Positions 1 to 64,000 of a DNA stretch of 64,000 nucleotides are shown piece after piece (the first letter of the stretch is position 1; each line of letters opens with the position of its first letter). The stretch is taken from positions 448,001 through 512,000 of the forward strand of contig OZ244719.1 of assembly GCA_965219095.1 (NCBI GenBank). Reading direction: 5' to 3'. The position numbers were made by a program, and so were the translations under genes. The notes beneath the pieces are model-generated. The model was not told the DNA's origin. It saw only the letters and a program-made list of their open reading frames with translations, and searched no databases. Source of the stretch: Bdellovibrionales bacterium (GTDB lineage: Bacteria > Bdellovibrionota > Bdellovibrionia > Bdellovibrionales > UBA1609).

Positions 1-1543
1 CTTGGTTTTAAATCTTCAAACAAACCATAAAAACCCTTTGGAAGTTTATCAGAGTGACGTTGATTTTCTTCCTCCATTTTGATTCTAAACTTGGGTTATA
101 ACTGGAGAAAGGAGCATAAAAATTTTCTTTTGCCCCTATACATGGGGGCAGTGTCCCCATGTTGACCCCTAAATTGTAACTCAGTTAAGAAACCGACTTA
201 CTGTTAACTTAAGTCCTATGTATTTTGAGAACTTAAGCCTTTTGGAGATCTCTTCTGGAACCTTATGCTACAAAAGAATGTCGAATTATTTTTTGGAATT
301 GGTATTACTAAAAACTTTTGGTTTAAAGTGTTTGGCATTAATAATGCTTGCACTACTTCCTAAAGCTCGAATCACAAAAAGACCTTCTTTCTCAGCCTTT
401 CTAGCTGAACCTTGATTGAACTTAAGATAAGCTACAGCACCATAAATTATTTTATCTTTATACAAAGGAAGCATTTGTTTAAAGTTTTTTAATTTGTTTA
501 TAAAATGAGTTAAATCTTTTAGCCATAAGGTAGTCTTGACTTCTGTCACAACCACTTCACTGCCATTAACTACAATAATGTCGAATTCAAAAGGCTCATC
601 ATTCCATATCCCGGAAGACTCTCGAGAAATACTCTGCACTTCAATGTTTCTTTCTTGAAGAAGTTTAACTAAATCACCTTTTACCAGAGCCTCCATAAGC
701 TTTCCCCATTGACCTGTGAAAAGTTCGTCTAACTTTGCTATACGTTTATCAGACTTTATAAACTGACGATCGGTCTCAAGTTTTGAGTCTTTTAACAAAC
801 GCTCTGTTTCTTTGTGGGCTTTTGCGGTTTCTTTTTGAGATTCTTTGAGTTGGCGATCAGTCTCTTTTTGAGCTTTAGAGGTTTCTTTGAGTTGGCGATC
901 AGTCTCTTTTTGAGCTTTGGCATTCTCTTTTTGAGCTTTAGCGATTTCTTTTTGAGATTCTTTGAGTTGGCGGTCAGTCTCTTTTTGAGCTTTGGCATTC
1001 TCTTTTTGAGACTTTGCCAGTTCTTGAGTTTCTTTAGCAACAGCTTGAATCGAAGCCCATACAGCTTTAGGAATTGAATGATTGGTTTTTTTTAAAGACA
1101 TGCGGTTATAATAATATAAAAAAACTTTCTTTTCAAGTGATTTTAAGAGAATTTCTTTCAAATAGCCTCACTGCAACATCTCTCTCTAACCTACTGTAAT
1201 ATAACAGGAAAATAAGAAAGTACCAGAAAGATGTCGCTAGAGATAATACAACAATTAAATCCTGGCTTTCAAAAGTAAGTACAAAAGAAATTAAAGTTTG
1301 TTTTTAATCAAAACTATCGTGATTCTCATATGCGTTCTTGTACGGAGTTTTGTCGTGATCAACTAGGTTCAATGTAGGGGAAAAGTCTTAACATTCGGGA
1401 ATAGATGGGTAGGTTAATTTATTATTTTCTTTTTGTTTTTTAGTGATTCTGCAAACTTACAAAAGTTTACAAATCAATTTATAGGAATTCTTGCAGCAGT
1501 TGCCATTCCTGCATTCGATGGGTTTAGAAAAAAAGCACGAAGC
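1..1543. repeat. Inverted repeat of 26807-28349 (distal end of a small element plus pilin core); may extend beyond window start
   Basis: Position p maps to 28350-p; identical ORF translations (286..1161 vs 27189..28064); identity ends at the AGT/GGT codon of the pilin. Confidence 0.95.
286..1101 (-). CDS. Coiled-coil heptad-repeat protein with C-terminal PD-(D/E)XK-like domain (DUF3782-like)
   Basis: KAQKETDRQLKE repeats, then EFDIIVVNG..VTEVK; ATG at 1101 preferred over TTG at 1161. Confidence 0.75.
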   Translation of the reverse strand: MSLKKTNHSIPKAVWASIQAVAKETQELAKSQKENAKAQKETDRQLKESQKEIAKAQKENAKAQKETDRQLKETSKAQKETDRQLKESQKETAKAHKETERLLKDSKLETDRQFIKSDKRIAKLDELFTGQWGKLMEALVKGDLVKLLQERNIEVQSISRESSGIWNDEPFEFDIIVVNGSEVVVTEVKTTLWLKDLTHFINKLKNFKQMLPLYKDKIIYGAVAYLKFNQGSARKAEKEGLFVIRALGSSASIINAKHFKPKVFSNTNSKK

Positions 1544-1894
1544 AGTGAAGCTAAAACTAACTTAGGGGCTCTTTATACAGCAGAAAAAGCCTACTTTTAT
1601 GAAGGTGATAAATATTCAGAAGTCCTAGCTACTATAGGATTTGAGGAACCTACTGGAACACGCCACTATGCTGTTGGATTTAAAGCTACTTGTGCTACGG
1701 GTAGTTCTGCTGAATGTTACCCATCAACTGCCGGCAGCACCACCACCAAAATTACTGCGATTGCAGGGAAAACCGGGACAACCTGTGAGCTAAACTCTGC
1801 AGGTGATGAATTCATAGCTTGTGCTGAAGGAGAAACAGCTTCGACAAATTCCAACTGGCAAATTAATCATGATAAAAGTTTGAGTCCACTATAA
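1481..1894 (+). CDS. pilA: Type IV major pilin 3' cassette C1 (no leader, presumably silent)
   Basis: IGILAAVAIPAFDGFRKKARSSEAKTNL pilin alpha-1 helix, 4 Cys, no GFxLIEL upstream. Confidence 0.9.
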   Translation: MGILAAVAIPAFDGFRKKARSSEAKTNLGALYTAEKAYFYEGDKYSEVLATIGFEEPTGTRHYAVGFKATCATGSSAECYPSTAGSTTTKITAIAGKTGTTCELNSAGDEFIACAEGETASTNSNWQINHDKSLSPL

Positions 1895-1913
1895 AATGCT
1901 TAAACTTCATTTT

Positions 1914-1942
1914 AAAACCCCTCCCTTTTTTGGAGGGGTTTT
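1914..1942. terminator. Bidirectional intrinsic terminator between C1 and integrase
   Basis: AAAACCCCTCC-loop-GGAGGGGTTTT. Confidence 0.85.
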
Positions 1943-2020
1943 TCTTTTCTTAACTCACAAAATCCAAGCTAAAAAAACCCATTCATTTTGCTTTTTGAAG
2001 TGGTTTTAAATCTTTACAAT

Positions 2021-3223
2021 TCAACTGCTAGGATCACTTTCCCTTATCCTTAATGAGGACTCATTTACAGTCTTTTGAGGGTGTGTAAGTGATTTTGTAA
2101 GTGATTTCGATTCGTACATGCTAGCTGTTCTTTCTGCCATATCAGAATTTATTAAAGCTACCGCTTTAGCATACCTTTGAGTCATAGCTTGATCTGTATG
2201 CCCAAGACTTGCTTGCACAGCGGAAAGACTTTTTGTCGCCATAAGTGCCATTGTGGCATAAGTATGACGGCAAATATGAGTCCCTCTCCAAGGAAGATTG
2301 CAGGCCTTAAAGGACTTATCAAAAGCCCAGCGAATGCTTGTATAAGACACAATTTCACCTTCTCTTGAATGAAAGACTAAGGGATTTTCGGGAGACTCAC
2401 TTTTCATAACCCTTAACAACTCCACAAGTCTCTCTGGAAGAACCAAAAGCCTGTTAGATGCTTTCGTTTTAGTACTCTCACAGAGAGTTATTTTGTTACC
2501 TCCCCAATCAGCTGTCCTTACCACACGTACAAACTTTTCTTCAAAGACAACTTCTTTCCACAAAAGCCCACAAGCTTCACTCACTCTAGCTCCTGTTAAA
2601 ATCATAAACTTTGCCAGTCTATAATAAACAGGGTTAGATATTTTCTGAAGCTTTTGAAGCCAAAGCTGTATTTCTTCTGGTCTAGCAAAGTAGTCAGGTC
2701 GTCTTAGTTTTTGAGTTGTCTCGTAGCAAATGTCTCTATGCATTTTCACTACAGGAACAACAAAGCTTGGATCAACGTAATTTCTCCACCAGTTTAGAAC
2801 AGCTACAAGTCGCCTAAACTCTGTTTTAAAACTCTGTCTTTGTCTACACTTCTTAGTTTTCTTTTGAAACCAAGAAATCCAAAGGCTTATCTCCTTTGCC
2901 TTTAAGTCTAACATCTTGACTTTATTTAAGGGGCTGTTAACTGAAAGATTTTTCAGATTCAATAAGATTTTTCTCTGGCTGGAAGCTCTCAGTTTAGGCA
3001 GATACTCTTTGATGTACTTTTCTACACAATCGCAAAAAAGCAATTCTTTAAGTTCTTTTTCTTCTATAGTTTCACCTTTTTCAAGGCGATCTTTTTCTCT
3101 ATCATGCCAAATGTAAGCTTGAGTTTTGTTTTCAAAAACTTTACTCGAAAGCCTCACTCCTCTGACATACACTTGAGCTTGATAGACGTTCTTTTTTTTT
3201 CTTTTAATTTTAGTTACAGACAT
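2021..3223 (-). CDS. Tyrosine integrase (type A)
   Basis: TGARVSE, HICRH and LGH..MTQRY catalytic motifs; 400 aa with N-terminal arm-binding-like region. Confidence 0.95.
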   Translation of the reverse strand: MSVTKIKRKKKNVYQAQVYVRGVRLSSKVFENKTQAYIWHDREKDRLEKGETIEEKELKELLFCDCVEKYIKEYLPKLRASSQRKILLNLKNLSVNSPLNKVKMLDLKAKEISLWISWFQKKTKKCRQRQSFKTEFRRLVAVLNWWRNYVDPSFVVPVVKMHRDICYETTQKLRRPDYFARPEEIQLWLQKLQKISNPVYYRLAKFMILTGARVSEACGLLWKEVVFEEKFVRVVRTADWGGNKITLCESTKTKASNRLLVLPERLVELLRVMKSESPENPLVFHSREGEIVSYTSIRWAFDKSFKACNLPWRGTHICRHTYATMALMATKSLSAVQASLGHTDQAMTQRYAKAVALINSDMAERTASMYESKSLTKSLTHPQKTVNESSLRIRESDPSS

Positions 3224-3474
3224 GATTTGAACTCCTTTCGTTCAATCCATTGCTGTAAGCGAGAAGACCTAAAATAAACCTTTCGGCCTATTTTTACATA
3301 AGGGATTTTCCTTAAAGAAACCCAATTTTGTAAAGTCTTCTTAGATAAACCTAAATTTTCTGAAAGCTCCTCAATAGTTATTAAATTGTCAAAGAACAAG
3401 CCCTTTTTTTGAGGGCGAATAGTGTTCTCTAAACTACTACTTTTCTTGATTGGTTTCAATTCTTTTTTATTCAT
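3214..3474 (-). CDS. Excisionase-like HTH protein
   Basis: ITIEELSENLGLSKKTLQNWVSLRKIPYVKIG; overlaps integrase start; AAGGAG RBS. Confidence 0.85.
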   Translation of the reverse strand: MNKKELKPIKKSSSLENTIRPQKKGLFFDNLITIEELSENLGLSKKTLQNWVSLRKIPYVKIGRKVYFRSSRLQQWIERKEFKSCL

Positions 3475-3539
3475 TTTTATTTCTCCTTTCAAAATATAAC
3501 GAGGGAGCTTAAAGCTCCCTCATTTGGTATTCTAAGCCT

Positions 3540-3767
3540 TTAAAAGGGCATTTCTTCTGTATCATTTTTCTGCTCTTTTTTTGGTATTCTTTCTATAACC
3601 ACAAGCTCCCCTGAGACAGGCAAGCTTGTGAGCTTCAAAGAAAAACCGTTTTTGTTCTTTAAACCAAAGGCTACACCTATTCTTTGGTAGTCCACTTTTT
3701 CGTTTCCCTGAGAGTCTTTATAAGCTCTGACTGAGAGTGCGTCATAAATTGTAGTTTTTAGTTTCAT
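3540..3767 (-). CDS. Small putative ssDNA-binding protein
   Basis: Beta-rich RIGVAF..GFSLKL core, SSB-like acidic tail DTEEMPF; AAGGAG RBS before ATG at 3767. Confidence 0.55.
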   Translation of the reverse strand: MKLKTTIYDALSVRAYKDSQGNEKVDYQRIGVAFGLKNKNGFSLKLTSLPVSGELVVIERIPKKEQKNDTEEMPF

Positions 3768-3927
3768 TTCTACTCCTTTCCTTATTGATTTACATCCTTT
3801 CTTGAGCTTCAAGAGAGGACAGTGCGGAGAGCTTATAAAAGTTCGTCCGCAGATTTAACAAACAGAAAATTTTTTTAAGACTAGCTTTAAAAAAATTTTC
3901 TTTCCTTTCCTTTTCCACCAACCTACT

Positions 3928-4160
3928 ACCCAACCCAACCACTCACACCACACATCACACACCACATCTACCAGAGAGATTAGAAAGTGAGTTAGGGTGG
4001 TCAAATCTTAAATCCAATGAAAACAAGACCTTATCAAAGGGCCTTATTACGCCCATTCTTACGACTTGTTGAAAGGATTTAAGATTTGACCACCCTAACT
4101 CACTTTCGTCACCACAGGTACACAGTAGTGATGGGTTATAAAAGAGTGGTTGGGTTGGGT
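3928..4160. other. Long nested hairpin (structured ssDNA or RNA element)
   Basis: 17-bp outer stem 3928-3944/4144-4160 and perfect 33-bp inner stem 3983-4015/4075-4107. Confidence 0.85.
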
Positions 4161-5349
4161 GTCTTCTCATTTCTCCAAGCCTTTCTTCTTTTTTTCTTTA
4201 GCATTGTAAACTTGAAGTAAAATTTGCTTGTTTTGAAGTTTATCAATAAGAAGAGCTTGACCTCTTTTTAAAGACTTAAAAACATCAAAATCCACTTTCA
4301 TCTTTTTGGTGTTAAAAAGTGAACCTAAGCCTGTTTTTTCAAACTCGCTTAACATCTCTTGTGATGACACTTGAAAGGTCATAGCTTTATCTTCTATAGT
4401 TCCACAAACAGAAGACCATGTTTCACAGTCTTGAGGGACATCTTGACGGAAGATCAGCTTATAAGCAGTGTTACCTAAAATCTGATCCGAAAACTCAGAA
4501 GATACAGCTTTTAAATCAGCCAAGCCTTGACAAAAAAGATGAACCCCTATTTAGAGCTTCTGATCATTTTAAGAAGGTCGCTAAAATCTCTTGTTGCAAA
4601 AGAGCCAAATTCGTCAATAAATATCCCTGCAAAGTTAAACTTAGGCGCTATTTGTCCTGCATGAATTTGACTGCTTATAACTTTCAAGTCTTGCACAATC
4701 ATTTTGCCTAAACGTCTTGCAAAATCACCATATCCGTTTGTGTTCAGTTGAAAATAAGCCACCTGACCTTTTTCCAAAATCTCAACTAAATCAATTTGAC
4801 ACTTTGAAGAAGAAAGAAGATGAGAAAACTCTCTAGAGTTTAAAATCTCAACCTGAGCTTTTAATCCTGCAAGGTCTTCTTTTTTAATTTGAGATAAAGA
4901 AGCTACATCATCTTCCATCCCTTCCAGCTCTTTTTTCTCCATAAATTCTTTGTGAGAGTTGTTGAGGGCTTGTTTTAATTCTTTAAGATTCATTTTCTTT
5001 TTTAGAGCTTCAAAACAAGAAAGCAAGATAGAAAGATACTGACTGGCTTGTGAAGCATAATAATCATGAGTAAAACTAAGGCCAAGCATCAGTTTCGACC
5101 TCACTTGTTCACTTGTTCCATACTTCAAAGGATCGTAGGACAAGCTCTTTTCAGGCTGTGCAAGAGAAAAAAGCTTAAAGTCTTCCTCTTTTCTTCCTAA
5201 CTCACAAAAAAGGAATTTTATCATCTCTATGTCCTTTATTTCCCCCTTAGGATCAAGGATCACAAGAGGGTGTTTATGCAAAAAACTGTGCCTCAGTAAA
5301 TTCATCATCAAGGTTGTTTTTCCTGTGCCTGTCGCTCCTGTAACAAGTA

Positions 5350-6758
5350 ATACCAATTACAGAAATTAATTCGACATTTTTATGTTCAAATTTAAAATTT
5401 TAAAATTGACTTAAGGAAAAGTTTCAATTAGGAGGCTTTAAAAAAGTTTTTTTTGAAGGGAGGTTGAGTTTTCATAAGATATGTTTATTTTATGTATATC
5501 TATTGTTGTGTGAATCGATTGATGGGTTAAAATAAGTGTAAAAAAGTGAGGTTAAGATGTAAAATGAAAAAAATCAGTTACGCAATTTAATTTATAGGTT
5601 CAAATTAATTTACAAGCTTGATTCATCTTGTTGTTTTGCCCAAGATCGAGTGCATAATTTTTTAATCCTGCCCTCCTGATCGCAAAAAGTATTCCAGGCC
5701 TCACAACAAGTATTCAGTATATGGTCATAGTTTTTAAAACATGCATTCGATAATTTGATCCTTCGTAATTGTTGCCAGACTTGTTCCATGGGATTTAATT
5801 CTGGACTATAAGGAGGTAAAGGCATCAGGGATAAATTCTTAGGAACTATCAAAGTCTCTGTGGTATGCCAACTGGCTCTGTCCATTAAAACAATTCCATG
5901 ATAGTTTTCTTGAATATTTTTAGATATCTCATCTAAGTGAATTTGCATCATCCCTGAATTACATTCCGGTAAAACCCAAGCACAGCCTTTATCTTTATCC
6001 GGACAAACTGCTCCAAAAATATAAGTGGATAAAAATTGTCTTTGTCTCACAACTCTAGGTCGTGTGCCTTTTCTTGCCCAAATCCTGCTTAAAGAACCTT
6101 GCTGGCCTATTCTGCATTCATCCTGCCACCAAATCTCTATTTTATGAGTCTGAATCTTTTCCTTTATTTTCTCCACCTCTTCTGGAAAATGTTCCTTAAA
6201 CTGTTCCATAGCTTCTTGTGAACTTTTAGGATGAAGAGAACGACCACTGATCCATACAATATTAAGACGGTCTAAAAGAGCATAAACCCCAGAAAGAGAA
6301 TAGCAACAGTCAAATTCATTTGCTAAAAGTTCCTGTATTCCCTTTGCTCCTATGCTTCCTCCTTCTCTCTTGTCTTGAATTTCATCTAACTTGATTTTGA
6401 AGTTCTCTTCTTCTGTCACTGGTAAACGAGGCTTGCGCCCTCTGCCTTCTCGATCTATCAACCCCTCGTAATCAAAGTCTACAAAAGACTGTAACCAGGA
6501 TTTGATACTGTGACGGTGATAGAAAACTATACTTGCTGTTTCTTGAATCGATTTTCCTTCTTGCATATGCTGCAAAGCTTGGAGTTTTATCTTGATGTTG
6601 GCACTTCTTTCTACTTTGTAAGTAGCTAGAAAATTATACCCTTGAATCTGTGTAACTAAATCTTTTTTCGACATGACTCTAAAAATTTAACAGAGTTTGA
6701 TCAAAAAGCCAGGACGCAATGCGTTAAAAGAATGTCGAATTAATTTTTGGAAATGGTA
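5350..6758 (-). mobile_element. IS630-family insertion sequence
   Basis: Imperfect terminal IRs (TACCA..AAATTAATTCGACA), flanking TA duplication; empty site visible at ~48930. Confidence 0.9.
5610..6674 (-). CDS. IS630-family transposase
   Basis: WQDE, MDRASWH, LPPYSPELNPME DDE motifs. Confidence 0.95.
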   Translation of the reverse strand: MSKKDLVTQIQGYNFLATYKVERSANIKIKLQALQHMQEGKSIQETASIVFYHRHSIKSWLQSFVDFDYEGLIDREGRGRKPRLPVTEEENFKIKLDEIQDKREGGSIGAKGIQELLANEFDCCYSLSGVYALLDRLNIVWISGRSLHPKSSQEAMEQFKEHFPEEVEKIKEKIQTHKIEIWWQDECRIGQQGSLSRIWARKGTRPRVVRQRQFLSTYIFGAVCPDKDKGCAWVLPECNSGMMQIHLDEISKNIQENYHGIVLMDRASWHTTETLIVPKNLSLMPLPPYSPELNPMEQVWQQLRRIKLSNACFKNYDHILNTCCEAWNTFCDQEGRIKKLCTRSWAKQQDESSL

Positions 6759-7198
6759 TAAATGTTCTGTTCTAGAACTGACAGGTAAACTTACAAGCTC
6801 TTTTTTGACAAAATTGGCTCCTATAGGAGCTGAGTCTTTAGACTCAAGAGCCTTCTCAAAAGTTTTGAAATCAACTTCTTCTCCCTCCAAATGATCCACT
6901 GTAATGCGTTTTTTGGATTTTATGTTCTCATCCTTAAGCCAAAAATTACAAGTTATAAAAAGTAAAAAAGCCTGAAAGATCCAAAATACAAAAAGCTGTG
7001 CTAACCAGAAAAACAAGAGGTCTAAAACAAGTAGATAAAAAAGAGTCTCTAAAATGACAAGGCCAATAAAAATACAAATTATAAATTTATAGTTTTTCGC
7101 AAGCCTTTTAGAAGCATAAGGAGCTTTTTTAATCTCTTTATGTGCAACCACTTCCCCTAAAAAGAAAATCATAAAAAGTATATTGAAACTTTTTTCTT

Positions 7199-7630
7199 AT
7201 GAAGATCAACAGAGATTTTGCTTTTTTAAATAACTTAGATTCATTATTGACTTATAATAGCATTGGAGTTCTTGAAGCTGCTCGTCTTTTAGAACTCAAT
7301 AAGAATACTATAAGCACTTTCCTAAACGGTAAAAGTCATATAAACTCTCATGATTTTATGAGAGTCCTTAAACTAGCAGGCATTAACTTAAGGGCTATTG
7401 TGAGAGATGAGTTAGAAAGAAGAGAACAAAGCGATACCCCTATAGGAGAAGACATGGAACTTATTTTAAAGGAGCTTTCAAAACATGACAAAAGGTCGAT
7501 TCTTAAAGATGTTATCGCTTCTAGCGAACGTTGTGCTGATAAAAATAAAACCATAGAAAACTCACGCACAAGATTAAAAGAACACCTGCAAGAGATGAGG
7601 TATAAAAGAAAGCAGGCTAAATTATGTTAA
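7199..7630 (+). CDS. XRE-like HTH protein
   Basis: EAARLLELNKNTISTFLNGK; conserved copy at 48059..48490. Confidence 0.7.
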   Translation: MKINRDFAFLNNLDSLLTYNSIGVLEAARLLELNKNTISTFLNGKSHINSHDFMRVLKLAGINLRAIVRDELERREQSDTPIGEDMELILKELSKHDKRSILKDVIASSERCADKNKTIENSRTRLKEHLQEMRYKRKQAKLC

Positions 7631-8172
7631 AAGTAAAACAAAGCATTCAAGAAAGAGATAACATGCTTTTAGAAAATTGGCTTTGTGATCCTTTTTGGCC
7701 AGAACTTCATGCTCACCTCACAATAGAAAACCTTCCCGCTTCACCACAAGTCGTAGCAGAAACCTTCTCTATAACTTTAGAAGAGGCTACAGATGCTATT
7801 GACGGATTAGAGGAGTTAGGCTTTCTTGTCAAAGAAGGGAGTTTTTATAAAGCTGGGAAGAGAAACTTTGTCATCACAAAAAAAGAAATCACAAAAAATC
7901 AGGCTATACATCAACATATTTTAAAAACAAGATACCTCTTAGCTCAAATAAAATCTGAAACTATAGAAAAAATCTCAAATTATACAGTGGCCTGTAGCAA
8001 AGAAGCTATGAATAAATTTAAACAGGATTTTGATAGGATTATCTTTGAACTTCTTGAAAGTTCAGAAAACTCTTTAAAAAATGAAGAAAAATCTGAAAAA
8101 TCTATTTATAACATAAATTTAGGCATAATAAAAACGTCTAACATAAAACCAAAAGGAGAAAATCATGGCTAA
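7624..8172 (+). CDS. DUF4423/TIGR02147-like winged-helix protein
   Basis: ITLEEATDAIDGLEELGFL and C-terminal IYNINL pattern; recognised by eye. Confidence 0.55.
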   Translation: MLKVKQSIQERDNMLLENWLCDPFWPELHAHLTIENLPASPQVVAETFSITLEEATDAIDGLEELGFLVKEGSFYKAGKRNFVITKKEITKNQAIHQHILKTRYLLAQIKSETIEKISNYTVACSKEAMNKFKQDFDRIIFELLESSENSLKNEEKSEKSIYNINLGIIKTSNIKPKGENHG

Positions 8173-8557
8173 AAACCTATTCATAATAACAGTTTTATTC
8201 TTTACTTTTTCTTTTAAAAGTTTTATGTGGGCAGAAGGCTCAGGTGTGGATTTTAGCTTTGCTGATAAAAAAGAAATTGATTCAAAAATTATTGAACTTC
8301 AACTTTTAGAGTTTTTTGAGTCTTACTCTATAGTGTTTCAAGAAAATGAAACGCCAAATGTTTTAGAAAATGAATTTTATGAACTTAAAGAACTTTTTGA
8401 TGAAGGTTATTATAAAAGTGAGCTTAAAAAACAAGAATCTCATAGACATATTTATTATCAAGTAAGAGATAGAGTGCCTGAATTTTTTCCTGATCCCGAA
8501 AGAAAAGGAGACAGTATAGAAATGGCTGATCGGTTTTTTCTTTTTAACTTCTCGTAA
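8165..8557 (+). CDS. Hypothetical exported protein
   Basis: N-terminal signal-peptide-like stretch; RBS; conserved copy at 47132..47524. Confidence 0.65.
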   Translation: MAKNLFIITVLFFTFSFKSFMWAEGSGVDFSFADKKEIDSKIIELQLLEFFESYSIVFQENETPNVLENEFYELKELFDEGYYKSELKKQESHRHIYYQVRDRVPEFFPDPERKGDSIEMADRFFLFNFS

Positions 8558-8828
8558 AGAGTTTCTCGTGTAGGTTCTAGTTTAAGCATGGCTTTTATAG
8601 AGACGTGAAGACATATGGATTTTTTGTTTCTGGATAAGTCACTCTTTATTTGTGTAATTTTTTAAGATGTTAGTTATAGTTAATGCTTGAAATTCTGCCT
8701 TCTCAAAAGAATCTGTGGGTTCCCTGGAGGAGCCGAAAAATTTAATCTTGGATAGGGCGGTCAGATAACCGAGTTACAAATGTTTAGATTTTTTGCCCTT
8801 TGATGGTGAAGTCTGAGGGCAAAAATTT

Positions 8829-11443
8829 TTATCGTTTGAGCTGTTTTTTTAGCTTCTTGTATTTGTCGGTGACTTTGTATTTTCCTGTTTTTGGGCTTCC
8901 TTCAAAAACAATAAGTTTATGCCCTTTTAGAAAGTCTATGTCATTTTCTATCGCTCTTGGAGTCAGCTCATAGATTTCAGCAAATGATTTTACAGAAAAT
9001 CTATTTTTTTCTATAAAGTCTAATGTTTTCAACAACCTGTGAAACCTCTGGCTTTTTACTCCGAACATATCTCCGAACTTTACTCCGAACACATCTCCGA
9101 ACTTTTCTTCTATACTACCAGGATCACCTGCAGCGTCATTGCCATTTTCAAAATATAGAGGTTTTCTTGGGAAGATTATAGTGAAAAACTCGTTCAACTT
9201 AAACTTGGGCTCTTCCAGTCCAGCTTCCTTTACTAGCTTTTTTATACTTTTAATTCCCGTACCAAATTTTTCAATATATCCTAATCTTTGCATAAGATCA
9301 GCAATAAGCTTATTTCTCAAGACACTTTTTGTCCCAAAATCTTTTTTATTCAAACCCTTAGGAAGTCCTCCAAAATTATAAATCTCTACTCTGTCACTAA
9401 AAATTTCAACACTCACACTTATTCCTATATGAAAATAATCTCTGTGAGTGACAGCGTTAATAATGGCTTCTCTTAATGCATCTTCCGGAATTTCTAAAAT
9501 CTCCTCTCTTTCTAGCTTTCCACGAACAATTTTAAATTCCACACGAAGATTTTTTTCTAAGAATTTAATAGCTTCATCTATACTCCTTCCGTTTAAGTTT
9601 TCCGTTTTTTTTGAGTTGAGGTCTAGTTTTTATTCTAAGGTCTTGATAAAAAGTCATTTATTTTTAAAAATAGTTTCATATGTCAGGGTTTCTATCAAAA
9701 AAAGAGCGAAAAGATTTACTCTATGAACTATCTTTAGAGAAAAATCTTAAATACGCAAAAAAGGATTATGACAATTCTCCATTTAGATAAAGGTGAGTTG
9801 TGTAAAGATATTTCCCGTTTTCTTTTCATTGATGAGGTCACGATAAGAGCCTGTAGAGATCGTTATAACAAAGGTGGAATAGAGTGTTTAATCAGCGACA
9901 ATTACAGTTCTAAAAGATCCTTTTTAACTAAAGAAAGAGGAGAAAATGCTTTGTAAGGAATTAGAGAAAAGAATTTTTCCATCATCACAGTCTGTCATCC
10001 AGTTCATTGAGGAGAATTTTGGTGTTACGTACTTTAACAAGTGGTGTGATTGATCTTCTCCATCGCCTTAAGTTTTCTTATAAAAAAGCTACAGCAATAC
10101 CAGGTAAGGCAAAGAAAGAAGAGCAGGAAAAGTTTGTGCGTAAGTACAAGAGAATTAAGAAGAAAGAGGGTCCTGTTTACTTTGCTGATTCCACACATCC
10201 TGAGTGGGGACCTACGATTTCATATGGTTGGATAAGAGAGGGTAAGAAGTTTGAAGTGAAGACCAATTCAGGCTGGAGAAAAAGAGTGAATGTTTGTGGA
10301 GCTATTGAGATCAATAGTTTGAAGACGATAGTCAGGAGTTATAAGACAATCAACGAAGTTTTCCTATGTGATAGGCTCCATCATCTTCATTAAGAAGTAT
10401 TCCGATGAAAAAGAGATTCATCTTATCTTAGATGGAGCCGGATACAATAGATCGAAGTCTGTCAAGAAGTTAGCGAAAGAGTTGAATATAAAACTTGTTT
10501 ATCTTCCTCCTTACTCACCGAATTTAAATCCTATAGAAAGGCTTTGGAAGTTTATGAAAAAAGAGGTCACGGCGAATCGATATTATGAAAACTATGACGA
10601 TTTCAAGGGAAGTTTAAGTCAATTTTTTAGAGGAATACGAAAACACAGACCTAAATTAGAAACTTTGATAACTGATAACTTCTCTATCTTAGGAAACTGA
10701 AAACCTAAGCGGAAGCACTATATATTAGCTCTTAAATCTTTATTAAATCTTCCACTATCAATAATTTTACCCCTTTCTTTTCCTCTGAATAAAACACAAG
10801 CAATTTCAGCATGGGAATGAATCTTTTGTAAGTCTTTAGAAAAAAATAAAGCACCAGCATTGTTAATGGTAACTTTAGAGCCTTGTCTTTGAGCAACCCC
10901 TAAGTTTTCAAGTAATTGTACGATATTTCTTCTATTATAAGTCACCTTTGATCTGTTTAGAAAAGAAAATAGTTTTTCCTTATCAAAGTGTTTCTTGTAA
11001 TCAAATTTTTTGCATACTTGCGTATCAAATCGAGCTTTCCCTTCACGGATTCCAAAATCAATAATCTCTTCTGTACTTAATTTTTGAGAAGTTGAACCTG
11101 AACGAATATAAAAACCTGCAGAACATCTATGGGGCTTATTTTTACTTTCTTTTACAACTATAAGTAATACCTTTTCTTTTGCCATTTCTTTAATAGAGAT
11201 AGAAACTTTAGGATCGCAGTTTCTTGCAATAGTCTCTATTTGACCTTTTAGACGATTGGTGATGTTGATTCCCTTAACCTTTCCTTTGTCAGTTATGCCA
11301 ATATAAATCTCACCTCCAGAAGAGTTAGCAAAGGCTACTATTGTCCTATCTAAACCAGATCTGACACTTTCTTTGAGCTCGACTTTAGAGTTTTCACCTT
11401 TTTCTAGAATGGATTTGAGTTTAGGAGAGATTGAGTTTTTCAT
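8829..11443 (-). pseudogene. AlbA_2 (Schlafen-like) plus HATPase_c_4/wHTH protein, split by IS630
   Basis: GENSKVELKE..VAFANSSGG in 10718..11443; LREAIINAVTHRDY in 8829..9542; the frame joins as RANI-DEAIKF when the IS is removed. Confidence 0.85.
9581..10720 (+). mobile_element. IS630-family element with frameshifted transposase (ORFs 9768..9956, 10007..10393, 10368..10700)
   Basis: IRs TACTCCTTCCGTTTAAGTTTT and AAAACCTAAGCGGAAGCACTA, TA duplication, LPPYSPNLNPIE motif. Confidence 0.9.
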
Positions 11444-14400
11444 TTTTTCACTAACCCCATTGAGCAGACTATTCTTGGTTTCTCATCCATTCGCTTTTCT
11501 TCTTTTTTATTTAAGAGAGTTTCATTTTTATCTTTTTCAACTATGTAAGAAATAATCTCACTTTCAGAAACCTTTCTCCTAAACATCCTTTTAAGGGTGT
11601 TTTCGGAATCATTAGATAAAGAATATTTAAAAATATCATCCTGAAGTTGAAGTAGGATATCATCTTTATTTTCTTTTTTTTCTAAAAGCTCAGACACTTT
11701 TCTTCTTGGATTTCTAGTCCCTCCAAGTCTTCCAATCATATCTATAGATTTTATAGATTCTTCTATACTCTTTAAACCATTTCTAACAACTTCGTAATGG
11801 TTTTCTCGTTTTTCAAGTGGCTTTGTCTCTGGCTGGCACTTTGCTGTTTCTAAAATTTTAAATTGGTTTTCTGTAAGAACTTCTCCTTTTTCATTAATCT
11901 GCATTAAGTAGTTTGTAATATGAGATTTAGCAAACAGTAAGACATCGCTAAGGCTTGAGTGCTCTTTTGTAGAATGAATAACATCTGGCATATTCTTAAT
12001 CTTCTCTTCTAAGGCAGGGTCTTTTTTTATTGCCTCTTCCCATACGCTAAGGGCTTGAGAAGGAAGATCAATGTCACTAAAGACCTCTTTTTCTAAAACT
12101 TCCGACTTTTCATTATACAAATCTATTATAATCTTCCTGTCTCCTCCAAAAAAGCTCTCATCTGTACCTATAACCTCTGCATTTTCTTTCAATCTTCTTT
12201 GTACACGAGCTTGTAAGTTAATAATCTTTTCTAGCTCTTGGTCTGGCATAAAAGAATAGCATAAAATCTTATCGGATTTTTGCCCTATTCTATCCACTCT
12301 CCCAACTCTTTGAATAAGTTTAATAATTGCCCATGGAAGATCATAGTTAACCACTACATGGCAGTCTTGGAGATTCTGTCCCTCGCTTAGAATGTCTGTT
12401 GCTATTAAAATATCAATTTCTTCTTCGTTTTCATTTTTGATCCCATAGTCATTACTCTTAGGGCTAAATCTATGAATTGAGTCTTGTATATTGCTCATAC
12501 CTCCGGTAACAAGATTTAATTTTTCTATTCCTCGGTTTTTAAGTTCATTTTCAAGATATTTTGCTGTGTCTTTATATTGAGTGAAGATAAGTGCTTTTTT
12601 TTCTTTACATTCATTTCTTAAAAGACTTTCAAGCTTTTTAAGCTTGAAATCTTTTTTAGGATTCCATTTCTGAGATTTCTTTAACAAATCAATAAGCTTT
12701 TCTGTATCTTGTCTGAGATTTTTTCTTAACTCTTCAGTAAAATAAGAAGATGAGATCCACCTGATGCTTTTACTTCCTTTCCTTTTATATTCATCGTAAG
12801 CTTTTTTCCCTTTTTTGTAAAAATTGTCAAATTCAGTAAAAAAGTATGTCCTTTCATTGTCTTCTTGAGAAAAGCCTGTAATATCACCTTCATTCTCATC
12901 AAAAGCATTTGTGATGATATCACTTCCTGAGTCTTTCACTATAAGATTATCTTTACTGTCAATGGCATAAATAAAGATACAATTTCTTAAAATATGCCTT
13001 TGTATGGCTTGAAGAAAAGAATAGCCACTGCTTTCTAAGGTTTTAAATAGGTTTATACGACAAAACCCTCTTGGTTGGGATCGAGCTTGTTCTAAATCTT
13101 TAAATAATTTCTTTTCTTTATCTGTTAAATTCTTAAGATCAGGCCTTTTGTATTTTGAAAGAGCGTATCTTGGAAGTTCTAGATCATTGATCATATCTAC
13201 AACTTCATCAGAAAAAAATCTCCTATACTGCTTATCAATGGAATATTTAACTGTCTTAGCTATCCTATTGGGGAAATAATTTTTTTTGCCCTTTATTTCA
13301 AGGTAATATCCAGTATCATCTTTATTTCCATAGTATTCTTTTATAAATGTCCTTGTCCTTCTAATAAGAAATAAAGACATAAGTTGTTGCCAATCTTCAG
13401 AGTGAGAAGACTGCTCAAAAGCTTTCAATGAACTAGGGTTACCTTGAAATGAATCCTCTTTTTCTTTTAGAAACTTTTCTGGCCTTATTCCTATATTTTG
13501 ATCAGAATCAAGAAAAAGTCCAAGCTGGCTTGATAGATCAGAATAGGTTTTATTATAAGGAGTTGCTGACAGTAAAACACATTTACTATCATTATTTGCA
13601 ATATAATCCTTTATTATCTTATATCTCTTACCTTGAGGATTTCTTAAATTATGACTCTCATCTATAATAACTAGATGATGTCTTCTTAGCTCCTGTAGAT
13701 CATACATAACTTTACTTATAGACATAATACGCCCTCTTAAACCATATTTATCTCTATAATCTTCCCACATTCTTTCAAGATTCTTTGGGCATAGAATAAG
13801 GGTTTGCCAACCATTTTCTTCTTCTAAAATTTTAGCAATAGCTACCGCTTGAAGAGTTTTTCCAAGTCCCACGACATCTCCAATAAGAACACCGCCTTTA
13901 TTCATTACATGGTGAGTGGCTATACGAATAGCCGCTGACTGAAAAGGAAATAAAATATCTTTTAACTCTTTTGGAATAAAAAAATCACTCAAGCCTTTCC
14001 TTGCATCTTCTGAAAGATGATACGCCATTTTAATATAGATATGATAGGGCATATAAAGAGTTTCTCCGGCCCAACTCTCTTCAATAATTTTTTCTATTTC
14101 TTCTGATATATCTAAAGAAAACTGATCTTGCCATTTATCTTCAAACCACTTGCAAAGATAGTCACAAGAACTCTGATCAAGAACATCTATATTGAGTTCT
14201 CCTTGTTTTTCTAATCCTGAAAGAGTTAAATTACTGCTTCCAAGAAAACCTATTTTCTCTGCAAATTCTTTGTGATTAAAAGTGAGGTATAATTTTGCAT
14301 GAAGTGGATGGCGAGTGAAGCACTTTACAATAACTTTCTTCTCTCTAATTTGCTTAGCCAAAAGTCTTAAACCATTTTCATCTTCATTAGAAGGCACTCC

Positions 14401-14715
14401 CAACATTAACTGCTTTTTAAAATTTTCTACTGCTTGATTCTTTAGTTTTCGAGCTAATTTATTATCTGGCTCTCTTAATTTAGATTCATCTTCTAAAAGC
14501 TCTTTTTTTAGCTGATAATTCGCACTATACATTCCAAGCAAAAGACGGCATTGGTTTTCTTCACCCCCCTTATACTCATTAATTGCTCTAGCAATTTTTT
14601 TCCAGCCTCTAAGGTTAAAGTAGCCTACAGAAATATCTGATCGGTAAGAGCGATTAAGAGCATTCTCTAGGCCAGATAAAAAAGAAACTTCTTTGTTGTC
14701 ATAAATTTTTGACAT
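11440..14715 (-). CDS. PLD-nuclease plus SNF2-family helicase
   Basis: LHAKLY and GSSNLT (PLD); GDVVGLGKT, DESH, SATP and QRVGRVDR helicase motifs. Confidence 0.9.
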   Translation of the reverse strand: MSKIYDNKEVSFLSGLENALNRSYRSDISVGYFNLRGWKKIARAINEYKGGEENQCRLLLGMYSANYQLKKELLEDESKLREPDNKLARKLKNQAVENFKKQLMLGVPSNEDENGLRLLAKQIREKKVIVKCFTRHPLHAKLYLTFNHKEFAEKIGFLGSSNLTLSGLEKQGELNIDVLDQSSCDYLCKWFEDKWQDQFSLDISEEIEKIIEESWAGETLYMPYHIYIKMAYHLSEDARKGLSDFFIPKELKDILFPFQSAAIRIATHHVMNKGGVLIGDVVGLGKTLQAVAIAKILEEENGWQTLILCPKNLERMWEDYRDKYGLRGRIMSISKVMYDLQELRRHHLVIIDESHNLRNPQGKRYKIIKDYIANNDSKCVLLSATPYNKTYSDLSSQLGLFLDSDQNIGIRPEKFLKEKEDSFQGNPSSLKAFEQSSHSEDWQQLMSLFLIRRTRTFIKEYYGNKDDTGYYLEIKGKKNYFPNRIAKTVKYSIDKQYRRFFSDEVVDMINDLELPRYALSKYKRPDLKNLTDKEKKLFKDLEQARSQPRGFCRINLFKTLESSGYSFLQAIQRHILRNCIFIYAIDSKDNLIVKDSGSDIITNAFDENEGDITGFSQEDNERTYFFTEFDNFYKKGKKAYDEYKRKGSKSIRWISSSYFTEELRKNLRQDTEKLIDLLKKSQKWNPKKDFKLKKLESLLRNECKEKKALIFTQYKDTAKYLENELKNRGIEKLNLVTGGMSNIQDSIHRFSPKSNDYGIKNENEEEIDILIATDILSEGQNLQDCHVVVNYDLPWAIIKLIQRVGRVDRIGQKSDKILCYSFMPDQELEKIINLQARVQRRLKENAEVIGTDESFFGGDRKIIIDLYNEKSEVLEKEVFSDIDLPSQALSVWEEAIKKDPALEEKIKNMPDVIHSTKEHSSLSDVLLFAKSHITNYLMQINEKGEVLTENQFKILETAKCQPETKPLEKRENHYEVVRNGLKSIEESIKSIDMIGRLGGTRNPRRKVSELLEKKENKDDILLQLQDDIFKYSLSNDSENTLKRMFRRKVSESEIISYIVEKDKNETLLNKKEEKRMDEKPRIVCSMGLVKK

Positions 14716-14717
14716 TT

Positions 14718-17700
14718 TTAAGAGGCCTTTTTAATGAACTTATCTTTTTGATAAGCATTAAGGGCAGATTCCTTTAATTTTTCTAATCTTTCTCTATTTT
14801 TTCCTGTCTTAAAGGTACTTAAAATGTATTCAAATTCTTTAAGGCTAAATCCATAAGTGTAGGTGACCATAGCATCAATTTCTCCCTGGAGTTTTAAACG
14901 CTCGTTTTTATCTTTTACCCCGCCTCTTTTTACTCTTATCTCATCTGCTAGATCATCAAACTTTTTTCCTATGCAGGTTAAAAGAGCTGATCGTTTTACA
15001 ATTTCTTTAAAGTAAGGGTCCTTTTCAGTAAGTCTGGGAATTCTTAAAGGGGTAATGTACTTCTTGTTTATATTAGAAGAGACTTTTTGCCTAATAAAGT
15101 AGTCCACAATAAAGCTATTGAAAAAAGCTTGTAGAAAAAGCATATAGTGATTGTTTTTCTTGGGATTTTCTGAATTTATATACACTCCATAAAGACTATT
15201 TGAGATAAAGTGATTTTTTGGAATCACCGCTGAAATAAGACTTCTTTCATTGGTATTGCTTGCTATCGTTCGAATGACAAGACGATGGTTTTCATAGCAT
15301 TTGTTTTTGAAAGCAAAGCCTGTTCTATTTTGCACTTTATGATCGTTTCTATCAATATAGCGATTGGCTTTTGAAAGATCAAAATTATATTGAAATTGAT
15401 GAATAACACTTCCTTTGTAAAGAGGAAGGTAACTTGAGAATAATTTTTTATCTTTGAATAAATCAGCATCATTTTTTTCATCAAATTCTCTGTAAAGCTC
15501 TACATTCCAAGAGTTTTTTAAATTTTCTCCTAGCATTGGAAAGCTAAGTATTTTTTTTAAAAGGTTTCTATCCCTTAAGTTTTTGAATTCAATGATTTGA
15601 CAATCACGAGGAGAAAGTTCTTTTATTTCCTTTATAGACTGCTTCATTGAATTCTCATTGGGGAATGAATTTAAAATTCTAAGACTTCTTGTATGAAAAT
15701 GGCAAGGAAACTTATCTTGAGGCTTTTCATTTTTTAAATTCAAAATAAGAAATTTAAACCTTGAATCAACTCCCTCAAATATTTTTCCCTTTCTGCCTTC
15801 CATTTTATTTTGAAAATCAATGAGACTTTCTATTTTAAGATTATCAAAAATAAAACATCTTAAAGCTATGGCTCCGTCATCTTTTGAAAGACCGCTAGGA
15901 AGCACGGCTCCGATAACCCCATTTTTATTTAAAAGATTAAAGCACCTTTCTGTAAATAAAAGATAGGTGTTCATATCTGAACTTGCATTCTTTTCTGTAC
16001 CGTCTGATTCGATAATTTTTCCCGTCTGCTTTTCATAAAATGAAGAAAAATAATTTCTTTGAAATTGGTAGAATTCTTCTGTTTTTAAGTAATCAGTTGC
16101 TATTTTGCCTTTGTTTAACAGTTCCTCTCTTTTTTCCTCAAACTCTTTCTTATCATTTTTTTTCTTTTTTATAGATTTATCATACCTAGAAAAAAACTCT
16201 CTATCTTCAGTTTTAACCTTATCCCAAGGAGGGTTTGTTACAATAACATCAAAACCTCCTCTATCTATAATATCATTAAAAGCAATGTCCCAATGAAAGG
16301 GATTTAAATTTTTAGAATCATCTTCACTTTCAAAATCTTTTGGAAATACACTTCGTTTCTTTATTGTTTTCTTTTTGCCTTTAATTTCTGTGATTTCAGG
16401 ATATCTCAAGCCCTTTTCATTGCATTTATTAGCAAGAGTACGGCTTAGGTTAGAATTATTTTCTTCTAAAAATTTATGTATTTTTTCTTTTAGTTCTTTC
16501 AATTTATCAAAAGACAAGGGTTTCTTTTTATAGTTATTAACTAGCTTATTGTATTCATCTTTAATTTGAGGGTAAGATTTGTCTAAAAGAGATAGTTGCC
16601 CTTTATTAGGTTCTTTTAAAAAGCCTATGAGAGAGTTTCCATGCATAATATTAAAGTCCATATTAGGAAGAGGTTCTAACTCTTCCATGGTTAAAGCTGA
16701 GCTTACAAGGGATAAGAAAAGCCTCAGTTTACAAACTTCTGTGGCTTCTTTCATAATGTCAACACCGTATAGGTTTTTAAGTATAATGTTCTTTTTTATA
16801 CCGTAAGGTATGCTTTTATGGTCATTTCTAAAATTTTCATACCAATTTTTTAAATCTCTGTTATTTGATGTTTCTATTTTTCCAATAACAGGTGAGTATA
16901 TGTTAAGTAGCTCTTTCATAGCAGAAACTAGAAAGGCTCCAGAACCTACAGCTGGATCTAAAATTGTTAGCGTATTTAAAATGCTATCTTCGTTTGTAAG
17001 TAAAACCTTACAAAGATTTGTGTCGAGATTTAGATTCATATCACTGATAGTCTTAAATGAGTGACCTTTTTTGCTTAGCTTATCTAGAATGCATTTTTCA
17101 ATGGTATTTCTACTAAGATATGAAGTAATCTCATCTTTAGTGTAGTAGGCACCCATACTTTTTTGCTGAATTTCAGTAATGTATTTTTCAAAAATATAGC
17201 CTAAAACATCTGGACTGATTTCTTTTCCCTCACCCTTACTATCTTCAATATGCCACTCGTATTTAGAAAATATATCAAATGTTTTTTCAAAAGCTTTGTC
17301 TTTTATTTTTATATCAGGATACTTATTTTCTATAAGATGTGGGGTAAAAAGTCCACCGTTTAGGTACTTGATTTCACCGAGCATTTTTTTTGCTTCTTTA
17401 CTTCTTTCTTTTAGTTTTTTTGCAAACCCCTCAAAAAATAAAAGCTTTAGAAAATTGGAATAGTAGATATCTTTTTTTGTTTTTTTTAGTTCCTCTAGCT
17501 TATCGTTCAAGTAGTTATAGTTATTATCTACAAACCCTTTTTTTTGTAAAAACCAAATAAACATTAGCCTATTAAGGACAACGGAAGAGTACCAGTTTTT
17601 ATCTTCTTTCTTATCAATTCCAGAGATATATTTTTGGAAATCGAAATGGTTGTTCTTGAAGTCTTCATAAAACTTCTTAGTAACTTTTTCTGTATCAAAA

Positions 17701-18158
17701 GCTTTTTCTAGCTTTTCTCCTATTTCAGATATTTTTGGCTCATCTTCAATGTTAAAATGTATATTTGCAATTTTACTTATAAAGAAATCCCCGTTTTGAT
17801 TTTTATAGAAGTCATGAACTCTAACTTTATTATTTTTTGAAAGATAAGACCATGAGCAATAGGTTTTATTATCAGAAAAGATGAGAATATGTTTGTTATG
17901 AATTTTCTTTATTTCTTTATGAACTTTTTCCCTATTTAAATCAAAATTTTTAAGATTTTCTTCTCTAAATTGTAATACTTTTGCTCCGCCAATCTCTGCT
18001 AGGGGAGAGTATTCTATTTTTTTAGAACTATCTATACGGATTGACCGATTCTTTTTATCTTCTGAGCAATTCCAACCCAGACCCTCCGTGAACAATTCTC
18101 GTAGCTTAAAATCTCCAAGACATTCTCGTAGCTTCTTAGCATTGATAGGCGATGACAT
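14718..18158 (-). CDS. Large adenine DNA methyltransferase (Eco57I/type IIG-like)
   Basis: GAYYT, LDPAVGSGAF (motif I), TNPPW (motif IV), C-terminal specificity-like region. Confidence 0.9.
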   Translation of the reverse strand: MSSPINAKKLRECLGDFKLRELFTEGLGWNCSEDKKNRSIRIDSSKKIEYSPLAEIGGAKVLQFREENLKNFDLNREKVHKEIKKIHNKHILIFSDNKTYCSWSYLSKNNKVRVHDFYKNQNGDFFISKIANIHFNIEDEPKISEIGEKLEKAFDTEKVTKKFYEDFKNNHFDFQKYISGIDKKEDKNWYSSVVLNRLMFIWFLQKKGFVDNNYNYLNDKLEELKKTKKDIYYSNFLKLLFFEGFAKKLKERSKEAKKMLGEIKYLNGGLFTPHLIENKYPDIKIKDKAFEKTFDIFSKYEWHIEDSKGEGKEISPDVLGYIFEKYITEIQQKSMGAYYTKDEITSYLSRNTIEKCILDKLSKKGHSFKTISDMNLNLDTNLCKVLLTNEDSILNTLTILDPAVGSGAFLVSAMKELLNIYSPVIGKIETSNNRDLKNWYENFRNDHKSIPYGIKKNIILKNLYGVDIMKEATEVCKLRLFLSLVSSALTMEELEPLPNMDFNIMHGNSLIGFLKEPNKGQLSLLDKSYPQIKDEYNKLVNNYKKKPLSFDKLKELKEKIHKFLEENNSNLSRTLANKCNEKGLRYPEITEIKGKKKTIKKRSVFPKDFESEDDSKNLNPFHWDIAFNDIIDRGGFDVIVTNPPWDKVKTEDREFFSRYDKSIKKKKNDKKEFEEKREELLNKGKIATDYLKTEEFYQFQRNYFSSFYEKQTGKIIESDGTEKNASSDMNTYLLFTERCFNLLNKNGVIGAVLPSGLSKDDGAIALRCFIFDNLKIESLIDFQNKMEGRKGKIFEGVDSRFKFLILNLKNEKPQDKFPCHFHTRSLRILNSFPNENSMKQSIKEIKELSPRDCQIIEFKNLRDRNLLKKILSFPMLGENLKNSWNVELYREFDEKNDADLFKDKKLFSSYLPLYKGSVIHQFQYNFDLSKANRYIDRNDHKVQNRTGFAFKNKCYENHRLVIRTIASNTNERSLISAVIPKNHFISNSLYGVYINSENPKKNNHYMLFLQAFFNSFIVDYFIRQKVSSNINKKYITPLRIPRLTEKDPYFKEIVKRSALLTCIGKKFDDLADEIRVKRGGVKDKNERLKLQGEIDAMVTYTYGFSLKEFEYILSTFKTGKNRERLEKLKESALNAYQKDKFIKKAS

Positions 18159-18668
18159 AAAATTTCTCCTTTTTAATCTAAGTTTCTTAAAAAACTCGTG
18201 TTTTATGCAGTTGTATCGGTTGATTTATTTGACTAGCTTTAGGGAATTAAAGGGTTTCTGGACAAAAGTTTCTAATTTTGACTGAAAATGTCAACTTTGC
18301 TAAGACTTAAAATTAATGCTTTTGTCTTGATTCTGGTGGGTTTTGTTGAAATTGCTCTAACTGTAACTCGGTTTTTAAACCACCCCTAACTTATACTGAC
18401 TACATTTCTTTCAAAAAACCCTTTAAAATCTAAGAAAAATCCCACTCGTAGGAGTCAAGGGCGGTCAGATAACCGACTTATTACAGAATTTGGAAGAGAT
18501 AGATGAGGTCTCCATCTCAGAGGGAAGAAGCTTGTTTCGCAGAGAGTAAAAAAAGCAAAATGGAAAAAAAGTTTTTTTCATATTTACTTCCAATTTCTAT
18601 AAAAAGCCTTGAAAGGCTGGCTAGTAAATGGTAAAGGTGTAGTTGGTTTAACTTAAGGCGGGCACAGA

Positions 18669-19691
18669 GTGGCAAGAAGTCATCGAATTAATCTGATTAA
18701 AAAAATTCAGAAAAAAAGGAACTCAAAAGTGTTTTGTTACCTTACTTCTGATCGTCCAAATGCAAGTTCTGTTTTTGCCAAAGACACTTTCCCTATTTTT
18801 AGTGAACACTTAAAGGAAAATGAATATGATAGCATTGATGTGTTTCTCTTTACACTTGGTGGTGACACTTTGGCAGCTTTTGGCTTAAACAAATTATTGA
18901 GAGAATATACTACAAATTTAAACGTCCTTGTTCCTGATAAGTGCCACAGTGCTGGAACTTTATTTGCTTTAGGCTGTAATCAAGTATTGATGACAAAAAC
19001 CTCTTCTCTTGGCCCAATTGATCCAAGCATTCATAGACCTCTAAATCCAGCGGTAAGAATCAATAATCAAGTTCAACAGCTTCCTTTAAGTGTTGAAAGC
19101 GTTGCTGGCTTTAAAGGATTGGTAAAAGATGAATGGGGCATAAAAAAACAGACGGAATTATCCGCACTTTTAAAACTTCTTTCAGAAAAAGTCCATCCCC
19201 TTGCTTTAGGTGATGTTTATAGAGCTAGACAACAAATAGAGCTTCTTGCAATAAATTTATTAAAACTGCACAGACAAGACTCTAATAAAATTCACGATAT
19301 TGTTCAAAAATTAACCAAAGAACTGGGTTCACATGATTACCTTATTTTTCGCAAAGAAGCAACAGAGCTTTTAGGACATCAAGTCGTAGATGATCTGGAT
19401 TTGGAACGTCTAATAAGAGAACTCCACAAGGATTTTGCTAAAGATCTAGAACTGGGAAAACCATTTAGGCCAAATCTTATACTTTCTTCTTCCGGAGACT
19501 CTGGCAATAAAAGTACTCGAACAGCCACAGTTGAATTAAAACGAGTCGCTATAGAAAGTGAAGAACGAGGAGATCACTTTATTGAAAGAAAAACTCTTAC
19601 TGAAGTCAAACTTCAACCACGACCTAACACTGTCCCTATAATGGGTGTACAGCAGGAAGATCAATTTAGCGGATGGGAAACTTATGATTGA
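18669..19691 (+). CDS. SDH-family Clp-fold serine protease
   Basis: TLGGD, HSAGTL, LGPIDP and SHDYLI motifs. Confidence 0.8.
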   Translation: MARSHRINLIKKIQKKRNSKVFCYLTSDRPNASSVFAKDTFPIFSEHLKENEYDSIDVFLFTLGGDTLAAFGLNKLLREYTTNLNVLVPDKCHSAGTLFALGCNQVLMTKTSSLGPIDPSIHRPLNPAVRINNQVQQLPLSVESVAGFKGLVKDEWGIKKQTELSALLKLLSEKVHPLALGDVYRARQQIELLAINLLKLHRQDSNKIHDIVQKLTKELGSHDYLIFRKEATELLGHQVVDDLDLERLIRELHKDFAKDLELGKPFRPNLILSSSGDSGNKSTRTATVELKRVAIESEERGDHFIERKTLTEVKLQPRPNTVPIMGVQQEDQFSGWETYD

Positions 19692-19754
19692 CACAGCATT
19701 GTATTCATGCTACTCTTAAATAGGTTATAGTGGAGTAATGGAGGTATAAGAGTT

Positions 19755-19952
19755 ATGAATGATGTAAAAATAAGTTACCGCTTCAATGAGTCCCATAGCG
19801 GGGAAAATTTTTGGATACCTTCGGATAGTTCAAAAAAAATAAGTATATTTAATGAATTAGAGATTATCAGTTATTTAGAAAATGTTGAAATAGATACTCA
19901 AATTTCCCTTGAAGAAAACACAGAAAGCTTTCCAGAATTATCTAAAGGGTAG
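19755..19952 (+). CDS. Small acidic hypothetical protein
   Basis: GGAGG upstream; follows the protease gene. Confidence 0.4.
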   Translation: MNDVKISYRFNESHSGENFWIPSDSSKKISIFNELEIISYLENVEIDTQISLEENTESFPELSKG

Positions 19953-20285
19953 AGCCGAATTCACTCTTTGGTAAGTTATCCATAGCTCTTTTCATAAAGA
20001 GATGGAGTCCAAAGACTTTGGTGTTGACACTATAGGATAAACATGTCCTTAGGAGTTCGTTAGTTAATAAATGCTTGCGAACTAACGTATTCTTTTGAAC
20101 TCTTTTCATCAAATTATTTTTATTTCCTCAATTTCATGTGTGATCTATAGGTGATCAATAATTAAAATGTGGGTACTATCGAGAAGTTTCAGGAAAATCA
20201 AGGTGCTTACAGTAATGGATAAGTTATTTATATTTATTTATTTTTTACTGATTCCAACAACATAGCAGATCTCTTTTAGCCGATT

Positions 20286-20705
20286 ATAGGAATTCTTGCA
20301 GCAGTTGCCATTCCTGCATTCGATGGGTTTAGAAAAAAAGCACGAAGCGGTGAAGCTAAAACTAACTTAGGCGCTCTTTATACAGCAGAAAAAGCTTTTA
20401 GTTATGAGCACTCAGGCTACTGTGCTAGTCTTGGAACAATAGGTTTTGAAGAACCCCAAGGAACACGCCACTACGCTATTGGCTTTCATTCTACAGGTAA
20501 CAAAGCTAACTCAGCAGTTACAAATTGTACTGTTACAGGAGAAAATTATGACTCTAATGGTGGAGGTACCCCTATTACTGCTATAACGGGTACATCATGT
20601 AAAGTAGACCCTGTAGACAAATTTATAGCTTGTGCTGAAGGAGAAATGGCTTCAACAAATTCCAACTGGAAAATTGATGATGAGAAAGTAATAGGTCAGC
20701 TATAA
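20286..20705 (+). CDS. pilA: Type IV pilin 3' cassette C2 (no start codon; absent from the ORF track)
   Basis: Manual translation IGILAAVAIPAFDGFRKKARSGEAKTNLGALYTAEKAFSYEHSGYC...FIACAEGEMASTNSNWKIDDEKVIGQL*; in-frame TAG at 20277. Confidence 0.9.
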   Translation: MGILAAVAIPAFDGFRKKARSGEAKTNLGALYTAEKAFSYEHSGYCASLGTIGFEEPQGTRHYAIGFHSTGNKANSAVTNCTVTGENYDSNGGGTPITAITGTSCKVDPVDKFIACAEGEMASTNSNWKIDDEKVIGQL

Positions 20706-20724
20706 AATACTTAAACTCCACTTT

Positions 20725-20752
20725 AAAACCCCTCTCTTAAAGAGGGGTTTTT
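20725..20752. terminator. Bidirectional intrinsic terminator
   Basis: AAAACCCCTCT-loop-AGAGGGGTTTT. Confidence 0.85.
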
Positions 20753-20855
20753 CTTTTTTCCTCACAAAATCCAAGCTAAAAAAACCCACTCATTTTGCTT
20801 TTTGAAGTGATTTTAGGAGTGATTTTTAACTCCTATTTTTCCAGCTTGCTAGTAT

Positions 20856-22058
20856 TCATTTCACTTCCAAAATTTCTTTGCCTTTAAGTTTAAGAGGTGA
20901 AGCTTTGAAGCTTGTTTCTGAAAGTTGGTTTAAACTTTCTAATTCATACATCTGAGCTGTTTTTTCCGCCATATCCGAGTTAATGAGAGCTACCACTTTC
21001 GCATACCTTTGAGTCATAGCTTGATCCTTATGTCCAAGACTTGCTTGGACAGCTGAGAGGCTCTTTGTGGCCATCAAAGCCATTGTGGCATAAGTATGAC
21101 GGCAAATGTGAGTTCCTCTCCAAGGAAGTCCGCAAGCTCTAAAAGACTTATCAAAAGCCCAGCGAATGGTCGTATAAGGCACAATTCCACCTTCCATTGA
21201 ATGAAAGACTAAGGGGTTTTTGGAATGTTTCTTTATGGCTTTTAACATCTCTATAAGTTTATCAGGAAGAGTAAGCACTCTAACCGAGGTCTTTGTCTTT
21301 GTTGATTCCCTAATCTGAGGAACATCTAAAGCCCAATCAGCTGTTCGAACCACTCTTGCAAACTTGTTTCTAAAATCAACTTCTTTCCACATAAGTCCAC
21401 ACGCTTCACTTACTCTCGCTCCTGTTAAAATCATAAACTGGGCTAAGTGGTAGTAAACAGGATTAGAGATCTTTTCAAGCTCAGAAAGCCACTTTCTAAT
21501 CTCTTCAGGTTTAGCAAAGTAATCAGGCCTTTTGATTTTTGAAGGCCTCTGATGTTGATAGCACCTGTTTCTATGTCCTTGGACAATGGGAAAGGTAAAG
21601 CTAGGATCAATGTTGTTCCTCCACCAATGAAGAACTGAGCCTAAACGTCTTAACTCCATTTTAAAAGAGTGACGTTGATTTTTGCACTTTTGCTTCTTAA
21701 AAAGCCATTCAATCCAATGATCTATACTGATGTGATGTAAGTTTGACATTCTAACTTTTGCTAAAGGACTGTTAAGTAAGAATTTTTGGCATATGTTTTG
21801 AATTTTCTTTTGACTGCTAGCTCTTAAAGAAACAACATACTCTTTAAGATATCTTTTTACACAATCTTCAAAGAAAATCTCCTCTCTTTCTTGTGGAAGA
21901 AAGTTAGTTCCATGAAAAAATCGTTGCTTTTGTTTTTCTTCCCATAGAATAGCTTCCGTCTTTGTTGGAAAAGACTTGGATTTGACACGAACTCCTCTAA
22001 CATACACTTGAGCATAATAGACAGTTTTATTTTTTCCTTTTCTTTTTGTTATCGACAT
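20856..22058 (-). CDS. Tyrosine integrase (type B)
   Basis: TGARVSE, HICRH and LGH..RY motifs; paralogue of type A. Confidence 0.95.
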   Translation of the reverse strand: MSITKRKGKNKTVYYAQVYVRGVRVKSKSFPTKTEAILWEEKQKQRFFHGTNFLPQEREEIFFEDCVKRYLKEYVVSLRASSQKKIQNICQKFLLNSPLAKVRMSNLHHISIDHWIEWLFKKQKCKNQRHSFKMELRRLGSVLHWWRNNIDPSFTFPIVQGHRNRCYQHQRPSKIKRPDYFAKPEEIRKWLSELEKISNPVYYHLAQFMILTGARVSEACGLMWKEVDFRNKFARVVRTADWALDVPQIRESTKTKTSVRVLTLPDKLIEMLKAIKKHSKNPLVFHSMEGGIVPYTTIRWAFDKSFRACGLPWRGTHICRHTYATMALMATKSLSAVQASLGHKDQAMTQRYAKVVALINSDMAEKTAQMYELESLNQLSETSFKASPLKLKGKEILEVK

Positions 22059-22306
22059 GATTTCTCCTTTTGTTGAAGCCATTTCTCTAACTTATCATTC
22101 GGGAAATAGACGTTTCGGCCTATTTTCAAGAAAGGGATTTTTCTCATAGACATCCAATTACGGATGGTCTTAGGAGAAATTTCCAAAAACTCCGAAAGCT
22201 CTCTAAGGTTTATTAAATTGTCAAAGAACAGGCCCTTTTTTTGAGGGCGAATAGTGTTCTCTAAGCTACTATTTTTTTTGATTGGTTTCAATTCTTTTTT
22301 ATCCAT
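22049..22306 (-). CDS. Excisionase-like HTH protein
   Basis: ELSEFLEISPKTIRNWMSMRKIPFLKIG; overlaps int start. Confidence 0.85.
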   Translation of the reverse strand: MDKKELKPIKKNSSLENTIRPQKKGLFFDNLINLRELSEFLEISPKTIRNWMSMRKIPFLKIGRNVYFPNDKLEKWLQQKEKSCR

Positions 22307-22630
22307 TTTTATTTCTCCTTTTAAAATATGGCGAAGAAGCTTAAAAAGCTCCCTCATTTGGTTTCTTCTAAGAACTCTGACTTTTCCTCACTGAATATGG
22401 TGAATTTACGCACTCAAAAAAGTGTTGTAAATTTTACTTTTCTTGCTTTGCATTATGTAACTCCTTTCCTTTTCGATTTGTTATTTGTTTTTTGACCTTT
22501 TTTTTACTCCTTTCTGAGCCATTAAAAAAACTAAAGCTAAACTCAAAAAAACAAAAATTTTTTAACCTGATAGAGAAAATTTTTAATTTAAAAGTTCTAA
22601 AAATTTTCTCTATTTTTTCCTCCTCCCACA

Positions 22631-22792
22631 CCCCCCTTTCCTCTTCCCACATCTATACACCCAACTCTGTGGTACCGTGACCACCCTCTCCCATACTAAA
22701 AAAAGTATGAGCGGGAGAGGGTGGTCACGGTGAAAACCGAAGGTTTTAGCAGAGTTGGGTGTATAAAGACAAAGGGAAAAGGAAAGGGGGGG
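22631..22792. other. Long nested hairpin (small-element type)
   Basis: TATACACCCAACTCTG/CAGAGTTGGGTGTATA and ACCGTGACCACCCTCTCCC/GGGAGAGGGTGGTCACGGT stems. Confidence 0.85.
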
Positions 22793-22857
22793 CATGCAAG
22801 ACATGTTTTCAGCACTATAAGAAAATTCCAGAATTTTTTTAAAACTACTCATAAAGC

Positions 22858-23127
22858 TCACTCCTTTAAGTTAAAAATTTGAAACAAATCTTGTGAAGTT
22901 TTGATCTTATCAATGAGTACAGCCTGACCTACTTTTAAGTTCTTAAAAACATCAGGTTCGCTCTTCATTTTTTTGGTCTCCAAAAGATTCCCTAAGCCTG
23001 TTTTTATAGCACTCCCTTGAAGAATTTGGCTTTGAGCTTTTAGGCTTACAAGGTCTTGAGATTCTTCTTCTATATTCATAAGAAGCCTTAAATTCTTTTT
23101 TTGTTTTTTGTACTGTTTAAATTTCAT
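22858..23127 (-). pseudogene. Internally deleted coupling-protein remnant
   Basis: LKAQ..IL joined to KTGLGNL..DVFKNLKVGQAVLIDK, matching parts of 48517..50112. Confidence 0.7.
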
Positions 23128-23981
23128 GTCTATATGATCTTGATTTGAAGGTGTTTTGCGTTTTTGAGTTCAAAAAATGTTCATCAGTGATAAGAGAAAT
23201 GGATTTTTGAACAAAGTCTTTTGGGTTTATTTTCTTAGCATAAGAGCTTTGATGAGCTTTTTTTAAAAGATCTTTTAGTTTTAAAAAAGTACGTTTTTCA
23301 AGAATAAGACGTGCTACTTTCTTCTTAACTTTTATGCCTTTTCTTTTTGTGTCTTTATTTAATTTATTTCTTTTCACAAATAAACCTTTCTTTTTTATTC
23401 TTTTAATTTCTAACTTAAGTGATAGTTTTTTATTTTTTTTTTAACCCTTTAGCTTAAGAGTTTTTAAAAACCCTGAAATAGGGGTCAGGCAGGTTTTTTA
23501 AATTTGCAAAAGATAGCTAAAAAATAAATAATTTCAATAAGTTATAACGCTTAAAAATATTTTTTCACTGTGGAGTTCTCATCATCAATTCATCACTTGT
23601 TTTTACTCCCTTTTTTGTTTTTTAAAAGAGTCTTTTTCCTTTTTTTAAAAACTACAATCTCTCTTCTCTAAAATGGGCTAAGCTCATTAAATTTTTATCC
23701 ATGAAATCCTCAAACAGGCTATAAAAATCTTAGAAGGGCTATTAAAAAAAAAGACTTTTTTCTTCATCCATTAAGCTATTTCTTCTTCTTTTTTTAAAAA
23801 AAATGTATAAAACAGCTAAATTTCAGGTTTTGAAAGTAGCTTTTTAAAGCTCTTTGAAGACGATTTTTTGACCTGTAGCTACATAGGATTTGAACCCTGT
23901 AAAAACTCTTTTTTATCTTTTAGAGATATAACATTTTCTGTCTATGGCCTCCTTTTCTTTTATGAAGCGGTTTTTTTAACT

Positions 23982-24194
23982 TCAAGGGTTTTGGCATGGA
24001 TATTCTTTTTTTATTTCTTCGAACAAATAGAGCTGATCTTGACCGGACATGGAAAATTTCCCCCTCACTATAGGGGAGGTGCTAACCCCCATGGGGGTTA
24101 AATTCCTTCTAAGTGATTGAATTTCTTGGTTTTTTTGTTTTTTAGCTTCTGAACTGGAAATGTTTAATTTTTTAGAAATCTTTCGTTCTGTCAA
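23982..24194 (-). pseudogene. Possible sigma-70 region 4-like HTH fragment
   Basis: TERKISKKLNIS..K..IQSLRRNL; related stop-interrupted sequence at ~54195-54300. Confidence 0.3.
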
Positions 24195-24806
24195 GCCTTC
24201 ATAGAGACCATTTGAATCACACTTTTTTTTTACTTGAAAGTAACTGAGAGTAGATTTTTTTAAGAAGCTGACTTAAAAAACTCATCTTTTAAAGCTGCTT
24301 TTGGATTTTCTTTTTGGCACTTCTTAAACCTCACATCGATACAATCCTGATTAGAAAGTGTTTCATCTCTTAAGCTCAAATAGGTGATCCTTTGGTATAG
24401 GAGAAAGGGCTTTTTTGAAAATATCTTTGGCTTTGATTTTTCTACTATAAGGGATTTTATGGGATTTTACTAAAAGCTCTTTTAATTTAAAAAAGCTCCA
24501 TTTAACTTCTCAAATTAGAGCCCCCTCTTTACGATCGGTCAGAAAGCTTATGGAGGCTTTAGTACAAGGTAAGCTAGAGGGTGAGAGTCAATTGATTTAA
24601 TGTGCCTAACTTTTAGCCTAAGAAAGAAAATAAAAGTAGCTAAGAAGATAGGAAGTAACAACTTAAAATATGGAAGAAGATAGAGTTTTTACTTAGCGAT
24701 CGGAAAAAGACAGTAGAAGTTAGAAGCAAAAAACTTTCCAACAATTTGTTAACTTAAGCCTTTTGGAGATATCTTCCGTAACCTTATGCTATAAAAGAAT
24801 GTCGAA

Positions 24807-25496
24807 TTATTTTTTGGAATTGGTATTACTAAAGTTTTTTGGTTTAAAGTGTTTGGCATTAATAATACTTGCACTACTTCCTAAAGCTTGAATCACAAAA
24901 AGACCTTCTTTCTCAGCCTTTCTAGCTGAACCTTGATTGGCCTTAAGATAAGCTACAGCACCATAAATTATTTTATCTTTATACAAAGGAAGCATTTGTT
25001 TAAAGTTTTTTAATTTGTTTATAAAATGAGTCAAATCTTTTAGCCATAAGGTGGTCTTGACTTCTGTCACAACCACTTCACTGCCATTAACTACAATAAT
25101 GTCAAATTCAAAAGGCTCATCATTCCATACCCCGGAAGACTCTTGAGAAATACTCTGCACTTCAATGTTTCTTTCTTGAAGAAGTTTAACTAAATCACCT
25201 TTTACCAGAGCCTCCATAAGCTTTCCCCATTGACCTATGAAAAGTTCGTCTAACTTTGCCATACGTTTATCAGACTTTTTAAACTGACGATCGGTCTCAA
25301 GTTTTGACTCTTTTAACAAACGCTCTGTTTCTTTGTGGGCTTTTGCGGTCTCTTGTTGAGCTTTAGAGGTTTCTTTGAGTTGGCGGTCAGTCTCTTTTTG
25401 AGCTTTTGCCAGCTCTTTAATTCCCTTAAAAGCTCCTTTAATAGATTCCTGAAGAGCTTTGGGAATCTGGTTGTTTTTTGTTACTTTTATAGCCAT
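24807..25496 (-). CDS. Coiled-coil plus PD-(D/E)XK-like protein (DUF3782-like), short-repeat allele
   Basis: C-terminal domain nearly identical to 286..1101; different N-terminus. Confidence 0.75.
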   Translation of the reverse strand: MAIKVTKNNQIPKALQESIKGAFKGIKELAKAQKETDRQLKETSKAQQETAKAHKETERLLKESKLETDRQFKKSDKRMAKLDELFIGQWGKLMEALVKGDLVKLLQERNIEVQSISQESSGVWNDEPFEFDIIVVNGSEVVVTEVKTTLWLKDLTHFINKLKNFKQMLPLYKDKIIYGAVAYLKANQGSARKAEKEGLFVIQALGSSASIINAKHFKPKNFSNTNSKK

Positions 25497-25894
25497 ATTA
25501 TTTATAGTAGTATAAAAAAACTTTCTTTTCAAGTGGTTTTAAAAAAAAAATTCTTTTAAATAGCCTCACTGCGACATCTCTCTCTAACCTACTGTAAAAA
25601 CAAGAAAATAAGAAAGTGCCAGATAAAAAAGTGCCAGAAAGATGCCGCTAGAGATAATACAACAATTAAATCCGCTTTCAAAAGTAATACAAAAGCTAAG
25701 CTCTTATAAAACTACAAGTAACTTATCACACACTTAGTTTTTTTAGAGTGAGTTCAGAGTAAAAAATTAAGGAACCTTAGAGAACTTTCAGGAAATTTTA
25801 AGATAGATAGTGACGGCTAAGTTGTTAATTTTATTATTTCCTTTTAAATTTTTTAATGATTCTAAGAACTTACAAAAGTTCACAGACCATTTTT

Positions 25895-26341
25895 ATAGGA
25901 ATTCTTGCAGCATTTGCCATTCCTGCATTCGATGGGTTTAGAAAAAAAGCACGAAGCAGTGAAGCTAAAACCAATTTAGGGGCTCTTTTTACTGCACAGA
26001 AAGCTTTTTTCTATGAACACTCAACTTATTGTGCTCATCTAGCTGATGTAGGTTTTTCTGTAACCGGAGCAGACACATATTACACCATTGGTTTTGGTGC
26101 GAACTCTGGTGGTAGTAATAGTGGTTGTACCGCAGGTACTGCACCTGACTGGAAATCAGATGGCAGTAAAGCAACTGCACAAGCTCCTGAAGCAGCTTGT
26201 GATGCTGACACAACAGATTTTACTGCTGGTGCAGTCGGTCCAAAGGATGGTACTGACCTTATAGACGTAGATAGTAACTATCGTATGGACCAAACAAAGA
26301 AGCTTAACTCCAATAGTATTTTCGACAAAGCTGGTTGTTAA
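25895..26341 (+). CDS. pilA: Type IV pilin 3' cassette C3 (terminal cassette of left array)
   Basis: IGILAAFAIPAFDGFRKKARSSEAKTNL; 4 Cys, one C-terminal. Confidence 0.9.
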   Translation: MGILAAFAIPAFDGFRKKARSSEAKTNLGALFTAQKAFFYEHSTYCAHLADVGFSVTGADTYYTIGFGANSGGSNSGCTAGTAPDWKSDGSKATAQAPEAACDADTTDFTAGAVGPKDGTDLIDVDSNYRMDQTKKLNSNSIFDKAGC

Positions 26342-26377
26342 TAACAAAGCCTAATTCTTAGAAACACTTCTTAAGTT

Positions 26378-26410
26378 TTTCAAACCCCTCTCTTAAAGAG
26401 GGGTTTGAAA
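26378..26410. terminator. Bidirectional terminator shared by convergent cassettes C3 and C4
   Basis: TTTCAAACCCCTCT-loop-AGAGGGGTTTGAAA. Confidence 0.85.
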
Positions 26411-26428
26411 TGAAGTTTAGATATTTTT

Positions 26429-26869
26429 TTATTGACTCGCAATTTTTTTGTTTTGATCAATTTGCCAGTTGGAATTTGTTGAAGCCGTTTCTCCTTCAGC
26501 ACAAGCTATGAACTTCTCAGGAGTTGTTGGAGTTGCTTCTTCTGTTAAGCAAGCAGCATCCAGATCCGATGCTGATTTTTTATTAGCAGTAGTAGCAGTA
26601 GAATCATAAGCTAGTGTTCCTGAGGAGGGACAAGCAGCAGAAGCAGCACTAGTTGTACCTGCAGCCTTAAATCCAACAGCGTAGTGGCGTGTTCCATCAG
26701 GTTCATCAAAACCTACTGCTTTAAGATTAGAACAGAAGCCGTTTTGTTCATAGAAAAAAGCTTTCTGTGCAGTAAAAAGAGCCCCTAAGTTAGTTTTAGC
26801 TTCACCGCTTCGTGCTTTTTTTCTAAACCCATCGAATGCAGGAATGGCAACTGCTGCAAGAATTCCTAT
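26429..26869 (-). CDS. pilA: Type IV pilin 3' cassette C4 (terminal cassette of right array)
   Basis: Same conserved start, distinct variable domain, 4 Cys. Confidence 0.9.
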   Translation of the reverse strand: MGILAAVAIPAFDGFRKKARSGEAKTNLGALFTAQKAFFYEQNGFCSNLKAVGFDEPDGTRHYAVGFKAAGTTSAASAACPSSGTLAYDSTATTANKKSASDLDAACLTEEATPTTPEKFIACAEGETASTNSNWQIDQNKKIASQ

Positions 26870-27248
26870 AAATTGATTTGTAAACTTTTGTAAGTTTGCA
26901 GAATCACTAAAAAACAAAAAGAAAATAATAAATTAACCTACCCATCTATTCCCGAATGTTAAGACTTTTCCCCTACATTGAACCTAGTTGATCACGACAA
27001 AACTCCGTACAAGAACGCATATGAGAATCACGATAGTTTTGATTAAAAACAAACTTTAATTTCTTTTGTACTTACTTTTGAAAGCCAGGATTTAATTGTT
27101 GTATTATCTCTAGCGACATCTTTCTGGTACTTTCTTATTTTCCTGTTATATTACAGTAGGTTAGAGAGAGATGTTGCAGTGAGGCTATTTGAAAGAAATT
27201 CTCTTAAAATCACTTGAAAAGAAAGTTTTTTTATATTATTATAACCGC

Positions 27249-28064
27249 ATGTCTTTAAAAAAAACCAATCATTCAATTCCTAAAGCTGTATGGGCTTCGA
27301 TTCAAGCTGTTGCTAAAGAAACTCAAGAACTGGCAAAGTCTCAAAAAGAGAATGCCAAAGCTCAAAAAGAGACTGACCGCCAACTCAAAGAATCTCAAAA
27401 AGAAATCGCTAAAGCTCAAAAAGAGAATGCCAAAGCTCAAAAAGAGACTGATCGCCAACTCAAAGAAACCTCTAAAGCTCAAAAAGAGACTGATCGCCAA
27501 CTCAAAGAATCTCAAAAAGAAACCGCAAAAGCCCACAAAGAAACAGAGCGTTTGTTAAAAGACTCAAAACTTGAGACCGATCGTCAGTTTATAAAGTCTG
27601 ATAAACGTATAGCAAAGTTAGACGAACTTTTCACAGGTCAATGGGGAAAGCTTATGGAGGCTCTGGTAAAAGGTGATTTAGTTAAACTTCTTCAAGAAAG
27701 AAACATTGAAGTGCAGAGTATTTCTCGAGAGTCTTCCGGGATATGGAATGATGAGCCTTTTGAATTCGACATTATTGTAGTTAATGGCAGTGAAGTGGTT
27801 GTGACAGAAGTCAAGACTACCTTATGGCTAAAAGATTTAACTCATTTTATAAACAAATTAAAAAACTTTAAACAAATGCTTCCTTTGTATAAAGATAAAA
27901 TAATTTATGGTGCTGTAGCTTATCTTAAGTTCAATCAAGGTTCAGCTAGAAAGGCTGAGAAAGAAGGTCTTTTTGTGATTCGAGCTTTAGGAAGTAGTGC
28001 AAGCATTATTAATGCCAAACACTTTAAACCAAAAGTTTTTAGTAATACCAATTCCAAAAAATAA
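27249..28064 (+). CDS. Coiled-coil plus PD-(D/E)XK-like protein (DUF3782-like)
   Basis: Identical translation to 286..1101. Confidence 0.75.
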   Translation: MSLKKTNHSIPKAVWASIQAVAKETQELAKSQKENAKAQKETDRQLKESQKEIAKAQKENAKAQKETDRQLKETSKAQKETDRQLKESQKETAKAHKETERLLKDSKLETDRQFIKSDKRIAKLDELFTGQWGKLMEALVKGDLVKLLQERNIEVQSISRESSGIWNDEPFEFDIIVVNGSEVVVTEVKTTLWLKDLTHFINKLKNFKQMLPLYKDKIIYGAVAYLKFNQGSARKAEKEGLFVIRALGSSASIINAKHFKPKVFSNTNSKK

Positions 28065-28996
28065 TTCGACATTCTTTTGTAGCATAAGGTTCCAGAAGAG
28101 ATCTCCAAAAGGCTTAAGTTCTCAAAATACATAGGACTTAAGTTAACAGTAAGTCGGTTTCTTAACTGAGTTACAATTTAGGGGTCAACATGGGGACACT
28201 GCCCCCATGTATAGGGGCAAAAGAAAATTTTTATGCTCCTTTCTCCAGTTATAACCCAAGTTTAGAATCAAAATGGAGGAAGAAAATCAACGTCACTCTG
28301 ATAAACTTCCAAAGGGTTTTTATGGTTTGTTTGAAGATTTAAAACCAAGCTCTCATATCACTTTGACCGATCGTAAAGAGGGGGGCTCCAATTTGAGAAG
28401 TTAAATGGAGCTTTTTTAAAAGATGTGAGCTCTGTCCACAATAAAGGAAAAAGTGTGTCTAGAATTGGACAAAACAAAAGAGATGCCAAAGCTTAAAATC
28501 ACTTAAGATCATTTCATTTTTTTTATTCAGAAAAAATGTTAAGAAAGTGTCTGACCCCTTAAAAGCTTATTTTTCACTCTATCTTAAGATTTTCTTATTG
28601 GGGAGTATTTTCTGCTTTTCATTACTTATAAAAAACAAAGTCTATAGTTTCTTTCATTCTAAGAAAGCAGATGAAACATCAAAGGAAGTTTGATGACAAA
28701 AGAAAATTTGTCTCAAAAAGACGAGAAGAAAAGGTGCAAAATGAAAAAACAAGAATTCCATTTGAGGGTTCCTAGAAAGACCTTTTTTTTATCCCAACTG
28801 CAATTCACTAGTGCAACCTTTTCTTTCATCATAACCTCATAAAATCCCTTATGGTAGAAAAATCAAAGCCAAAGATATTTTTGAAAAAGCCCTTTGTCTT
28901 ATAACAGAGGATCATTTGTTTGAACTAAGAGATTCAAGTATAGATATAAAGGATTGATTAGCTCTTTTTGAAATAACAACTTTTATTACAGTCTTA

Positions 28997-29311
28997 TCAT
29001 TCATCTTTGTAGTCCTCTGTTTTCTCTTTTTTTTTGAACTTTTTATAATAGTCTTTTGCAGTTAAACTACTAAGCGACTGGAAAAACAGCCTATCTTCAA
29101 AGCTAGGCTTGAGATGCTTTAATAGCTGAACTACGTCTTTTCCTCCTAGCTTAAGGCCTAGGATTCCTTTTTCACATTTTTTTAAATCAGAAAGAGGAAC
29201 GTTCAGAATAACAGCAATTTCTTCCTGTGATCTCCCTGACCTAATACGCATCTCTCGAATTTTACGCCCTAAGCAGTAGGTTATCATTGTCTTTAAAAGT
29301 TCTTTTTTCAT
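28997..29311 (-). CDS. XRE-family HTH protein
   Basis: LGRKIREMRIRSGRSQEEIA. Confidence 0.7.
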   Translation of the reverse strand: MKKELLKTMITYCLGRKIREMRIRSGRSQEEIAVILNVPLSDLKKCEKGILGLKLGGKDVVQLLKHLKPSFEDRLFFQSLSSLTAKDYYKKFKKKEKTEDYKDE

Positions 29312-29442
29312 AAGATGTACTGTCTTTGAGTCTTTTAGGGTTTTCTTTCAAATACATACGACCGTATGGTAACTAAAAGAAAATAGAAAGTCTAGAGTAA
29401 TTACATATGTATATAACGATTTAATGCAGGGAGATGTAAACT

Positions 29443-29700
29443 TTGGCTTATAACCCTAAAGGCATTCAAAACACTGTCAAGCGATCTGAATGGCAGAGCA
29501 TTCAAAAAATTGGCTCTAATATAAAAAAGCTTAGAGAAAAAAGAAACTGGACTTTAGAATCAGTAGAAGATCGTGGCTATCGTTCATGGAAGCACTGGCA
29601 AGCTATTGAGGCTGGGAAAAGAAACGTCAATGTGACAACCATTCTTAGAATCGCAAAAGTTTTGAAAGTAAAGCCTGAACAACTTTTTTCAAAACTTTAA
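29443..29700 (+). CDS. XRE-family HTH regulator
   Basis: IGSNIKKLRE..IEAGKRNVNVTTILRIAKVLKV. Confidence 0.8.
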   Translation: MAYNPKGIQNTVKRSEWQSIQKIGSNIKKLREKRNWTLESVEDRGYRSWKHWQAIEAGKRNVNVTTILRIAKVLKVKPEQLFSKL

Positions 29701-29782
29701 TTCTTTAATAAGAAGACAGTTTTCAAATTCATAATATAAAGTAAAGACATTGATCTGTTTTCTTTAATTTCTCTAAAAAACC

Positions 29783-31315
29783 GTAACTGCTCACCTACAT
29801 TGTTCAGTTATCCCTAACTTTAGACCTGTTTTAAGATAAAAGTCTTGCTCTTACAGATTTTCTTTTAAATACTTTTTTCAAATGACAATAAATAAGACCT
29901 CCATCAGAAATGAGATTAAAAATATAAGAAGTGACTTTGATAAGTTTGCAAAGAAAGGTTCTGTGCCTACTGAGATTTCTGTGATTGTTGAATCTCTCTT
30001 TAAGGTTGTGAACATTCTGATTGTTGTGTTTTTAGAAAAACAGGTTCGAAAAAATTCCAGCAACAGCGGTCTTCCTCCTTCGCAAGATTTTAGTCGTCAA
30101 GGGAATCGTAATAAGAAAGCTAGTGGGAGTCAGAAAAAGGGCTCTAGACTTGATAACAGTAAAGATACAAACAGTGAGGAGACTGTCTCTCCCTCAGAGT
30201 GTTCTCAGTGTGGGATGTGTTTAAAGACAGCAGAGGTAAAAAGCCTTGAGAAGCGTAAAAAGATTGATATTTTTTATGAAATTCAGACCCATACTGTAAC
30301 TTCTGAAGTTAAGGATTGTCCCTCATGTGGAGCTAGAAATAAAGGTCAATTCCCTAAAGGTATGAGTGGTCCTCTTCAGTATGGTGTAGGCATTAGAGCT
30401 TCCATCATCAATTTCATTATAGTTCAGATGCTGTCTTTTAGAGCGTGTTGGGGAACATTACATGGGGCTTATAGGTCGAATGATTTCTCCTGCAGTTATG
30501 TTGAGATACATTGCTGAATTAGGAGAGTTTCTTAAAAGTTGGGAAGAGCAGATGAAAGAAAAGATACTTGAATCAGAGGTCATTCATGTTGATGAGACCT
30601 CTATGAGGGTTAAGGGTAAAAACTACTGGATTCATACTTATAGTTCAGGAGAATTAGTCTTGCAGTTTCTCCACCTTTCAGGTGGAAGGGAAGCCATAAA
30701 AGATATTGGTCTCTTGGATAGATATGCAGGAGTGCTTGTGCATGATTGTTGGAGTCCTTACTTTTGTTATGATAAGATAACTCATGCTTTGTGTGTGGCT
30801 CACCTTTTGAGAGAGCTTAAATTTATAGAAGAAAGCAATGGATTCAAATGGGCTACAAATCTCAAAAAACTTCTTAAAGAGACTGTGGAGTTAGTTCATA
30901 AAAAAGAGTCAAGAGTTCTGACTCAAAAAGAGTACGAAACTCTTCAGAGAAGGTATAGGAGTATTCTTACAAAAGGCTTAAAAGAGCTTCCAGAATTTCC
31001 TAAGAAAAATGGCAAGAAAGGACGAATAAAGCATACACAAGCTCAAAACCTTTGGCTGCGATTTAAAAAGTATGAAGCAGAAATACTGTGTTTTGCTAAA
31101 AGAAAGAACGTAGATCCTACTAATAACAGAGCTGAAAGAGATCTAAGAATGACTAAAGTGAAAAAGAAAGTGTCAGGGTGTTTCAGAACAGAAGAAATGG
31201 CGAAATATTTTTGTCGTATTACCAGCTATGTTAAAACAATGAGAAATAGAGGGTATTCTTCTTTAGAAGCCATCTCTATGGCTTTAAATAAAAACTTACG
31301 AGAGTGAGCAGTTAC
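29783..31315 (+). mobile_element. IS66-family element with frameshifted transposase (29882..30517 and 30462..31307)
   Basis: IRs GTAACTGCTCAC/GTGAGCAGTTAC; 8-bp target duplication AAAAAACC; NSSNSGLPPS, VDET and TNNRAERDLR motifs; empty site at ~55075. Confidence 0.92.
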
Positions 31316-31401
31316 AAAAAACCAAGCTATTGTTTTCATATATGCACATTTTTAAGAATCTGTTTGAAAGAAATACACACTTGAATGCTGTTTGAATGTT
31401 G

Positions 31402-31530
31402 CAGATCTGTTACAAATTTGCATATTTGTTACAAATGTAACAGATCTGTTACAAAATTGCATATTTGTTACAAATGTAACAGATCTGTTACAAATGTATC
31501 GGATTCAGCAAATTTGTAACAAATATGCAA
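31402..31530. repeat. 39-bp tandem repeat rich in TGTTACAAA
   Basis: Units 31402-31440 and 31441-31479, a partial third unit, and an inverted TTTGTAACA. Confidence 0.85.
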
Positions 31531-31634
31531 CTTTTCAAAAAAAAACAAGAAAAACCTTTTTTTTCATTTAAAACTTTATTGTAGCAAAAGGTTTTATAAA
31601 AGAGTCCTTTTTATAAAACCAAAAAGAAAGGAGT

Positions 31635-32370
31635 ATGTATGAAGCAAAAAACAAAAAAAGAGTTCTTATGAAGATAGAAGCACCTCAAAACCTTGTAAGC
31701 TTAAAAGCTCAAATCCAGACCCTTACTTCTCCAGAATTTAGAAACTCCTCTATACATGAAGAAAAAGAAATCGATCTCCTGGATGTTATGAAAAAAAATC
31801 AAATAGCCTATTTCCAGTTGAATTTAAACAGCTATGGTTTTTTAGGTAAGAAAATCGGTAAAATTCTAGTTCAAGATCTAAAGGTTATAAGCTCTCAGAT
31901 TCAATCAGGACAAGTGGATTTTAAGCCTTTACTTTTAGGGGTCTTGATTGATGAATTTGGATCTTTTGCTACACCTGATTTTTCAGATTTTTTAAAGCAA
32001 GTAAGATCTGCTGGTACAGGAGTTCACTTATTTTGCCAAGGCTTAGCTGATTTAAATGTTGTAAGTCAGAGTTTTAGCAATCAAGTGTTGGGAAGTGCGG
32101 CCACTAAAATCATACTTCGACAAGATGTGAAGAGGACTCTCGAAAAATGGGCTTTTACAGTTGTCACTAGGGGCACTGTAGGTAGGAGTTTTCAGGTCAG
32201 TGAACGCATTCTGGGGAACTTAAAAAAACAGGCTTAGGGAATCTTTTGGAGACCAAAAAAATGAAGATCGAACATGATGTTTTTAAGAGCTTAAAAGTAG
32301 GTCAGGCTGTACTCATTGATAAGATCAAAACCTCACAAGATTTGTTTCAAATTTTTAGCTTAAAGGAGTG
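31635..32370 (+). pseudogene. C-terminal part of coupling protein, frameshifted
   Basis: AYFQLN, LIDEFGSF and HLFCQGLADL; no Walker A or membrane segment. Confidence 0.8.
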
Positions 32371-32436
32371 AGCTTTATGAGTAGTTTTAAAAAAATTCTG
32401 GAATTTTCTTATAGTGCTAAAAACATGTCTTGCATG

Positions 32437-32600
32437 CACCCCCTTTCCTTTTCCCTTTGTCTTTATACACCCAACTCTGCTAAAACCTTCGGTTTTCACC
32501 GTGACCACCCTCTCCCGCTCATACTTTTTTTAGTATGGGAGAGGGTGGTCACGGTACCACAGAGTTGGGTGTATAGATGTGGGAAGAGGAAAGGGGGGTG
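32437..32600. other. Long nested hairpin (small-element type)
   Basis: Inverted copy of 22631-22792. Confidence 0.85.
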
Positions 32601-32921
32601 TGAGAGGAGGAAAAAATAGAGAAAATTTTTAGAACTTTTAAATTAAAAATTTTCTCTATCAGGTTAAAAAATTTTTGTTTTTTTAAGTTTAACTTGAGTT
32701 TTTTTAATGGCCGAGAAAGGAGTAAAAAAAAAGGTCAAAAAACAAATAACAAATCAATCATGAAAGGAGTAGCATAATGCAAAGCAAGAAAAGTAAAATT
32801 TACGACACTTTTTTGAGTGCGTAAATTCATCATATTCAGTGAGGAAAAGTCAGAGTTCTTAGAAGAAACCAAATGAGGAAGTTTTTTAAGCTTCTTCGCC
32901 ATATTTTGAAAGGAGAAAAAA

Positions 32922-33179
32922 ATGGATAAAAAAGAATTGAAACCAATTAAAAAAGGTAGTAGTTTAGAGAACACTATTCGCCCTCAAAAAAAGGGCCTGT
33001 TCTTTGACAATTTAATAACCGTAGAGGAATTAGCCTTAGCGTTTGGGCTGTCTCCTAGAACGATTAAAAATTGGGTGAGTTTAAGACAAATCCCCTTTAT
33101 TCAGTTCAGAAGAAGGACTTACTTTCTTAAAGACAGTATCCATAGATGGCTTCAACAAAAGGAGAAATCATGTCAATAA
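32922..33179 (+). CDS. Excisionase-like HTH protein
   Basis: ITVEELALAFGLSPRTIKNWV; overlaps int start. Confidence 0.85.
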   Translation: MDKKELKPIKKGSSLENTIRPQKKGLFFDNLITVEELALAFGLSPRTIKNWVSLRQIPFIQFRRRTYFLKDSIHRWLQQKEKSCQ

Positions 33180-34345
33180 CCAAACGTAAAAGGAAAAATA
33201 AAATAACATATCAAGCAGAAATTTATGTAAGAGGAATTCGTCTGAAAGCAAAAAGCTTTCAAACAAAAACAGAAGCCTGTATATGGCACGATAAGGAAAA
33301 AAAACGTCTTCAAGAAGGAAGAGTTTCTCTTCAAGAAGAGTTAAGAGAACTTTTCTTTGAAGACTGTGTGAGAAGGTATCTTAAAGAGTATGTTCCTACT
33401 TTAAGAGATTCCAGTCAAAAGAAGATTCAACTTCTTTGCGAGAGGTTTTTTCTACAAAGTCCTTTAGCAAAAACAAAAATGTCAGATATAGACCATGTCA
33501 GTATTGACACTTGGATTGACTGGCTTTTTAGAAGCTTTAAAAACACTGTCAACCGCCATTCTTTTAGAATAGAGTTAAGGCGTCTTGGCTCTGTTCTTCA
33601 CTGGTGGAGAAACTACCTTGATCCAAGCTTTAGCTTTCCTATTGTTCGTGGTCATAGAAATCGGTGTTATGTGAAGAAGCGAGAATCTAAGGTGAAAAGG
33701 CCAGATTACTTTGCTAAACCTGAAGAGGTGAGGGCTTGGCTTAACGAACTTAAGAAGATTCAAAACCCTGTTTATTACCGTTTAGCTCAGTTTATGATTT
33801 TAACAGGAGCGAGAGTAAGTGAAGCTTGTGGACTTATGTGGAGTGAAATTGATTTTAAGAATCGTTTTGCAAGAGTTGTTAGAACAGCTGACTGGTCTTC
33901 TGAAAAACCTCAAATTCTAGAAACCACAAAGACTAAGACTTCTGTAAGAGTTTTAACTCTTCCTGAAAAGCTCATAGAGCTTTTGTATGAAATGAAAGAG
34001 GAATCTAATAATCCTCTTGTGTTTTACTCTTCAGAAGGAAAGGTCGTTCCTTACACTACCATTCGTTGGGCCTTTGATAAGTCTTTTAAGACCTGCAATC
34101 TTCCTTGGAGAGGAACTCATATTTGCCGTCATACTTATGCCACAATGGCTTTAATGGCGACAAAAAGCCTCTCAGCTGTCCAAGCAAGTCTTGGGCATAA
34201 GGATCAAGCTATGACTCAAAGGTATGCAAAAGTGGTGGCTCTCATTAACTCGGATATGGCAGAAAAAACAGCTCAGATGTATGAAATGAACTCTTTAGGT
34301 TCATCTCCATCACGACAGATCACGACGTCTTTACAGACAAAATGA
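33170..34345 (+). CDS. Tyrosine integrase (type C)
   Basis: TGARVSE, HICRH and LGH..RY motifs; AAGGAG RBS before ATG at 33170. Confidence 0.95.
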   Translation: MSITKRKRKNKITYQAEIYVRGIRLKAKSFQTKTEACIWHDKEKKRLQEGRVSLQEELRELFFEDCVRRYLKEYVPTLRDSSQKKIQLLCERFFLQSPLAKTKMSDIDHVSIDTWIDWLFRSFKNTVNRHSFRIELRRLGSVLHWWRNYLDPSFSFPIVRGHRNRCYVKKRESKVKRPDYFAKPEEVRAWLNELKKIQNPVYYRLAQFMILTGARVSEACGLMWSEIDFKNRFARVVRTADWSSEKPQILETTKTKTSVRVLTLPEKLIELLYEMKEESNNPLVFYSSEGKVVPYTTIRWAFDKSFKTCNLPWRGTHICRHTYATMALMATKSLSAVQASLGHKDQAMTQRYAKVVALINSDMAEKTAQMYEMNSLGSSPSRQITTSLQTK

Positions 34346-34550
34346 ACTTTAGGATCAAAAGGATACTGGTAGTTGAATTTTAAAATTTTTTAAAATTTAA
34401 AAAAAGAATTCTAGCAGGAACACTTGGAATGAAAAACTCACGACGGAAATCACGACTTCTCACTAAAATAGCTAAGATATCACTCATAAAGTAGAGCGTG
34501 AAAGAAGTTCTAGCAGTGGAAAGTTTAAGGGATTTTTTGAAAGTAAAAAT

Positions 34551-34580
34551 TAAAACCCTCTCTAAAAAAAGAGGGTTTTA
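34551..34580. terminator. Bidirectional intrinsic terminator
   Basis: TAAAACCCTCT-loop-AGAGGGTTTTA. Confidence 0.8.
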
Positions 34581-34605
34581 AGAAAAGTTTTTTAAACTTA
34601 GAAAG

Positions 34606-35034
34606 TTAATATGCTGTTAATATTTTGTCTTGCTTGATTTCCCATTTCTGAACACTGGTTTGGCCTGAGTTCCCCTCTGCACAAGCTGTAAATTTCTGGG
34701 GATTCACACTATTATCTATTTTACATGCTGCTCTTGCAATAGCTGAAGTTTTCGTGCCTACAGTATTTTCATGTGCCAGATCACTTGCTCCACCTGTCAC
34801 ACACCCTGACGGTAGTGTTGTAAGTGCAGTATTAAAGCCAATTGTGTAATGGGTTGCTCCATCAGGTTTATCAAAACCTATGATGTTAAGATTATGGCAA
34901 TACCCTGTGCTTTCATACTGAAAAGCTTTTTCTGCTGTATAAAGAGCCCCTAAGTTAGTTTTAGCTTCACCGCTTCGTGCTTTTTTTCTAAACCCATCGA
35001 ATGCAGGAATGGCAACTGCTGCAAGAATTCCTAT
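34606..35034 (-). CDS. pilA: Type IV pilin 3' cassette C5 (only partly in the ORF track)
   Basis: Manual translation IGILAAVAIPAFDGFRKKARSGEAKTNLGALYTAEKAFQYESTGYCHNL..., in frame with ORF 34606..34800. Confidence 0.9.
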   Translation of the reverse strand: MGILAAVAIPAFDGFRKKARSGEAKTNLGALYTAEKAFQYESTGYCHNLNIIGFDKPDGATHYTIGFNTALTTLPSGCVTGGASDLAHENTVGTKTSAIARAACKIDNSVNPQKFTACAEGNSGQTSVQKWEIKQDKILTAY

Positions 35035-35413
35035 AATCGGCTAAAAGAGATCTGCTATGTTGTTGGAATCAGTAAAAAATAAATGAATATAAATAACTTA
35101 TCCATTACTGTAAGCACCTTGATTTTCCTGAAACTTCTCGATAGTACCCACATTTTAATTATTGATCACCTACAGATCACACATAAAATTAAGGAAATAA
35201 TTTATACATACTCATATGAATTACCGCTCTATCCAAGCTTAAATTTCTCTTATAAGTTTTTCTTAGAGGGAAGATTTTATGGAAGAAAGAATTAATTTAA
35301 AAGAGAAAATACAGCTTTGTCGAGAGGAGAGTTTGAACAAAAAGCTTCATCTTTGCTTCCTCCAAACTTGAAGTCCTTCTTCTTTTGTAAATTCTTTGCT
35401 ATACCTGTTGGCG

Positions 35414-36040
35414 TTAGGTTTTCTGATCATTTTTTACCTTGCCATTAAGACCGACTTGTTGAAGAAATTTTTTCCAAATCAAAATAGATCGATCTATAAA
35501 CTCCTTATGCTCATAAGAGTATTGTTTTTTTTCTGAATAGAAAGTGACTTTAATTACGTGGCAATCACGAGTATAATCGTATGCACGATAAAACCCTATT
35601 TTTTCGCTAAGAGATGGTTTGTTTAATTTTAGATGCTTTAATCCATTTGCAATATCTCGACAAATTAAAAACTCTGGGAAGCAAAAAAGCATACAAGAAT
35701 CTTTATTCAAGTCTTCACTTATAGATAAGTCAACATAATCCTTTAAATGGAAGCAAACTAAGACAAAGGCATGAAGATAGTCTATTATGTCTTCAATATT
35801 TTTATCATTAGCTATACCTAAATATTCAATTCGCCATTTCCATCTTAATAAAGCCTTCCACTGAATTTTCCAATTATCTTTATCCTTACCGAAAGCCAAA
35901 CCAACGTTGTGAAAGCCTGCCTCACCAGGTATCCAAACATCATCTCTTGTATCAATTGATGTGATTGTATATGGTGGTTTATGACCTCCTTTTTCTAATT
36001 CTCTTACGATACTCTCAATATCTTTTTTGTTTTTTTCCAT
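35414..36040 (-). CDS. Hypothetical protein, possibly HEPN-like
   Basis: CFHLKD and RDIANGLKH motifs. Confidence 0.45.
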   Translation of the reverse strand: MEKNKKDIESIVRELEKGGHKPPYTITSIDTRDDVWIPGEAGFHNVGLAFGKDKDNWKIQWKALLRWKWRIEYLGIANDKNIEDIIDYLHAFVLVCFHLKDYVDLSISEDLNKDSCMLFCFPEFLICRDIANGLKHLKLNKPSLSEKIGFYRAYDYTRDCHVIKVTFYSEKKQYSYEHKEFIDRSILIWKKFLQQVGLNGKVKNDQKT

Positions 36041-36751
36041 TTAAAAAATTCTCATTTAAATATCTCAGAATTAACTTATTACTGCACTGGAATTTTAATT
36101 TTTTCTATTTTTTATTTAATTTTAGCTATTCTTTTTTCTGTATATTGTCAATACAAGGGGCATTATGTTTTGTCATGAGGATTTTTTTGGTTATCTTTTT
36201 TATGAAAGAACGTTAAGTTAGTTTCTTAACAGCCCTTGACTTCTACGAGGAGGATGTTTCTTAGATGCTTTTGCCCACAGATTCTCGGGAGGAGCCAAAT
36301 AAATAAATATAAATAACTTATGCATTTCTGAAAGCGCCTTGATTTTCCTGAAACTTCTTGATAGTACCTAAACTTTAATTATTGATTACCTACAGATCAC
36401 ACATAAAATTAAAGATATAATTTAATCCATATTTTCTTTCTTTTTACAACTTTGAGATAATAGTCCTGTTTTGTAGCCACTCTGTGTCACTATGTTTAGA
36501 ATCTCTTATGATAATTAGGGTCATTTTAATCTTGTTGTACTTGGGGGGCAAGCAATCAATAAGGTAGCTTGTATGCAACGCAAAACAACCTTTTGGTAAA
36601 TAAATGCTTAATTTTAGTATCACCTTAATTTTCATAGCTTGGATGTCATTGAAAATAACGCACATGAGAATAGATTTTTATGAGCCAAAATTTTTACTTT
36701 TGAAATAAGCATTGAAACTTTTACATAGATCAACCTAAAATAAAAATAATT

Positions 36752-37000
36752 ATGCCTCAATTAAAATATAGAGATTTACCTTGGAATTTAAAGAGAAGAA
36801 TAGATGCTTCAGGGCCTATGATGCAACCAAGGAAATCTGAAAATCCCACGGTAAATGGTATTTTAAAAAGACTAAAAACCTCTGAAGAACGAGCCTTACA
36901 AGCAAAAGCATCTGCCACCGCAAAACAAAAAAGAGATGTTATTGATCTTATTGAAAGCTACTTAGGAGAACACAGTACATCAAGGTCTGCTGAACTTTAA
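36752..37000 (+). CDS. Hypothetical protein
   Basis: 82-aa ORF ending 3 bp before the next gene. Confidence 0.4.
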   Translation: MPQLKYRDLPWNLKRRIDASGPMMQPRKSENPTVNGILKRLKTSEERALQAKASATAKQKRDVIDLIESYLGEHSTSRSAEL

Positions 37001-37003
37001 AAA

Positions 37004-37320
37004 ATGGCGAAAAAGAAGAGAAAAAAGAAACCGGCTGTTTCAAAGCCAATTGAAATTTATAAACATAAGAGTAAAAGAAAAAACAATCCTCATGTTGGAG
37101 GAGTCACCTCTAAAAGAGAAAGTCCAAAAGTTAAAGCTAAAAAATATCAGTATGACTCTCATTTAGATCCGCTACTACAGTGGGCTGGTAAAGCTGAGCG
37201 GACTTCCTTTGAAGTGCCAAGTGTATCCCTTCATGTTCATGAAAAAATTGATCCAAGAAGCATTATTGAAACTGTAAGAAATAGAAATTCTATAGATTAC
37301 GAGCAACTTTCTCTTTTTCA
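37004..37320 (+). pseudogene. N-terminal fragment of a type III R-M Mod-like methyltransferase
   Basis: YDSHLDPLLQWAGKAERTSFEVPSVSLHVHEKIDP; truncated by a ~90-bp segment also found at ~58958-59047. Confidence 0.6.
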
Positions 37321-37423
37321 GAGGATGTTCCATTTCTCGGTGGAATTATTAGAGGGCGATTTCATGTTTAAGCGACCTTTCTTTGTTTTGCAATCATTTT
37401 TTCTAAGTTTTCTTTAAAGTTTT

Positions 37424-38801
37424 GGCTCCTCCAGGGAATCTGTGGGTAAAAAGTAGCTAGAAATCCCCAAAAAAGCTCATATTAGCCAAAGCAAGAGTAA
37501 GATATCCTGTCTTGTATTTTTGAGTTCTTTAAGGCCTTACTGGCCTCTATCGCCGCTGGCGATTGAACTCAAAAACATTCATTTTATTTGCTGTATTACA
37601 TTAAAATCTTAAAAAAGAAGCACCTACTTCCCAGATGCCTTAAAATGTTATTCAAAAAAAAAAAAACAAAGGAGGGAAGAGATGCTTTTGAAGACTATAC
37701 TAAATGATTGTTTAAAATGGAAGTCTTTTGTGTATGGAGACATTTATTTTTCAAAAGATAGAAAGTCAATTAATGTTCCTATTAAGGCTCGTAAAAATGG
37801 CCAAGTTCTTTGTAATGTTTGTAAGAAGCCCTAGTGTATGACACCAGTAAATCATCACGGGACTTTGAATCCCTTCCTATTTTAAGTTACAGGGTGTTCT
37901 TTGTTTATACTGTAAGAAGAGTCAATTGTCCTTGCTGTGGGGTAAAAGTTGAACATTTACCTTGGGCTGATGGTAAGAAGAGTTTAACGATCTTTTACAT
38001 GAAGTACTTAGCTGACTGGTGTCGTCACCTATCTTGGAAAGAGGTTTCTTGTAAGTTTCAGGTCAGTTGGAATCAGGTCTATGCTTCAGTGGAGTGGGTT
38101 GTAGAGTATGGTTTAAAACAGAGGGTTTTAGAGGGGATATATGCTATAGGAGTCGACGAGATACAATGGAAAAAGAACCATAAGTATCTCACCTTAGTCT
38201 ATGAAATAAGCAAAGAAAGTGTTCGTTTGCTATGGATAGGAGAAAAAAGAACAGAGGAGAGTTTCAACAAGTTTTTTGATTTGCTAGGAGAGAAGTCAAA
38301 AGATATACAGTTTGTGTGTTCTGATATGTGGAAGCCCTATTTAAAAGTTATAAAGGAAAGGGCAAGTCAAGCTTTGAATATATTAGATCGCTTTCATATT
38401 GTAGCAAAACTCAATAAAGCTTTAGATGAAGTGAGAGCCTCAGAACATAGAAAAATGAAAGAAGATGGCTGTCAACCACTTTTAACAAAAGCTAGATGGC
38501 CTTTGTTAAAAAATGCAGAAAATTTAAAATCTTATGAGAAAGTAAAATTAAGGCATTTAATACAGTACAACTTAAAAAGTATCCGCTGTTATCTTTTAAA
38601 AGAAGACTTCCGACAGTTATGGACCTATGTTTCACCAACTTGGGCTGGGAAATTTATAGACAGTTGGACGAAACGAGTCATGCTTTCAAAAATTGAACCC
38701 TTAAAGAAAGAAGCAAAAACCATACGAAGACATAAAACTCTTATCCTTAATTACTTCAAAGCTAAAAAAACCTTCTCCTCAGGGATTGTAGAGGGTTTAA
38801 A
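37424..38801 (+). mobile_element. ISL3-family element with frameshifted, 3'-truncated transposase (37682..37834, 37834..38820)
   Basis: GGCTCCTCC left end; IGVDE, CSDMW, DRFHI and SGIVEGLN motifs. Confidence 0.9.
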
Positions 38802-38996
38802 TGTAATAGTCGCAACTTGATCTGACAGTTACCCTTTCTGGGTTGATAAAAAACTGTCTGTCAGTTTGCGTTCTGTTCAATCATCTTTTTTATGAAAGAA
38901 AGAACGTAAGTTGGTTTCTTAACAGCCCTTGACTCCTACGAGGAGGATGTTTCTTAGATGCTTTTAACCACAGATTCTCGGGAGGAGCCGATATTT

Positions 38997-40328
38997 TTAT
39001 GAAGTTGAAGTTTCAGCCAAAGCATCAATCCAATTATTAATATATCTAGCTTTGCTTTGAATTACATGAGATTCAGCCAAACCTTTGATTTCTTTAAGTT
39101 GATTCACAAGTTTGTCAATGTCTTTTTTACGAACTTCCTCTCTTTCCTTTAGCATACATAACAAAAAGTGAAAGCGTGCCTTTTTTGCTGCAGCAGGAGT
39201 TTGTACCTCTCTATTTGATTTCTTACTTTTACTAGAACGAGTCTCTCCAAAGTTTTTAAAGTTATTAAGATCATCTTTGATTACACCCTTACATATTGCA
39301 CAATCACAAATTTTTTGAAAAAAATCATGGTGAGTATTGATATGAAGATTTTCAAATAATAGCTCTATCTCAGGAATTCCAAATTTTCCATGCAATGGTG
39401 GAAAGTAATAATTTATAACTGGAGTCCCTCCCCCTAAAACAGGCATAATATTTTTTTTAGAACCATAGCCTACACCGTGAGAAACACTTGTCATGCCAAA
39501 TTTAGATAGAAGGTAAGAGAAATACCCTCCATGCCTATTAAATACTTCAAGCCCGTTTTCCTTATATTTTTCAACTAGTCTGCGAAATGAAGAAAGATAG
39601 TTAGCACTTCTTTCGCTTTCATCAAAGTCATTTATCCATAGATAAACCCCTTTGAAACCATTTCCCAGCTTTAAAATGGCATTAATAAAATTAGAGTCTA
39701 ATAAAAGATCATAATCGAAACAGAGACTTAGATATAAATCATTAGAGTATGAAAGAGAATCTTGACGGATTTTTTGATATATATTAATCCAGAGATCTTT
39801 TCGCTTTTTATCTATAAAAAAATAAGGCGTGAAAATTATTTTTGGCATTGAGAGGTCATTTGCAAAAGAAGCTGTTTCTTCGTCTTCTCGTAAGATATTT
39901 TTAATTCGATTATTTTGATACTCAATTACAGATTTACAAATATCTTTTCGTTTTATATCGCCATCTAAGTCCTTCAAAGTAATGGCCTTACTATTTTCAA
40001 CAGCATCACTAAAGCTATTACCTAATTTTAAAGCTAATTTTTTATATGAAGCTTTAATTTCAAATCCTTTTTTAGTTTTAGATTTTAACCATTGAAGATC
40101 AGAAATGAGTTGCCCATCATGCGAATAGTATTCGCCAAAAGAGTAGGTCATAGGATCAATAAGATAATCTCTATTATTTTCTTTGCAATGCTTTATTATT
40201 AAACTTGCAACGGCATTAGGAGTCATCTCTATTAAGTTTCCGCTAAAGGTAACCCCATCGAAAAATCGAAGAATCTTATCAAAATAATCTTTTTCTGAGT
40301 GACTACCATATCTTAAAAAAATATTCAT
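38997..40328 (-). CDS. Hypothetical protein with TGT-like zinc site (CxCxxC...H), possible TIM barrel
   Basis: LIDPMT near N-terminus, CDCAIC, later RFHFL. Confidence 0.55.
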   Translation of the reverse strand: MNIFLRYGSHSEKDYFDKILRFFDGVTFSGNLIEMTPNAVASLIIKHCKENNRDYLIDPMTYSFGEYYSHDGQLISDLQWLKSKTKKGFEIKASYKKLALKLGNSFSDAVENSKAITLKDLDGDIKRKDICKSVIEYQNNRIKNILREDEETASFANDLSMPKIIFTPYFFIDKKRKDLWINIYQKIRQDSLSYSNDLYLSLCFDYDLLLDSNFINAILKLGNGFKGVYLWINDFDESERSANYLSSFRRLVEKYKENGLEVFNRHGGYFSYLLSKFGMTSVSHGVGYGSKKNIMPVLGGGTPVINYYFPPLHGKFGIPEIELLFENLHINTHHDFFQKICDCAICKGVIKDDLNNFKNFGETRSSKSKKSNREVQTPAAAKKARFHFLLCMLKEREEVRKKDIDKLVNQLKEIKGLAESHVIQSKARYINNWIDALAETSTS

Positions 40329-40741
40329 TTTTTTCTTATTCCTTGAGCTTTCTTAATAGATTCAGTTTTATATCTCATATTTATCACTTTAGATTTTGAA
40401 GGTTTCAATGTTATTCTGCAGTGTCCAGATGAATCAACAGCAATGACACCCACTCCAAATGGTTGAAGTTCTTGCAAAATTTTCTTGTTAATTTTCGTTT
40501 TAGGCATCGCTATGTAAACATAGTCAGAACAAAGCTGGTATATAAGTGCTTGTTGTAGAGCTTTTTTCCATTTTATTAATTTTAATTCAACAGACACTGC
40601 TTCCATATCCTTAGAGTAAGTAAATAAATCTATATTATACCTATAGAAACTCAACTCTTTACAAGGAGGATTAACATATTTGTTTTTTAAAAAACGAAAA
40701 ACAGGTGTTAAAAGCTGAGCTTCCTTACTAAAATCCAACAT
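40325..40741 (-). CDS. Small PD-(D/E)XK-like nuclease-fold protein
   Basis: E..IDL..VELK..ALQQALIY pattern. Confidence 0.6.
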   Translation of the reverse strand: MLDFSKEAQLLTPVFRFLKNKYVNPPCKELSFYRYNIDLFTYSKDMEAVSVELKLIKWKKALQQALIYQLCSDYVYIAMPKTKINKKILQELQPFGVGVIAVDSSGHCRITLKPSKSKVINMRYKTESIKKAQGIRKK

Positions 40742-41315
40742 TTTTTTCCTCCATATCTCTTAATTTATTCTCTAAATAGAGTATGTAAACCATTGAACAT
40801 ATTCCGATCATAAAAAATACAGCACTAAAAATAAGAGGATAACATAATATATATCTATCCAGATTATTTACATTTTTCTCGTAGAGTGCCATTAAACACA
40901 GAATAATGAATTCTAGACCAGCAAGAATTAAGGATAGATATTTTAGAAGGCGTGAATAAATCTTCCACTTCCAGTATGCAGTTTTTATTTCACTATACTG
41001 TTTAAAGAAAGTATTTTTTTTCTCTAAATAATCATCTAGCCAATTCTTAAAGGCTTCACTCTCAGCAGGATTTTCCATGCCTTCTATGTACTTAAGACCC
41101 TCATCCTTTTCAACATATACATTAGGAATAGGTTTTAATAGCTTGGTAAGTTCTTCTGCTATTTCACCTGTTATTGAGTTTTTTATATTTAATATCGAAC
41201 TATAAATGTATTCAAAAAAATCTTTTTTTCTTTCACTAAATTTAAAAAAATAGATAAGATAGGCTGTTAAAAGAAAACCATGAATCCATGTAATAGTTCC
41301 ATAACTCAAAATCAA
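40728..41315 (-). CDS. Membrane protein with about 3 TM segments
   Basis: Hydrophobic segments; overlaps both neighbours. Confidence 0.65.
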   Translation of the reverse strand: MILSYGTITWIHGFLLTAYLIYFFKFSERKKDFFEYIYSSILNIKNSITGEIAEELTKLLKPIPNVYVEKDEGLKYIEGMENPAESEAFKNWLDDYLEKKNTFFKQYSEIKTAYWKWKIYSRLLKYLSLILAGLEFIILCLMALYEKNVNNLDRYILCYPLIFSAVFFMIGICSMVYILYLENKLRDMEEKNVGF

Positions 41316-41869
41316 AACCCTCTTTTTAAAACTTGCTTTTTAACCTCAGATTCAGTTGTCATACCAGGGTATTTCTTATAAACATAGTAAAGCAAATCAC
41401 GAAGAGAATATTTACTAAAATTAGATTTAATTTTTCTAATCTTATTAAGAGTCGGTTGATGCTCTTCAGAGTTAAGCATGCTTTGAATTTTACTTCTGCC
41501 TTTTTCCGTAAGTTTAAATCTTTTTTCAACATAACTATCAGAGTAAGAACTATCATCTTCCTTTCCAATTAAATCTTCAAATTTTATTTCAACTGATTCA
41601 AACGAAGTACTTTCACCCACAACTTCACTCTTGATATAACCAAGGTTTTCTAAAAACTCTAAGGAATCATAAATCTTTGATGAAAAAGGCCCTGCTTTAT
41701 AGGGTTCAAACTTAAAGCCATCATCTAGGGCTTGAACTTCTTCTTCAGTTTCTAATAAATAGAGAAATTTTTGAAGACGAGTTGCCCCACCTAGTTTACC
41801 TTGAAGACTTGAACCCTCAGCATCTAATCCAATCATGCACAAAATTAAAGATTTTGTGTTCATACTCAT
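41312..41869 (-). CDS. DUF4065/SocA (Panacea)-like winged-helix protein
   Basis: TRLQKFLYL..FEPYKAGPFS..YVYKKYP. Confidence 0.6.
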   Translation of the reverse strand: MSMNTKSLILCMIGLDAEGSSLQGKLGGATRLQKFLYLLETEEEVQALDDGFKFEPYKAGPFSSKIYDSLEFLENLGYIKSEVVGESTSFESVEIKFEDLIGKEDDSSYSDSYVEKRFKLTEKGRSKIQSMLNSEEHQPTLNKIRKIKSNFSKYSLRDLLYYVYKKYPGMTTESEVKKQVLKRGF

Positions 41870-42996
41870 AAGTTCAGACCCCTCATAACTAAACTGTATC
41901 CCATAATGCAGAATAGGCAACAAATTAAACCGGTGACTGATGATAGAAGCTATGCAAGTAGCCCAGCCAAATCTAACAACAGTTAGTACACTGTAAAGCT
42001 ATAAAATCAATATACTTTGAACTCCAAATCTAATGGCCGAACCTACAAATGTATAAATTATGTGTTGTTTTGCGTTAGGACTTCCTATGATAAAGCTAAA
42101 GGTTGCTATCACAAGACCAATCACCGAAATAAGGGGGCAAAATCACATTGTGAGCCTTGATTTGATATCGATAAGGGAAGATTCAAGGCTTGCAAGCCGG
42201 CTTTTCAAAGAAGCCATAAAATAACTCCTGCTAGAAACACCGTAAAAAAAAGTCGGTTGTCTGCCCTATCCAAGCTTAAATTTCTCTTATAATTTTTCTT
42301 AGAGGGGGATTTTAGAAGAAATCCTAAAGGAGGCTCTGGGGACTTTAAGAGAAAATTGACTATCCGCAGAAACAGGAGAAGTCCACTTTTGCTACTGAGC
42401 AACGATTTGCGACGCTTATTGTTGATCTTGAGGTATGGATGGAATCAAAAGTTCTTTGGATTAGTGAGTTAAAGGCTTTATTAGAAAAATTCGGAAATCC
42501 TAGGCTGTAGCTAATTTTATTGGTGCTAGTGAAGCGTTTGTCCGGAAAAACGTCCGAATTTCGGACATTAAAAAGCAAAAAAAATAATTTCAAAAAAATA
42601 TTAAAAAAATCCCTAATTATTGCTATGCTTTCCTAAAAAGAAGGAGACAAATTGCCAACACTTGATTTTAGAGGAAAGTCTATGCAAAAAATTATGAAGA
42701 AAAAAATTGTGGGAAAGCCATTGTTTTCGCATCAACTTGTTTTGAGAAGGCAAAAGAACTTTCTCAAGAAAGCATTACTTTATTGTCAACTTCCATTCGC
42801 TATCCATAGAATAGTAGGATCTTAATGCATTTAAAAGAATTTCAAGAATCTATTTTAGAAAAGCTAGATAATTACTTAGATGCTCTTAAATATGAATATA
42901 GGGAAGAGTTAGACATAAAAGAGGTAAAAAAAGGCAAAAGCTACCAACTAGAGGAATACTTACAAAAAATATGGAGCAAGTTTTGAAAAGAGGGTT

Positions 42997-44067
42997 TTGA
43001 TTTTGGAACGTATGATAAAGCAATATTTTTTCTTATTCCTTATCCTAGTTTTTATTGTTTTAATTATTTTGCTTCCGTTTTGGTATGAGGATGTAATAAA
43101 AAGCTATTTTAAAATAGATGGCAACAATATCTCTAAGTGGGAAGTCATCAAGAGCTTAGGTTATGCTATTGGCGTAGTGGCTCTTCTTGCACAAATATCA
43201 ATTTCTAGTCGCAGAACAGATGCCTCAGAAGAGTCAAATTTAAATCAACGTTACCATAACGCTATCGATCACTTATCGAGAGAAAATACAACAGCTAGGA
43301 TTGGTGCTATTTATAACTTATATAATATATCAAAATCTTCAAGAGCTTATTGCAGAGTAATTTTTGATATATTTTGCACACACCTAAAAGGAAAAGGCAA
43401 TAACTTTGAAATCAGAAAGGAAGAAAAGCAATTGATTGTTGATAAGTTATTTCGAGCCAGAAAAGAAGATAGAGTTTTGAGTAATCCTCAAAAAGTAGAA
43501 CTTCAAAATATAGACTTTACAGATATAAATTTTGAAAAAGCATTTTTGAGAGAAGCAAAATTTATAGGAACTAATTTAGAAAGTTGTTCTTTTAAAGAAG
43601 CAGACCTAACTGAGTCATGCTTGCCAGCAGAATTAAAAGGGGTTAAAAGCATGGAGAAAGCAATATTGAATAAAACGGAGTTCAAATCTGGTAGTATTCT
43701 TAGAGGCCTTATCATGAATAACGGAAAGTGGAAAGATGCAAAGATTTTATATAGCGACTTGTCAAATGCAAAGTTAGAAAATGTGGATTTAACGAGAACA
43801 AAATTAACAGGAACAAAGTTAGAAAATGCAAATTTAAAAGGGGCAAATTTAAAAGGGGCAAATTTAAAAAAGGCTACCTTGGAAAATGTTGATTTAACAA
43901 AAGCAGATCTTTCGTATGCCAAGAACTTAACTTTTAATCAATTGGTTGAGGTGAGTAGCTTGCACGGTATTATCGGATTAGATGAGAAAATTGAAAGGAA
44001 GTTAAAGACAGAAAAACCAGAGCTTTTTCAAAAAAAGCAAGAAAATATAAAGGAGGACGCAAAATGA
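42997..44067 (+). CDS. Membrane-anchored pentapeptide-repeat protein
   Basis: Two N-terminal TM segments; ANLKG repeats. Confidence 0.9.
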   Translation: MILERMIKQYFFLFLILVFIVLIILLPFWYEDVIKSYFKIDGNNISKWEVIKSLGYAIGVVALLAQISISSRRTDASEESNLNQRYHNAIDHLSRENTTARIGAIYNLYNISKSSRAYCRVIFDIFCTHLKGKGNNFEIRKEEKQLIVDKLFRARKEDRVLSNPQKVELQNIDFTDINFEKAFLREAKFIGTNLESCSFKEADLTESCLPAELKGVKSMEKAILNKTEFKSGSILRGLIMNNGKWKDAKILYSDLSNAKLENVDLTRTKLTGTKLENANLKGANLKGANLKKATLENVDLTKADLSYAKNLTFNQLVEVSSLHGIIGLDEKIERKLKTEKPELFQKKQENIKEDAK

Positions 44068-44810
44068 GTAAAAATAAAATAAAAATCAATGGGAGAGAAC
44101 AAGACATTCAGTGTGGTTTAATTAACGGGGAGAGTTTATATTCGCAACTTAATATGTCATGTGATGGAGAACGGTTATTTTTAGATGTTCAAAGTGAAGT
44201 TGATATTCCAATTAACAAAGATGATTATATTGTTATATTAGGCAAAGAAAGCTTTGTAACTGGAAAATCTAAAATAGACGATAATCCTGCTTTAAAAAAG
44301 CAGATATCTATTAAAGTAGATGACAATCCTATCGAATTATCTAAACCCAAGATAACAGGAAAAGAAATTAAAGATAGTTGTAAAGATTCGCTACCCAATA
44401 GCAATCTTTACATAGACTTATTAAATATTCCTGATCAGCTAATCAAAGATGATTTTATGTTAATTATTAACCCTGATCCTAAAAGCCCTGAGCATTGCTT
44501 TATAATAGTGCCTGTGTCAGATGATAATATTATTGATACTGAAGAATGTGCCAAACATAACAAAAAGCCTCCTAAAAAACAAGATAAGTATAAAATAAAA
44601 ATAGATGGTCAAAAATATATTGCTCCTGCTTGGCAATTATCAGGTAAAGAAATATTAAAATTAGCAAATAAAGAATGGCAACAGTTTAGCTTGCAGCAAA
44701 AATTTAAAGGAGGAGAAAGAAAAGTTATAGGACCTGAGTCTAAAGTAGATTTTTCTACACCAGGTGTTGAACGCTTTGAAACTGTTCCAAAAGAAGCACA
44801 ACAAGGATAA
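44064..44810 (+). CDS. Multi-ubiquitin-domain protein (Ubl)
   Basis: Three beta-grasp-like repeats (I/LxGxEI); VDFSTPGVERF; terminal Gly (EAQQG). Confidence 0.8.
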   Translation: MSKNKIKINGREQDIQCGLINGESLYSQLNMSCDGERLFLDVQSEVDIPINKDDYIVILGKESFVTGKSKIDDNPALKKQISIKVDDNPIELSKPKITGKEIKDSCKDSLPNSNLYIDLLNIPDQLIKDDFMLIINPDPKSPEHCFIIVPVSDDNIIDTEECAKHNKKPPKKQDKYKIKIDGQKYIAPAWQLSGKEILKLANKEWQQFSLQQKFKGGERKVIGPESKVDFSTPGVERFETVPKEAQQG

Positions 44811-44812
44811 AT

Positions 44813-45193
44813 ATGGATTTTGAATTGCCAGAAGATGACGTAGGTTTTCTCAACAATTCGTTTGAAGGTAGATGGAGTACTATAATTAACTCTACAGAGC
44901 AGGGTATAATTATTAGGAACTATTCTTTACCAGAGGGTTATGATCCATCTGAGGTAAAAGTAATGATTTTAATTCCACAAAATTATCCTATGGCTGCCCT
45001 TGATATGTTTTATTTATGCCCTGGGACATTTAAAAAAAATGGTCATAACATAGAACAATTAAGTGATGAATCTCATTTTGATAAGCAGTGGCAACGTTGG
45101 TCAAGACACTACGAATGGCAGGCTGGGACCAATAATATTGCAATACATTTGAAATTTGTTGAAAATGCTTTAATAGACGAGTTAAAAAAATGA
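44813..45193 (+). CDS. Prokaryotic E2-like protein
   Basis: LPEGY, IPQNYP..LDMFY, WQRWSRH. Confidence 0.8.
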   Translation: MDFELPEDDVGFLNNSFEGRWSTIINSTEQGIIIRNYSLPEGYDPSEVKVMILIPQNYPMAALDMFYLCPGTFKKNGHNIEQLSDESHFDKQWQRWSRHYEWQAGTNNIAIHLKFVENALIDELKK

Positions 45194-46566
45194 AATACTC
45201 TCTCTCTTTAAACAACGAACAGCATCAGAAGCTAAAAAATCATCTGCTTATAGATCATTTGGAATCTGTTGCATTGATCCTTTGCCATCAATCTAAGAGT
45301 ACAAGTCAGATAAAGCTAATTGCCTCTGAAATTATTTTAATTTCACATAGCTTATGCAAAAGAACAAAGGCCAATATTACTTGGCCAGTTGAAAAATATT
45401 TTACTCCATTGCAAATTGAGAGAATGGACAAAGAAAAATTATCTTTAATGACGATACATAGTCACCCCAACGGATATAACAATTTTTCAAATTTAGATAA
45501 CAATAACGATAATATCTTATTTAGATCAGTAAATAATTGGTTTAATGACGAGAGACCAAATGGTTCGCTTGTAATGTTGCCAAATGATCATCTCTTTGGA
45601 AGAGTTGTTAATAAGGCTGGGGATTTTACTCCATTATCACACATTAGTATTGCAGGAAGTAATATAAAGATTTTAAAGCATAAAAAGGAAAATAGCAATG
45701 TACCGAAGTTTAGTAAACGAGTCGCTCAAACTTTTGGAAAACACACACTTTCTACTCTAAAGCAATTGAATGTTGGTGTCGTTGGATGCTCTGGAACAGG
45801 AAGTATTATTATTGAGTTGTTAGCTCGTAACTGCATTGGAGAATTAGTTATTGTCGATCCTGATATAGTTGAAGAAAAAAACTTAAATAGGATATTAAAT
45901 ACTGCATCGAGTGATGCCAATAGGACAAACCCTAAAGTTAAAGTTCTAAAAAGAGCAATTCAAAAGTTAGATATGGGAACGGAGGTATCTGCTTACCAAT
46001 CTACTACATCTGATAGAAAAGTCATATCGGCATTAAAAAACTGTGATATTTTATTTGGTTGTGTTGATTCAGCTATTGGTAGATACCATCTTGATTGTGT
46101 GTCATCTGCTTATATAATTCCTTACTTTGATATTGGAGTTCGAATTGATGCAGATAAAAAGGGAAATATCTCTCAGGCAATTACAGTTGCCCATTATATT
46201 GAACCAGGACAATCGAATCTTTTGTCAAGGGGGGCCTATACTAGTGAACAAGTGAGGGTGGAGAGTTTAAAGATACACAACCCAACTCATTATGAACAAC
46301 AAAAAAAAGAAGGCTATATTTCTGGAATAGATGAAGATCAACCTGCAGTAATATCAGTTAATATGCAAGCTGCGTGTATGTCATTTAATGACTTTATAGC
46401 ACGTATTCATAATTATCGGCTAGATAGTAATTGTGATTTTGCTATTCAACAAATGAGTTTAACCCATGGATACTATAGACATCAAAAAAACAAGCAAGGA
46501 CTTCATCCACTCTTTGCTAAAAATTTTAGCAAAGCCGATCAATCTGATCTATTGAAATTGATATGA
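45190..46566 (+). CDS. JAB peptidase-E1 (ThiF) fusion
   Basis: E..HSHP..FSNLD (JAB); VGCSGTGS, DPDIVEEKNLNR and GCVD (ThiF). Confidence 0.88.
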   Translation: MKYSLSLNNEQHQKLKNHLLIDHLESVALILCHQSKSTSQIKLIASEIILISHSLCKRTKANITWPVEKYFTPLQIERMDKEKLSLMTIHSHPNGYNNFSNLDNNNDNILFRSVNNWFNDERPNGSLVMLPNDHLFGRVVNKAGDFTPLSHISIAGSNIKILKHKKENSNVPKFSKRVAQTFGKHTLSTLKQLNVGVVGCSGTGSIIIELLARNCIGELVIVDPDIVEEKNLNRILNTASSDANRTNPKVKVLKRAIQKLDMGTEVSAYQSTTSDRKVISALKNCDILFGCVDSAIGRYHLDCVSSAYIIPYFDIGVRIDADKKGNISQAITVAHYIEPGQSNLLSRGAYTSEQVRVESLKIHNPTHYEQQKKEGYISGIDEDQPAVISVNMQAACMSFNDFIARIHNYRLDSNCDFAIQQMSLTHGYYRHQKNKQGLHPLFAKNFSKADQSDLLKLI

Positions 46567-46907
46567 TAAGATTATTTTTTGAAAAAATAAAAATATTTCT
46601 ATATAACCTTTGGAAACCAAGCTATAGAACTGTCTGGACAGAAAATTTTCCAGAAAAACTCAAGAAAAGAATAGTTTATATTATTGGAAATAAAAAACAT
46701 CCGTTTCAAGTTGTATTTTTGTGTCCTAAAAATTGTAATAAAAAAATTTTTCTTAATATATCAAAACAACACAATAAATTTGAACGTTGGAAGCTTATTG
46801 AACATAAAGATGGAACAGTCTCACTTGTTCCATCTATTTACATGAAAACTCTTGATTGTGACTGTCATTATTGGTTCAAAAGAGGACGCATCAATTGGAT
46901 TCGATGA
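46563..46907 (+). CDS. DUF6527-like Cys/His metal-binding protein
   Basis: FLCPKNC..SLVPSI..CDCHYW. Confidence 0.75.
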   Translation: MIRLFFEKIKIFLYNLWKPSYRTVWTENFPEKLKKRIVYIIGNKKHPFQVVFLCPKNCNKKIFLNISKQHNKFERWKLIEHKDGTVSLVPSIYMKTLDCDCHYWFKRGRINWIR

Positions 46908-47131
46908 AGTAAATTAACCAGCTCATATTTTTAATCAGTGTAGTAGTTGTAACTTATCCCTATCAATCTTTCCAGAAAGACTTTTTTCAGTAACTTAACT
47001 TTGTCTAACAGACCTCTTTAGTGACTTTTTTACGATGTGTTCGTGATTGGTTCATGATTTTTTAAAAACCAAGAGCAGCAAAAGTTTGCTTTTTTCCTCA
47101 GAACAAAGTAAGTAGTCGCACGAGAAACTCT

Positions 47132-47524
47132 TTACGACAAGTTAAAAAGAAAAAACTGATCAGCTATTTCTATATCATTTCCTTTTCTTTCGGGATCAGG
47201 AAAAAACTCAGGCACTCTATCTCTTACTTGATAATAAATATGTCTATGAGATTCTTGTTTTTTAAGCTCACTTTTATAATAACCTTCATCAAAAAGTTCT
47301 TTAAGTTCATAAAATTCATTTTCTAAAACATTTGGCGTTTCATTTTCTTGAAACACTATAGAGTAAGACTCAAAAAACTCTAAAAGTTGAAGTTCAATAA
47401 TCTTTGAATCAATTTCTTTTTTATCAGCAAAGCTAAAATCCACACCTGAGCCTCCTGCCCATATAAAACTTTTAAAAGAAAAAGTAAAGAATAAAACTGT
47501 TATTATGAATAGGTTTTTAGCCAT
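47132..47524 (-). CDS. Hypothetical exported protein
   Basis: Near-identical to 8165..8557. Confidence 0.65.
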   Translation of the reverse strand: MAKNLFIITVLFFTFSFKSFIWAGGSGVDFSFADKKEIDSKIIELQLLEFFESYSIVFQENETPNVLENEFYELKELFDEGYYKSELKKQESHRHIYYQVRDRVPEFFPDPERKGNDIEIADQFFLFNLS

Positions 47525-48065
47525 GATTTTCTCCTTTTGGTTTTATGTTAGACGTTTTTATTATGCCTAAATTTATGTTATAAATAGATTTTTCAGATTT
47601 TTCTTCATTTTTTAAAGAGTTCTCTGAGCTTTCAAGAAGTTCAGAGATAATTCTGTCAAAATCCTGTTTAAATTTATTCATAGCTTCTTTGCTACAGGCC
47701 ACTGTATAATTTGAGATTTTTTCTATAGTTTCGGGTTTTATTTGAGCTAAGAGGTATCTTGTTTTTAAAATATGTTGATGTATGGCCTGATTTTTTGTGA
47801 TTTCTTTTTTTGTGATGACAAAGTTTCTCTTCCCAGCTTTATAAAAACTCCCTTCTTTGACAAGAAAGCCTAACTCCTCTAATCCGTCAATAGCATCTGT
47901 AGCTTCTTCTAAGGTTACAGAGAAGGTTTCTGCTACGACTTGTGGTGAAGCGGGAAGGTTTTCTATTGTGAGGTGAGCATGAAGTTCTGGCCAAAAAGGA
48001 TCACAAAGCCAATTTTCTAAAAGCATGTTATCTCTTTCTTGAATGCTTTGTTTTACTTTTAACAT
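47517..48065 (-). CDS. DUF4423/TIGR02147-like protein
   Basis: Near-identical to 7624..8172. Confidence 0.55.
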   Translation of the reverse strand: MLKVKQSIQERDNMLLENWLCDPFWPELHAHLTIENLPASPQVVAETFSVTLEEATDAIDGLEELGFLVKEGSFYKAGKRNFVITKKEITKNQAIHQHILKTRYLLAQIKPETIEKISNYTVACSKEAMNKFKQDFDRIISELLESSENSLKNEEKSEKSIYNINLGIIKTSNIKPKGENHG

Positions 48066-48490
48066 AATTTAGCCTGCTTTCTTTTATACCTCATCTCTTG
48101 CAGGTGTTCTTTTAATCTTGTGCGTGAGTTTTCTATGGTTTTATTTTTATCAGCACAACGTTCACTAGAAGCTATAACATCTTTAAGAATCGATCTTTTA
48201 TCATGTTTTGAAAGCCCCTTTAAAATAAGCTCCATGTCTTCTCCTATAGGGGTATCGCTTTGCTCTCTTCTTTCTAACTCATCTCTCACAATAGCTCTTA
48301 AGTTAATGCCTGCTAGTTTAAGGACTCTCATAAAATCATAAGAGTTTATATGACTTTTACCGTTTAGGAAAGTGCTTATAGTATTCTTATTGAGTTCTAA
48401 AAGACGAGCAGCTTCAAGAACTCCAATGCTATTATAAGTCAATAATGAATCTAAGTTATTTAAAAAAGCAAAATCTCTGTTGATCTTCAT
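48059..48490 (-). CDS. XRE-like HTH protein
   Basis: Near-identical to 7199..7630. Confidence 0.7.
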   Translation of the reverse strand: MKINRDFAFLNNLDSLLTYNSIGVLEAARLLELNKNTISTFLNGKSHINSYDFMRVLKLAGINLRAIVRDELERREQSDTPIGEDMELILKGLSKHDKRSILKDVIASSERCADKNKTIENSRTRLKEHLQEMRYKRKQAKLC

Positions 48491-48516
48491 AAGAAAAAAG
48501 TTTCAATATACTTTTT

Positions 48517-50112
48517 ATGATTTTCTTTTTAGGGGGAGTGATTGCACATAAAGAGATTAAAAAAGCTCCTTATGCTTCTAAAAGGCTTGCGAAAAACTAT
48601 AAATTTATAATTTGTATTTTTATTGGCCTTGTCATTTTAGAGACTCTTTTTTATCTACTTGTTTTAGACCTCTTGTTTTTCTGGTTAGCACAGCTTTTTG
48701 TATTTTGGATCTTTCAGGCTTTTTTACTTTTTATAACTTGTAATTTTTGGCTTAAGGATGAGAACATAAAATCCAAAAAACGCATTACAGTGGATCATTT
48801 GGAGGGAGAAGAAGTTGATTTCAAAACTTTTGAGAAGGCTCTTGAGTCTAAAGACTCAGCTCCTATAGGAGCCAATTTTGTCAAAAAAGAGCTTGTAAGT
48901 TTACCTGTCAGTTCTAGAACAGAGCATTTACTTGTTACAGGAGCGACAGGCACAGGAAAAACAACCTTGATGATGAATTTACTGAGGCACAGTTTTTTGC
49001 ATAAACACCCTCTTGTGATCCTTGATCCTAAGGGGGAAATAAAGGACATAGAGATGATAAAATTCCTTTTTTGTGAGTTAGGAAGAAAAGAGGAAGACTT
49101 TAAGCTTTTTTCTCTTGCACAGCCTGAAAAGAGCTTGTCCTACGATCCTTTGAAGTATGGAACAAGTGAACAAGTGAGGTCGAAACTGATGCTTGGCCTT
49201 AGTTTTACTCATGATTATTATGCTTCACAAGCCAGTCAGTATCTTTCTATCTTGCTTTCTTGTTTTGAAGCTCTAAAAAAGAAAATGAATCTTAAAGAAT
49301 TAAAACAAGCCCTCAACAACTCTCACAAAGAATTTATGGAGAAAAAAGAGCTGGAAGGGATGGAAGATGATGTAGCTTCTTTATCTCAAATTAAAAAAGA
49401 AGACCTTGCAGGATTAAAAGCTCAGGTTGAGATTTTAAACTCTAGAGAGTTTTCTCATCTTCTTTCTTCTTCAAAGTGTCAAATTGATTTAGTTGAGATT
49501 TTGGAAAAAGGTCAGGTGGCTTATTTTCAACTGAACACAAACGGATATGGTGATTTTGCAAGACGTTTAGGCAAAATGATTGTGCAAGACTTGAAAGTTA
49601 TAAGCAGTCAAATTCATGCAGGACAAATAGCACCTAAGTTTAACTTTGCAGGGATATTTATTGACGAATTTGGCTCTTTTGCAACAAGAGATTTTAGCGA
49701 CCTTCTTAAAATGATCAGAAGCTCTAACATAGGGGTTCATCTTTTTTGTCAAGGCTTGGCTGATTTAAAAGCTGTATCTTCTGAGTTTTCGGATCAGATT
49801 TTAGGTAACACTGCTTATAAGCTGATCTTCCGTCAAGATGTCCCTCAAGACTGTGAAACATGGTCTTCTGTTTGTGGAACTATAGAAGATAAAGCTATGA
49901 CCTTTCAAGTGTCATCACAAGAGATGTTAAGCGAGTTTGAAAAAACAGGCTTAGGTTCACTTTTTAACACCAAAAAGATGAAAGTGGATTTTGATGTTTT
50001 TAAGTCTTTAAAAAGAGGTCAAGCTCTTCTTATTGATAAACTTCAAAACAAGCAAATTTTACTTCAAGTTTACAATGCTAAAGAAAAAAAGAAGAAAGGC
50101 TTGGAGAAATGA
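48517..50112 (+). CDS. Type IV coupling protein (TraD/TrwB/VirD4-like ATPase), intact
   Basis: N-terminal TM segments, GATGTGKT, LDPKG, IFIDEF and QILGNT motifs. Confidence 0.88.
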   Translation: MIFFLGGVIAHKEIKKAPYASKRLAKNYKFIICIFIGLVILETLFYLLVLDLLFFWLAQLFVFWIFQAFLLFITCNFWLKDENIKSKKRITVDHLEGEEVDFKTFEKALESKDSAPIGANFVKKELVSLPVSSRTEHLLVTGATGTGKTTLMMNLLRHSFLHKHPLVILDPKGEIKDIEMIKFLFCELGRKEEDFKLFSLAQPEKSLSYDPLKYGTSEQVRSKLMLGLSFTHDYYASQASQYLSILLSCFEALKKKMNLKELKQALNNSHKEFMEKKELEGMEDDVASLSQIKKEDLAGLKAQVEILNSREFSHLLSSSKCQIDLVEILEKGQVAYFQLNTNGYGDFARRLGKMIVQDLKVISSQIHAGQIAPKFNFAGIFIDEFGSFATRDFSDLLKMIRSSNIGVHLFCQGLADLKAVSSEFSDQILGNTAYKLIFRQDVPQDCETWSSVCGTIEDKAMTFQVSSQEMLSEFEKTGLGSLFNTKKMKVDFDVFKSLKRGQALLIDKLQNKQILLQVYNAKEKKKKGLEK

Positions 50113-50118
50113 GAAGAC

Positions 50119-50351
50119 ACCCAACCCAACCACTCTTTTATAACCTATCACTACTGTGTACCTGTGGTGACGAAAGTGAGTTAGGGTGGTCAAATCTTAA
50201 ACCCTTTCAACAAGTCGTAAGAATGGGCGTAATAAGGCCCTTTGATAAGGTCTTGTTTTCATTGGGTTTAGGATTTGACCACCCTAACTCACTTTCTAAT
50301 CTCTCTGGTAGATGTGGTGTGTGATGTGTGGTGTGAGTGGTTGGGTTGGGT
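50119..50351. other. Long nested hairpin (large-element type)
   Basis: Mirror of 3928-4160 with a compensatory pair change. Confidence 0.85.
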
Positions 50352-50511
50352 AGTAGGTTGGTGGAAAAGGAAAGGAAAGAAAATTTTTTTAAAGCTAGTC
50401 TTAAAAAAATTTTCTGTTTGTTAAATCTGCGGACGAACTTTTATAAGCTCTCCGCACTATCCTCTCTTGAAGCTCAAGAAAGGATGTAAATCAATAAGGA
50501 AAGGAGTAGAA

Positions 50512-50739
50512 ATGAAACTAAAAACTACAATTTATGACGCACTCTCAGTCAGAGCTTATAAAGACTCTCAGGGAAACGAAAAAGTGGACTACCAAAGAAT
50601 AGGTGTAGCCTTTGGTTTAAAGAACAAAAACGGTTTTTCTTTGAAGCTCACAAGCTTGCCTGTCTCAGGGGAGCTTGTGGTTATAGAAAGAATACCAAAA
50701 AAAGAGCAGAAAAATGATACAGAAGAAATGCCCTTTTAA
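50512..50739 (+). CDS. Small putative ssDNA-binding protein
   Basis: Same protein as 3540..3767. Confidence 0.55.
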   Translation: MKLKTTIYDALSVRAYKDSQGNEKVDYQRIGVAFGLKNKNGFSLKLTSLPVSGELVVIERIPKKEQKNDTEEMPF

Positions 50740-50804
50740 AGGCTTAGAATACCAAATGAGGGAGCTTTAAGCTCCCTCGTTATATTTTGAAAGGAGAAAT
50801 AAAA

Positions 50805-51065
50805 ATGAATAAAAAAGAATTGAAACCAATCAAGAAAAGTAGTAGTTTAGAGAACACTATTCGCCCTCAAAAAAAGGGCCTGTTCTTTGACAATTTAATA
50901 ACTATTGAGGAGCTTTCAGAAAATTTAGGTTTATCTAAGAAGACTTTACAAAATTGGGTTTCTTTAAGGAAAATCCCTTATGTAAAAATAGGCCGAAAGG
51001 TTTATTTTAGGTCTTCTCGCTTACAGCAGTGGATTGAACGAAAGGAGTTCAAATCATGTCTGTAA
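50805..51065 (+). CDS. Excisionase-like HTH protein
   Basis: Same protein as 3214..3474. Confidence 0.85.
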   Translation: MNKKELKPIKKSSSLENTIRPQKKGLFFDNLITIEELSENLGLSKKTLQNWVSLRKIPYVKIGRKVYFRSSRLQQWIERKEFKSCL

Positions 51066-52258
51066 CTAAAATTAAAAGAAAAAAAAAGAACGTCTATCAA
51101 GCTCAAGTGTATGTCAGAGGAGTGAGGCTTTCGAGTAAAGTTTTTGAAAACAAAACTCAAGCTTACATTTGGCATGATAGAGAAAAAGATCGCCTTGAAA
51201 AAGGTGAAACTATAGAAGAAAAAGAACTTAAAGAATTGCTTTTTTGCGATTGTGTAGAAAAGTACATCAAAGAGTATCTGCCTAAACTGAGAGCTTCCAG
51301 CCAGAGAAAAATCTTATTGAATCTGAAAAATCTTTCAGTTAACAGCCCCTTAAATAAAGTCAAGATGTTAGACTTAAAGGCAAAGGAGATAAGCCTTTGG
51401 ATTTCTTGGTTTCAAAAGAAAACTAAGAAGTGTAGGCAAAGACAGAGTTTTAAAACAGAGTTTAGGCGACTTGTAGCTGTTCTAAACTGGTGGAGAAATT
51501 ATGTTGACCCAAATTTTGTTGTTCCTGTAGTGAAAATGCATAGAGATATTTGCTATGAGACAACTCAAAAACTAAGACGACCTGACTACTTTGCTAGACC
51601 AGAAGAAATACAGCTTTGGCTTCAAAAGCTTCAGAAAATATCTAACCCTGTTTATTATAGACTGGCAAAGTTTATGATTTTAACAGGAGCTAGAGTGAGT
51701 GAAGCTTGTGGGCTTTTATGGAAAGAAGTTGTCTTTGAAGAAAAATTTGTACGTGTGGTAAGGACAGCTGATTGGGGAGGTAACAAAATAACTCTCTGTG
51801 AAGACACTAAAACGAAAGCATCTAACAGGCTTTTGGTTCTTCCAGAGAGACTTGTGGAGTTGTTAAGGGTTATGAAAAGTGAGTCTCCCGAAAATCCCTT
51901 AGTCTTTCATTCAAGAGAAGGTGAAATGGTGTCTTATACAAGCATTCGCTGGGCTTTTGATAAGTCCTTTAAGGCCTGCAATCTTCCTTGGAGAGGGACT
52001 CATATTTGCCGTCATACTTATGCCACAATGGCACTTATGGCGACAAAAAGTCTTTCCGCTGTGCAAGCAAGTCTTGGGCATACAGATCAAGCTATGACTC
52101 AAAGGTATGCTAAAGCGGTAGCTTTAATAAATTCTGATATGGCAGAAAGAACGGCTAGCATGTACGAATCGAAATCACTTACAAAATCACTTACGCACCC
52201 TCAAAAGACCCTAAATGAGTCCTCATTAAGGATAAGGGAAAGTGATTCTAGCAGTTGA
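51056..52258 (+). CDS. Tyrosine integrase (type A)
   Basis: Catalytic motifs intact; 5 aa differences from 2021..3223 by my count. Confidence 0.95.
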   Translation: MSVTKIKRKKKNVYQAQVYVRGVRLSSKVFENKTQAYIWHDREKDRLEKGETIEEKELKELLFCDCVEKYIKEYLPKLRASSQRKILLNLKNLSVNSPLNKVKMLDLKAKEISLWISWFQKKTKKCRQRQSFKTEFRRLVAVLNWWRNYVDPNFVVPVVKMHRDICYETTQKLRRPDYFARPEEIQLWLQKLQKISNPVYYRLAKFMILTGARVSEACGLLWKEVVFEEKFVRVVRTADWGGNKITLCEDTKTKASNRLLVLPERLVELLRVMKSESPENPLVFHSREGEMVSYTSIRWAFDKSFKACNLPWRGTHICRHTYATMALMATKSLSAVQASLGHTDQAMTQRYAKAVALINSDMAERTASMYESKSLTKSLTHPQKTLNESSLRIRESDSSS

Positions 52259-52336
52259 ATTGTAAAGATTTAAAACCACTTCAAAAAGCAAAATGAATGG
52301 GTTTTTTTAGCTTGGATTTTGTGAGTTAAGAAAAGA

Positions 52337-52365
52337 AAAACCCCTCCAAAAAAGGGAGGGGTTTT
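52337..52365. terminator. Bidirectional intrinsic terminator
   Basis: Mirror of 1914-1942. Confidence 0.85.
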
Positions 52366-52384
52366 AAAGTAGAGTTTAAGTATT

Positions 52385-52774
52385 TTATGGTAGTACACTC
52401 AAACTTTTCTCATGATTAATTTGCCAGTTGGAATTTGTCGAATCCCCGTTTCCTTCAGCACAAGCTATGAATTCATCACCTGCAGAGTTTAGCACACAGG
52501 TTGCCCCTATAATCTTAGCAACTACCGTAGCGGCAGTTGATGGGTGACATTTATCCGTACAAGCAGTTTCTTTAAATCCAACAGCGTAGTGGCGTGTTCC
52601 AGAAGGTTCCTCAAATCCTATATTAGCTAGGACGTCTGAATATTTATCACCTTCATAAAGGTAGGCTTTTTCTGCTGTATAAAGAGCCCCTAAGTTAGTT
52701 TTAGCTTCACTACTTCGTGCTTTTTTTCTAAACCCATCGAATGCAGGAATGGCAACTGCTGCAAGAATTCCTAT
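52385..52774 (-). CDS. pilA: Type IV pilin 3' cassette C6
   Basis: Conserved IGILAAVAIP start; related to but distinct from C1. Confidence 0.9.
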   Translation of the reverse strand: MGILAAVAIPAFDGFRKKARSSEAKTNLGALYTAEKAYLYEGDKYSDVLANIGFEEPSGTRHYAVGFKETACTDKCHPSTAATVVAKIIGATCVLNSAGDEFIACAEGNGDSTNSNWQINHEKSLSVLP

Positions 52775-53164
52775 AAATTGATTTGTAAACTTTTGTAAGT
52801 TTGCAGAATCACTAAAAAACAAAAAGAAAATAATAAATTAACCTACCCATCTATTCCCGAATGTTAAGACTTTTCCCCTACATTGAACCTAGTTGATCAC
52901 GACAAAATTCCGTACACGGACGCATATAAAAATCACGATAGTTCTAAAACAAACTTTAATTTCTTTTGTACTTACTTTTGAAAGCCAGGATTTAATTGTT
53001 GTATTATCTCTAGCGACATCCTTTCTGGTGCTTTTTTATCTGGTACTTTCTTATTTTCCTGTTACGTTACAGTAGGTTAGTGAGGGATATCGCAGTGAGG
53101 CCATTTGAAAGAAATTCTCTTAAAATCACTTGAAAAGAAAGTTTTTTTATATTATTATAATTGT

Positions 53165-53917
53165 ATGTCTTTAAAAAAACTCAATCATTCAATTCCTAAA
53201 GCTGTATGGGCTTCGATTCAAGCTGTTGCTAAAGAAACTCAAGAACTAGTAAAGTCTCAAAAAGAGAATGCCAAAGCTCAAAAAGAGACTGATCGCCAAC
53301 TCAAAGAATCTCAAAAAGAAATCGCTAAAGCTCAAAAAGAGACTGATCGCCAACTCAAAGAATCTCAAAAAGAAATCGCTAAAGCTCAAAAAGAAATCGC
53401 TAAAGCTCAAAAAGAGACTGATCGCCAACTCAAAGAATCTCAAAAAGATACTAATCAACGTATAGCACAACTCAACGAACTTTTCACAGGTCAATGGGGG
53501 AAGCTTATGGAAGCCTTTGTAAAAGGTGATTTAGTTAAACTTCTTCAAGAAAGGAACATCGATGTTAATGATATATGCTCTAATAGAGAGAAGACCTTTG
53601 AAGGTCAAAAATATGAGTTTGATATCATAGCCATTAATGGAAAAGAAACAGTAGCTGTGGAAGTAAAGACTACTTTACGGCTGAAAGACTTAACTTATTT
53701 TTTAAAAAAGTTAAAAACCTTTAAAAAGATGTTTCCTGAATATGAAGATAAGAAAATATACGGAGCTATGGCTTTTATAAAAGTGAATGAAGGAGCTGAT
53801 AGGAGAGCTGAAAAAGATGGTTTATTTGTGATTCAAGCTGTAGGAGATAGTGGAAGCATTATTAATGCCAAACACTTTAAACCAAAGATCTTTTGTAATA
53901 ACAATTCCAAAAAATAA
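53165..53917 (+). CDS. Coiled-coil plus PD-(D/E)XK-like protein (DUF3782-like), divergent C-terminal allele
   Basis: N-terminus as in 27249..28064; EFDIIAING..VEVK domain differs. Confidence 0.75.
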   Translation: MSLKKLNHSIPKAVWASIQAVAKETQELVKSQKENAKAQKETDRQLKESQKEIAKAQKETDRQLKESQKEIAKAQKEIAKAQKETDRQLKESQKDTNQRIAQLNELFTGQWGKLMEAFVKGDLVKLLQERNIDVNDICSNREKTFEGQKYEFDIIAINGKETVAVEVKTTLRLKDLTYFLKKLKTFKKMFPEYEDKKIYGAMAFIKVNEGADRRAEKDGLFVIQAVGDSGSIINAKHFKPKIFCNNNSKK

Positions 53918-54753
53918 TTCGATATTCTTTTGTAGCATAAGGTTCTGGAAGAGATCTCCAAAAGGCTTAAGTTAACAGTAAATCAGTTTCTTAACTGAGT
54001 TACAGCTTTCTAAGCTAACGTAAGGTGGCAGAAGGGGGTTAAGCTTATTACAAACGTCAAATTAAAAAAACAAATTCTTTTCTATGGAAAAAGCCTCAAA
54101 AGGTACAAACTCAGTTTCTTTTTGCTCCACTTAAATAAAACTCTTAAAAGGCTTATTTCAAAGCAAAGAAAAGTCCTCAAAATGTTCTTTTAGGATGGTT
54201 TCACTGAAGAACAAATAGGACGAAAGCTCAGCCACTCTTGAAGCACAATTAAAAACATAAAAGCTCAAGCATTCAAGTCACTTAGGAAGAATTTAGAGGT
54301 CAACATGGGGACACTGTCCCCATGTATAGGGGCAAAAGAAAATTTTTATGCTCCTTTTTCCAGTTATAAACCCAAGTTTAGAATCAAGATGGAAGAAGAA
54401 AATCAACGTCACTCTGATAAACCTCCAAAGGGTTTTTATAGTTTGTTTGAAGATTTAAAACAAGCTTTCACATCACTTTGACCGATCGTAAAGAGGGGAA
54501 GCTCCAATTTGAAAAGTTAAATGGAGCTTTTTTAAAAGATGTGAGTTGTGTCTAATCAAAGGGGTAAAAGTGTGTCTAGAATTGGACAAAACCAAAGAGA
54601 TGCCAAAGCTTAAAAGCACTTAAGATCATTTCATTTTTTCTTATTCAGAAAAAATGTTAAGAAAGTGTCTGACCTCCCTAAAAGCTTTTTTTCATTCTAT
54701 CTTAAGATTTTCTTATTGGGGACTATTTTCTGCTTTTAACTACTTATAAAAAA

Positions 54754-54943
54754 TGGCTCCTCCAGGGAATCTGTGGGTAAAAAGTAGTAGAAATCCCCCA
54801 AAAGAGCTCATATTAATCAAAGCAAGAGTAAGACATCCTGTCTTGTATTTTTGAGTTCTTTGAGGCCTTACTGACCTCTATCACCTCCGGTGATTGAACT
54901 CAAAAACATTCATTTTATTTGCTGTATTACATTAAAATCTTAA
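54754..54943 (+). mobile_element. Orphan ISL3 left end
   Basis: Near copy of 37424-37612 without a transposase. Confidence 0.75.
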
Positions 54944-55353
54944 AGAAAGAGAAGAAAAGGTGCGGAATGAAAAAATAAGAATCCTGAGGGTTCCTAGAAA
55001 GACCTTTTTTAAATTAAAAGAGCAGTTAGGTAATATAAAGTAAAGATATTGATCTGTTTTCTTTAAATTTCTCTAAAAACCAAGCTATTGTTTTCATATA
55101 TGCACATTTTTAAGAATCTGTTTGAAAGAAATACACACTTGAATGCTGTTTGAATGTTGCAGATCTGTTACAAATTTGCATATTTGTTACAAATGTAACA
55201 GATCTGTTACAAATGTATCGGATTCAGCAAATTTGTAACAAATATGCAACTTTTCAAAAAAAAACAAGAAAAACCTTTTTTTTCATTTAAAACTTTATTG
55301 TAGCAAAAGGTTTTATAAAAGAGTCCTTTTTATAAAACCAAAAAGAAAGGAGT

Positions 55354-56089
55354 ATGTATGAAGCAAAAAACAAAAAAAGAGTTCTTATGAAGATAGAAGC
55401 ACCTCAAAACCTTGTAAGCTTAAAAGCTCAAATCCAGACCCTTACTTCTCCAGAATTTAGAAACTCCTCTATACATGAAGAAAAAGAAATCGATCTCCTG
55501 GATGTTATGAAAAAAAATCAAATAGCCTATTTCCAGTTGAATTTAAACAGCTATGGTTTTTTAGGTAAGAAAATCGGTAAAATTCTAGTTCAAGATCTAA
55601 AGGTTATAAGCTCTCAGATTCAATCAGGACAAGTGGATTTTAAGCCTTTACTTTTAGGGGTCTTGATTGATGAATTTGGATCTTTTGCTACACCTGATTT
55701 TTCAGATTTTTTAAAGCAAGTAAGATCTGCTGGTACAGGAGTTCACTTATTTTGCCAAGGCTTAGCTGATTTAAATGTTGTAAGTCAGAGTTTTAGCAAT
55801 CAAGTGTTGGGAAGTGCGGCCACTAAAATCATACTTCGACAAGATGTGAAGAGGACTCTCGAAAAATGGGCTTTTACAGCTGTCACTAGGGGCACTGTAG
55901 GTAGGAGTTTTCAGGTCAGTGAACGCATTCTGGGGAACTTAAAAAAACAGGCTTAGGGAATCTTTTGGAGACCAAAAAAATGAAGATCGAACATGATGTT
56001 TTTAAGAGCTTAAAAGTAGGTCAGGCTGTACTCATTGATAAGATCAAAACCTCACAAGATTTGTTTCAAATTTTTAGCTTAAAGGAGTG
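55354..56089 (+). pseudogene. C-terminal part of coupling protein, frameshifted
   Basis: Copy of 31635-32370. Confidence 0.8.
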
Positions 56090-56155
56090 AGCTTTATGAG
56101 TAGTTTTAAAAAAATTCTGGAATTTTCTTATAGTGCTAAAAACATGTCTTGCATG

Positions 56156-56319
56156 CACCCCCTTTCCTTTTCCCTTTGTCTTTATACACCCAACTCTGCT
56201 AAAACCTTCGGTTTTCACCGTGACCACCCTCTCCCGCTCATACTTTTTTTAGTATGGGAGAGGGTGGTCACGGTACCACAGAGTTGGGTGTATAGATGTG
56301 GGAAGAGGAAAGGGGGGTG
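56156..56319. other. Long nested hairpin (small-element type)
   Basis: Copy of 32437-32600. Confidence 0.85.
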
Positions 56320-56640
56320 TGAGAGGAGGAAAAAATAGAGAAAATTTTTAGAACTTTTAAATTAAAAATTTTCTCTATCAGGTTAAAAAATTTTTGTTTT
56401 TTTAAGTTTAACTTGAGTTTTTTTAATGGCCGAGAAAGGAGTAAAAAAAAAGGTCAAAAAACAAATAACAAATCAATCATGAAAGGAGTAGCATAATGCA
56501 AAGCAAGAAAAGTAAAATTTACGACACTTTTTTGAGTGCGTAAATTCATCATATTCAGTGAGGAAAAGTCAGAGTTCTTAGAAGAAACCAAATGAGGAAG
56601 TTTTTTAAGCTTCTTCGCCATATTTTGAAAGGAGAAAAAA

Positions 56641-56898
56641 ATGGATAAAAAAGAATTGAAACCAATTAAAAAAGGTAGTAGTTTAGAGAACACTATTCGC
56701 CCTCAAAAAAAGGGCCTGTTCTTTGACAATTTAATAACCGTAGAGGAATTAGCCTTAGCGTTTGGGCTGTCTCCTAGAACGATTAAAAATTGGGTGAGTT
56801 TAAGACAAATCCCCTTTATTCAGTTCAGAAGAAGGACTTACTTTCTTAAAGACAGTATCCATAGATGGCTTCAACAAAAGGAGAAATCATGTCAATAA
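56641..56898 (+). CDS. Excisionase-like HTH protein
   Basis: Identical to 32922..33179. Confidence 0.85.
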   Translation: MDKKELKPIKKGSSLENTIRPQKKGLFFDNLITVEELALAFGLSPRTIKNWVSLRQIPFIQFRRRTYFLKDSIHRWLQQKEKSCQ

Positions 56899-58064
56899 CC
56901 AAACGTAAAAGGAAAAATAAAATAACATATCAAGCAGAAATTTATGTAAGAGGAATTCGTCTGAAAGCAAAAAGCTTTCAAACAAAAACAGAAGCCTGTA
57001 TATGGCACGATAAGGAAAAAAAACGTCTTCAAGAAGGAAGAGTTTCTCTTCAAGAAGAGTTAAGAGAACTTTTCTTTGAAGACTGTGTGAGAAGGTATCT
57101 TAAAGAGTATGTTCCTACTTTAAGAGATTCCAGTCAAAAGAAGATTCAACTTCTTTGCGAGAGGTTTTTTCTACAAAGTCCTTTAGCAAAAACAAAAATG
57201 TCAGATATAGACCATGTCAGTATTGACACTTGGATTGACTGGCTTTTTAGAAGCTTTAAAAACACTGTCAACCGCCATTCTTTTAGAATAGAGTTAAGGC
57301 GTCTTGGCTCTGTTCTTCACTGGTGGAGAAACTACCTTGATCCAAGCTTTAGCTTTCCTATTGTTCGTGGTCATAGAAATCGGTGTTATGTGAAGAAGCG
57401 AGAATCTAAGGTGAAAAGGCCAGATTACTTTGCTAAACCTGAAGAGGTGAGGGCTTGGCTTAACGAACTTAAGAAGATTCAAAACCCTGTTTATTACCGT
57501 TTAGCTCAGTTTATGATTTTAACAGGAGCGAGAGTAAGTGAAGCTTGTGGACTTATGTGGAGTGAAATTGATTTTAAGAATCGTTTTGCAAGAGTTGTTA
57601 GAACAGCTGACTGGTCTTCTGAAAAACCTCAAATTCTAGAAACCACAAAGACTAAGACTTCTGTAAGAGTTTTAACTCTTCCTGAAAAGCTCATAGAGCT
57701 TTTGTATGAAATGAAAGAGGAATCTAATAATCCTCTTGTGTTTTACTCTTCAGAAGGAAAAGTCGTTCCTTACACTACCATTCGTTGGGCCTTTGATAAG
57801 TCTTTTAAGACCTGCAATCTTCCTTGGAGAGGAACTCATATTTGTCGTCATACTTATGCCACAATGGCTTTAATGGCGACAAAAAGCCTCTCAGCTGTCC
57901 AAGCAAGTCTTGGGCATAAGGATCAAGCTATGACTCAAAGGTATGCAAAAGTGGTGGCTCTCATTAACTCGGATATGGCAGAAAAAACAGCTCAGATGTA
58001 TGAAATGAACTCTTTAGGTTCATCTCCATCACGACAGATCACGACGTCTTTACAGACAAAATGA
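56889..58064 (+). CDS. Tyrosine integrase (type C)
   Basis: Same protein as 33170..34345. Confidence 0.95.
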   Translation: MSITKRKRKNKITYQAEIYVRGIRLKAKSFQTKTEACIWHDKEKKRLQEGRVSLQEELRELFFEDCVRRYLKEYVPTLRDSSQKKIQLLCERFFLQSPLAKTKMSDIDHVSIDTWIDWLFRSFKNTVNRHSFRIELRRLGSVLHWWRNYLDPSFSFPIVRGHRNRCYVKKRESKVKRPDYFAKPEEVRAWLNELKKIQNPVYYRLAQFMILTGARVSEACGLMWSEIDFKNRFARVVRTADWSSEKPQILETTKTKTSVRVLTLPEKLIELLYEMKEESNNPLVFYSSEGKVVPYTTIRWAFDKSFKTCNLPWRGTHICRHTYATMALMATKSLSAVQASLGHKDQAMTQRYAKVVALINSDMAEKTAQMYEMNSLGSSPSRQITTSLQTK

Positions 58065-58282
58065 ACTTTAGGATCAAAAGGATACTGGTAGTTGAATTTT
58101 AAAATTTTTTAAAATTTAAAAAAAAGAATTCTAGCAGGAACACTTGGAATGAAAAACTCACGACGGAAATCACGACTTCTCACTAAAATAGCTAAGATAT
58201 CACTCATAAAGTAGAGCGTGAAAGAAGTTCTAGCAGTGGAAAGTTTAAGAGTTTTGAAGTAAAAAAAGACCTACTATAAATA

Positions 58283-58309
58283 AACCCCCCTTTTTCTAAA
58301 AAGGGGGTT
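58283..58309. terminator. Intrinsic terminator
   Basis: AACCCCCCTTTTT-loop-AAAAGGGGGTT. Confidence 0.75.
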
Positions 58310-58326
58310 CTAGAAAGGTTTTCAGA

Positions 58327-58770
58327 TTAAGTACAGTCAGCTCCTGCGCCATTTGATTTTAAAATTTTAAGATTATCCATCTGCCAATTTGTTCCAACAC
58401 TATCAAGCTTATTGCTTGTGTGATTTCCAAAAGCTCCAGCTTTGAAGGTTGTAGTTGTGTGTTCACATGCAGGTCCAGGAGCCCTTTTAGTGCCGGTAGC
58501 ATGAGTAGAGTCGTGTTTTGCAGCAGCAGCCGCTGTTGCTGGGCATGTTCCCACTACAGCACTCGCCTTAAATCCGATAGAAAAATATTGCGTTCCCTCG
58601 GGTTTTCCAAAACCTATCAAATCCAAGTTATTACAATAATCGCCTTGTTCATAAAAGTACGCTTTTTCTGCTGTATAAAGAGCCCCTAAGTTAGTTTTAG
58701 CTTCACCGTCTCGTGCTTTTTTTCTAAACCCATCGAATGCAGGAATGGCAACTGCTGCAAGAATTCCTAT
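58327..58770 (-). CDS. pilA: Type IV pilin 3' cassette C7 (only partly in the ORF track)
   Basis: Manual translation IGILAAVAIPAFDGFRKKARDGEAKTNLGALYTAEKAYFYEQGDYCNNL, in frame with ORF 58327..58626. Confidence 0.9.
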   Translation of the reverse strand: MGILAAVAIPAFDGFRKKARDGEAKTNLGALYTAEKAYFYEQGDYCNNLDLIGFGKPEGTQYFSIGFKASAVVGTCPATAAAAAKHDSTHATGTKRAPGPACEHTTTTFKAGAFGNHTSNKLDSVGTNWQMDNLKILKSNGAGADCT

Positions 58771-58772
58771 AA

Positions 58773-59269
58773 AAAGAAAGAGATGAAGTTTTCCTCAAAG
58801 AGGCAGTTATGAAAATGGGAAAGTTTATTTTTATTACAAATGAAAGGGGCTTAGATCGGAAGGATGTGTTATCGCTTTATCGCAGTAGAGATGGGATAGA
58901 AAGATTATTTAGATCTTTTAAGCACAATATTCTTGAAAAAAGGAGTAGGGTAAAATCAGAGGATGTCCCATTTCTCGGTGGAATTAGTTAGAGGGCGATT
59001 TCATGTTTAAGCGACCTTTCTTTGTTTTGCAACCATTTTTTCTAAGTTGTAATAGTCGCAACTTAATCTCTCACATAAACAATGTGATGAAAGAAAAGAA
59101 TCTGTACAAGAAATTTTCAAAAACAGAGGTCTATAAAATTTTAGATAAATTAAAGTTCTATAAATTGGCCACAGGACAAACAAGATTAGGAGAGTTGTCC
59201 GGTAAGCAAAAGAGCCTTTATAAAGCTTTTAATGTGACTCGGGAAATCCCACACAGCTTTAAGTTGTAA
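58773..59269 (+). pseudogene. IS1634-like transposase C-terminal fragment with an internal insertion
   Basis: GKFIFITN..VLSLYRSRDGIERLFRSFK; C-terminal GELSGKQKSLYKAF. Confidence 0.7.
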
Positions 59270-59342
59270 AATCCCCTCTGACTAATGCGACGCATTACGA
59301 GGGCCGAATAAAAACCTAGTACCAAAATCCACAGAATTCAGG

Positions 59343-59862
59343 AAGTTACAGTATGGGTCTGAATTTCATAAAAAATATCAATCTTTTTACGCTTCTCAAG
59401 GCTTTTTACCTCTGCTGTCTTTAAAAACATCCCACACTGAGAACACTCTGAGGGAGAGACAGTCTCCTCACTGTTTGTGTCTTTACTGTTATCAAGTCTA
59501 GAGCCCTTTTTTTGACTCCCACTAGCTTTCTTATTACGATTCCCTTGACGACTAAAATCTTGCGAAGGAGGAAGACCGCTGTTGCTGGAATTTTTTCAAA
59601 CCTGTTTTTCTAAAAACACAACAATCAGAATGTTCACAACCTTAAAGAGAGATTCAACAATCACAGAAATTTCAGTAGGCACAGAACCTTTCTTTGCAAA
59701 CTTATCAAAGTCACTTCTTATATTTTCAATCTCATTTCTGATGGAGGTCTTATTTATTGTCATTTGAAAAAAGTATTTAAAAGAAAATCTGTAAGAACAA
59801 GACTTTTATCTTAAAACAGGTCTAAAGTTAGGGATAACTGAACAATGTAGGTGAGCAGTTAC
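59343..59862 (-). mobile_element. IS66 5' fragment
   Basis: Reverse complement of ~29783-30302 including the terminal IR. Confidence 0.9.
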
Positions 59863-60019
59863 GAATCGGTATGCTGTTTTAATACATCTCCTCCCAATAA
59901 AGGTGCCTTTGGACCTCTTGATTCTCTTAAAGGCCTCACCTCCCAAGCACTTTTATTGCTGTTTCCTTGAAAGTAGGGAAACTTTCCTGAAACCTAGTAC
60001 CAAAATTAACAGATTTCAG

Positions 60020-60790
60020 GATACAATGGAAAAAGAACCATAAGTATCTCACCTTAGTCTATGAAATAAGCAAAGAAAGTGTTCGTTTGCTATGGATAGG
60101 AGAAAAAAGAACAGAAAAGAGTTTTAGGAAATTCTTTGATTTACTAGGAGAGAAGTCAAAAGAGATACGGTTTGTGTGCTCTGACATGTGGAAGCCTTAT
60201 TTAAAAGTCATAAAGGAAAGGGCAAGTCAAGCTTTGAATATATTAGATCGGTTTCATATCGTAGCAAGACTCAATAAGGCTTTAGACGAAGTGAGAGCTT
60301 CAGAACACAAAAAAATGAAAGAAGATGGGTATGAACCCCTTTTAACAAAATCTAGATGGCCCTTGTTAAAAAATGCAGAAAATTTAAAATCTTATGAAAA
60401 AGTAAAATTAAGGCATTTAATACAGTACAATTTAAAAAGTATCCGCTGTTATTTTTTAAAAGAAGACTTCCGACAGTTATGGACCTATGTTTCACCAACT
60501 TGGACTGGTAAATTTATAGACAGTTGGACGAGACGAGTCATGCTTTCAAAAATTGAACCTATGAAAAGAGAAGCAAAAACCATACGAAGACATAAGCTAC
60601 TTATTCTTAATTACTTCAAGGCTAAAAAAGCCTTCTCCTCAGGGATTGTAGAGGGTTTAAACAACAAAGTAAAACTCACTATGAGAAAATCTTACGGCTT
60701 TAGAACCTCTAAAGCTATAAAAATCGCCTTATATCATAACCTTGGAAAACTGCCAGAACCTCCGGAACCCACAGATTCTTTTGAGGAGGC
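60020..60790 (+). mobile_element. ISL3 3' fragment (transposase ORF 60087..60818) with right end
   Basis: Similar to 38160-38800; EGLNNKVK..SYGFR; ends ACCCACAGATTCTTTTGAGGAGGC. Confidence 0.85.
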
Positions 60791-60814
60791 AATTATTTTA
60801 ACTTTAGTGAAATT

Positions 60815-61051
60815 ATGACAGCTCAAGATAGGGATACCTCTTTAGCTGTCATGTCGGCTGTGATGAGTGAGTTCTCTCACCAGCTCTTAGAAAAAGAAGA
60901 TCATGACAAGCTCATTTTTATTGTGGATGAAACACCTTTTTTCATTCAACACTCTTTTGAGACTTTTAAACTTTTGAGTAAAAACGTAAGAAAGCTTGAA
61001 AAGGATAAAAATCTGGAGGAAAACATGGAATCTATTTTTAAAAACAAATGA
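60815..61051 (+). pseudogene. Possible VirB4/TraC-like ATPase fragment
   Basis: KLIFIVDETPFF..LSKNVRK, Walker B-like. Confidence 0.4.
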
Positions 61052-61123
61052 CTTTTTATCAAGACCTTAGAATAAAAACTAGACCTCAACTCAAAAAAAC
61101 GGAAAACTTAAACGGAAGCACTA
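61047..61123 (-). mobile_element. Orphan IS630 end at the right edge of the island
   Basis: Reverse complement of ~9581-9658. Confidence 0.75.
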
Positions 61124-61186
61124 TATGTGAAAATAATTGCAAAGAAATAAAAAGTGTTTAAAAACCTTATTTTTCACAAATCATAG

Positions 61187-62323
61187 CTAAAATTTAAGGT
61201 TAAAGACGTTACCTCTTTTAGAAAGAAAGAAGATTTTTTTTGAATCCAAAATCACTGGAGGAGAGACAAGCCCCTCTCCTGGATTCATAAAAGCTTTTAG
61301 TTTTCCGTCTTTTAAACTGAGAGCTTTGAGAGCACCTTGAAACTCCCCCACCCAAAGGTGCTTTTTTCCTATAACAGGAGCTAAAGCAATACCTTTTGTT
61401 TTGTAAGACCAGATAAGATCTCCTGATAGATTTAAAGCCACAACTTCTCCTCTAGAAGTCGAATGATAAATGAGTCCTTTTTGAGAGTCTAAGGTGACAG
61501 AAAAAGCACTCCCGTAAGGTTTTTTCCATAAAACTCTACCTGTTGAAATATTTAAACAGTATAAATAGCTGTCAAAATTAGATACAAAGACCTTAGAGCG
61601 AAATACTACAGGTGTTGCATCTACATCTAAAAGGGGAAGGGATTGATTTTCAGACTTTAAACTTTGAGACCATAACAAAATTCCATCAACAGCTCGATAA
61701 GCATTAATGATACCATTTTGAAAGCCCACAAGAAGTTTTCCCTTATAAAAAAAAGGTCTTCCTATACCTTTAACAGAAAGGTTATTTTCAATCCTCTCTG
61801 ATCTTTCCCATACTTTTTTTCCTGTTTTTTTATCAAGAGAGTATACTTCTCCTAAAGAAGTTTGAAAATAAACCCGTTTTTTAGTCACCCAAGGAGAACT
61901 TACAGAAGTACTTTTTGTTTTATAAGACCAGATCTTTTCTCCTGTATCTAAAGAAATTACATAAAAAACACCATCTCTTCCTCCTAAAAATACTCTTTTT
62001 TCACTAATAACAGGCTCTCCTTCAACCCCCCCTGAAATAGCAAATTCCCATACTTTTCTCCCTGTCTTTACTTCAAAGGCTAATAGCTTATTTGAACCAT
62101 TACTTACAACGAAGGTTTCTTTTTGAGGAGAAAAGCTAAGATAGGAAGAACCCACAATAATATGATACTTATCTATAGAGTTTATGTTTTGAACCCAGAG
62201 GGTTTGGAATTCAATTTCTTGAAATTCGAGAGCTTCGTATCCAGAAACTTTAAAGAAGTTTTTAAAAGAAGAACAACTTGTTAACAAGAAAGAACTCAAA
62301 AAGAAAAAAAAGATGAATTTCAT
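61187..62323 (-). CDS. bamB: BamB-like outer-membrane assembly lipoprotein (PQQ-like beta-propeller)
   Basis: Lipobox LTSC; repeated D..TG...W motifs; downstream of a YfgM-like gene. Confidence 0.75.
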   Translation of the reverse strand: MKFIFFFFLSSFLLTSCSSFKNFFKVSGYEALEFQEIEFQTLWVQNINSIDKYHIIVGSSYLSFSPQKETFVVSNGSNKLLAFEVKTGRKVWEFAISGGVEGEPVISEKRVFLGGRDGVFYVISLDTGEKIWSYKTKSTSVSSPWVTKKRVYFQTSLGEVYSLDKKTGKKVWERSERIENNLSVKGIGRPFFYKGKLLVGFQNGIINAYRAVDGILLWSQSLKSENQSLPLLDVDATPVVFRSKVFVSNFDSYLYCLNISTGRVLWKKPYGSAFSVTLDSQKGLIYHSTSRGEVVALNLSGDLIWSYKTKGIALAPVIGKKHLWVGEFQGALKALSLKDGKLKAFMNPGEGLVSPPVILDSKKIFFLSKRGNVFNLKF

Positions 62324-63036
62324 AAGGGTTTTTTAGATTTTAATAAAAACATTTTTAAATAAGCTTCTGCGTAAGATGACCAAGGGGCGTATTGTTTGTC
62401 TGTTTTAGAGAGCTTCAAAAGCTTTCTTAAAATTTGTTCTGATTTTTTTGTATCCCCTAGCTTCCAGTACAGGAACCCTTTCCTTAATAAAGCTTCGGGG
62501 TGAGAAAAAAAGAGTTGTTTTCTATTTAAAATGTGTTCGTATTGTAAAAGGGCTTTTTTGGTTTCCTTTCTATCTTCAAAAAGGCTTGCTTTAAAGAGAT
62601 AGAAAAGACTGTAAAGAAAGTTTTCTTCTGGAATATGTTTTATGGTTTTATCAATAAGCTCTAAGGCTTTTTGTTCTTGTTTGTAACGTCTTAGCATGGA
62701 AGCTAGATGCAAAACTCCTTGAAAGGTAGCATTTTGATCGGGGTAAGTTTCAAAAAGACGTTCCAGATTAGAGATATAGCTTTGGGATTCCTTTAACCAC
62801 TCTTTATCTGTAGGAGTTTTTTGAAAGGTTTTCTTTATATGATCTTTATGAGCTTTTTGGAGAAAATAAACTTTTTCGAAAACGTTTTTCTGAGCCTCTG
62901 TCTCTTTATACTGAAGACCATAAAAAAGAACACAAGACAATAAGATAAGAACAAAGATAATCACAATGTGAGTTCTATTTTGTTGTAAAAAATGAACTAG
63001 TTTATCTTCTAAAAGAACGTGTTTTTTTTCCGACAT
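62320..63036 (-). CDS. YfgM-like membrane-anchored TPR protein
   Basis: Single N-terminal TM, TPR-like helices, synteny with bamB. Confidence 0.7.
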   Translation of the reverse strand: MSEKKHVLLEDKLVHFLQQNRTHIVIIFVLILLSCVLFYGLQYKETEAQKNVFEKVYFLQKAHKDHIKKTFQKTPTDKEWLKESQSYISNLERLFETYPDQNATFQGVLHLASMLRRYKQEQKALELIDKTIKHIPEENFLYSLFYLFKASLFEDRKETKKALLQYEHILNRKQLFFSHPEALLRKGFLYWKLGDTKKSEQILRKLLKLSKTDKQYAPWSSYAEAYLKMFLLKSKKPL

Positions 63037-64000
63037 TACTTTAACCTCTGCTTCATTTCCTTTAAGTTAGCAAAGGAGCGTGAAATACGTCCTTGATGAT
63101 GAGTTCTCAGGTTTGCTATGTATTTCACTCTTTGCTCTGCTACATCAAAGGCTGCTTGGTGAGAGGTGATGTTTTTCTTTTTCGCTAAATCATAGACTTT
63201 CATTAAGTTATCATAAACTCTCAAAGTCTTTTCATTAGCTCTCACAGTAGAATAACCTTCAAGTTCAGCAAAAACATTCATAAGACCTCCAGCATTGATT
63301 ACAAAATCAGGAGCATAAAGGATTCCTAACTCTTCAAGAGCTTTAGAGTGGTTTTTTTCATCAGCTAATTGGTTGTTTGCTCCTCCTGCCACAATTGAGG
63401 CCTTTAATTGTGTTATGGTTCTGTCGTTAATGACGGAACCTAAAGCACAGGGAGCAAAAACATCACATTCTGCGGAAATAATATGCTCAGGTTTTGTAGC
63501 CTCTAATCCATACTTTTCTGCTATATCTTGTGTTCTGTTCTCGTTGATGTCACTGATAATTACCTTAGCCTTTTTTTCCACTAAATATTGAACTAAAAAA
63601 CTTCCCACCTGCCCTAAGCCCTGAACTGCTACACGTACTCCTTCTAGAGAATCGGTCTTAAGTTTTCTTTTCACAGAGGCTTTGATGCCCATAAGAACCC
63701 CATGAGCTGTATGGGGACTGGGATTTCCAGAACCTCCAAAAACTTCAGGGATTCCCGTAACATAAGGGGTTTCCATAAAGATATATTCCATATCCTTGAC
63801 CGTAGTTCCCACATCTTCTGCTGTAATGTAAAGGCCATTTAAAGAATTTACAAAAGTTCCAAAACTTCGAAGTAAAGCCTCTGACTTAGCTTTAGGGTCT
63901 CCTATGATCACAGCTTTTCCTCCTCCTAAGTTAAGACCTGCTACAGCTGCTTTATAAGTCATGCTTTTAGAAAGACGTAATACATCAATAAGAGCTTCTT
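63036..64000 (-). CDS. Leucine dehydrogenase (Glu/Leu/Phe/Val family), 5' end outside window
   Basis: MTYKAA..GGGKAV, YITAEDVGT, VQGLGQVG, GGANNQL, APDFVINAGG; frame open to the window edge. Confidence 0.93.
   Translation of the reverse strand, partial: EALIDVLRLSKSMTYKAAVAGLNLGGGKAVIIGDPKAKSEALLRSFGTFVNSLNGLYITAEDVGTTVKDMEYIFMETPYVTGIPEVFGGSGNPSPHTAHGVLMGIKASVKRKLKTDSLEGVRVAVQGLGQVGSFLVQYLVEKKAKVIISDINENRTQDIAEKYGLEATKPEHIISAECDVFAPCALGSVINDRTITQLKASIVAGGANNQLADEKNHSKALEELGILYAPDFVINAGGLMNVFAELEGYSTVRANEKTLRVYDNLMKVYDLAKKKNITSHQAAFDVAEQRVKYIANLRTHHQGRISRSFANLKEMKQRLK

What the first reader, a model, noticed from the sequence alone, without database searches (positions are those of the whole stretch)
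1479..58772. Integrase-driven type IV pilin switching: integrative elements that each carry a replacement pilin 3' end
Seen: seven different pilin domains (1481+, 20286+, 25895+, 26869-, 35034-, 52774-, 58770-). All begin abruptly at TTATAGGAATTCTTGCAGCA, share ~90 nt of near-constant sequence, then diverge; each is open to a stop and a terminator. None has the prepilin leader/GFxLIEL. Five face a tyrosine integrase plus excisionase. The shared TT before ATA fits an ATT codon of a native ..AIIGIL.. pilin. Known: integrative elements often restore the 3' end of their target gene, and pilin variation occurs by gene conversion (Neisseria pilE/pilS), Piv inversion (Moraxella) and the Rci shufflon (IncI1 pilV). 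Inference: attB lies in the conserved helix of pilA and each element supplies a new surface domain, so integration or excision changes the expressed pilin. I do not know of this arrangement being described.
Basis: partly seen in the sequence, partly recalled or inferred. Interest (0 to 1): 0.95.

Follow-up and report, generated by a model that had tools for sequence, protein, structure and literature searches.

The report
Mobile islands that re-tail the pilin gene
A bacterium's main pilus-subunit gene has been invaded again and again by integrase-carrying defence islands, each bringing its own replacement for the exposed part of the subunit, so that gaining, losing or flipping an island would change the pilus surface.

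Summary
The 20-nt core occurs 7 times in the window (0.02 expected) and 10 times in the genome. One copy, 37 kb upstream of the window, is a full-length prepilin gene (ribosome-binding site, leader, GFSLIE) whose codons AIIGIL hold the core. Its head plus 3.7 kb of integrase module is 99.7% identical to window cassette c5.

- **Units:** seven of nine leaderless cassettes converge on an intact tyrosine integrase plus excisionase. Each unit ends in a flank type that goes with its integrase type (6 of 7).
- **Recombination site:** the same flanks recur at 9 non-pilin sites, joined to only 7-11 of 11 bases of TTATAGGAATT. That points to the crossover site.
- **Cassettes:** all nine are open, and each is followed by a predicted hairpin. 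A tenth, at a non-pilin site, has decayed.
- **Cargo:** anti-phage defence (Druantia, type IIG restriction, ubiquitin-like system).
- **Relatives:** related Bdellovibrionales integrases lie beside pilin genes (13 of 62 loci), some as a 2-kb invertible switch. This scan noted such a switch before, on another genome.

Not shown: actual excision, circles or alternative junctions. The public contigs break at the repeat. Half the array is inverted and riddled with insertion sequences.

Verdict: a new variant of known kinds (e14/icd tail replacement; shufflon).

The parts
1479..1894 (+). cassette c1: core + leaderless pilin 3' part (136 codons from Gly14) + TAA
   Evidence: Pilin_PilA 4.6e-8; hairpin after stop
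2021..3492 (-). int400 (2021-3223) and excisionase-like xis92 (3214-3492) of unit E(c1), converging on c1
   Evidence: PF00589 2.6e-20, HTH_17 1.1e-13; TIGR01764 excise 2e-11
4547..6674 (-). coupling-protein gene of E(c1), truncated (4547-5356) by an IS630-type insertion (5610-6674)
   Evidence: DUF87/TrwB and DDE_3; intact 531-aa copy at 48517-50112
8829..19691 (.). cargo of E(c1): Schlafen/AlbA_2 gene split by IS630 fragments, HKD-SNF2 helicase (11440-14715), type IIG restriction-methylase (14718-18158), SDH protease
20120..20283 (+). flank B: distal end of E(c1), ends at the core boundary
20284..20705 (+). cassette c2 (138 codons)
20856..22357 (-). int408 (20856-22082) and xis102 (22049-22357) of the 5.6-kb unit E(c2)
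   Evidence: PF00589 1.6e-20, HTH_17 9.1e-11
24807..25892 (.). distal part of E(c2): 241-aa PDDEXK/CARF-like ORF (24807-25532, -) and flank A' up to the boundary
25893..26341 (+). cassette c3 (147 codons), no integrase; tail to tail with c4
26429..26871 (-). cassette c4 (145 codons), no integrase; shares the terminator hairpin with c3
26872..31317 (-). distal half of E(c5): flank A, 291-aa ORF, two HTH genes, IS66
31635..34345 (+). E(c5) module: TraD C-terminal fragment (31635-32237), small ORFs, xis85 (32922-33179), int399 (33146-34345)
   Evidence: 99.7% identical to the module beside the full-length pilin
34606..35036 (-). cassette c5 (141 codons), 100% aa identical to the tail of the full-length pilin
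35037..35200 (-). flank B: distal end of E(c6)
35414..48490 (.). cargo and conserved genes of E(c6): ISL3, PDC-M19A-like gene, pentapeptide protein, multiubiquitin-E2-E1/JAB-DUF6527 operon (44064-46907), DUF4423 trio
48517..52258 (+). E(c6) module: intact coupling protein 531 aa (48517-50112), small ORFs, xis92 (50787-51065), int400 (51056-52258)
52385..52776 (-). cassette c6 (128 codons)
52777..53917 (-). flank A and 270-aa PDDEXK/Csx1-like ORF: distal end of E(c7)
55354..58064 (+). E(c7) module: TraD fragment, small ORFs, xis85 (56641-56898), int399 (56865-58064)
   Evidence: 100% identical int in 3 copies
58327..58772 (-). cassette c7 (146 codons), head of the inverted array
58773..59340 (-). 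flank C: not a leader and not an element end; pieces of multi-copy repeats. The first continues elsewhere as ...CTCTTTCT|ATAGTAACCC

Best explanation
The window holds the distal two thirds of a ~95-kb composite island (C1:411.3-506.8 kb). I infer it was built by repeated site-specific integration of one family of tyrosine-integrase genomic islands into the major type IV pilin gene. The islands carry an integrase, an excisionase and, in the larger type, a TraD-like coupling protein, plus anti-phage cargo.

The target is an ~11-nt core, TTATAGGAATT. It lies in the codons for Ile12-Ile15 of the mature pilin, in the conserved N-terminal helix. Directly 3' of its own core copy, each island carries an in-frame pilin tail without promoter or leader. 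The tail has a constant helix part, a variable head and its own terminator hairpin.

Integration therefore joins the chromosomal promoter, leader and first 13 residues to the island's head, and pushes the previous tail one unit away. The head expressed now (V5) belongs to the int399 island next to the leader.

Excision between the leader site and any same-sense core would fuse the leader to that cassette. Inversion would do the same for the four opposite-sense cassettes.

Shown: the anatomy, the full-length gene, the core at secondary junctions, and the maintained open frames. Inferred: that the integrases cut at the core. Not shown: that switching still happens today.
For: Core and full-length gene:
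- 7 exact cores in the window against 0.02 expected; 10 in the genome.
- The full-length prepilin has the core in AIIGIL.
- Its tail plus 3.7 kb of int/xis is 99.7% identical to c5's unit.

Units:
- 7 of 9 leaderless cassettes converge on an intact integrase plus excisionase. The catalytic R, K, HxxR, H and Y are invariant in 10 of 10 aligned integrases.
- Integrase type goes with distal flank type in 6 of 7 units: int399 with A three times, int400 with B twice, int408 with A'.

Recombination site:
- The flanks recur at 9 non-pilin sites, ending at the same boundary. They are followed by 7-11 of 11 bases of TTATAGGAATT and then by unrelated DNA. These copies are IS-truncated distal parts of elements, from ~0.17 to 3.4 kb.
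- A cassette with a convergent integrase fragment lies in a non-pilin gene on C2, joined at AGGAATTC. It alone has stops.

Cassettes:
- 9 of 9 array cassettes are open for 128-147 codons, each followed by a predicted hairpin.
- Synonymous divergence is 0-0.28 in the constant 36 codons, against 0.16 to above 2 (saturated) in the heads.

Context:
- Pilus machinery is present: prepilin peptidase x2, six PilB/PilT-type ATPase genes with strong matches, secretin x3.
- Of loci with an integrase at 38% identity or more, 13 of 62 hold a pilin-like frame within 5 kb. The figures are 2 of 42 for weaker matches and 0 of 55 for loci without one.
- Two relatives have a leaderless cassette inverted to the full gene across the integrase.
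- Contig depth fits three copies of the int399 module: 13-17 against 4-5.
Against: - No excised circle, empty site or alternative leader-cassette junction was seen. The only public runs are short contigs at ~4x depth that stop inside the core.
- No second genome of the genus is held, and the exact core was not found in metagenome contigs.
- c3 and c4 have no integrase.
- Four cassettes are inverted, which serial integration alone does not produce.
- The head of the inverted array is joined to a repeat-derived sequence, and its reciprocal junction was not found.
- Several units are damaged: one coupling gene is cut by IS630, the int399 units hold only a TraD fragment, and IS66/ISL3 have inserted. 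Some may no longer move.
- Backbones that are 99.5-99.6% identical carry different heads: P1 against c1, and c5 against c7. So heads also move by homologous exchange.
- A ~450-nt cassette between the core and the integrase-side arm would be an unusual attP geometry (recalled comparison with lambda-type sites).
- In the relatives the order is int then cassette on the same strand, not convergent as here.
Confidence: 0.78

Rival explanations
1. Silent-cassette gene conversion, as in Neisseria pilE/pilS. The leaderless copies are a reservoir from which RecA-type homologous recombination copies heads into the expression gene. It would use the ~100-nt constant region and the conserved 3' untranslated segment as flanking homology. 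The integrases would matter only for bringing the cassettes in.
For: Nearly identical backbones carry different heads: P1 against c1 at 99.5%, c5 against c7 at 99.6%. In each pair only the ~400-nt head differs. Synonymous divergence of the constant 36 codons is at least tenfold lower than that of the heads, as expected from homogenisation. Cassettes c1, c2, c4 and c6 share a 3' untranslated segment.
Against: The identity between the expressed gene and c5 does not stop at the cassette. It runs 3.7 kb through int and xis, which fits integration of a whole unit. The homology boundary is the same base in all nine copies, and that same boundary is joined to non-pilin DNA at 9 sites. 7 of 9 cassettes have their own int/xis.
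Confidence: 0.12
2. Fossil record without present-day switching. The islands use the conserved helix codons only as a safe landing site and bring a tail merely to keep pilA working, as e14 does for icd. The array is a stack of old, IS-damaged insertions, and the expressed head is fixed.
For: IS66, ISL3 and IS630 insertions and truncated coupling genes occur in several units. One unit is a mosaic bounded by IS66. No junction variants were seen (no verdict). The e14 precedent is real: excision recombines icd with the displaced fragment icdC (PMC13626634, passages read).
Against: All 7 integrases and their xis genes in the array are intact. Three int399 copies are 100% identical in protein. All 9 cassettes remain open while the one at a non-pilin site decayed. 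The leader-proximal unit is a 99.7% copy of an inner one, so it is a recent event.
Confidence: 0.3
3. A giant chromosomal shufflon. The cores are recombination sites for resident recombinases that only invert and delete within a fixed locus. The units no longer leave the chromosome or never did.
For: Cores occur in both orientations, 5 plus and 4 minus among the pilA-locus copies. Relatives with homologous integrases have a two-cassette invertible arrangement: inverted repeats of 187-195 nt lie 2.0-2.4 kb apart around the integrase.
Against: Element ends and a cassette occur at other genomic sites. The units carry an excisionase and a TraD-like coupling protein. The units are 5.6-25 kb and hold unrelated defence cargo.
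Confidence: 0.15
4. Assembly artefact: a mixed population or collapsed repeats were mis-joined into an array.
For: Many repeats of 3-5 kb at over 99% identity. The source appears to be a community sample with ~4x contig depth.
Against: Contig depth of the int399 module is about three times that of the unique flank, as the assembly predicts. Each unit has distinct cargo and consistent flank pairing.
Confidence: 0.03

Closest known systems
e14 (and phage 21) integration into icd of E. coli
   Same: A tyrosine-integrase element integrates inside a protein-coding gene and carries a substitute 3' end. The displaced tail (icdC) stays at the far end, and excision re-joins gene and old tail into a chimera (PMC13626634, passages read).
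   Different: There the substitute tail is nearly identical, so the protein is unchanged in practice, and there is one element. Here the replaced part is the hypervariable surface head (46-82% identity between tails), and at least eight units have piled up at one gene in two orientations.
R64/IncI shufflon (Rci recombinase, sfx sites, PilV)
   Same: A tyrosine recombinase joins one constant pilin N-terminus to alternative C-terminal segments at a short site inside the reading frame (abstract starts of PMC5430464 and 10.1101/2024.10.25.620183). As recalled for sfx, the site is conserved on one side only.
   Different: The shufflon is a compact plasmid locus with one recombinase, inversion only, a minor pilin, and no genes inside the segments. 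Here each segment is a 5.6-25 kb island with its own int/xis and cargo, the target is the chromosomal major pilin, and both deletion and inversion would be needed.
Neisseria pilE/pilS antigenic variation (recalled)
   Same: One expression locus plus many promoterless, 5'-truncated silent copies that share conserved segments.
   Different: pilS copies are not linked to recombinases or mobile elements, and transfer is non-reciprocal homologous recombination. Here 7 of 9 copies sit on integrase units with a single sharp boundary.
Moraxella Piv tfpQ/tfpI inversion (recalled)
   Same: Two tail-to-tail pilin 3' ends with a recombination site in the constant 5' coding region. The c3/c4 pair in the centre of this array looks alike.
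   Different: Piv belongs to the IS110-type (DEDD) family, not to the tyrosine recombinases. There are no mobile islands.
Tandem accretion of ICE/IME/CIME at one att site, and integrons
   Same: Serial insertion at the regenerated site gives arrays (search listing only: PMC7563491, PMC6323972). As in an integron, promoterless units depend on a fixed platform promoter and the proximal one is expressed.
   Different: Accretion arrays do not change the target protein. Integrons have one platform integrase and attC hairpins. Here every unit has its own integrase, and expression is by in-frame fusion.
Invertible pilin switch in small-genome Bdellovibrionales
   Same: A homologous integrase (41% identity) and a leaderless pilin cassette with an abrupt boundary in the helix codons.
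   Different: That is a two-cassette, 2-kb flip with the integrase and leader inside the segment. The boundary is at IP|AYNEY, not AI|IGIL, and there is no cargo and no array.

Membership tests
Type IV (a-like) major pilin | Class III signal peptide: short basic leader, Gly-1, Phe+1, Glu+5, N-methylation motif | tested here: met
   MKKIQKIKKQKG|FSLIE. PF07963 1.2e-10 over cut-off. TIGR02532 37.3 bits over its 16.3 cut-off.
Type IV (a-like) major pilin | Long N-terminal helix plus globular head with a disulfide-bounded C-terminal region | tested here: inconclusive
   Best PDB sequence match is M. xanthus PilA 8tj2, 3e-17, over residues 13-91. Cys pairs are visible in every head. The AlphaFold model is confident only for helix 15-65; the head has pLDDT under 50.
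Type IV (a-like) major pilin | Assembly machinery in the genome | tested here: met
   Peptidase_A24 x2, six PilB/PilT-type T2SSE genes with strong matches (a seventh only just over the cut-off), secretin x3 over cut-off.
Site-specific integrative island restoring its target gene's 3' end (e14/icd kind) | Tyrosine recombinase with the catalytic R-K-HxxR-H-Y set | tested here: met
   PF00589 E 1.6e-20 to 2.7e-21 for 5 window integrases. R223, K262, H325, R328, H351 and Y360 are invariant in 10 of 10 aligned sequences.
Site-specific integrative island restoring its target gene's 3' end (e14/icd kind) | Adjacent recombination directionality factor | tested here: met
   HTH_17 gene overlapping each integrase start. 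TIGR01764 excise domain: two of three over cut-off (44.0 and 30.6 bits against 28.8); the int399 one is just below (27.2).
Site-specific integrative island restoring its target gene's 3' end (e14/icd kind) | Identical core repeat at both ends of each unit, and an element-borne in-frame substitute tail | tested here: met
   The core also marks 9 secondary junctions.
Site-specific integrative island restoring its target gene's 3' end (e14/icd kind) | Excision to a circle; empty site in other strains | not testable with these tools
   Contigs stop in the core. No congeneric genome is held. 0 hits for the core in metagenome contigs.
Integrative mobilizable element | Relaxase and/or coupling protein for transfer | tested here: inconclusive
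   TraD/VirD4-like coupling protein of 531 aa, intact in 2 units (window 48517-50112 and C1:426750-428342). The match to SXT_TraD is below cut-off. No relaxase family was hit among 98 + 84 ORFs.
Shufflon (Rci/sfx) | One recombinase; segments encode only pilin C-termini; inversion only; PilV of a conjugative thin pilus | tested here: not met
   Seven integrases of three types. The segments are islands with cargo. The target is a chromosomal PilA-like gene. Sequence relation to Rci was not tested.
pilE/pilS gene conversion | Silent copies unlinked to site-specific recombinases; RecA-dependent, non-reciprocal | tested here: not met
   7 of 9 copies are on int/xis units. RecA dependence is not testable here.
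Integron | Platform-encoded IntI, attI, attC-bearing cassettes | tested here: not met
   No integrase lies upstream of the full-length gene; the neighbours are transaldolase and unknown ORFs. The units are bounded by the pilin core, not by attC.

The most novel reading that the evidence does not exclude
This would be a 'pilin landing pad'. The conserved helix codons of the major pilin serve a whole lineage of Bdellovibrionota tyrosine recombinases as a universal attachment site. Defence islands that land there overwrite the exposed pilin head by in-frame fusion. That would couple the arrival of anti-phage cargo to a change of a likely phage receptor or prey-contact surface. The stacked units would then work as a programmable reservoir: integrase/excisionase-driven deletion and inversion between identical cores, helped by homologous exchange, would switch the expressed head within a population. 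The two-cassette invertible switches of reduced-genome relatives would be a domesticated form of the same machinery.
Probability: 0.3. Interest if true: 0.88.

Novelty: new variant of a known kind. Interest (0 to 1): 0.8.

Why it matters
From general knowledge (recalled), the head of the major type IV pilin governs phage adsorption, adhesion, DNA uptake and, in Bdellovibrio-like predators, prey entry.

Known routes to vary it are gene conversion, small inversion switches and allelic replacement. Here the head would arrive horizontally, as part of a mobile island, by in-frame replacement of the gene's tail. That is a pilus counterpart of phage-borne O-antigen conversion, and the replacement rides on islands whose cargo is anti-phage defence.

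- It offers a testable link between defence islands and receptor change.
- It is a natural example of an integrase site placed to make protein fusions.
- It suggests an evolutionary bridge between mobile-element integrases and host phase-variation switches.

My three searches of the held library found no paper describing elements that integrate into a pilin gene and replace its 3' end. Prophages that land in the pneumococcal competence pilin gene came up, but from recall only: I saw just the listings of PMC10383233 and PMC7600539. Subscription journals are not covered by that library.

Tried and rejected
- **Public reads:** three runs of one study hold the locus. They are kept as short contigs at ~4x depth, and the contig from the left flank ends at L057:1975, inside the core. 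This gives no verdict on circles or alternative junctions. The joint 5799>7340, which skips IS66, is explained by the IS66-free paralogue E(c7), not by excision.
- **Exact 29-nt core in metagenome contigs:** 0 hits.
- **Integrase profile in metagenome contigs:** about ten of 80 loci at 40% identity or more.
- **Viral contigs:** best integrase matches reach 31% identity at most. **Plasmids:** 25% at most. No close relatives in either.
- **Structure of the full-length pilin from a 13-row alignment:** mean pLDDT 52, head under 50. No fold search was run.
- **Sigma-70 promoter scan upstream of the full-length gene:** 5 sites against 3.9 expected, so uninformative.
- **Reciprocal junction of the c7 head** (element flank joined to ATAGTAACCC): not found among 7 copies of that repeat.
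- **A second convergent pilin gene as origin of the inverted array:** rejected, because the sequence beside c7 is repeat-derived and holds no leader.
- **The flanks as independent small transposons:** rejected. The two best-preserved secondary copies extend 2.8-3.4 kb into element bodies, although several others are only ~170-270 nt, and the flanks pair with integrase types.
- **Integrase tree (FastTree, midpoint root, 60 sequences, no support values read):** the window's three integrases form one clade, and pilin-linked loci are scattered. It does not resolve which arrangement is ancestral.
- **Reconstructing the order of inversions and IS events:** attempted and left open.

Full report
**1. 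Observation**

The 20-nt string TTATAGGAATTCTTGCAGCA occurs exactly seven times in the window, at the stated places and strands. Dinucleotide-preserving shuffles give a mean of 0.02.

Aligned with 100 nt of upstream flank, the seven copies become alike abruptly at TTATAGG. They stay nearly identical for about 100 nt and then diverge. From the Gly codon GGA, all seven are open for 128-147 codons to a TAA stop. Each is followed by a predicted hairpin (folding energy of the 95 nt after the stop -16 to -25 kcal/mol). Upstream frames hold stops and no GFxLIE.

Pfam finds Pilin_PilA or Pilin_GH in the four cassette ORFs that were scanned (c1, c3, c4, c6). It also finds five Phage_integrase genes, each with an HTH_17 gene overlapping its start, converging on c1, c2, c5, c6 and c7. 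c3 and c4 lie tail to tail, share one hairpin, and have no integrase.

**2. The rest of the genome**

The window is G000:C1:448001-512000. The core occurs ten times in the 3.1-Mb genome.

- Two further copies lie left of the window in the same sense.
- One of these, at C1:423994, is another leaderless cassette (P1).
- The other, at C1:411277-411774, is a complete prepilin gene. It has an AAAGGAGG ribosome-binding site and reads MKKIQKIKKQKG|FSLIELMVVVAIIGILAAV... The core falls exactly in GCC ATT ATA GGA ATT CTT.
- That gene scores over the curated cut-offs for N_methyl and IV_pilin_GFxxxE. Its best solved relative is Myxococcus PilA, 8tj2, E 3e-17.
- Prepilin peptidase, PilB/PilT-type ATPases and secretins are present.
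- The tenth copy, on contig C2, is joined at AGGAATTC to what reads as a beta-propeller-repeat coding sequence. It has stops and frame breaks, and it faces a 100-residue integrase fragment.

**3. The expressed head is element-borne**

From 11 nt before GGA, the full-length gene is 99.7% identical over 3,727 nt to the inverted c5 unit. That stretch covers the head, terminator, int399, xis85, small ORFs and a TraD fragment. The identity begins at the core and does not end with the cassette.

**4. Units**

Reading each cassette in its own sense, a unit consists of:

- core and cassette with its terminator hairpin;
- a convergent integrase and an excisionase-like gene;
- small ORFs;
- in the int400 type, a 531-aa TraD/VirD4-like coupling protein and a DUF4423 trio;
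- cargo;
- a 241-291-aa PDDEXK/CARF-like ORF;
- a distal flank that ends at the next core.

There are three integrase types, of 399, 400 and 408 aa (63-73% identical to each other). They go with three flank types: int399 with A (three units), int400 with B (two units), and int408 with A'. The seventh unit, E(P1), is int400 but ends in flank A. Its distal 4.6 kb, starting at an IS66, is a 98.9% copy of the distal half of the c5 unit, so it is a mosaic.

All three flank types share ATTTTTTAnTGATTC about 40 nt before the boundary. A and A' also share a hairpin with a compensatory change (AAACTT..AAGTTT against GAACTT..AAGTTC). These are candidate protein-binding sites.

**5. Where recombination happens**

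Flanks A, B and A' also occur at nine places outside the pilin locus. Each ends at the same boundary. There they are followed by TTATAGGAATTg, TTATAGGAATa, TTATAcTAATT, TTATAaGAATTCTT and similar sequences. That is 7-11 of the first 11 core bases (seven of the nine at 9 or more), and then by unrelated DNA.

These copies are distal parts of elements, truncated by insertion sequences. They range from about 0.17 kb up to 2.8-3.4 kb, at 94-99% identity to the units in the array.

At c7, the core is joined to the interior of a multi-copy repeat. Elsewhere that repeat continues ...CTCTTTCT|ATAGTAACCC, a weak look-alike of the core.

Together with the C2 remnant, this places the exchange within or next to TTATAGGAATT. 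It also shows that the cassette travels with the element. This is inference from junctions, not an assay.

**6. Cassettes are kept working**

- Nine of nine cassettes at the pilin locus are open. The one at a non-pilin site is broken.
- There are eight distinct heads. The expressed one equals c5; the others are 46-82% identical.
- Synonymous divergence is 0-0.28 in the first 36 codons, against 0.16 to above 2 (saturated) in the heads.
- dN/dS of the heads is 0.23-0.64. It is about 1.0 in the two closest pairs, c1/c6 and c2/c4.
- The constant part is therefore homogenised or constrained at the DNA level.
- Backbones that are 99.5-99.6% identical carry different heads: P1 against c1, and c5 against c7. 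In each pair the difference is confined to the ~400 nt between the constant part and the sequence just past the terminator. So heads are also exchanged by homologous recombination.

**7. Architecture**

The locus consists of two well-formed arrays placed tail to tail.

- The plus array runs leader, P0, P1, c1, c2, c3.
- On the other strand, the array runs flank C, c7, c6, c5, c4.

Serial integration at the regenerated leader-proximal site explains each array: newest unit next to the head, oldest tail in the centre. It does not explain the inversion. At least one inversion is needed, either between a leader-side core and a pseudo-site in the repeat right of the locus, or between inverted repeats. 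The reciprocal junction was not found. IS66, ISL3 and IS630 copies add further rearrangement. I could not order these events.

**8. Cargo**

The cargo is anti-phage defence:

- a Druantia set (DruA, DruD, DruE) in E(P1), left of the window;
- an HKD-SNF2 helicase with a type IIG restriction-methylase;
- Schlafen/AlbA_2 genes;
- a multiubiquitin-E2-E1/JAB-DUF6527 operon;
- PDC-S02 and PDC-M19A candidates.

**9. Relatives**

Same-family genomes carry titles of Bdellovibrionales/Oligoflexia assemblies. Integrases 41-47% identical occur in 7 of the 60 relatives searched.

| Loci from genome and metagenome collections | With a pilin-like frame within 5 kb |
|---|---|
| Integrase at 38% identity or more over 200 residues or more | 13 of 62 |
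| Weaker or partial integrase match | 2 of 42 |
| No integrase match | 0 of 55 |

Several loci share a genome, so these are not independent counts.

- Six of 21 pilin-like frames lack a leader.
- In two genomes (loci L123/L053 and L077) a full-length pilin, the integrase and a leaderless cassette lie in the order <-pilin | int-> | cassette->. The repeats are 187-195 nt, inverted, and 2.0-2.4 kb apart. The homology boundary is at CTGCATAyAATGA, that is IP|AYNEY.
- One 1.5-Mb genome has four pilin-then-integrase modules with identical 5' parts and different heads.
- No close integrase relatives were found in viral contigs (31% at most) or plasmids (25% at most).

**10. Reads**

Three runs of one study hold the locus. 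They are kept as short contigs with ~4x depth for unique sequence. The contig from the left flank ends inside the core. Depth of the int399 module (13-17) fits three copies. Nothing can be said about circles or alternative junctions.

**11. Mechanism and odds**

| Reading | Odds |
|---|---|
| Islands target the pilin helix codons and bring their own tail, so that integration re-tails pilA | ~0.8 |
| Int/Xis-driven deletion or inversion still switches heads in living populations | ~0.3-0.4 |
| Homologous exchange is the main switching route | ~0.1-0.2 |
| Artefact | ~0.03 |

**12. Comparison with what is known**

The logic of tail replacement is that of e14 in icd, where excision fuses icd to the displaced icdC (PMC13626634, passages read). 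The outcome, one constant pilin N-terminus joined to alternative C-termini at a site inside the frame by a tyrosine recombinase, is that of the shufflon (abstract starts seen).

The system meets the tested features of an integrative island with a substitute gene end. It fails those of a shufflon, an integron and pilE/pilS.

What is new is the combination:

- the replaced part is the hypervariable surface head of the major pilin;
- each head rides on its own defence island;
- at least eight units have stacked at one gene.

Three literature searches found no description of this. The library lacks most subscription journals.

**13. Caveats**

There is no experimental or read-level evidence of movement, and no congeneric genome for an empty site. 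Several units are IS-damaged, and the history of the inverted half is unresolved. Statements on Neisseria, Moraxella, sfx asymmetry, lambda-type attP geometry and Bdellovibrio pili are recalled, not checked here.

Noticed in passing
G000:C1:431021-441710 (loci L012:16021-19980, L013:1545-6710): A Druantia type I-like set inside unit E(P1), left of the window: DruE 1320 aa (E 0), DruD (3e-89), an unassigned 948-aa gene, and DruA (2e-169). A PDC-S02/YhcG nuclease gene follows.
   Followed up: partly
window 11440-18158 (-): A pair made of an HKD(PLD)-SNF2 helicase (1091 aa; PADLOC C3a139 'HKD+Snf2' 4e-55) and a type IIG restriction-methylase (1146 aa; 1e-93). It looks like a two-gene defence module.
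   Followed up: partly
window 42997-46907 (+): An operon of a pentapeptide-repeat protein, Multi_ubiq, Prok-E2_E, ThiF/JAB (E1) and DUF6527. This is a ubiquitin-like conjugation system of the kind found in defence islands.
   Followed up: partly
window 8829-11443: A Schlafen AlbA_2 + HATPase_c_4 gene is split into 241-aa and 237-aa halves by IS630-type fragments (9768-10700). An intact 481-aa homologue lies at C1:443041-444483.
   Followed up: partly
window 286-1161, 24807-25532, 27189-28064, 53105-53917: Every unit ends with a 241-291-aa ORF next to the distal flank. The ORF has weak PDDEXK/CARF/Csx1/Hjc-like matches. It is a conserved element gene of unknown role.
   Followed up: no
window 1409-1478, 20214-20283, 25823-25892 (and inverted copies): All three flank types share ATTTTTTAnTGATTC about 40 nt before the boundary. 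Flanks A and A' share a 6-bp hairpin with a compensatory change.
   Followed up: no
L011:16229-16245 (C1:411229-411245), ~45 nt upstream of the pilin ATG: GGCCGATAGGAATAAAG resembles the flank B-core junction AGCCGATTATAGGAATTC. It may be a chance match or an old site.
   Followed up: no
G016 loci L047-L050 (record of 1,546,870 bases): Four modules of full-length pilin then terminator then a shorter integrase (300-340 aa) on the same strand. The 5' ~120 nt, including the ribosome-binding site, are identical and the heads diverge. One pilin is frame-broken.
   Followed up: partly
L053:7383-7682 and 9935-10234 (G002): In this relative the leaderless cassette downstream of the full-length pilin is a 100% identical 300-nt direct copy of the expressed tail. 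This echoes the P0/c5 duplication here.
   Followed up: no
whole genome: There is a heavy load of ISL3, IS66 and IS630-type elements and short repeats. Contig depth over IS66/ISL3 is 200-600, against ~4 for unique sequence, in the three public runs.
   Followed up: no
G000:C2:1234172-1235311: An intact paralogous integrase (46% identity, 380 aa) lies outside the pilin locus, next to a copy of the flank-C repeat. Its target is unknown.
   Followed up: no

Follow-up and report, generated by a model that had tools for sequence, protein, structure and literature searches.

The window (i.e., the 64,000-nucleotide stretch of DNA analysed here) contains seven headless type IV pilin cassettes, three on the plus and four on the minus strand, that share a common 111-bp core. 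They belong to a locus of ~95 kb extending from genome position C1:411277 to window position 58773, in which mobile elements with integrases are stacked inside a pilin gene in two opposed rows (Table 1). Each element starts with the core, followed by the pilin 3′ cassette and a terminator, then by a convergent tyrosine integrase with an excisionase, and ends with cargo and an arm. A 19-bp word of the core occurs nine times in the 3.1-Mb genome (a metagenome-derived assembly of two contigs with many near-identical repeats), every time inside this locus.

Table 1. Features of the pilin locus (window positions unless marked as genome; for cores, "first codon" is that of the common pilin segment).
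Feature	Position	Strand	Details
Core A	genome C1:411346		left array, left of window
Core B	genome C1:423988		left array, left of window
E2 far end	1..1477	+	chimeric element of 25.5 kb, starts at core B, L-type integrase
E2 coiled-coil/nuclease-like ORF	286-1161	-	
E2 arm X	about 1310-1477	+	heptamer TCGTGAT at 1317 and 1353
Core C and headless pilin cassette C	1478..1894	+	first codon 1478; 138 aa, 4 Cys; own terminator behind
Element L1	1478..20282	+	core to core 18,805 bp
L1 IntL	2021-3223	-	
L1 excisionase-like gene	3214-3492	-	
L1 IS630-type element	5350-6759		interrupts T4CP
L1 HKD-SNF2	11440-14715		cargo
L1 type IIG RM	14718-18158		cargo
L1 arm Y	about 20120-20282		
Core D and headless pilin cassette D	20283..20705	+	first codon 20283; 140 aa
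Element S2	20283..25891	+	core to core 5,609 bp
S2 IntT	20856-22082	-	third integrase type, 75% identical to S type
S2 xis	22049-22357		
S2 nuclease-like ORF	24807-25532		
S2 arm Z	about 25722-25891		
C3 (core E and integrase-less cassette E)	25892..26341	+	first codon 25892; 149 aa; C3–C4 core to core 980 bp
Common bidirectional terminator-like hairpin	26378..26410	.	perfect 14-bp stem, 5-nt loop
C4 (core F and integrase-less cassette F)	26429..26872	-	first codon 26872; 147 aa
Element S5	26873..35037	-	core to core 8,165 bp
S5 arm X	26873-27040		
S5 nuclease-like ORF	27189-28064		
S5 IS66	about 29767-31316		
S5 IntS	33146-34345	+	
S5 cassette G	34606-35037	-	core G first codon 35037; identical to 3′ part of expressed pilin gene
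Element L6	35038..52777	-	core to core 17,740 bp; cargo includes pentapeptide protein
L6 arm Y	35038-35200		
L6 multi-ubiquitin/E2/JAB-E1 operon	44064-46907		cargo
L6 T4CP	48517-50112		intact
L6 xis	50787-51065		
L6 IntL	51056-52258	+	
L6 cassette H	52385-52777	-	core H first codon 52777
Element S7	52778..58773	-	core to core 5,996 bp
S7 arm X	52778-52945		
S7 nuclease-like ORF	53105-53917		
S7 IntS	56865-58064	+	
S7 cassette I	58327-58773	-	core I first codon 58773
IS-like transposase gene, internal fragment	58775..58958	.	8 other copies of repeated gene

A preliminary description of this DNA had proposed two mirror-image arrays that meet at one terminator and each end in an integrase-less cassette, and this layout was borne out. 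Both C3 and C4 lack an integrase and share the hairpin between them, for which folding z-scores of −5.1 and −6.0 were obtained on the two strands (0/200 shuffles folded as well). The C3/terminator/C4 junction was bridged by one Logan contig in run X1 (25990–26774, 0 differences) and by one in run X3 (25959–26579), i.e., in at least two samples, both from a single study. Only at C3/C4 do inverted crossover sites surround two convergent partial ORFs, the other cassettes being single and element-borne, and C3 and C4 have a common tract that is missing from the other cassettes. For the left array, the proposed order L1-S2-C3 stood, whereas the supposed partial small element at its start turned out to be the end of the chimeric element E2, with two further cores leftward. 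The S2 integrase is of a third type (T), and positions 1–1477 belong to a large element with an L-type integrase. The last 2,888 bp of E2 showed 0 differences from the far end of S5. At the other extremity, the transposase fragment abuts the edge of core I where an arm or a pilin 5′ end would be expected, and intact copies of the transposase gene carry TATAG at the junction point (58775). A search of the genome did not find the reciprocal product of this junction. The right end of the locus is an IS scar and not a designed boundary.

The expression site had been predicted to lie left of the window, and a complete, core-bearing pilin gene with a prepilin leader, ribosome-binding site and terminator was indeed found 36.7 kb to the left, with two more elements behind it. 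No second copy of the pilin 5′ end was found in the genome, and with no such orphan 5′ end a second expression site was ruled out. A promoter scan upstream of the pilin gene performed no better than shuffles (5 vs. 3.9). The constant 5′ part is matched by several alternative in-frame 3′ ends, with all nine cassettes being open, intact, in one reading register and equipped with four Cys each. Past residue 40, the cassettes are 29–75% identical to one another, except that A equals G. The synonymous difference (pS) amounted to 0.07 in the core vs. 0.61 just downstream, which argues that the core is conserved as DNA. The intactness of the cassettes was also considered as proof of selection against IS hits, and rejected because the cassettes cover too little DNA. 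The expressed cassette A and the next 3.5 kb equal those of S5 except for one base, and the L and S backbones are mosaic and 98–100% identical, their differences being scattered substitutions. Since neither inversion nor excision would yield a copy, the identity of A and G points to copying besides inversion; together with the mosaic backbones, it needs homologous recombination or reintegration.

Seven integrase genes of three types (IntS, IntL and IntT) are present, each with an excisionase-like gene, and all three types retain the residues R-K-H-R-H-Y, which we take to be the tyrosine integrase motif. The excisionase gene adjoining each integrase is of the TIGR01764 family (as tested on the L copy). 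Both genes adjoin the att core, which is flanked on each side by arm-type repeats; a cassette and terminator lie behind every core, and attP brings the displaced part of the target gene. The locus contains 22 copies of the heptamer TCGTGAT, a motif picked after inspection and whose copies are not independent. Eighteen of them fall in arm X, behind cassette B, or in the arm that follows the cassette in IntS elements, and this distribution suggests that arm X pairs with IntS. An assignment of arm X to IntL, which follows it at three junctions, was rejected because the heptamer ties arm X to IntS. The arm X before core F would then make C4 an inverted attR for IntS, and the arm X before core H would constitute a second one.

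Among 12 ectopic arm ends examined, ten terminate precisely at the edge of the core, and seven of these ten match the right half-site at ≥ 6 of 8 bases, vs. 7% of random positions. Together with the arm motifs, these ten junctions place the crossover at the first bases of the core; they bear out the earlier claim that the cores are recombination sites, and suggest that the integrases also contribute to rearrangements of the host genome. The expressed pilin gene is a putative attL with two direct (excision) and two inverted (inversion) partner sites for its integrase. The cores are probably not interchangeable because arm type restricts partners, and from the present state inversion could reach the C4 and L6 cassettes, but not those of S7 and S5 directly. 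The proposal of excision and inversion via the cores is partly supported: the sites themselves are real, whereas direct access by inversion would not extend to all right-array cassettes. Regarding mobilisation, T4CP genes were found in the L elements, and a scan of 50 ORFs detected no relaxase domain; elsewhere in the genome, one Replic_Relax gene and seven VirB4/TraG-type matches were present. A candidate oriT palindrome was noted among the mobilisation features.

Of six sequencing runs, none recorded as RNA, four (X1–X4) were compared over window positions 18500–38400. A single orientation was seen; inverted, excised or circular isoforms were not encountered among the k-mer contigs, which break at the core, do not phase across it and cannot show switching. 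Contig joints skipping IS66 or an HTH pair were rejected as new isoforms because they match S7 and E1 as assembled, and joints between regions upstream of arms X and Z were discounted because they fall in shared repeats. In X1, contig depth was 9.2 for A/G, 3.1 for C3/C4, and 231 for IS66 over about 68 copies, with positions 18500–19163 being sparsely covered. Taken at face value, these depths suggest that cassette A is present two or more times and that element content varies, but contig depth is no copy number and they were left out of account.

Two genomes of a sister genus (G201 and G002) contain five pilin genes that are each divided into an attL and an inverted attR, i.e., 5′ fragment, core and arm plus an inverted arm, core and cassette, with TGCGGTGAT repeats on both arms and an arm motif related to that of the present locus. 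Both genomes carry a same-family integrase between inverted pilin cores. The switches are off in five out of five cases, and no on-state attP was found in any of the four sister-genus genomes searched. Because these integrases form a clade apart from IntS, IntL and IntT, and the pilin is cut at another codon, we regard the switches as an analogy and not as the same system. G002 also retains a headless copy of its complete pilin (99.7% identical). The family integrase was not found in G006, G024 and G027, an integrase alignment search gave no matches in JGI metagenomes or viral contigs, and neither did the core pattern search in metagenomes. Pfam PF14245 gave no match in any of 19 genomes, the controls included. 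The literature searched, which left out most subscription journals, contained no description of this arrangement, nor did the available portions of PMC12378983 and PMC5903667.

We consider it fairly probable that the locus is a shufflon-like pilin-variation system built from integrative elements, in which switching would proceed as follows. The single complete pilin gene would contribute promoter and leader together with the initial 12 residues of the mature protein, and each element would target codons 12–14. Because each element brings a divergent, replacement pilin body behind its core, the cassette next to the 5′ end would be the one expressed. The founding structure was likely C3/C4, where two headless pilins converge between inverted cores in the manner of a shufflon segment; elements may then have piled up at both cores to give the mirror layout. 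Integrase and excisionase would bring about recombination between the expressed attL and an arm-core site that matches it, provided that arms and integrases pair as proposed. With direct partners (cores B and C), excision would uncover the next cassette, and with inverted partners (cores F and H), 63.5 or 89 kb would be flipped, leaving attB plus attP. Lambda-type integrase chemistry is the basis for reversal by integrase only, and a flip back through attB × attP may thus be possible with the integrase alone. Incoming elements, and recombination between near-identical backbones, would add and copy cassettes. Tentatively, the locus may even be a currently active, horizontally restocked shufflon, with the elements as cassettes that carry a pilin body and defence cargo, and with alternating integrase specificities and opposed arrays allowing reversible reach by inversion and excision; the sister-genus switches would then be an independently reached, domesticated end point.

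Alternatively, the elements could have accreted passively at two target cores or have been flipped once by off-target recombination, with replacement 3′ ends merely keeping the target gene working, the pilin changing one way (by excision or new integration), and reversible inversion being negligible. Both tandem islands and attP-borne replacement sequences have precedents (PMC10111431), sloppy, scar-leaving recombination is evident from the IS junction at 58775 and from the ten ectopic arm junctions, the genome is IS-rich (about 68 copy-equivalents of IS66), and a single orientation was seen. However, instead of faithful copies, the replacements comprise entire pilin domains that diverge strongly, the matching inverted attR sites are intact, and the sister genomes reduced the same geometry to integrase-less switches, making passive accretion unlikely. 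The assembler, for its part, might have joined arrays or duplicated S5 halves from different strains or isoforms, given a metagenome-derived two-contig assembly with many near-identical repeats and a locus spanned in whole by no contig. This is highly improbable, since the head-to-head junction lies within single contigs in at least two samples, every element comes with a cassette and cargo of its own, and the differences between backbones are scattered substitutions.

The cassettes could also form a silent store that is used through pilE/pilS-like homologous recombination or gene conversion via the 111-bp core and the backbones, the integrases only delivering cassettes. Such a store would fit the near-identity of cassette A and its following 3.5 kb to S5 (all but one base), that of the E2 end to S5 over 2,888 bp, the mosaic backbones, the core pS of 0.07, the tract specific to C3/C4, and the 99.7% identical headless copy in G002. 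It is nevertheless quite unlikely, as identity starts exactly at the integrase crossover, all cassettes are tied to arm sites, and most pairs differ by whole cassettes instead of patches, while an excised element that reintegrates also explains the identity of A and G. The silent-store route and the shufflon-like explanation are mutually compatible.

Under the shufflon-like explanation, excision or inversion of DNA could give the cell a different pilus coat, and the state of the locus would have a simple readout, i.e., which cassette adjoins the pilin 5′ end. Since pilins are phage receptors as well as attachment organs, a store of eight distinct pilin bodies, each coupled to anti-phage cargo and open to exchange between cells, would amount to a new receptor-switching route. 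Such a system would join gene-replacing integrative elements with programmed surface variation, which are usually kept apart, and together with the sister-genus switches it may outline a series from mobile integrase to domesticated invertase.

In Neisseria, one expressed pilin (pilE) is accompanied by many headless silent copies (pilS), with RecA-dependent, patchwise conversion that is not known to involve att sites; the present locus likewise has a single expressed pilin and headless copies, whereas att arms and integrases flank every cassette. Moraxella bovis Q/I pilin phase variation also proceeds by inversion, yet between two states, with a non-tyrosine invertase and no known mobile elements, while here many cassettes reside on mobile elements with tyrosine integrases. 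Integrative elements at icd, tRNA genes and fis (PICIs) resemble those described here in that attP restores the target gene and tandems form at one site (PMC10111431); their known identity blocks reach about 250 bp and function is kept, whereas here 130–149 codons with 29–75% identity in the variable part are involved, with an altered product and arrays in both orientations. According to PMC9045228, IncI shufflons (R64, R721, TP114 pilV, Rci) share with this locus a constant 5′ pilin part, swappable 3′ ends, a tyrosine recombinase, a crossover of about 7 bp with a conserved right and a variable left arm and, in their segments, two convergent partial ORFs as in C3/C4. The one dedicated invertase of Rci/sfx shufflons, located by a compact cluster and without excisionase, has no counterpart here. 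Unlike IncI shufflons, the present locus is chromosomal, probably affects the major pilin, exchanges nearly the whole subunit, employs three integrase types with direct and inverted sites, and carries each cassette on its own 6–25 kb element with integrase, excisionase, long arms and defence cargo.

Pilin segments with a common core of ~111 bp occurred seven times in the window, which spans C1:448001–512000, and two further cores were found to its left (see table; cores and cassettes are lettered A–I in array order). The preliminary description had placed an expression site left of the window, and this site was found to be a complete 166-aa pilin gene (A) with a prepilin leader, ribosome-binding site and terminator, and with a 5′ end that is single copy genome-wide. 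A 19-bp core word occurred nine times in the genome, every time inside the pilin locus. The full left array reads pilin(A)-E1-B-E2-C-L1-D-S2-E (E1 and E2 being the elements left of the window), and is opposed by the right array F-S5-G-L6-H-S7-I. Core-to-core sizes agreed with the elements proposed earlier (i.e., L1, S2, C3, C4, S5, L6 and S7), and the hairpin at 26378–26410 was confirmed as common to C3 and C4 (i.e., E and F), both without an integrase.

Cores, arms and pilin switches (plain coordinates are window positions)
Feature	Location	Strand	Remark
Expressed pilin core (A)	C1:411346 (window -36654)		inside complete 166-aa pilin gene
Pilin cores	1478, 20283, 25892	+	shared ~111-bp core
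Pilin cores	26872, 35037, 52777, 58773	-	shared ~111-bp core
Arm X	in front of cores B, C, F, H
Arm Y	in front of cores D, G
Arm Z	in front of core E
G201 switches	L079 5134-7077, L080 9712-11302, L081 13869-15441		integrase-less inverted attL/attR
G002 switches	L086 6599-8560, L087 5969-7245		integrase-less inverted attL/attR

The head-to-head C3/C4 junction was crossed by single contigs, one each in two of the four sequencing runs among the pieces listed (X1 and X3, from one study, X1 being possibly near the assembly source). The opposed-array structure is real, and switching is what we infer. The X3 contig over C3/C4 (25959–26579) showed 3 letter differences and 12 gap positions and is perhaps an in-frame cassette allele. 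All nine cassettes were open, in register and endowed with four cysteines, with 29–75% identity past residue 40 except for A and G, which are identical. Synonymous difference was 0.07 in the core vs. 0.61 in the next 30 codons, and a tract common to E and F was absent from the other cassettes. A tenth cassette, ectopic and frameshifted, lay with an IntT remnant at C2:2315433–2317655, its core edge fused to a beta-propeller repeat gene fragment.

The elements follow the order core, cassette, terminator, convergent integrase, excisionase-like gene, backbone, cargo and arm. Their integrases fall into three types, i.e., IntS (three identical copies), IntL (three copies, 99%) and IntT, with 60–75% mutual identity; the residues that we take to be catalytic are kept in all three, and the nearest named relatives (44–47% identity) stem from three loci in Bdellovibrionales MAGs, which makes this order the probable one of the host. 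Among the cargo systems, E2 carries Druantia type I (DruA, DruD, DruE and a 948-aa ORF; 3018–13710 of stretch L001), L1 carries a type IIG RM pair, and L6 carries a probably anti-phage ubiquitin-like operon (42997–46907) encoding a pentapeptide-repeat protein, multi-ubiquitin, an E2 protein, JAB-E1 and DUF6527. L6 also holds a four-gene operon (38997–41923) with a Pfam match for none of its genes. Long imperfect palindromes close to T4CP and xis genes (3983–4107, 31391–31539 and 50172–50296) are candidate transfer origins.

Repeats containing GTGAT were found in the arms and 3′ of the cassettes. Since arm X holds 8 of the 22 TCGTGAT heptamers in the locus, with 9 more following IntS cassettes and 1 following B (18 in all), S elements appear to pair IntS with arm X, L elements IntL with arm Y, and S2 IntT with arm Z. 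E2 is a fusion with an L-type start and an S-type end. No internal junction in the arrays pairs an arm with a cassette of the same integrase type, and this may account for the alternation of elements, as the two together would form an unstable attP.

The genome (3.11 Mb, two contigs, 34% GC) is rich in IS elements (IS66 alone at ~68 copy-equivalents), and each contig shows many sign reversals in GC skew. Arm sequences were found at other genome positions too. Twelve such ectopic arm ends were examined, two of which were cut short and left out; the other ten all terminate precisely at the core edge. The right half-site (GAATTCTT) was matched at at least six bases at 7/10 ectopic junctions vs. 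7% of random positions (mean match 6.1 vs. 4.0; 0/100,000 resamples), and unoccupied copies of targeted repeats resemble the core beforehand. These arm ends and half-site matches therefore place the crossover at ~TTATAGG, corresponding to mature pilin codons 12–14. The ten junctions may have contributed to genome rearrangement. The right array finishes, on its right side, with an internal fragment of an IS-like gene fused to the core edge, where intact copies have TATAG. This end is a scar of the opposite kind, the join lying 3–4 bases away from exact exchange; a genome search did not find its reciprocal product.

The expressed pilin gene is an S-type attL. Among the arm X–core sites, those at B and C have the direct order, whereas those at F and H are inverted. 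By analogy with lambda-type chemistry, Int with Xis would bring about excision at direct pairs, exposing B or C, and at inverted pairs would flip 63.5 or 89 kb, so that F or H would be expressed. Inversion would yield attB and attP, substrates of the reverse reaction. With its inverted sites around two convergent partial ORFs, C3/C4 formally has the make-up of a shufflon segment, and the simplest history would be a two-state pilin of which both cores then gathered elements. Expressed cassette A and 3.5 kb downstream differ from S5 by one base, the far ends of E2 and S5 are identical across 2,888 bp, and element backbones are mosaic. There has therefore been recent copying, through reintegration or homologous recombination, which counts against a pure inversion model.

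Of 301 genomes of the order, 21 (G000 counted) contained the integrase family, and all 21 belong to the host's family. The comparison covered selected pilin- or integrase-bearing stretches, not whole genomes, of 15 other genomes. In the sister genus, G201 (three loci) and G002 (two loci) carry a pilin 5′ fragment-core-arm opposite an inverted arm-core-headless cassette. The arms of these switches bear triple and double TGCGGTGAT repeats, with TG-GGTGAT-type repeats at about −101, −90 and −80 and about +140 to +186 (chance expectation for GTGAT being about one per 520 bp). All five were in the off state, and a search of four genomes found no on-state site. In both G201 (L064 8649–11902) and G002 (L055 7383–13700), inverted cores enclose an integrase of the family together with a pilin 5′ end. 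G002 also has a headless copy, 99.7% identical, of its complete pilin's 3′ part. Headless cassettes also occur in G197, with the break codon of G201, and in G017, G255 and G006, at other codons; in G006, integrases of the family were not seen. Many headless cassettes with fixed, lineage-specific break codons were present in L069, L070 and L071 (G017), L088–L092 (G255) and L074 (G006). In the stretches read from G016 and G210, only complete pilins were found, adjoining family integrases. Such pilins repeatedly adjoin whole or 5′-truncated integrases (L049–L053 of G016; L056 and L082–L084 of G210), and G210 has ~ten pilins inside 51 kb. A 31-row tree grouped IntS, IntL and IntT in one clade and the G201, G002 and G197 enzymes in another (each 100/100, with an unresolved backbone). 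The separation of these clades suggests, short of proof, that recruitment took place repeatedly.

The component parts are known, i.e., attP replacement sequences, tandem islands, shufflons and pilin inversion, the last reportedly in Moraxella. Our literature search, with key papers and supplements outside its reach, revealed no account of integrative elements each importing a different pilin body, nor of opposed arrays of pilin-bearing integrative elements, and a sequence-index search for look-alike DNA of the pilin locus in other genomes returned none. Two papers already describe attP replacement sequences and tandem islands (PMC10111431), and shufflon segments as convergent partial ORFs flanked by inverted sites (PMC9045228). 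The pilin locus differs from a shufflon in not depending on a single invertase, yet by analogy it would function alike.
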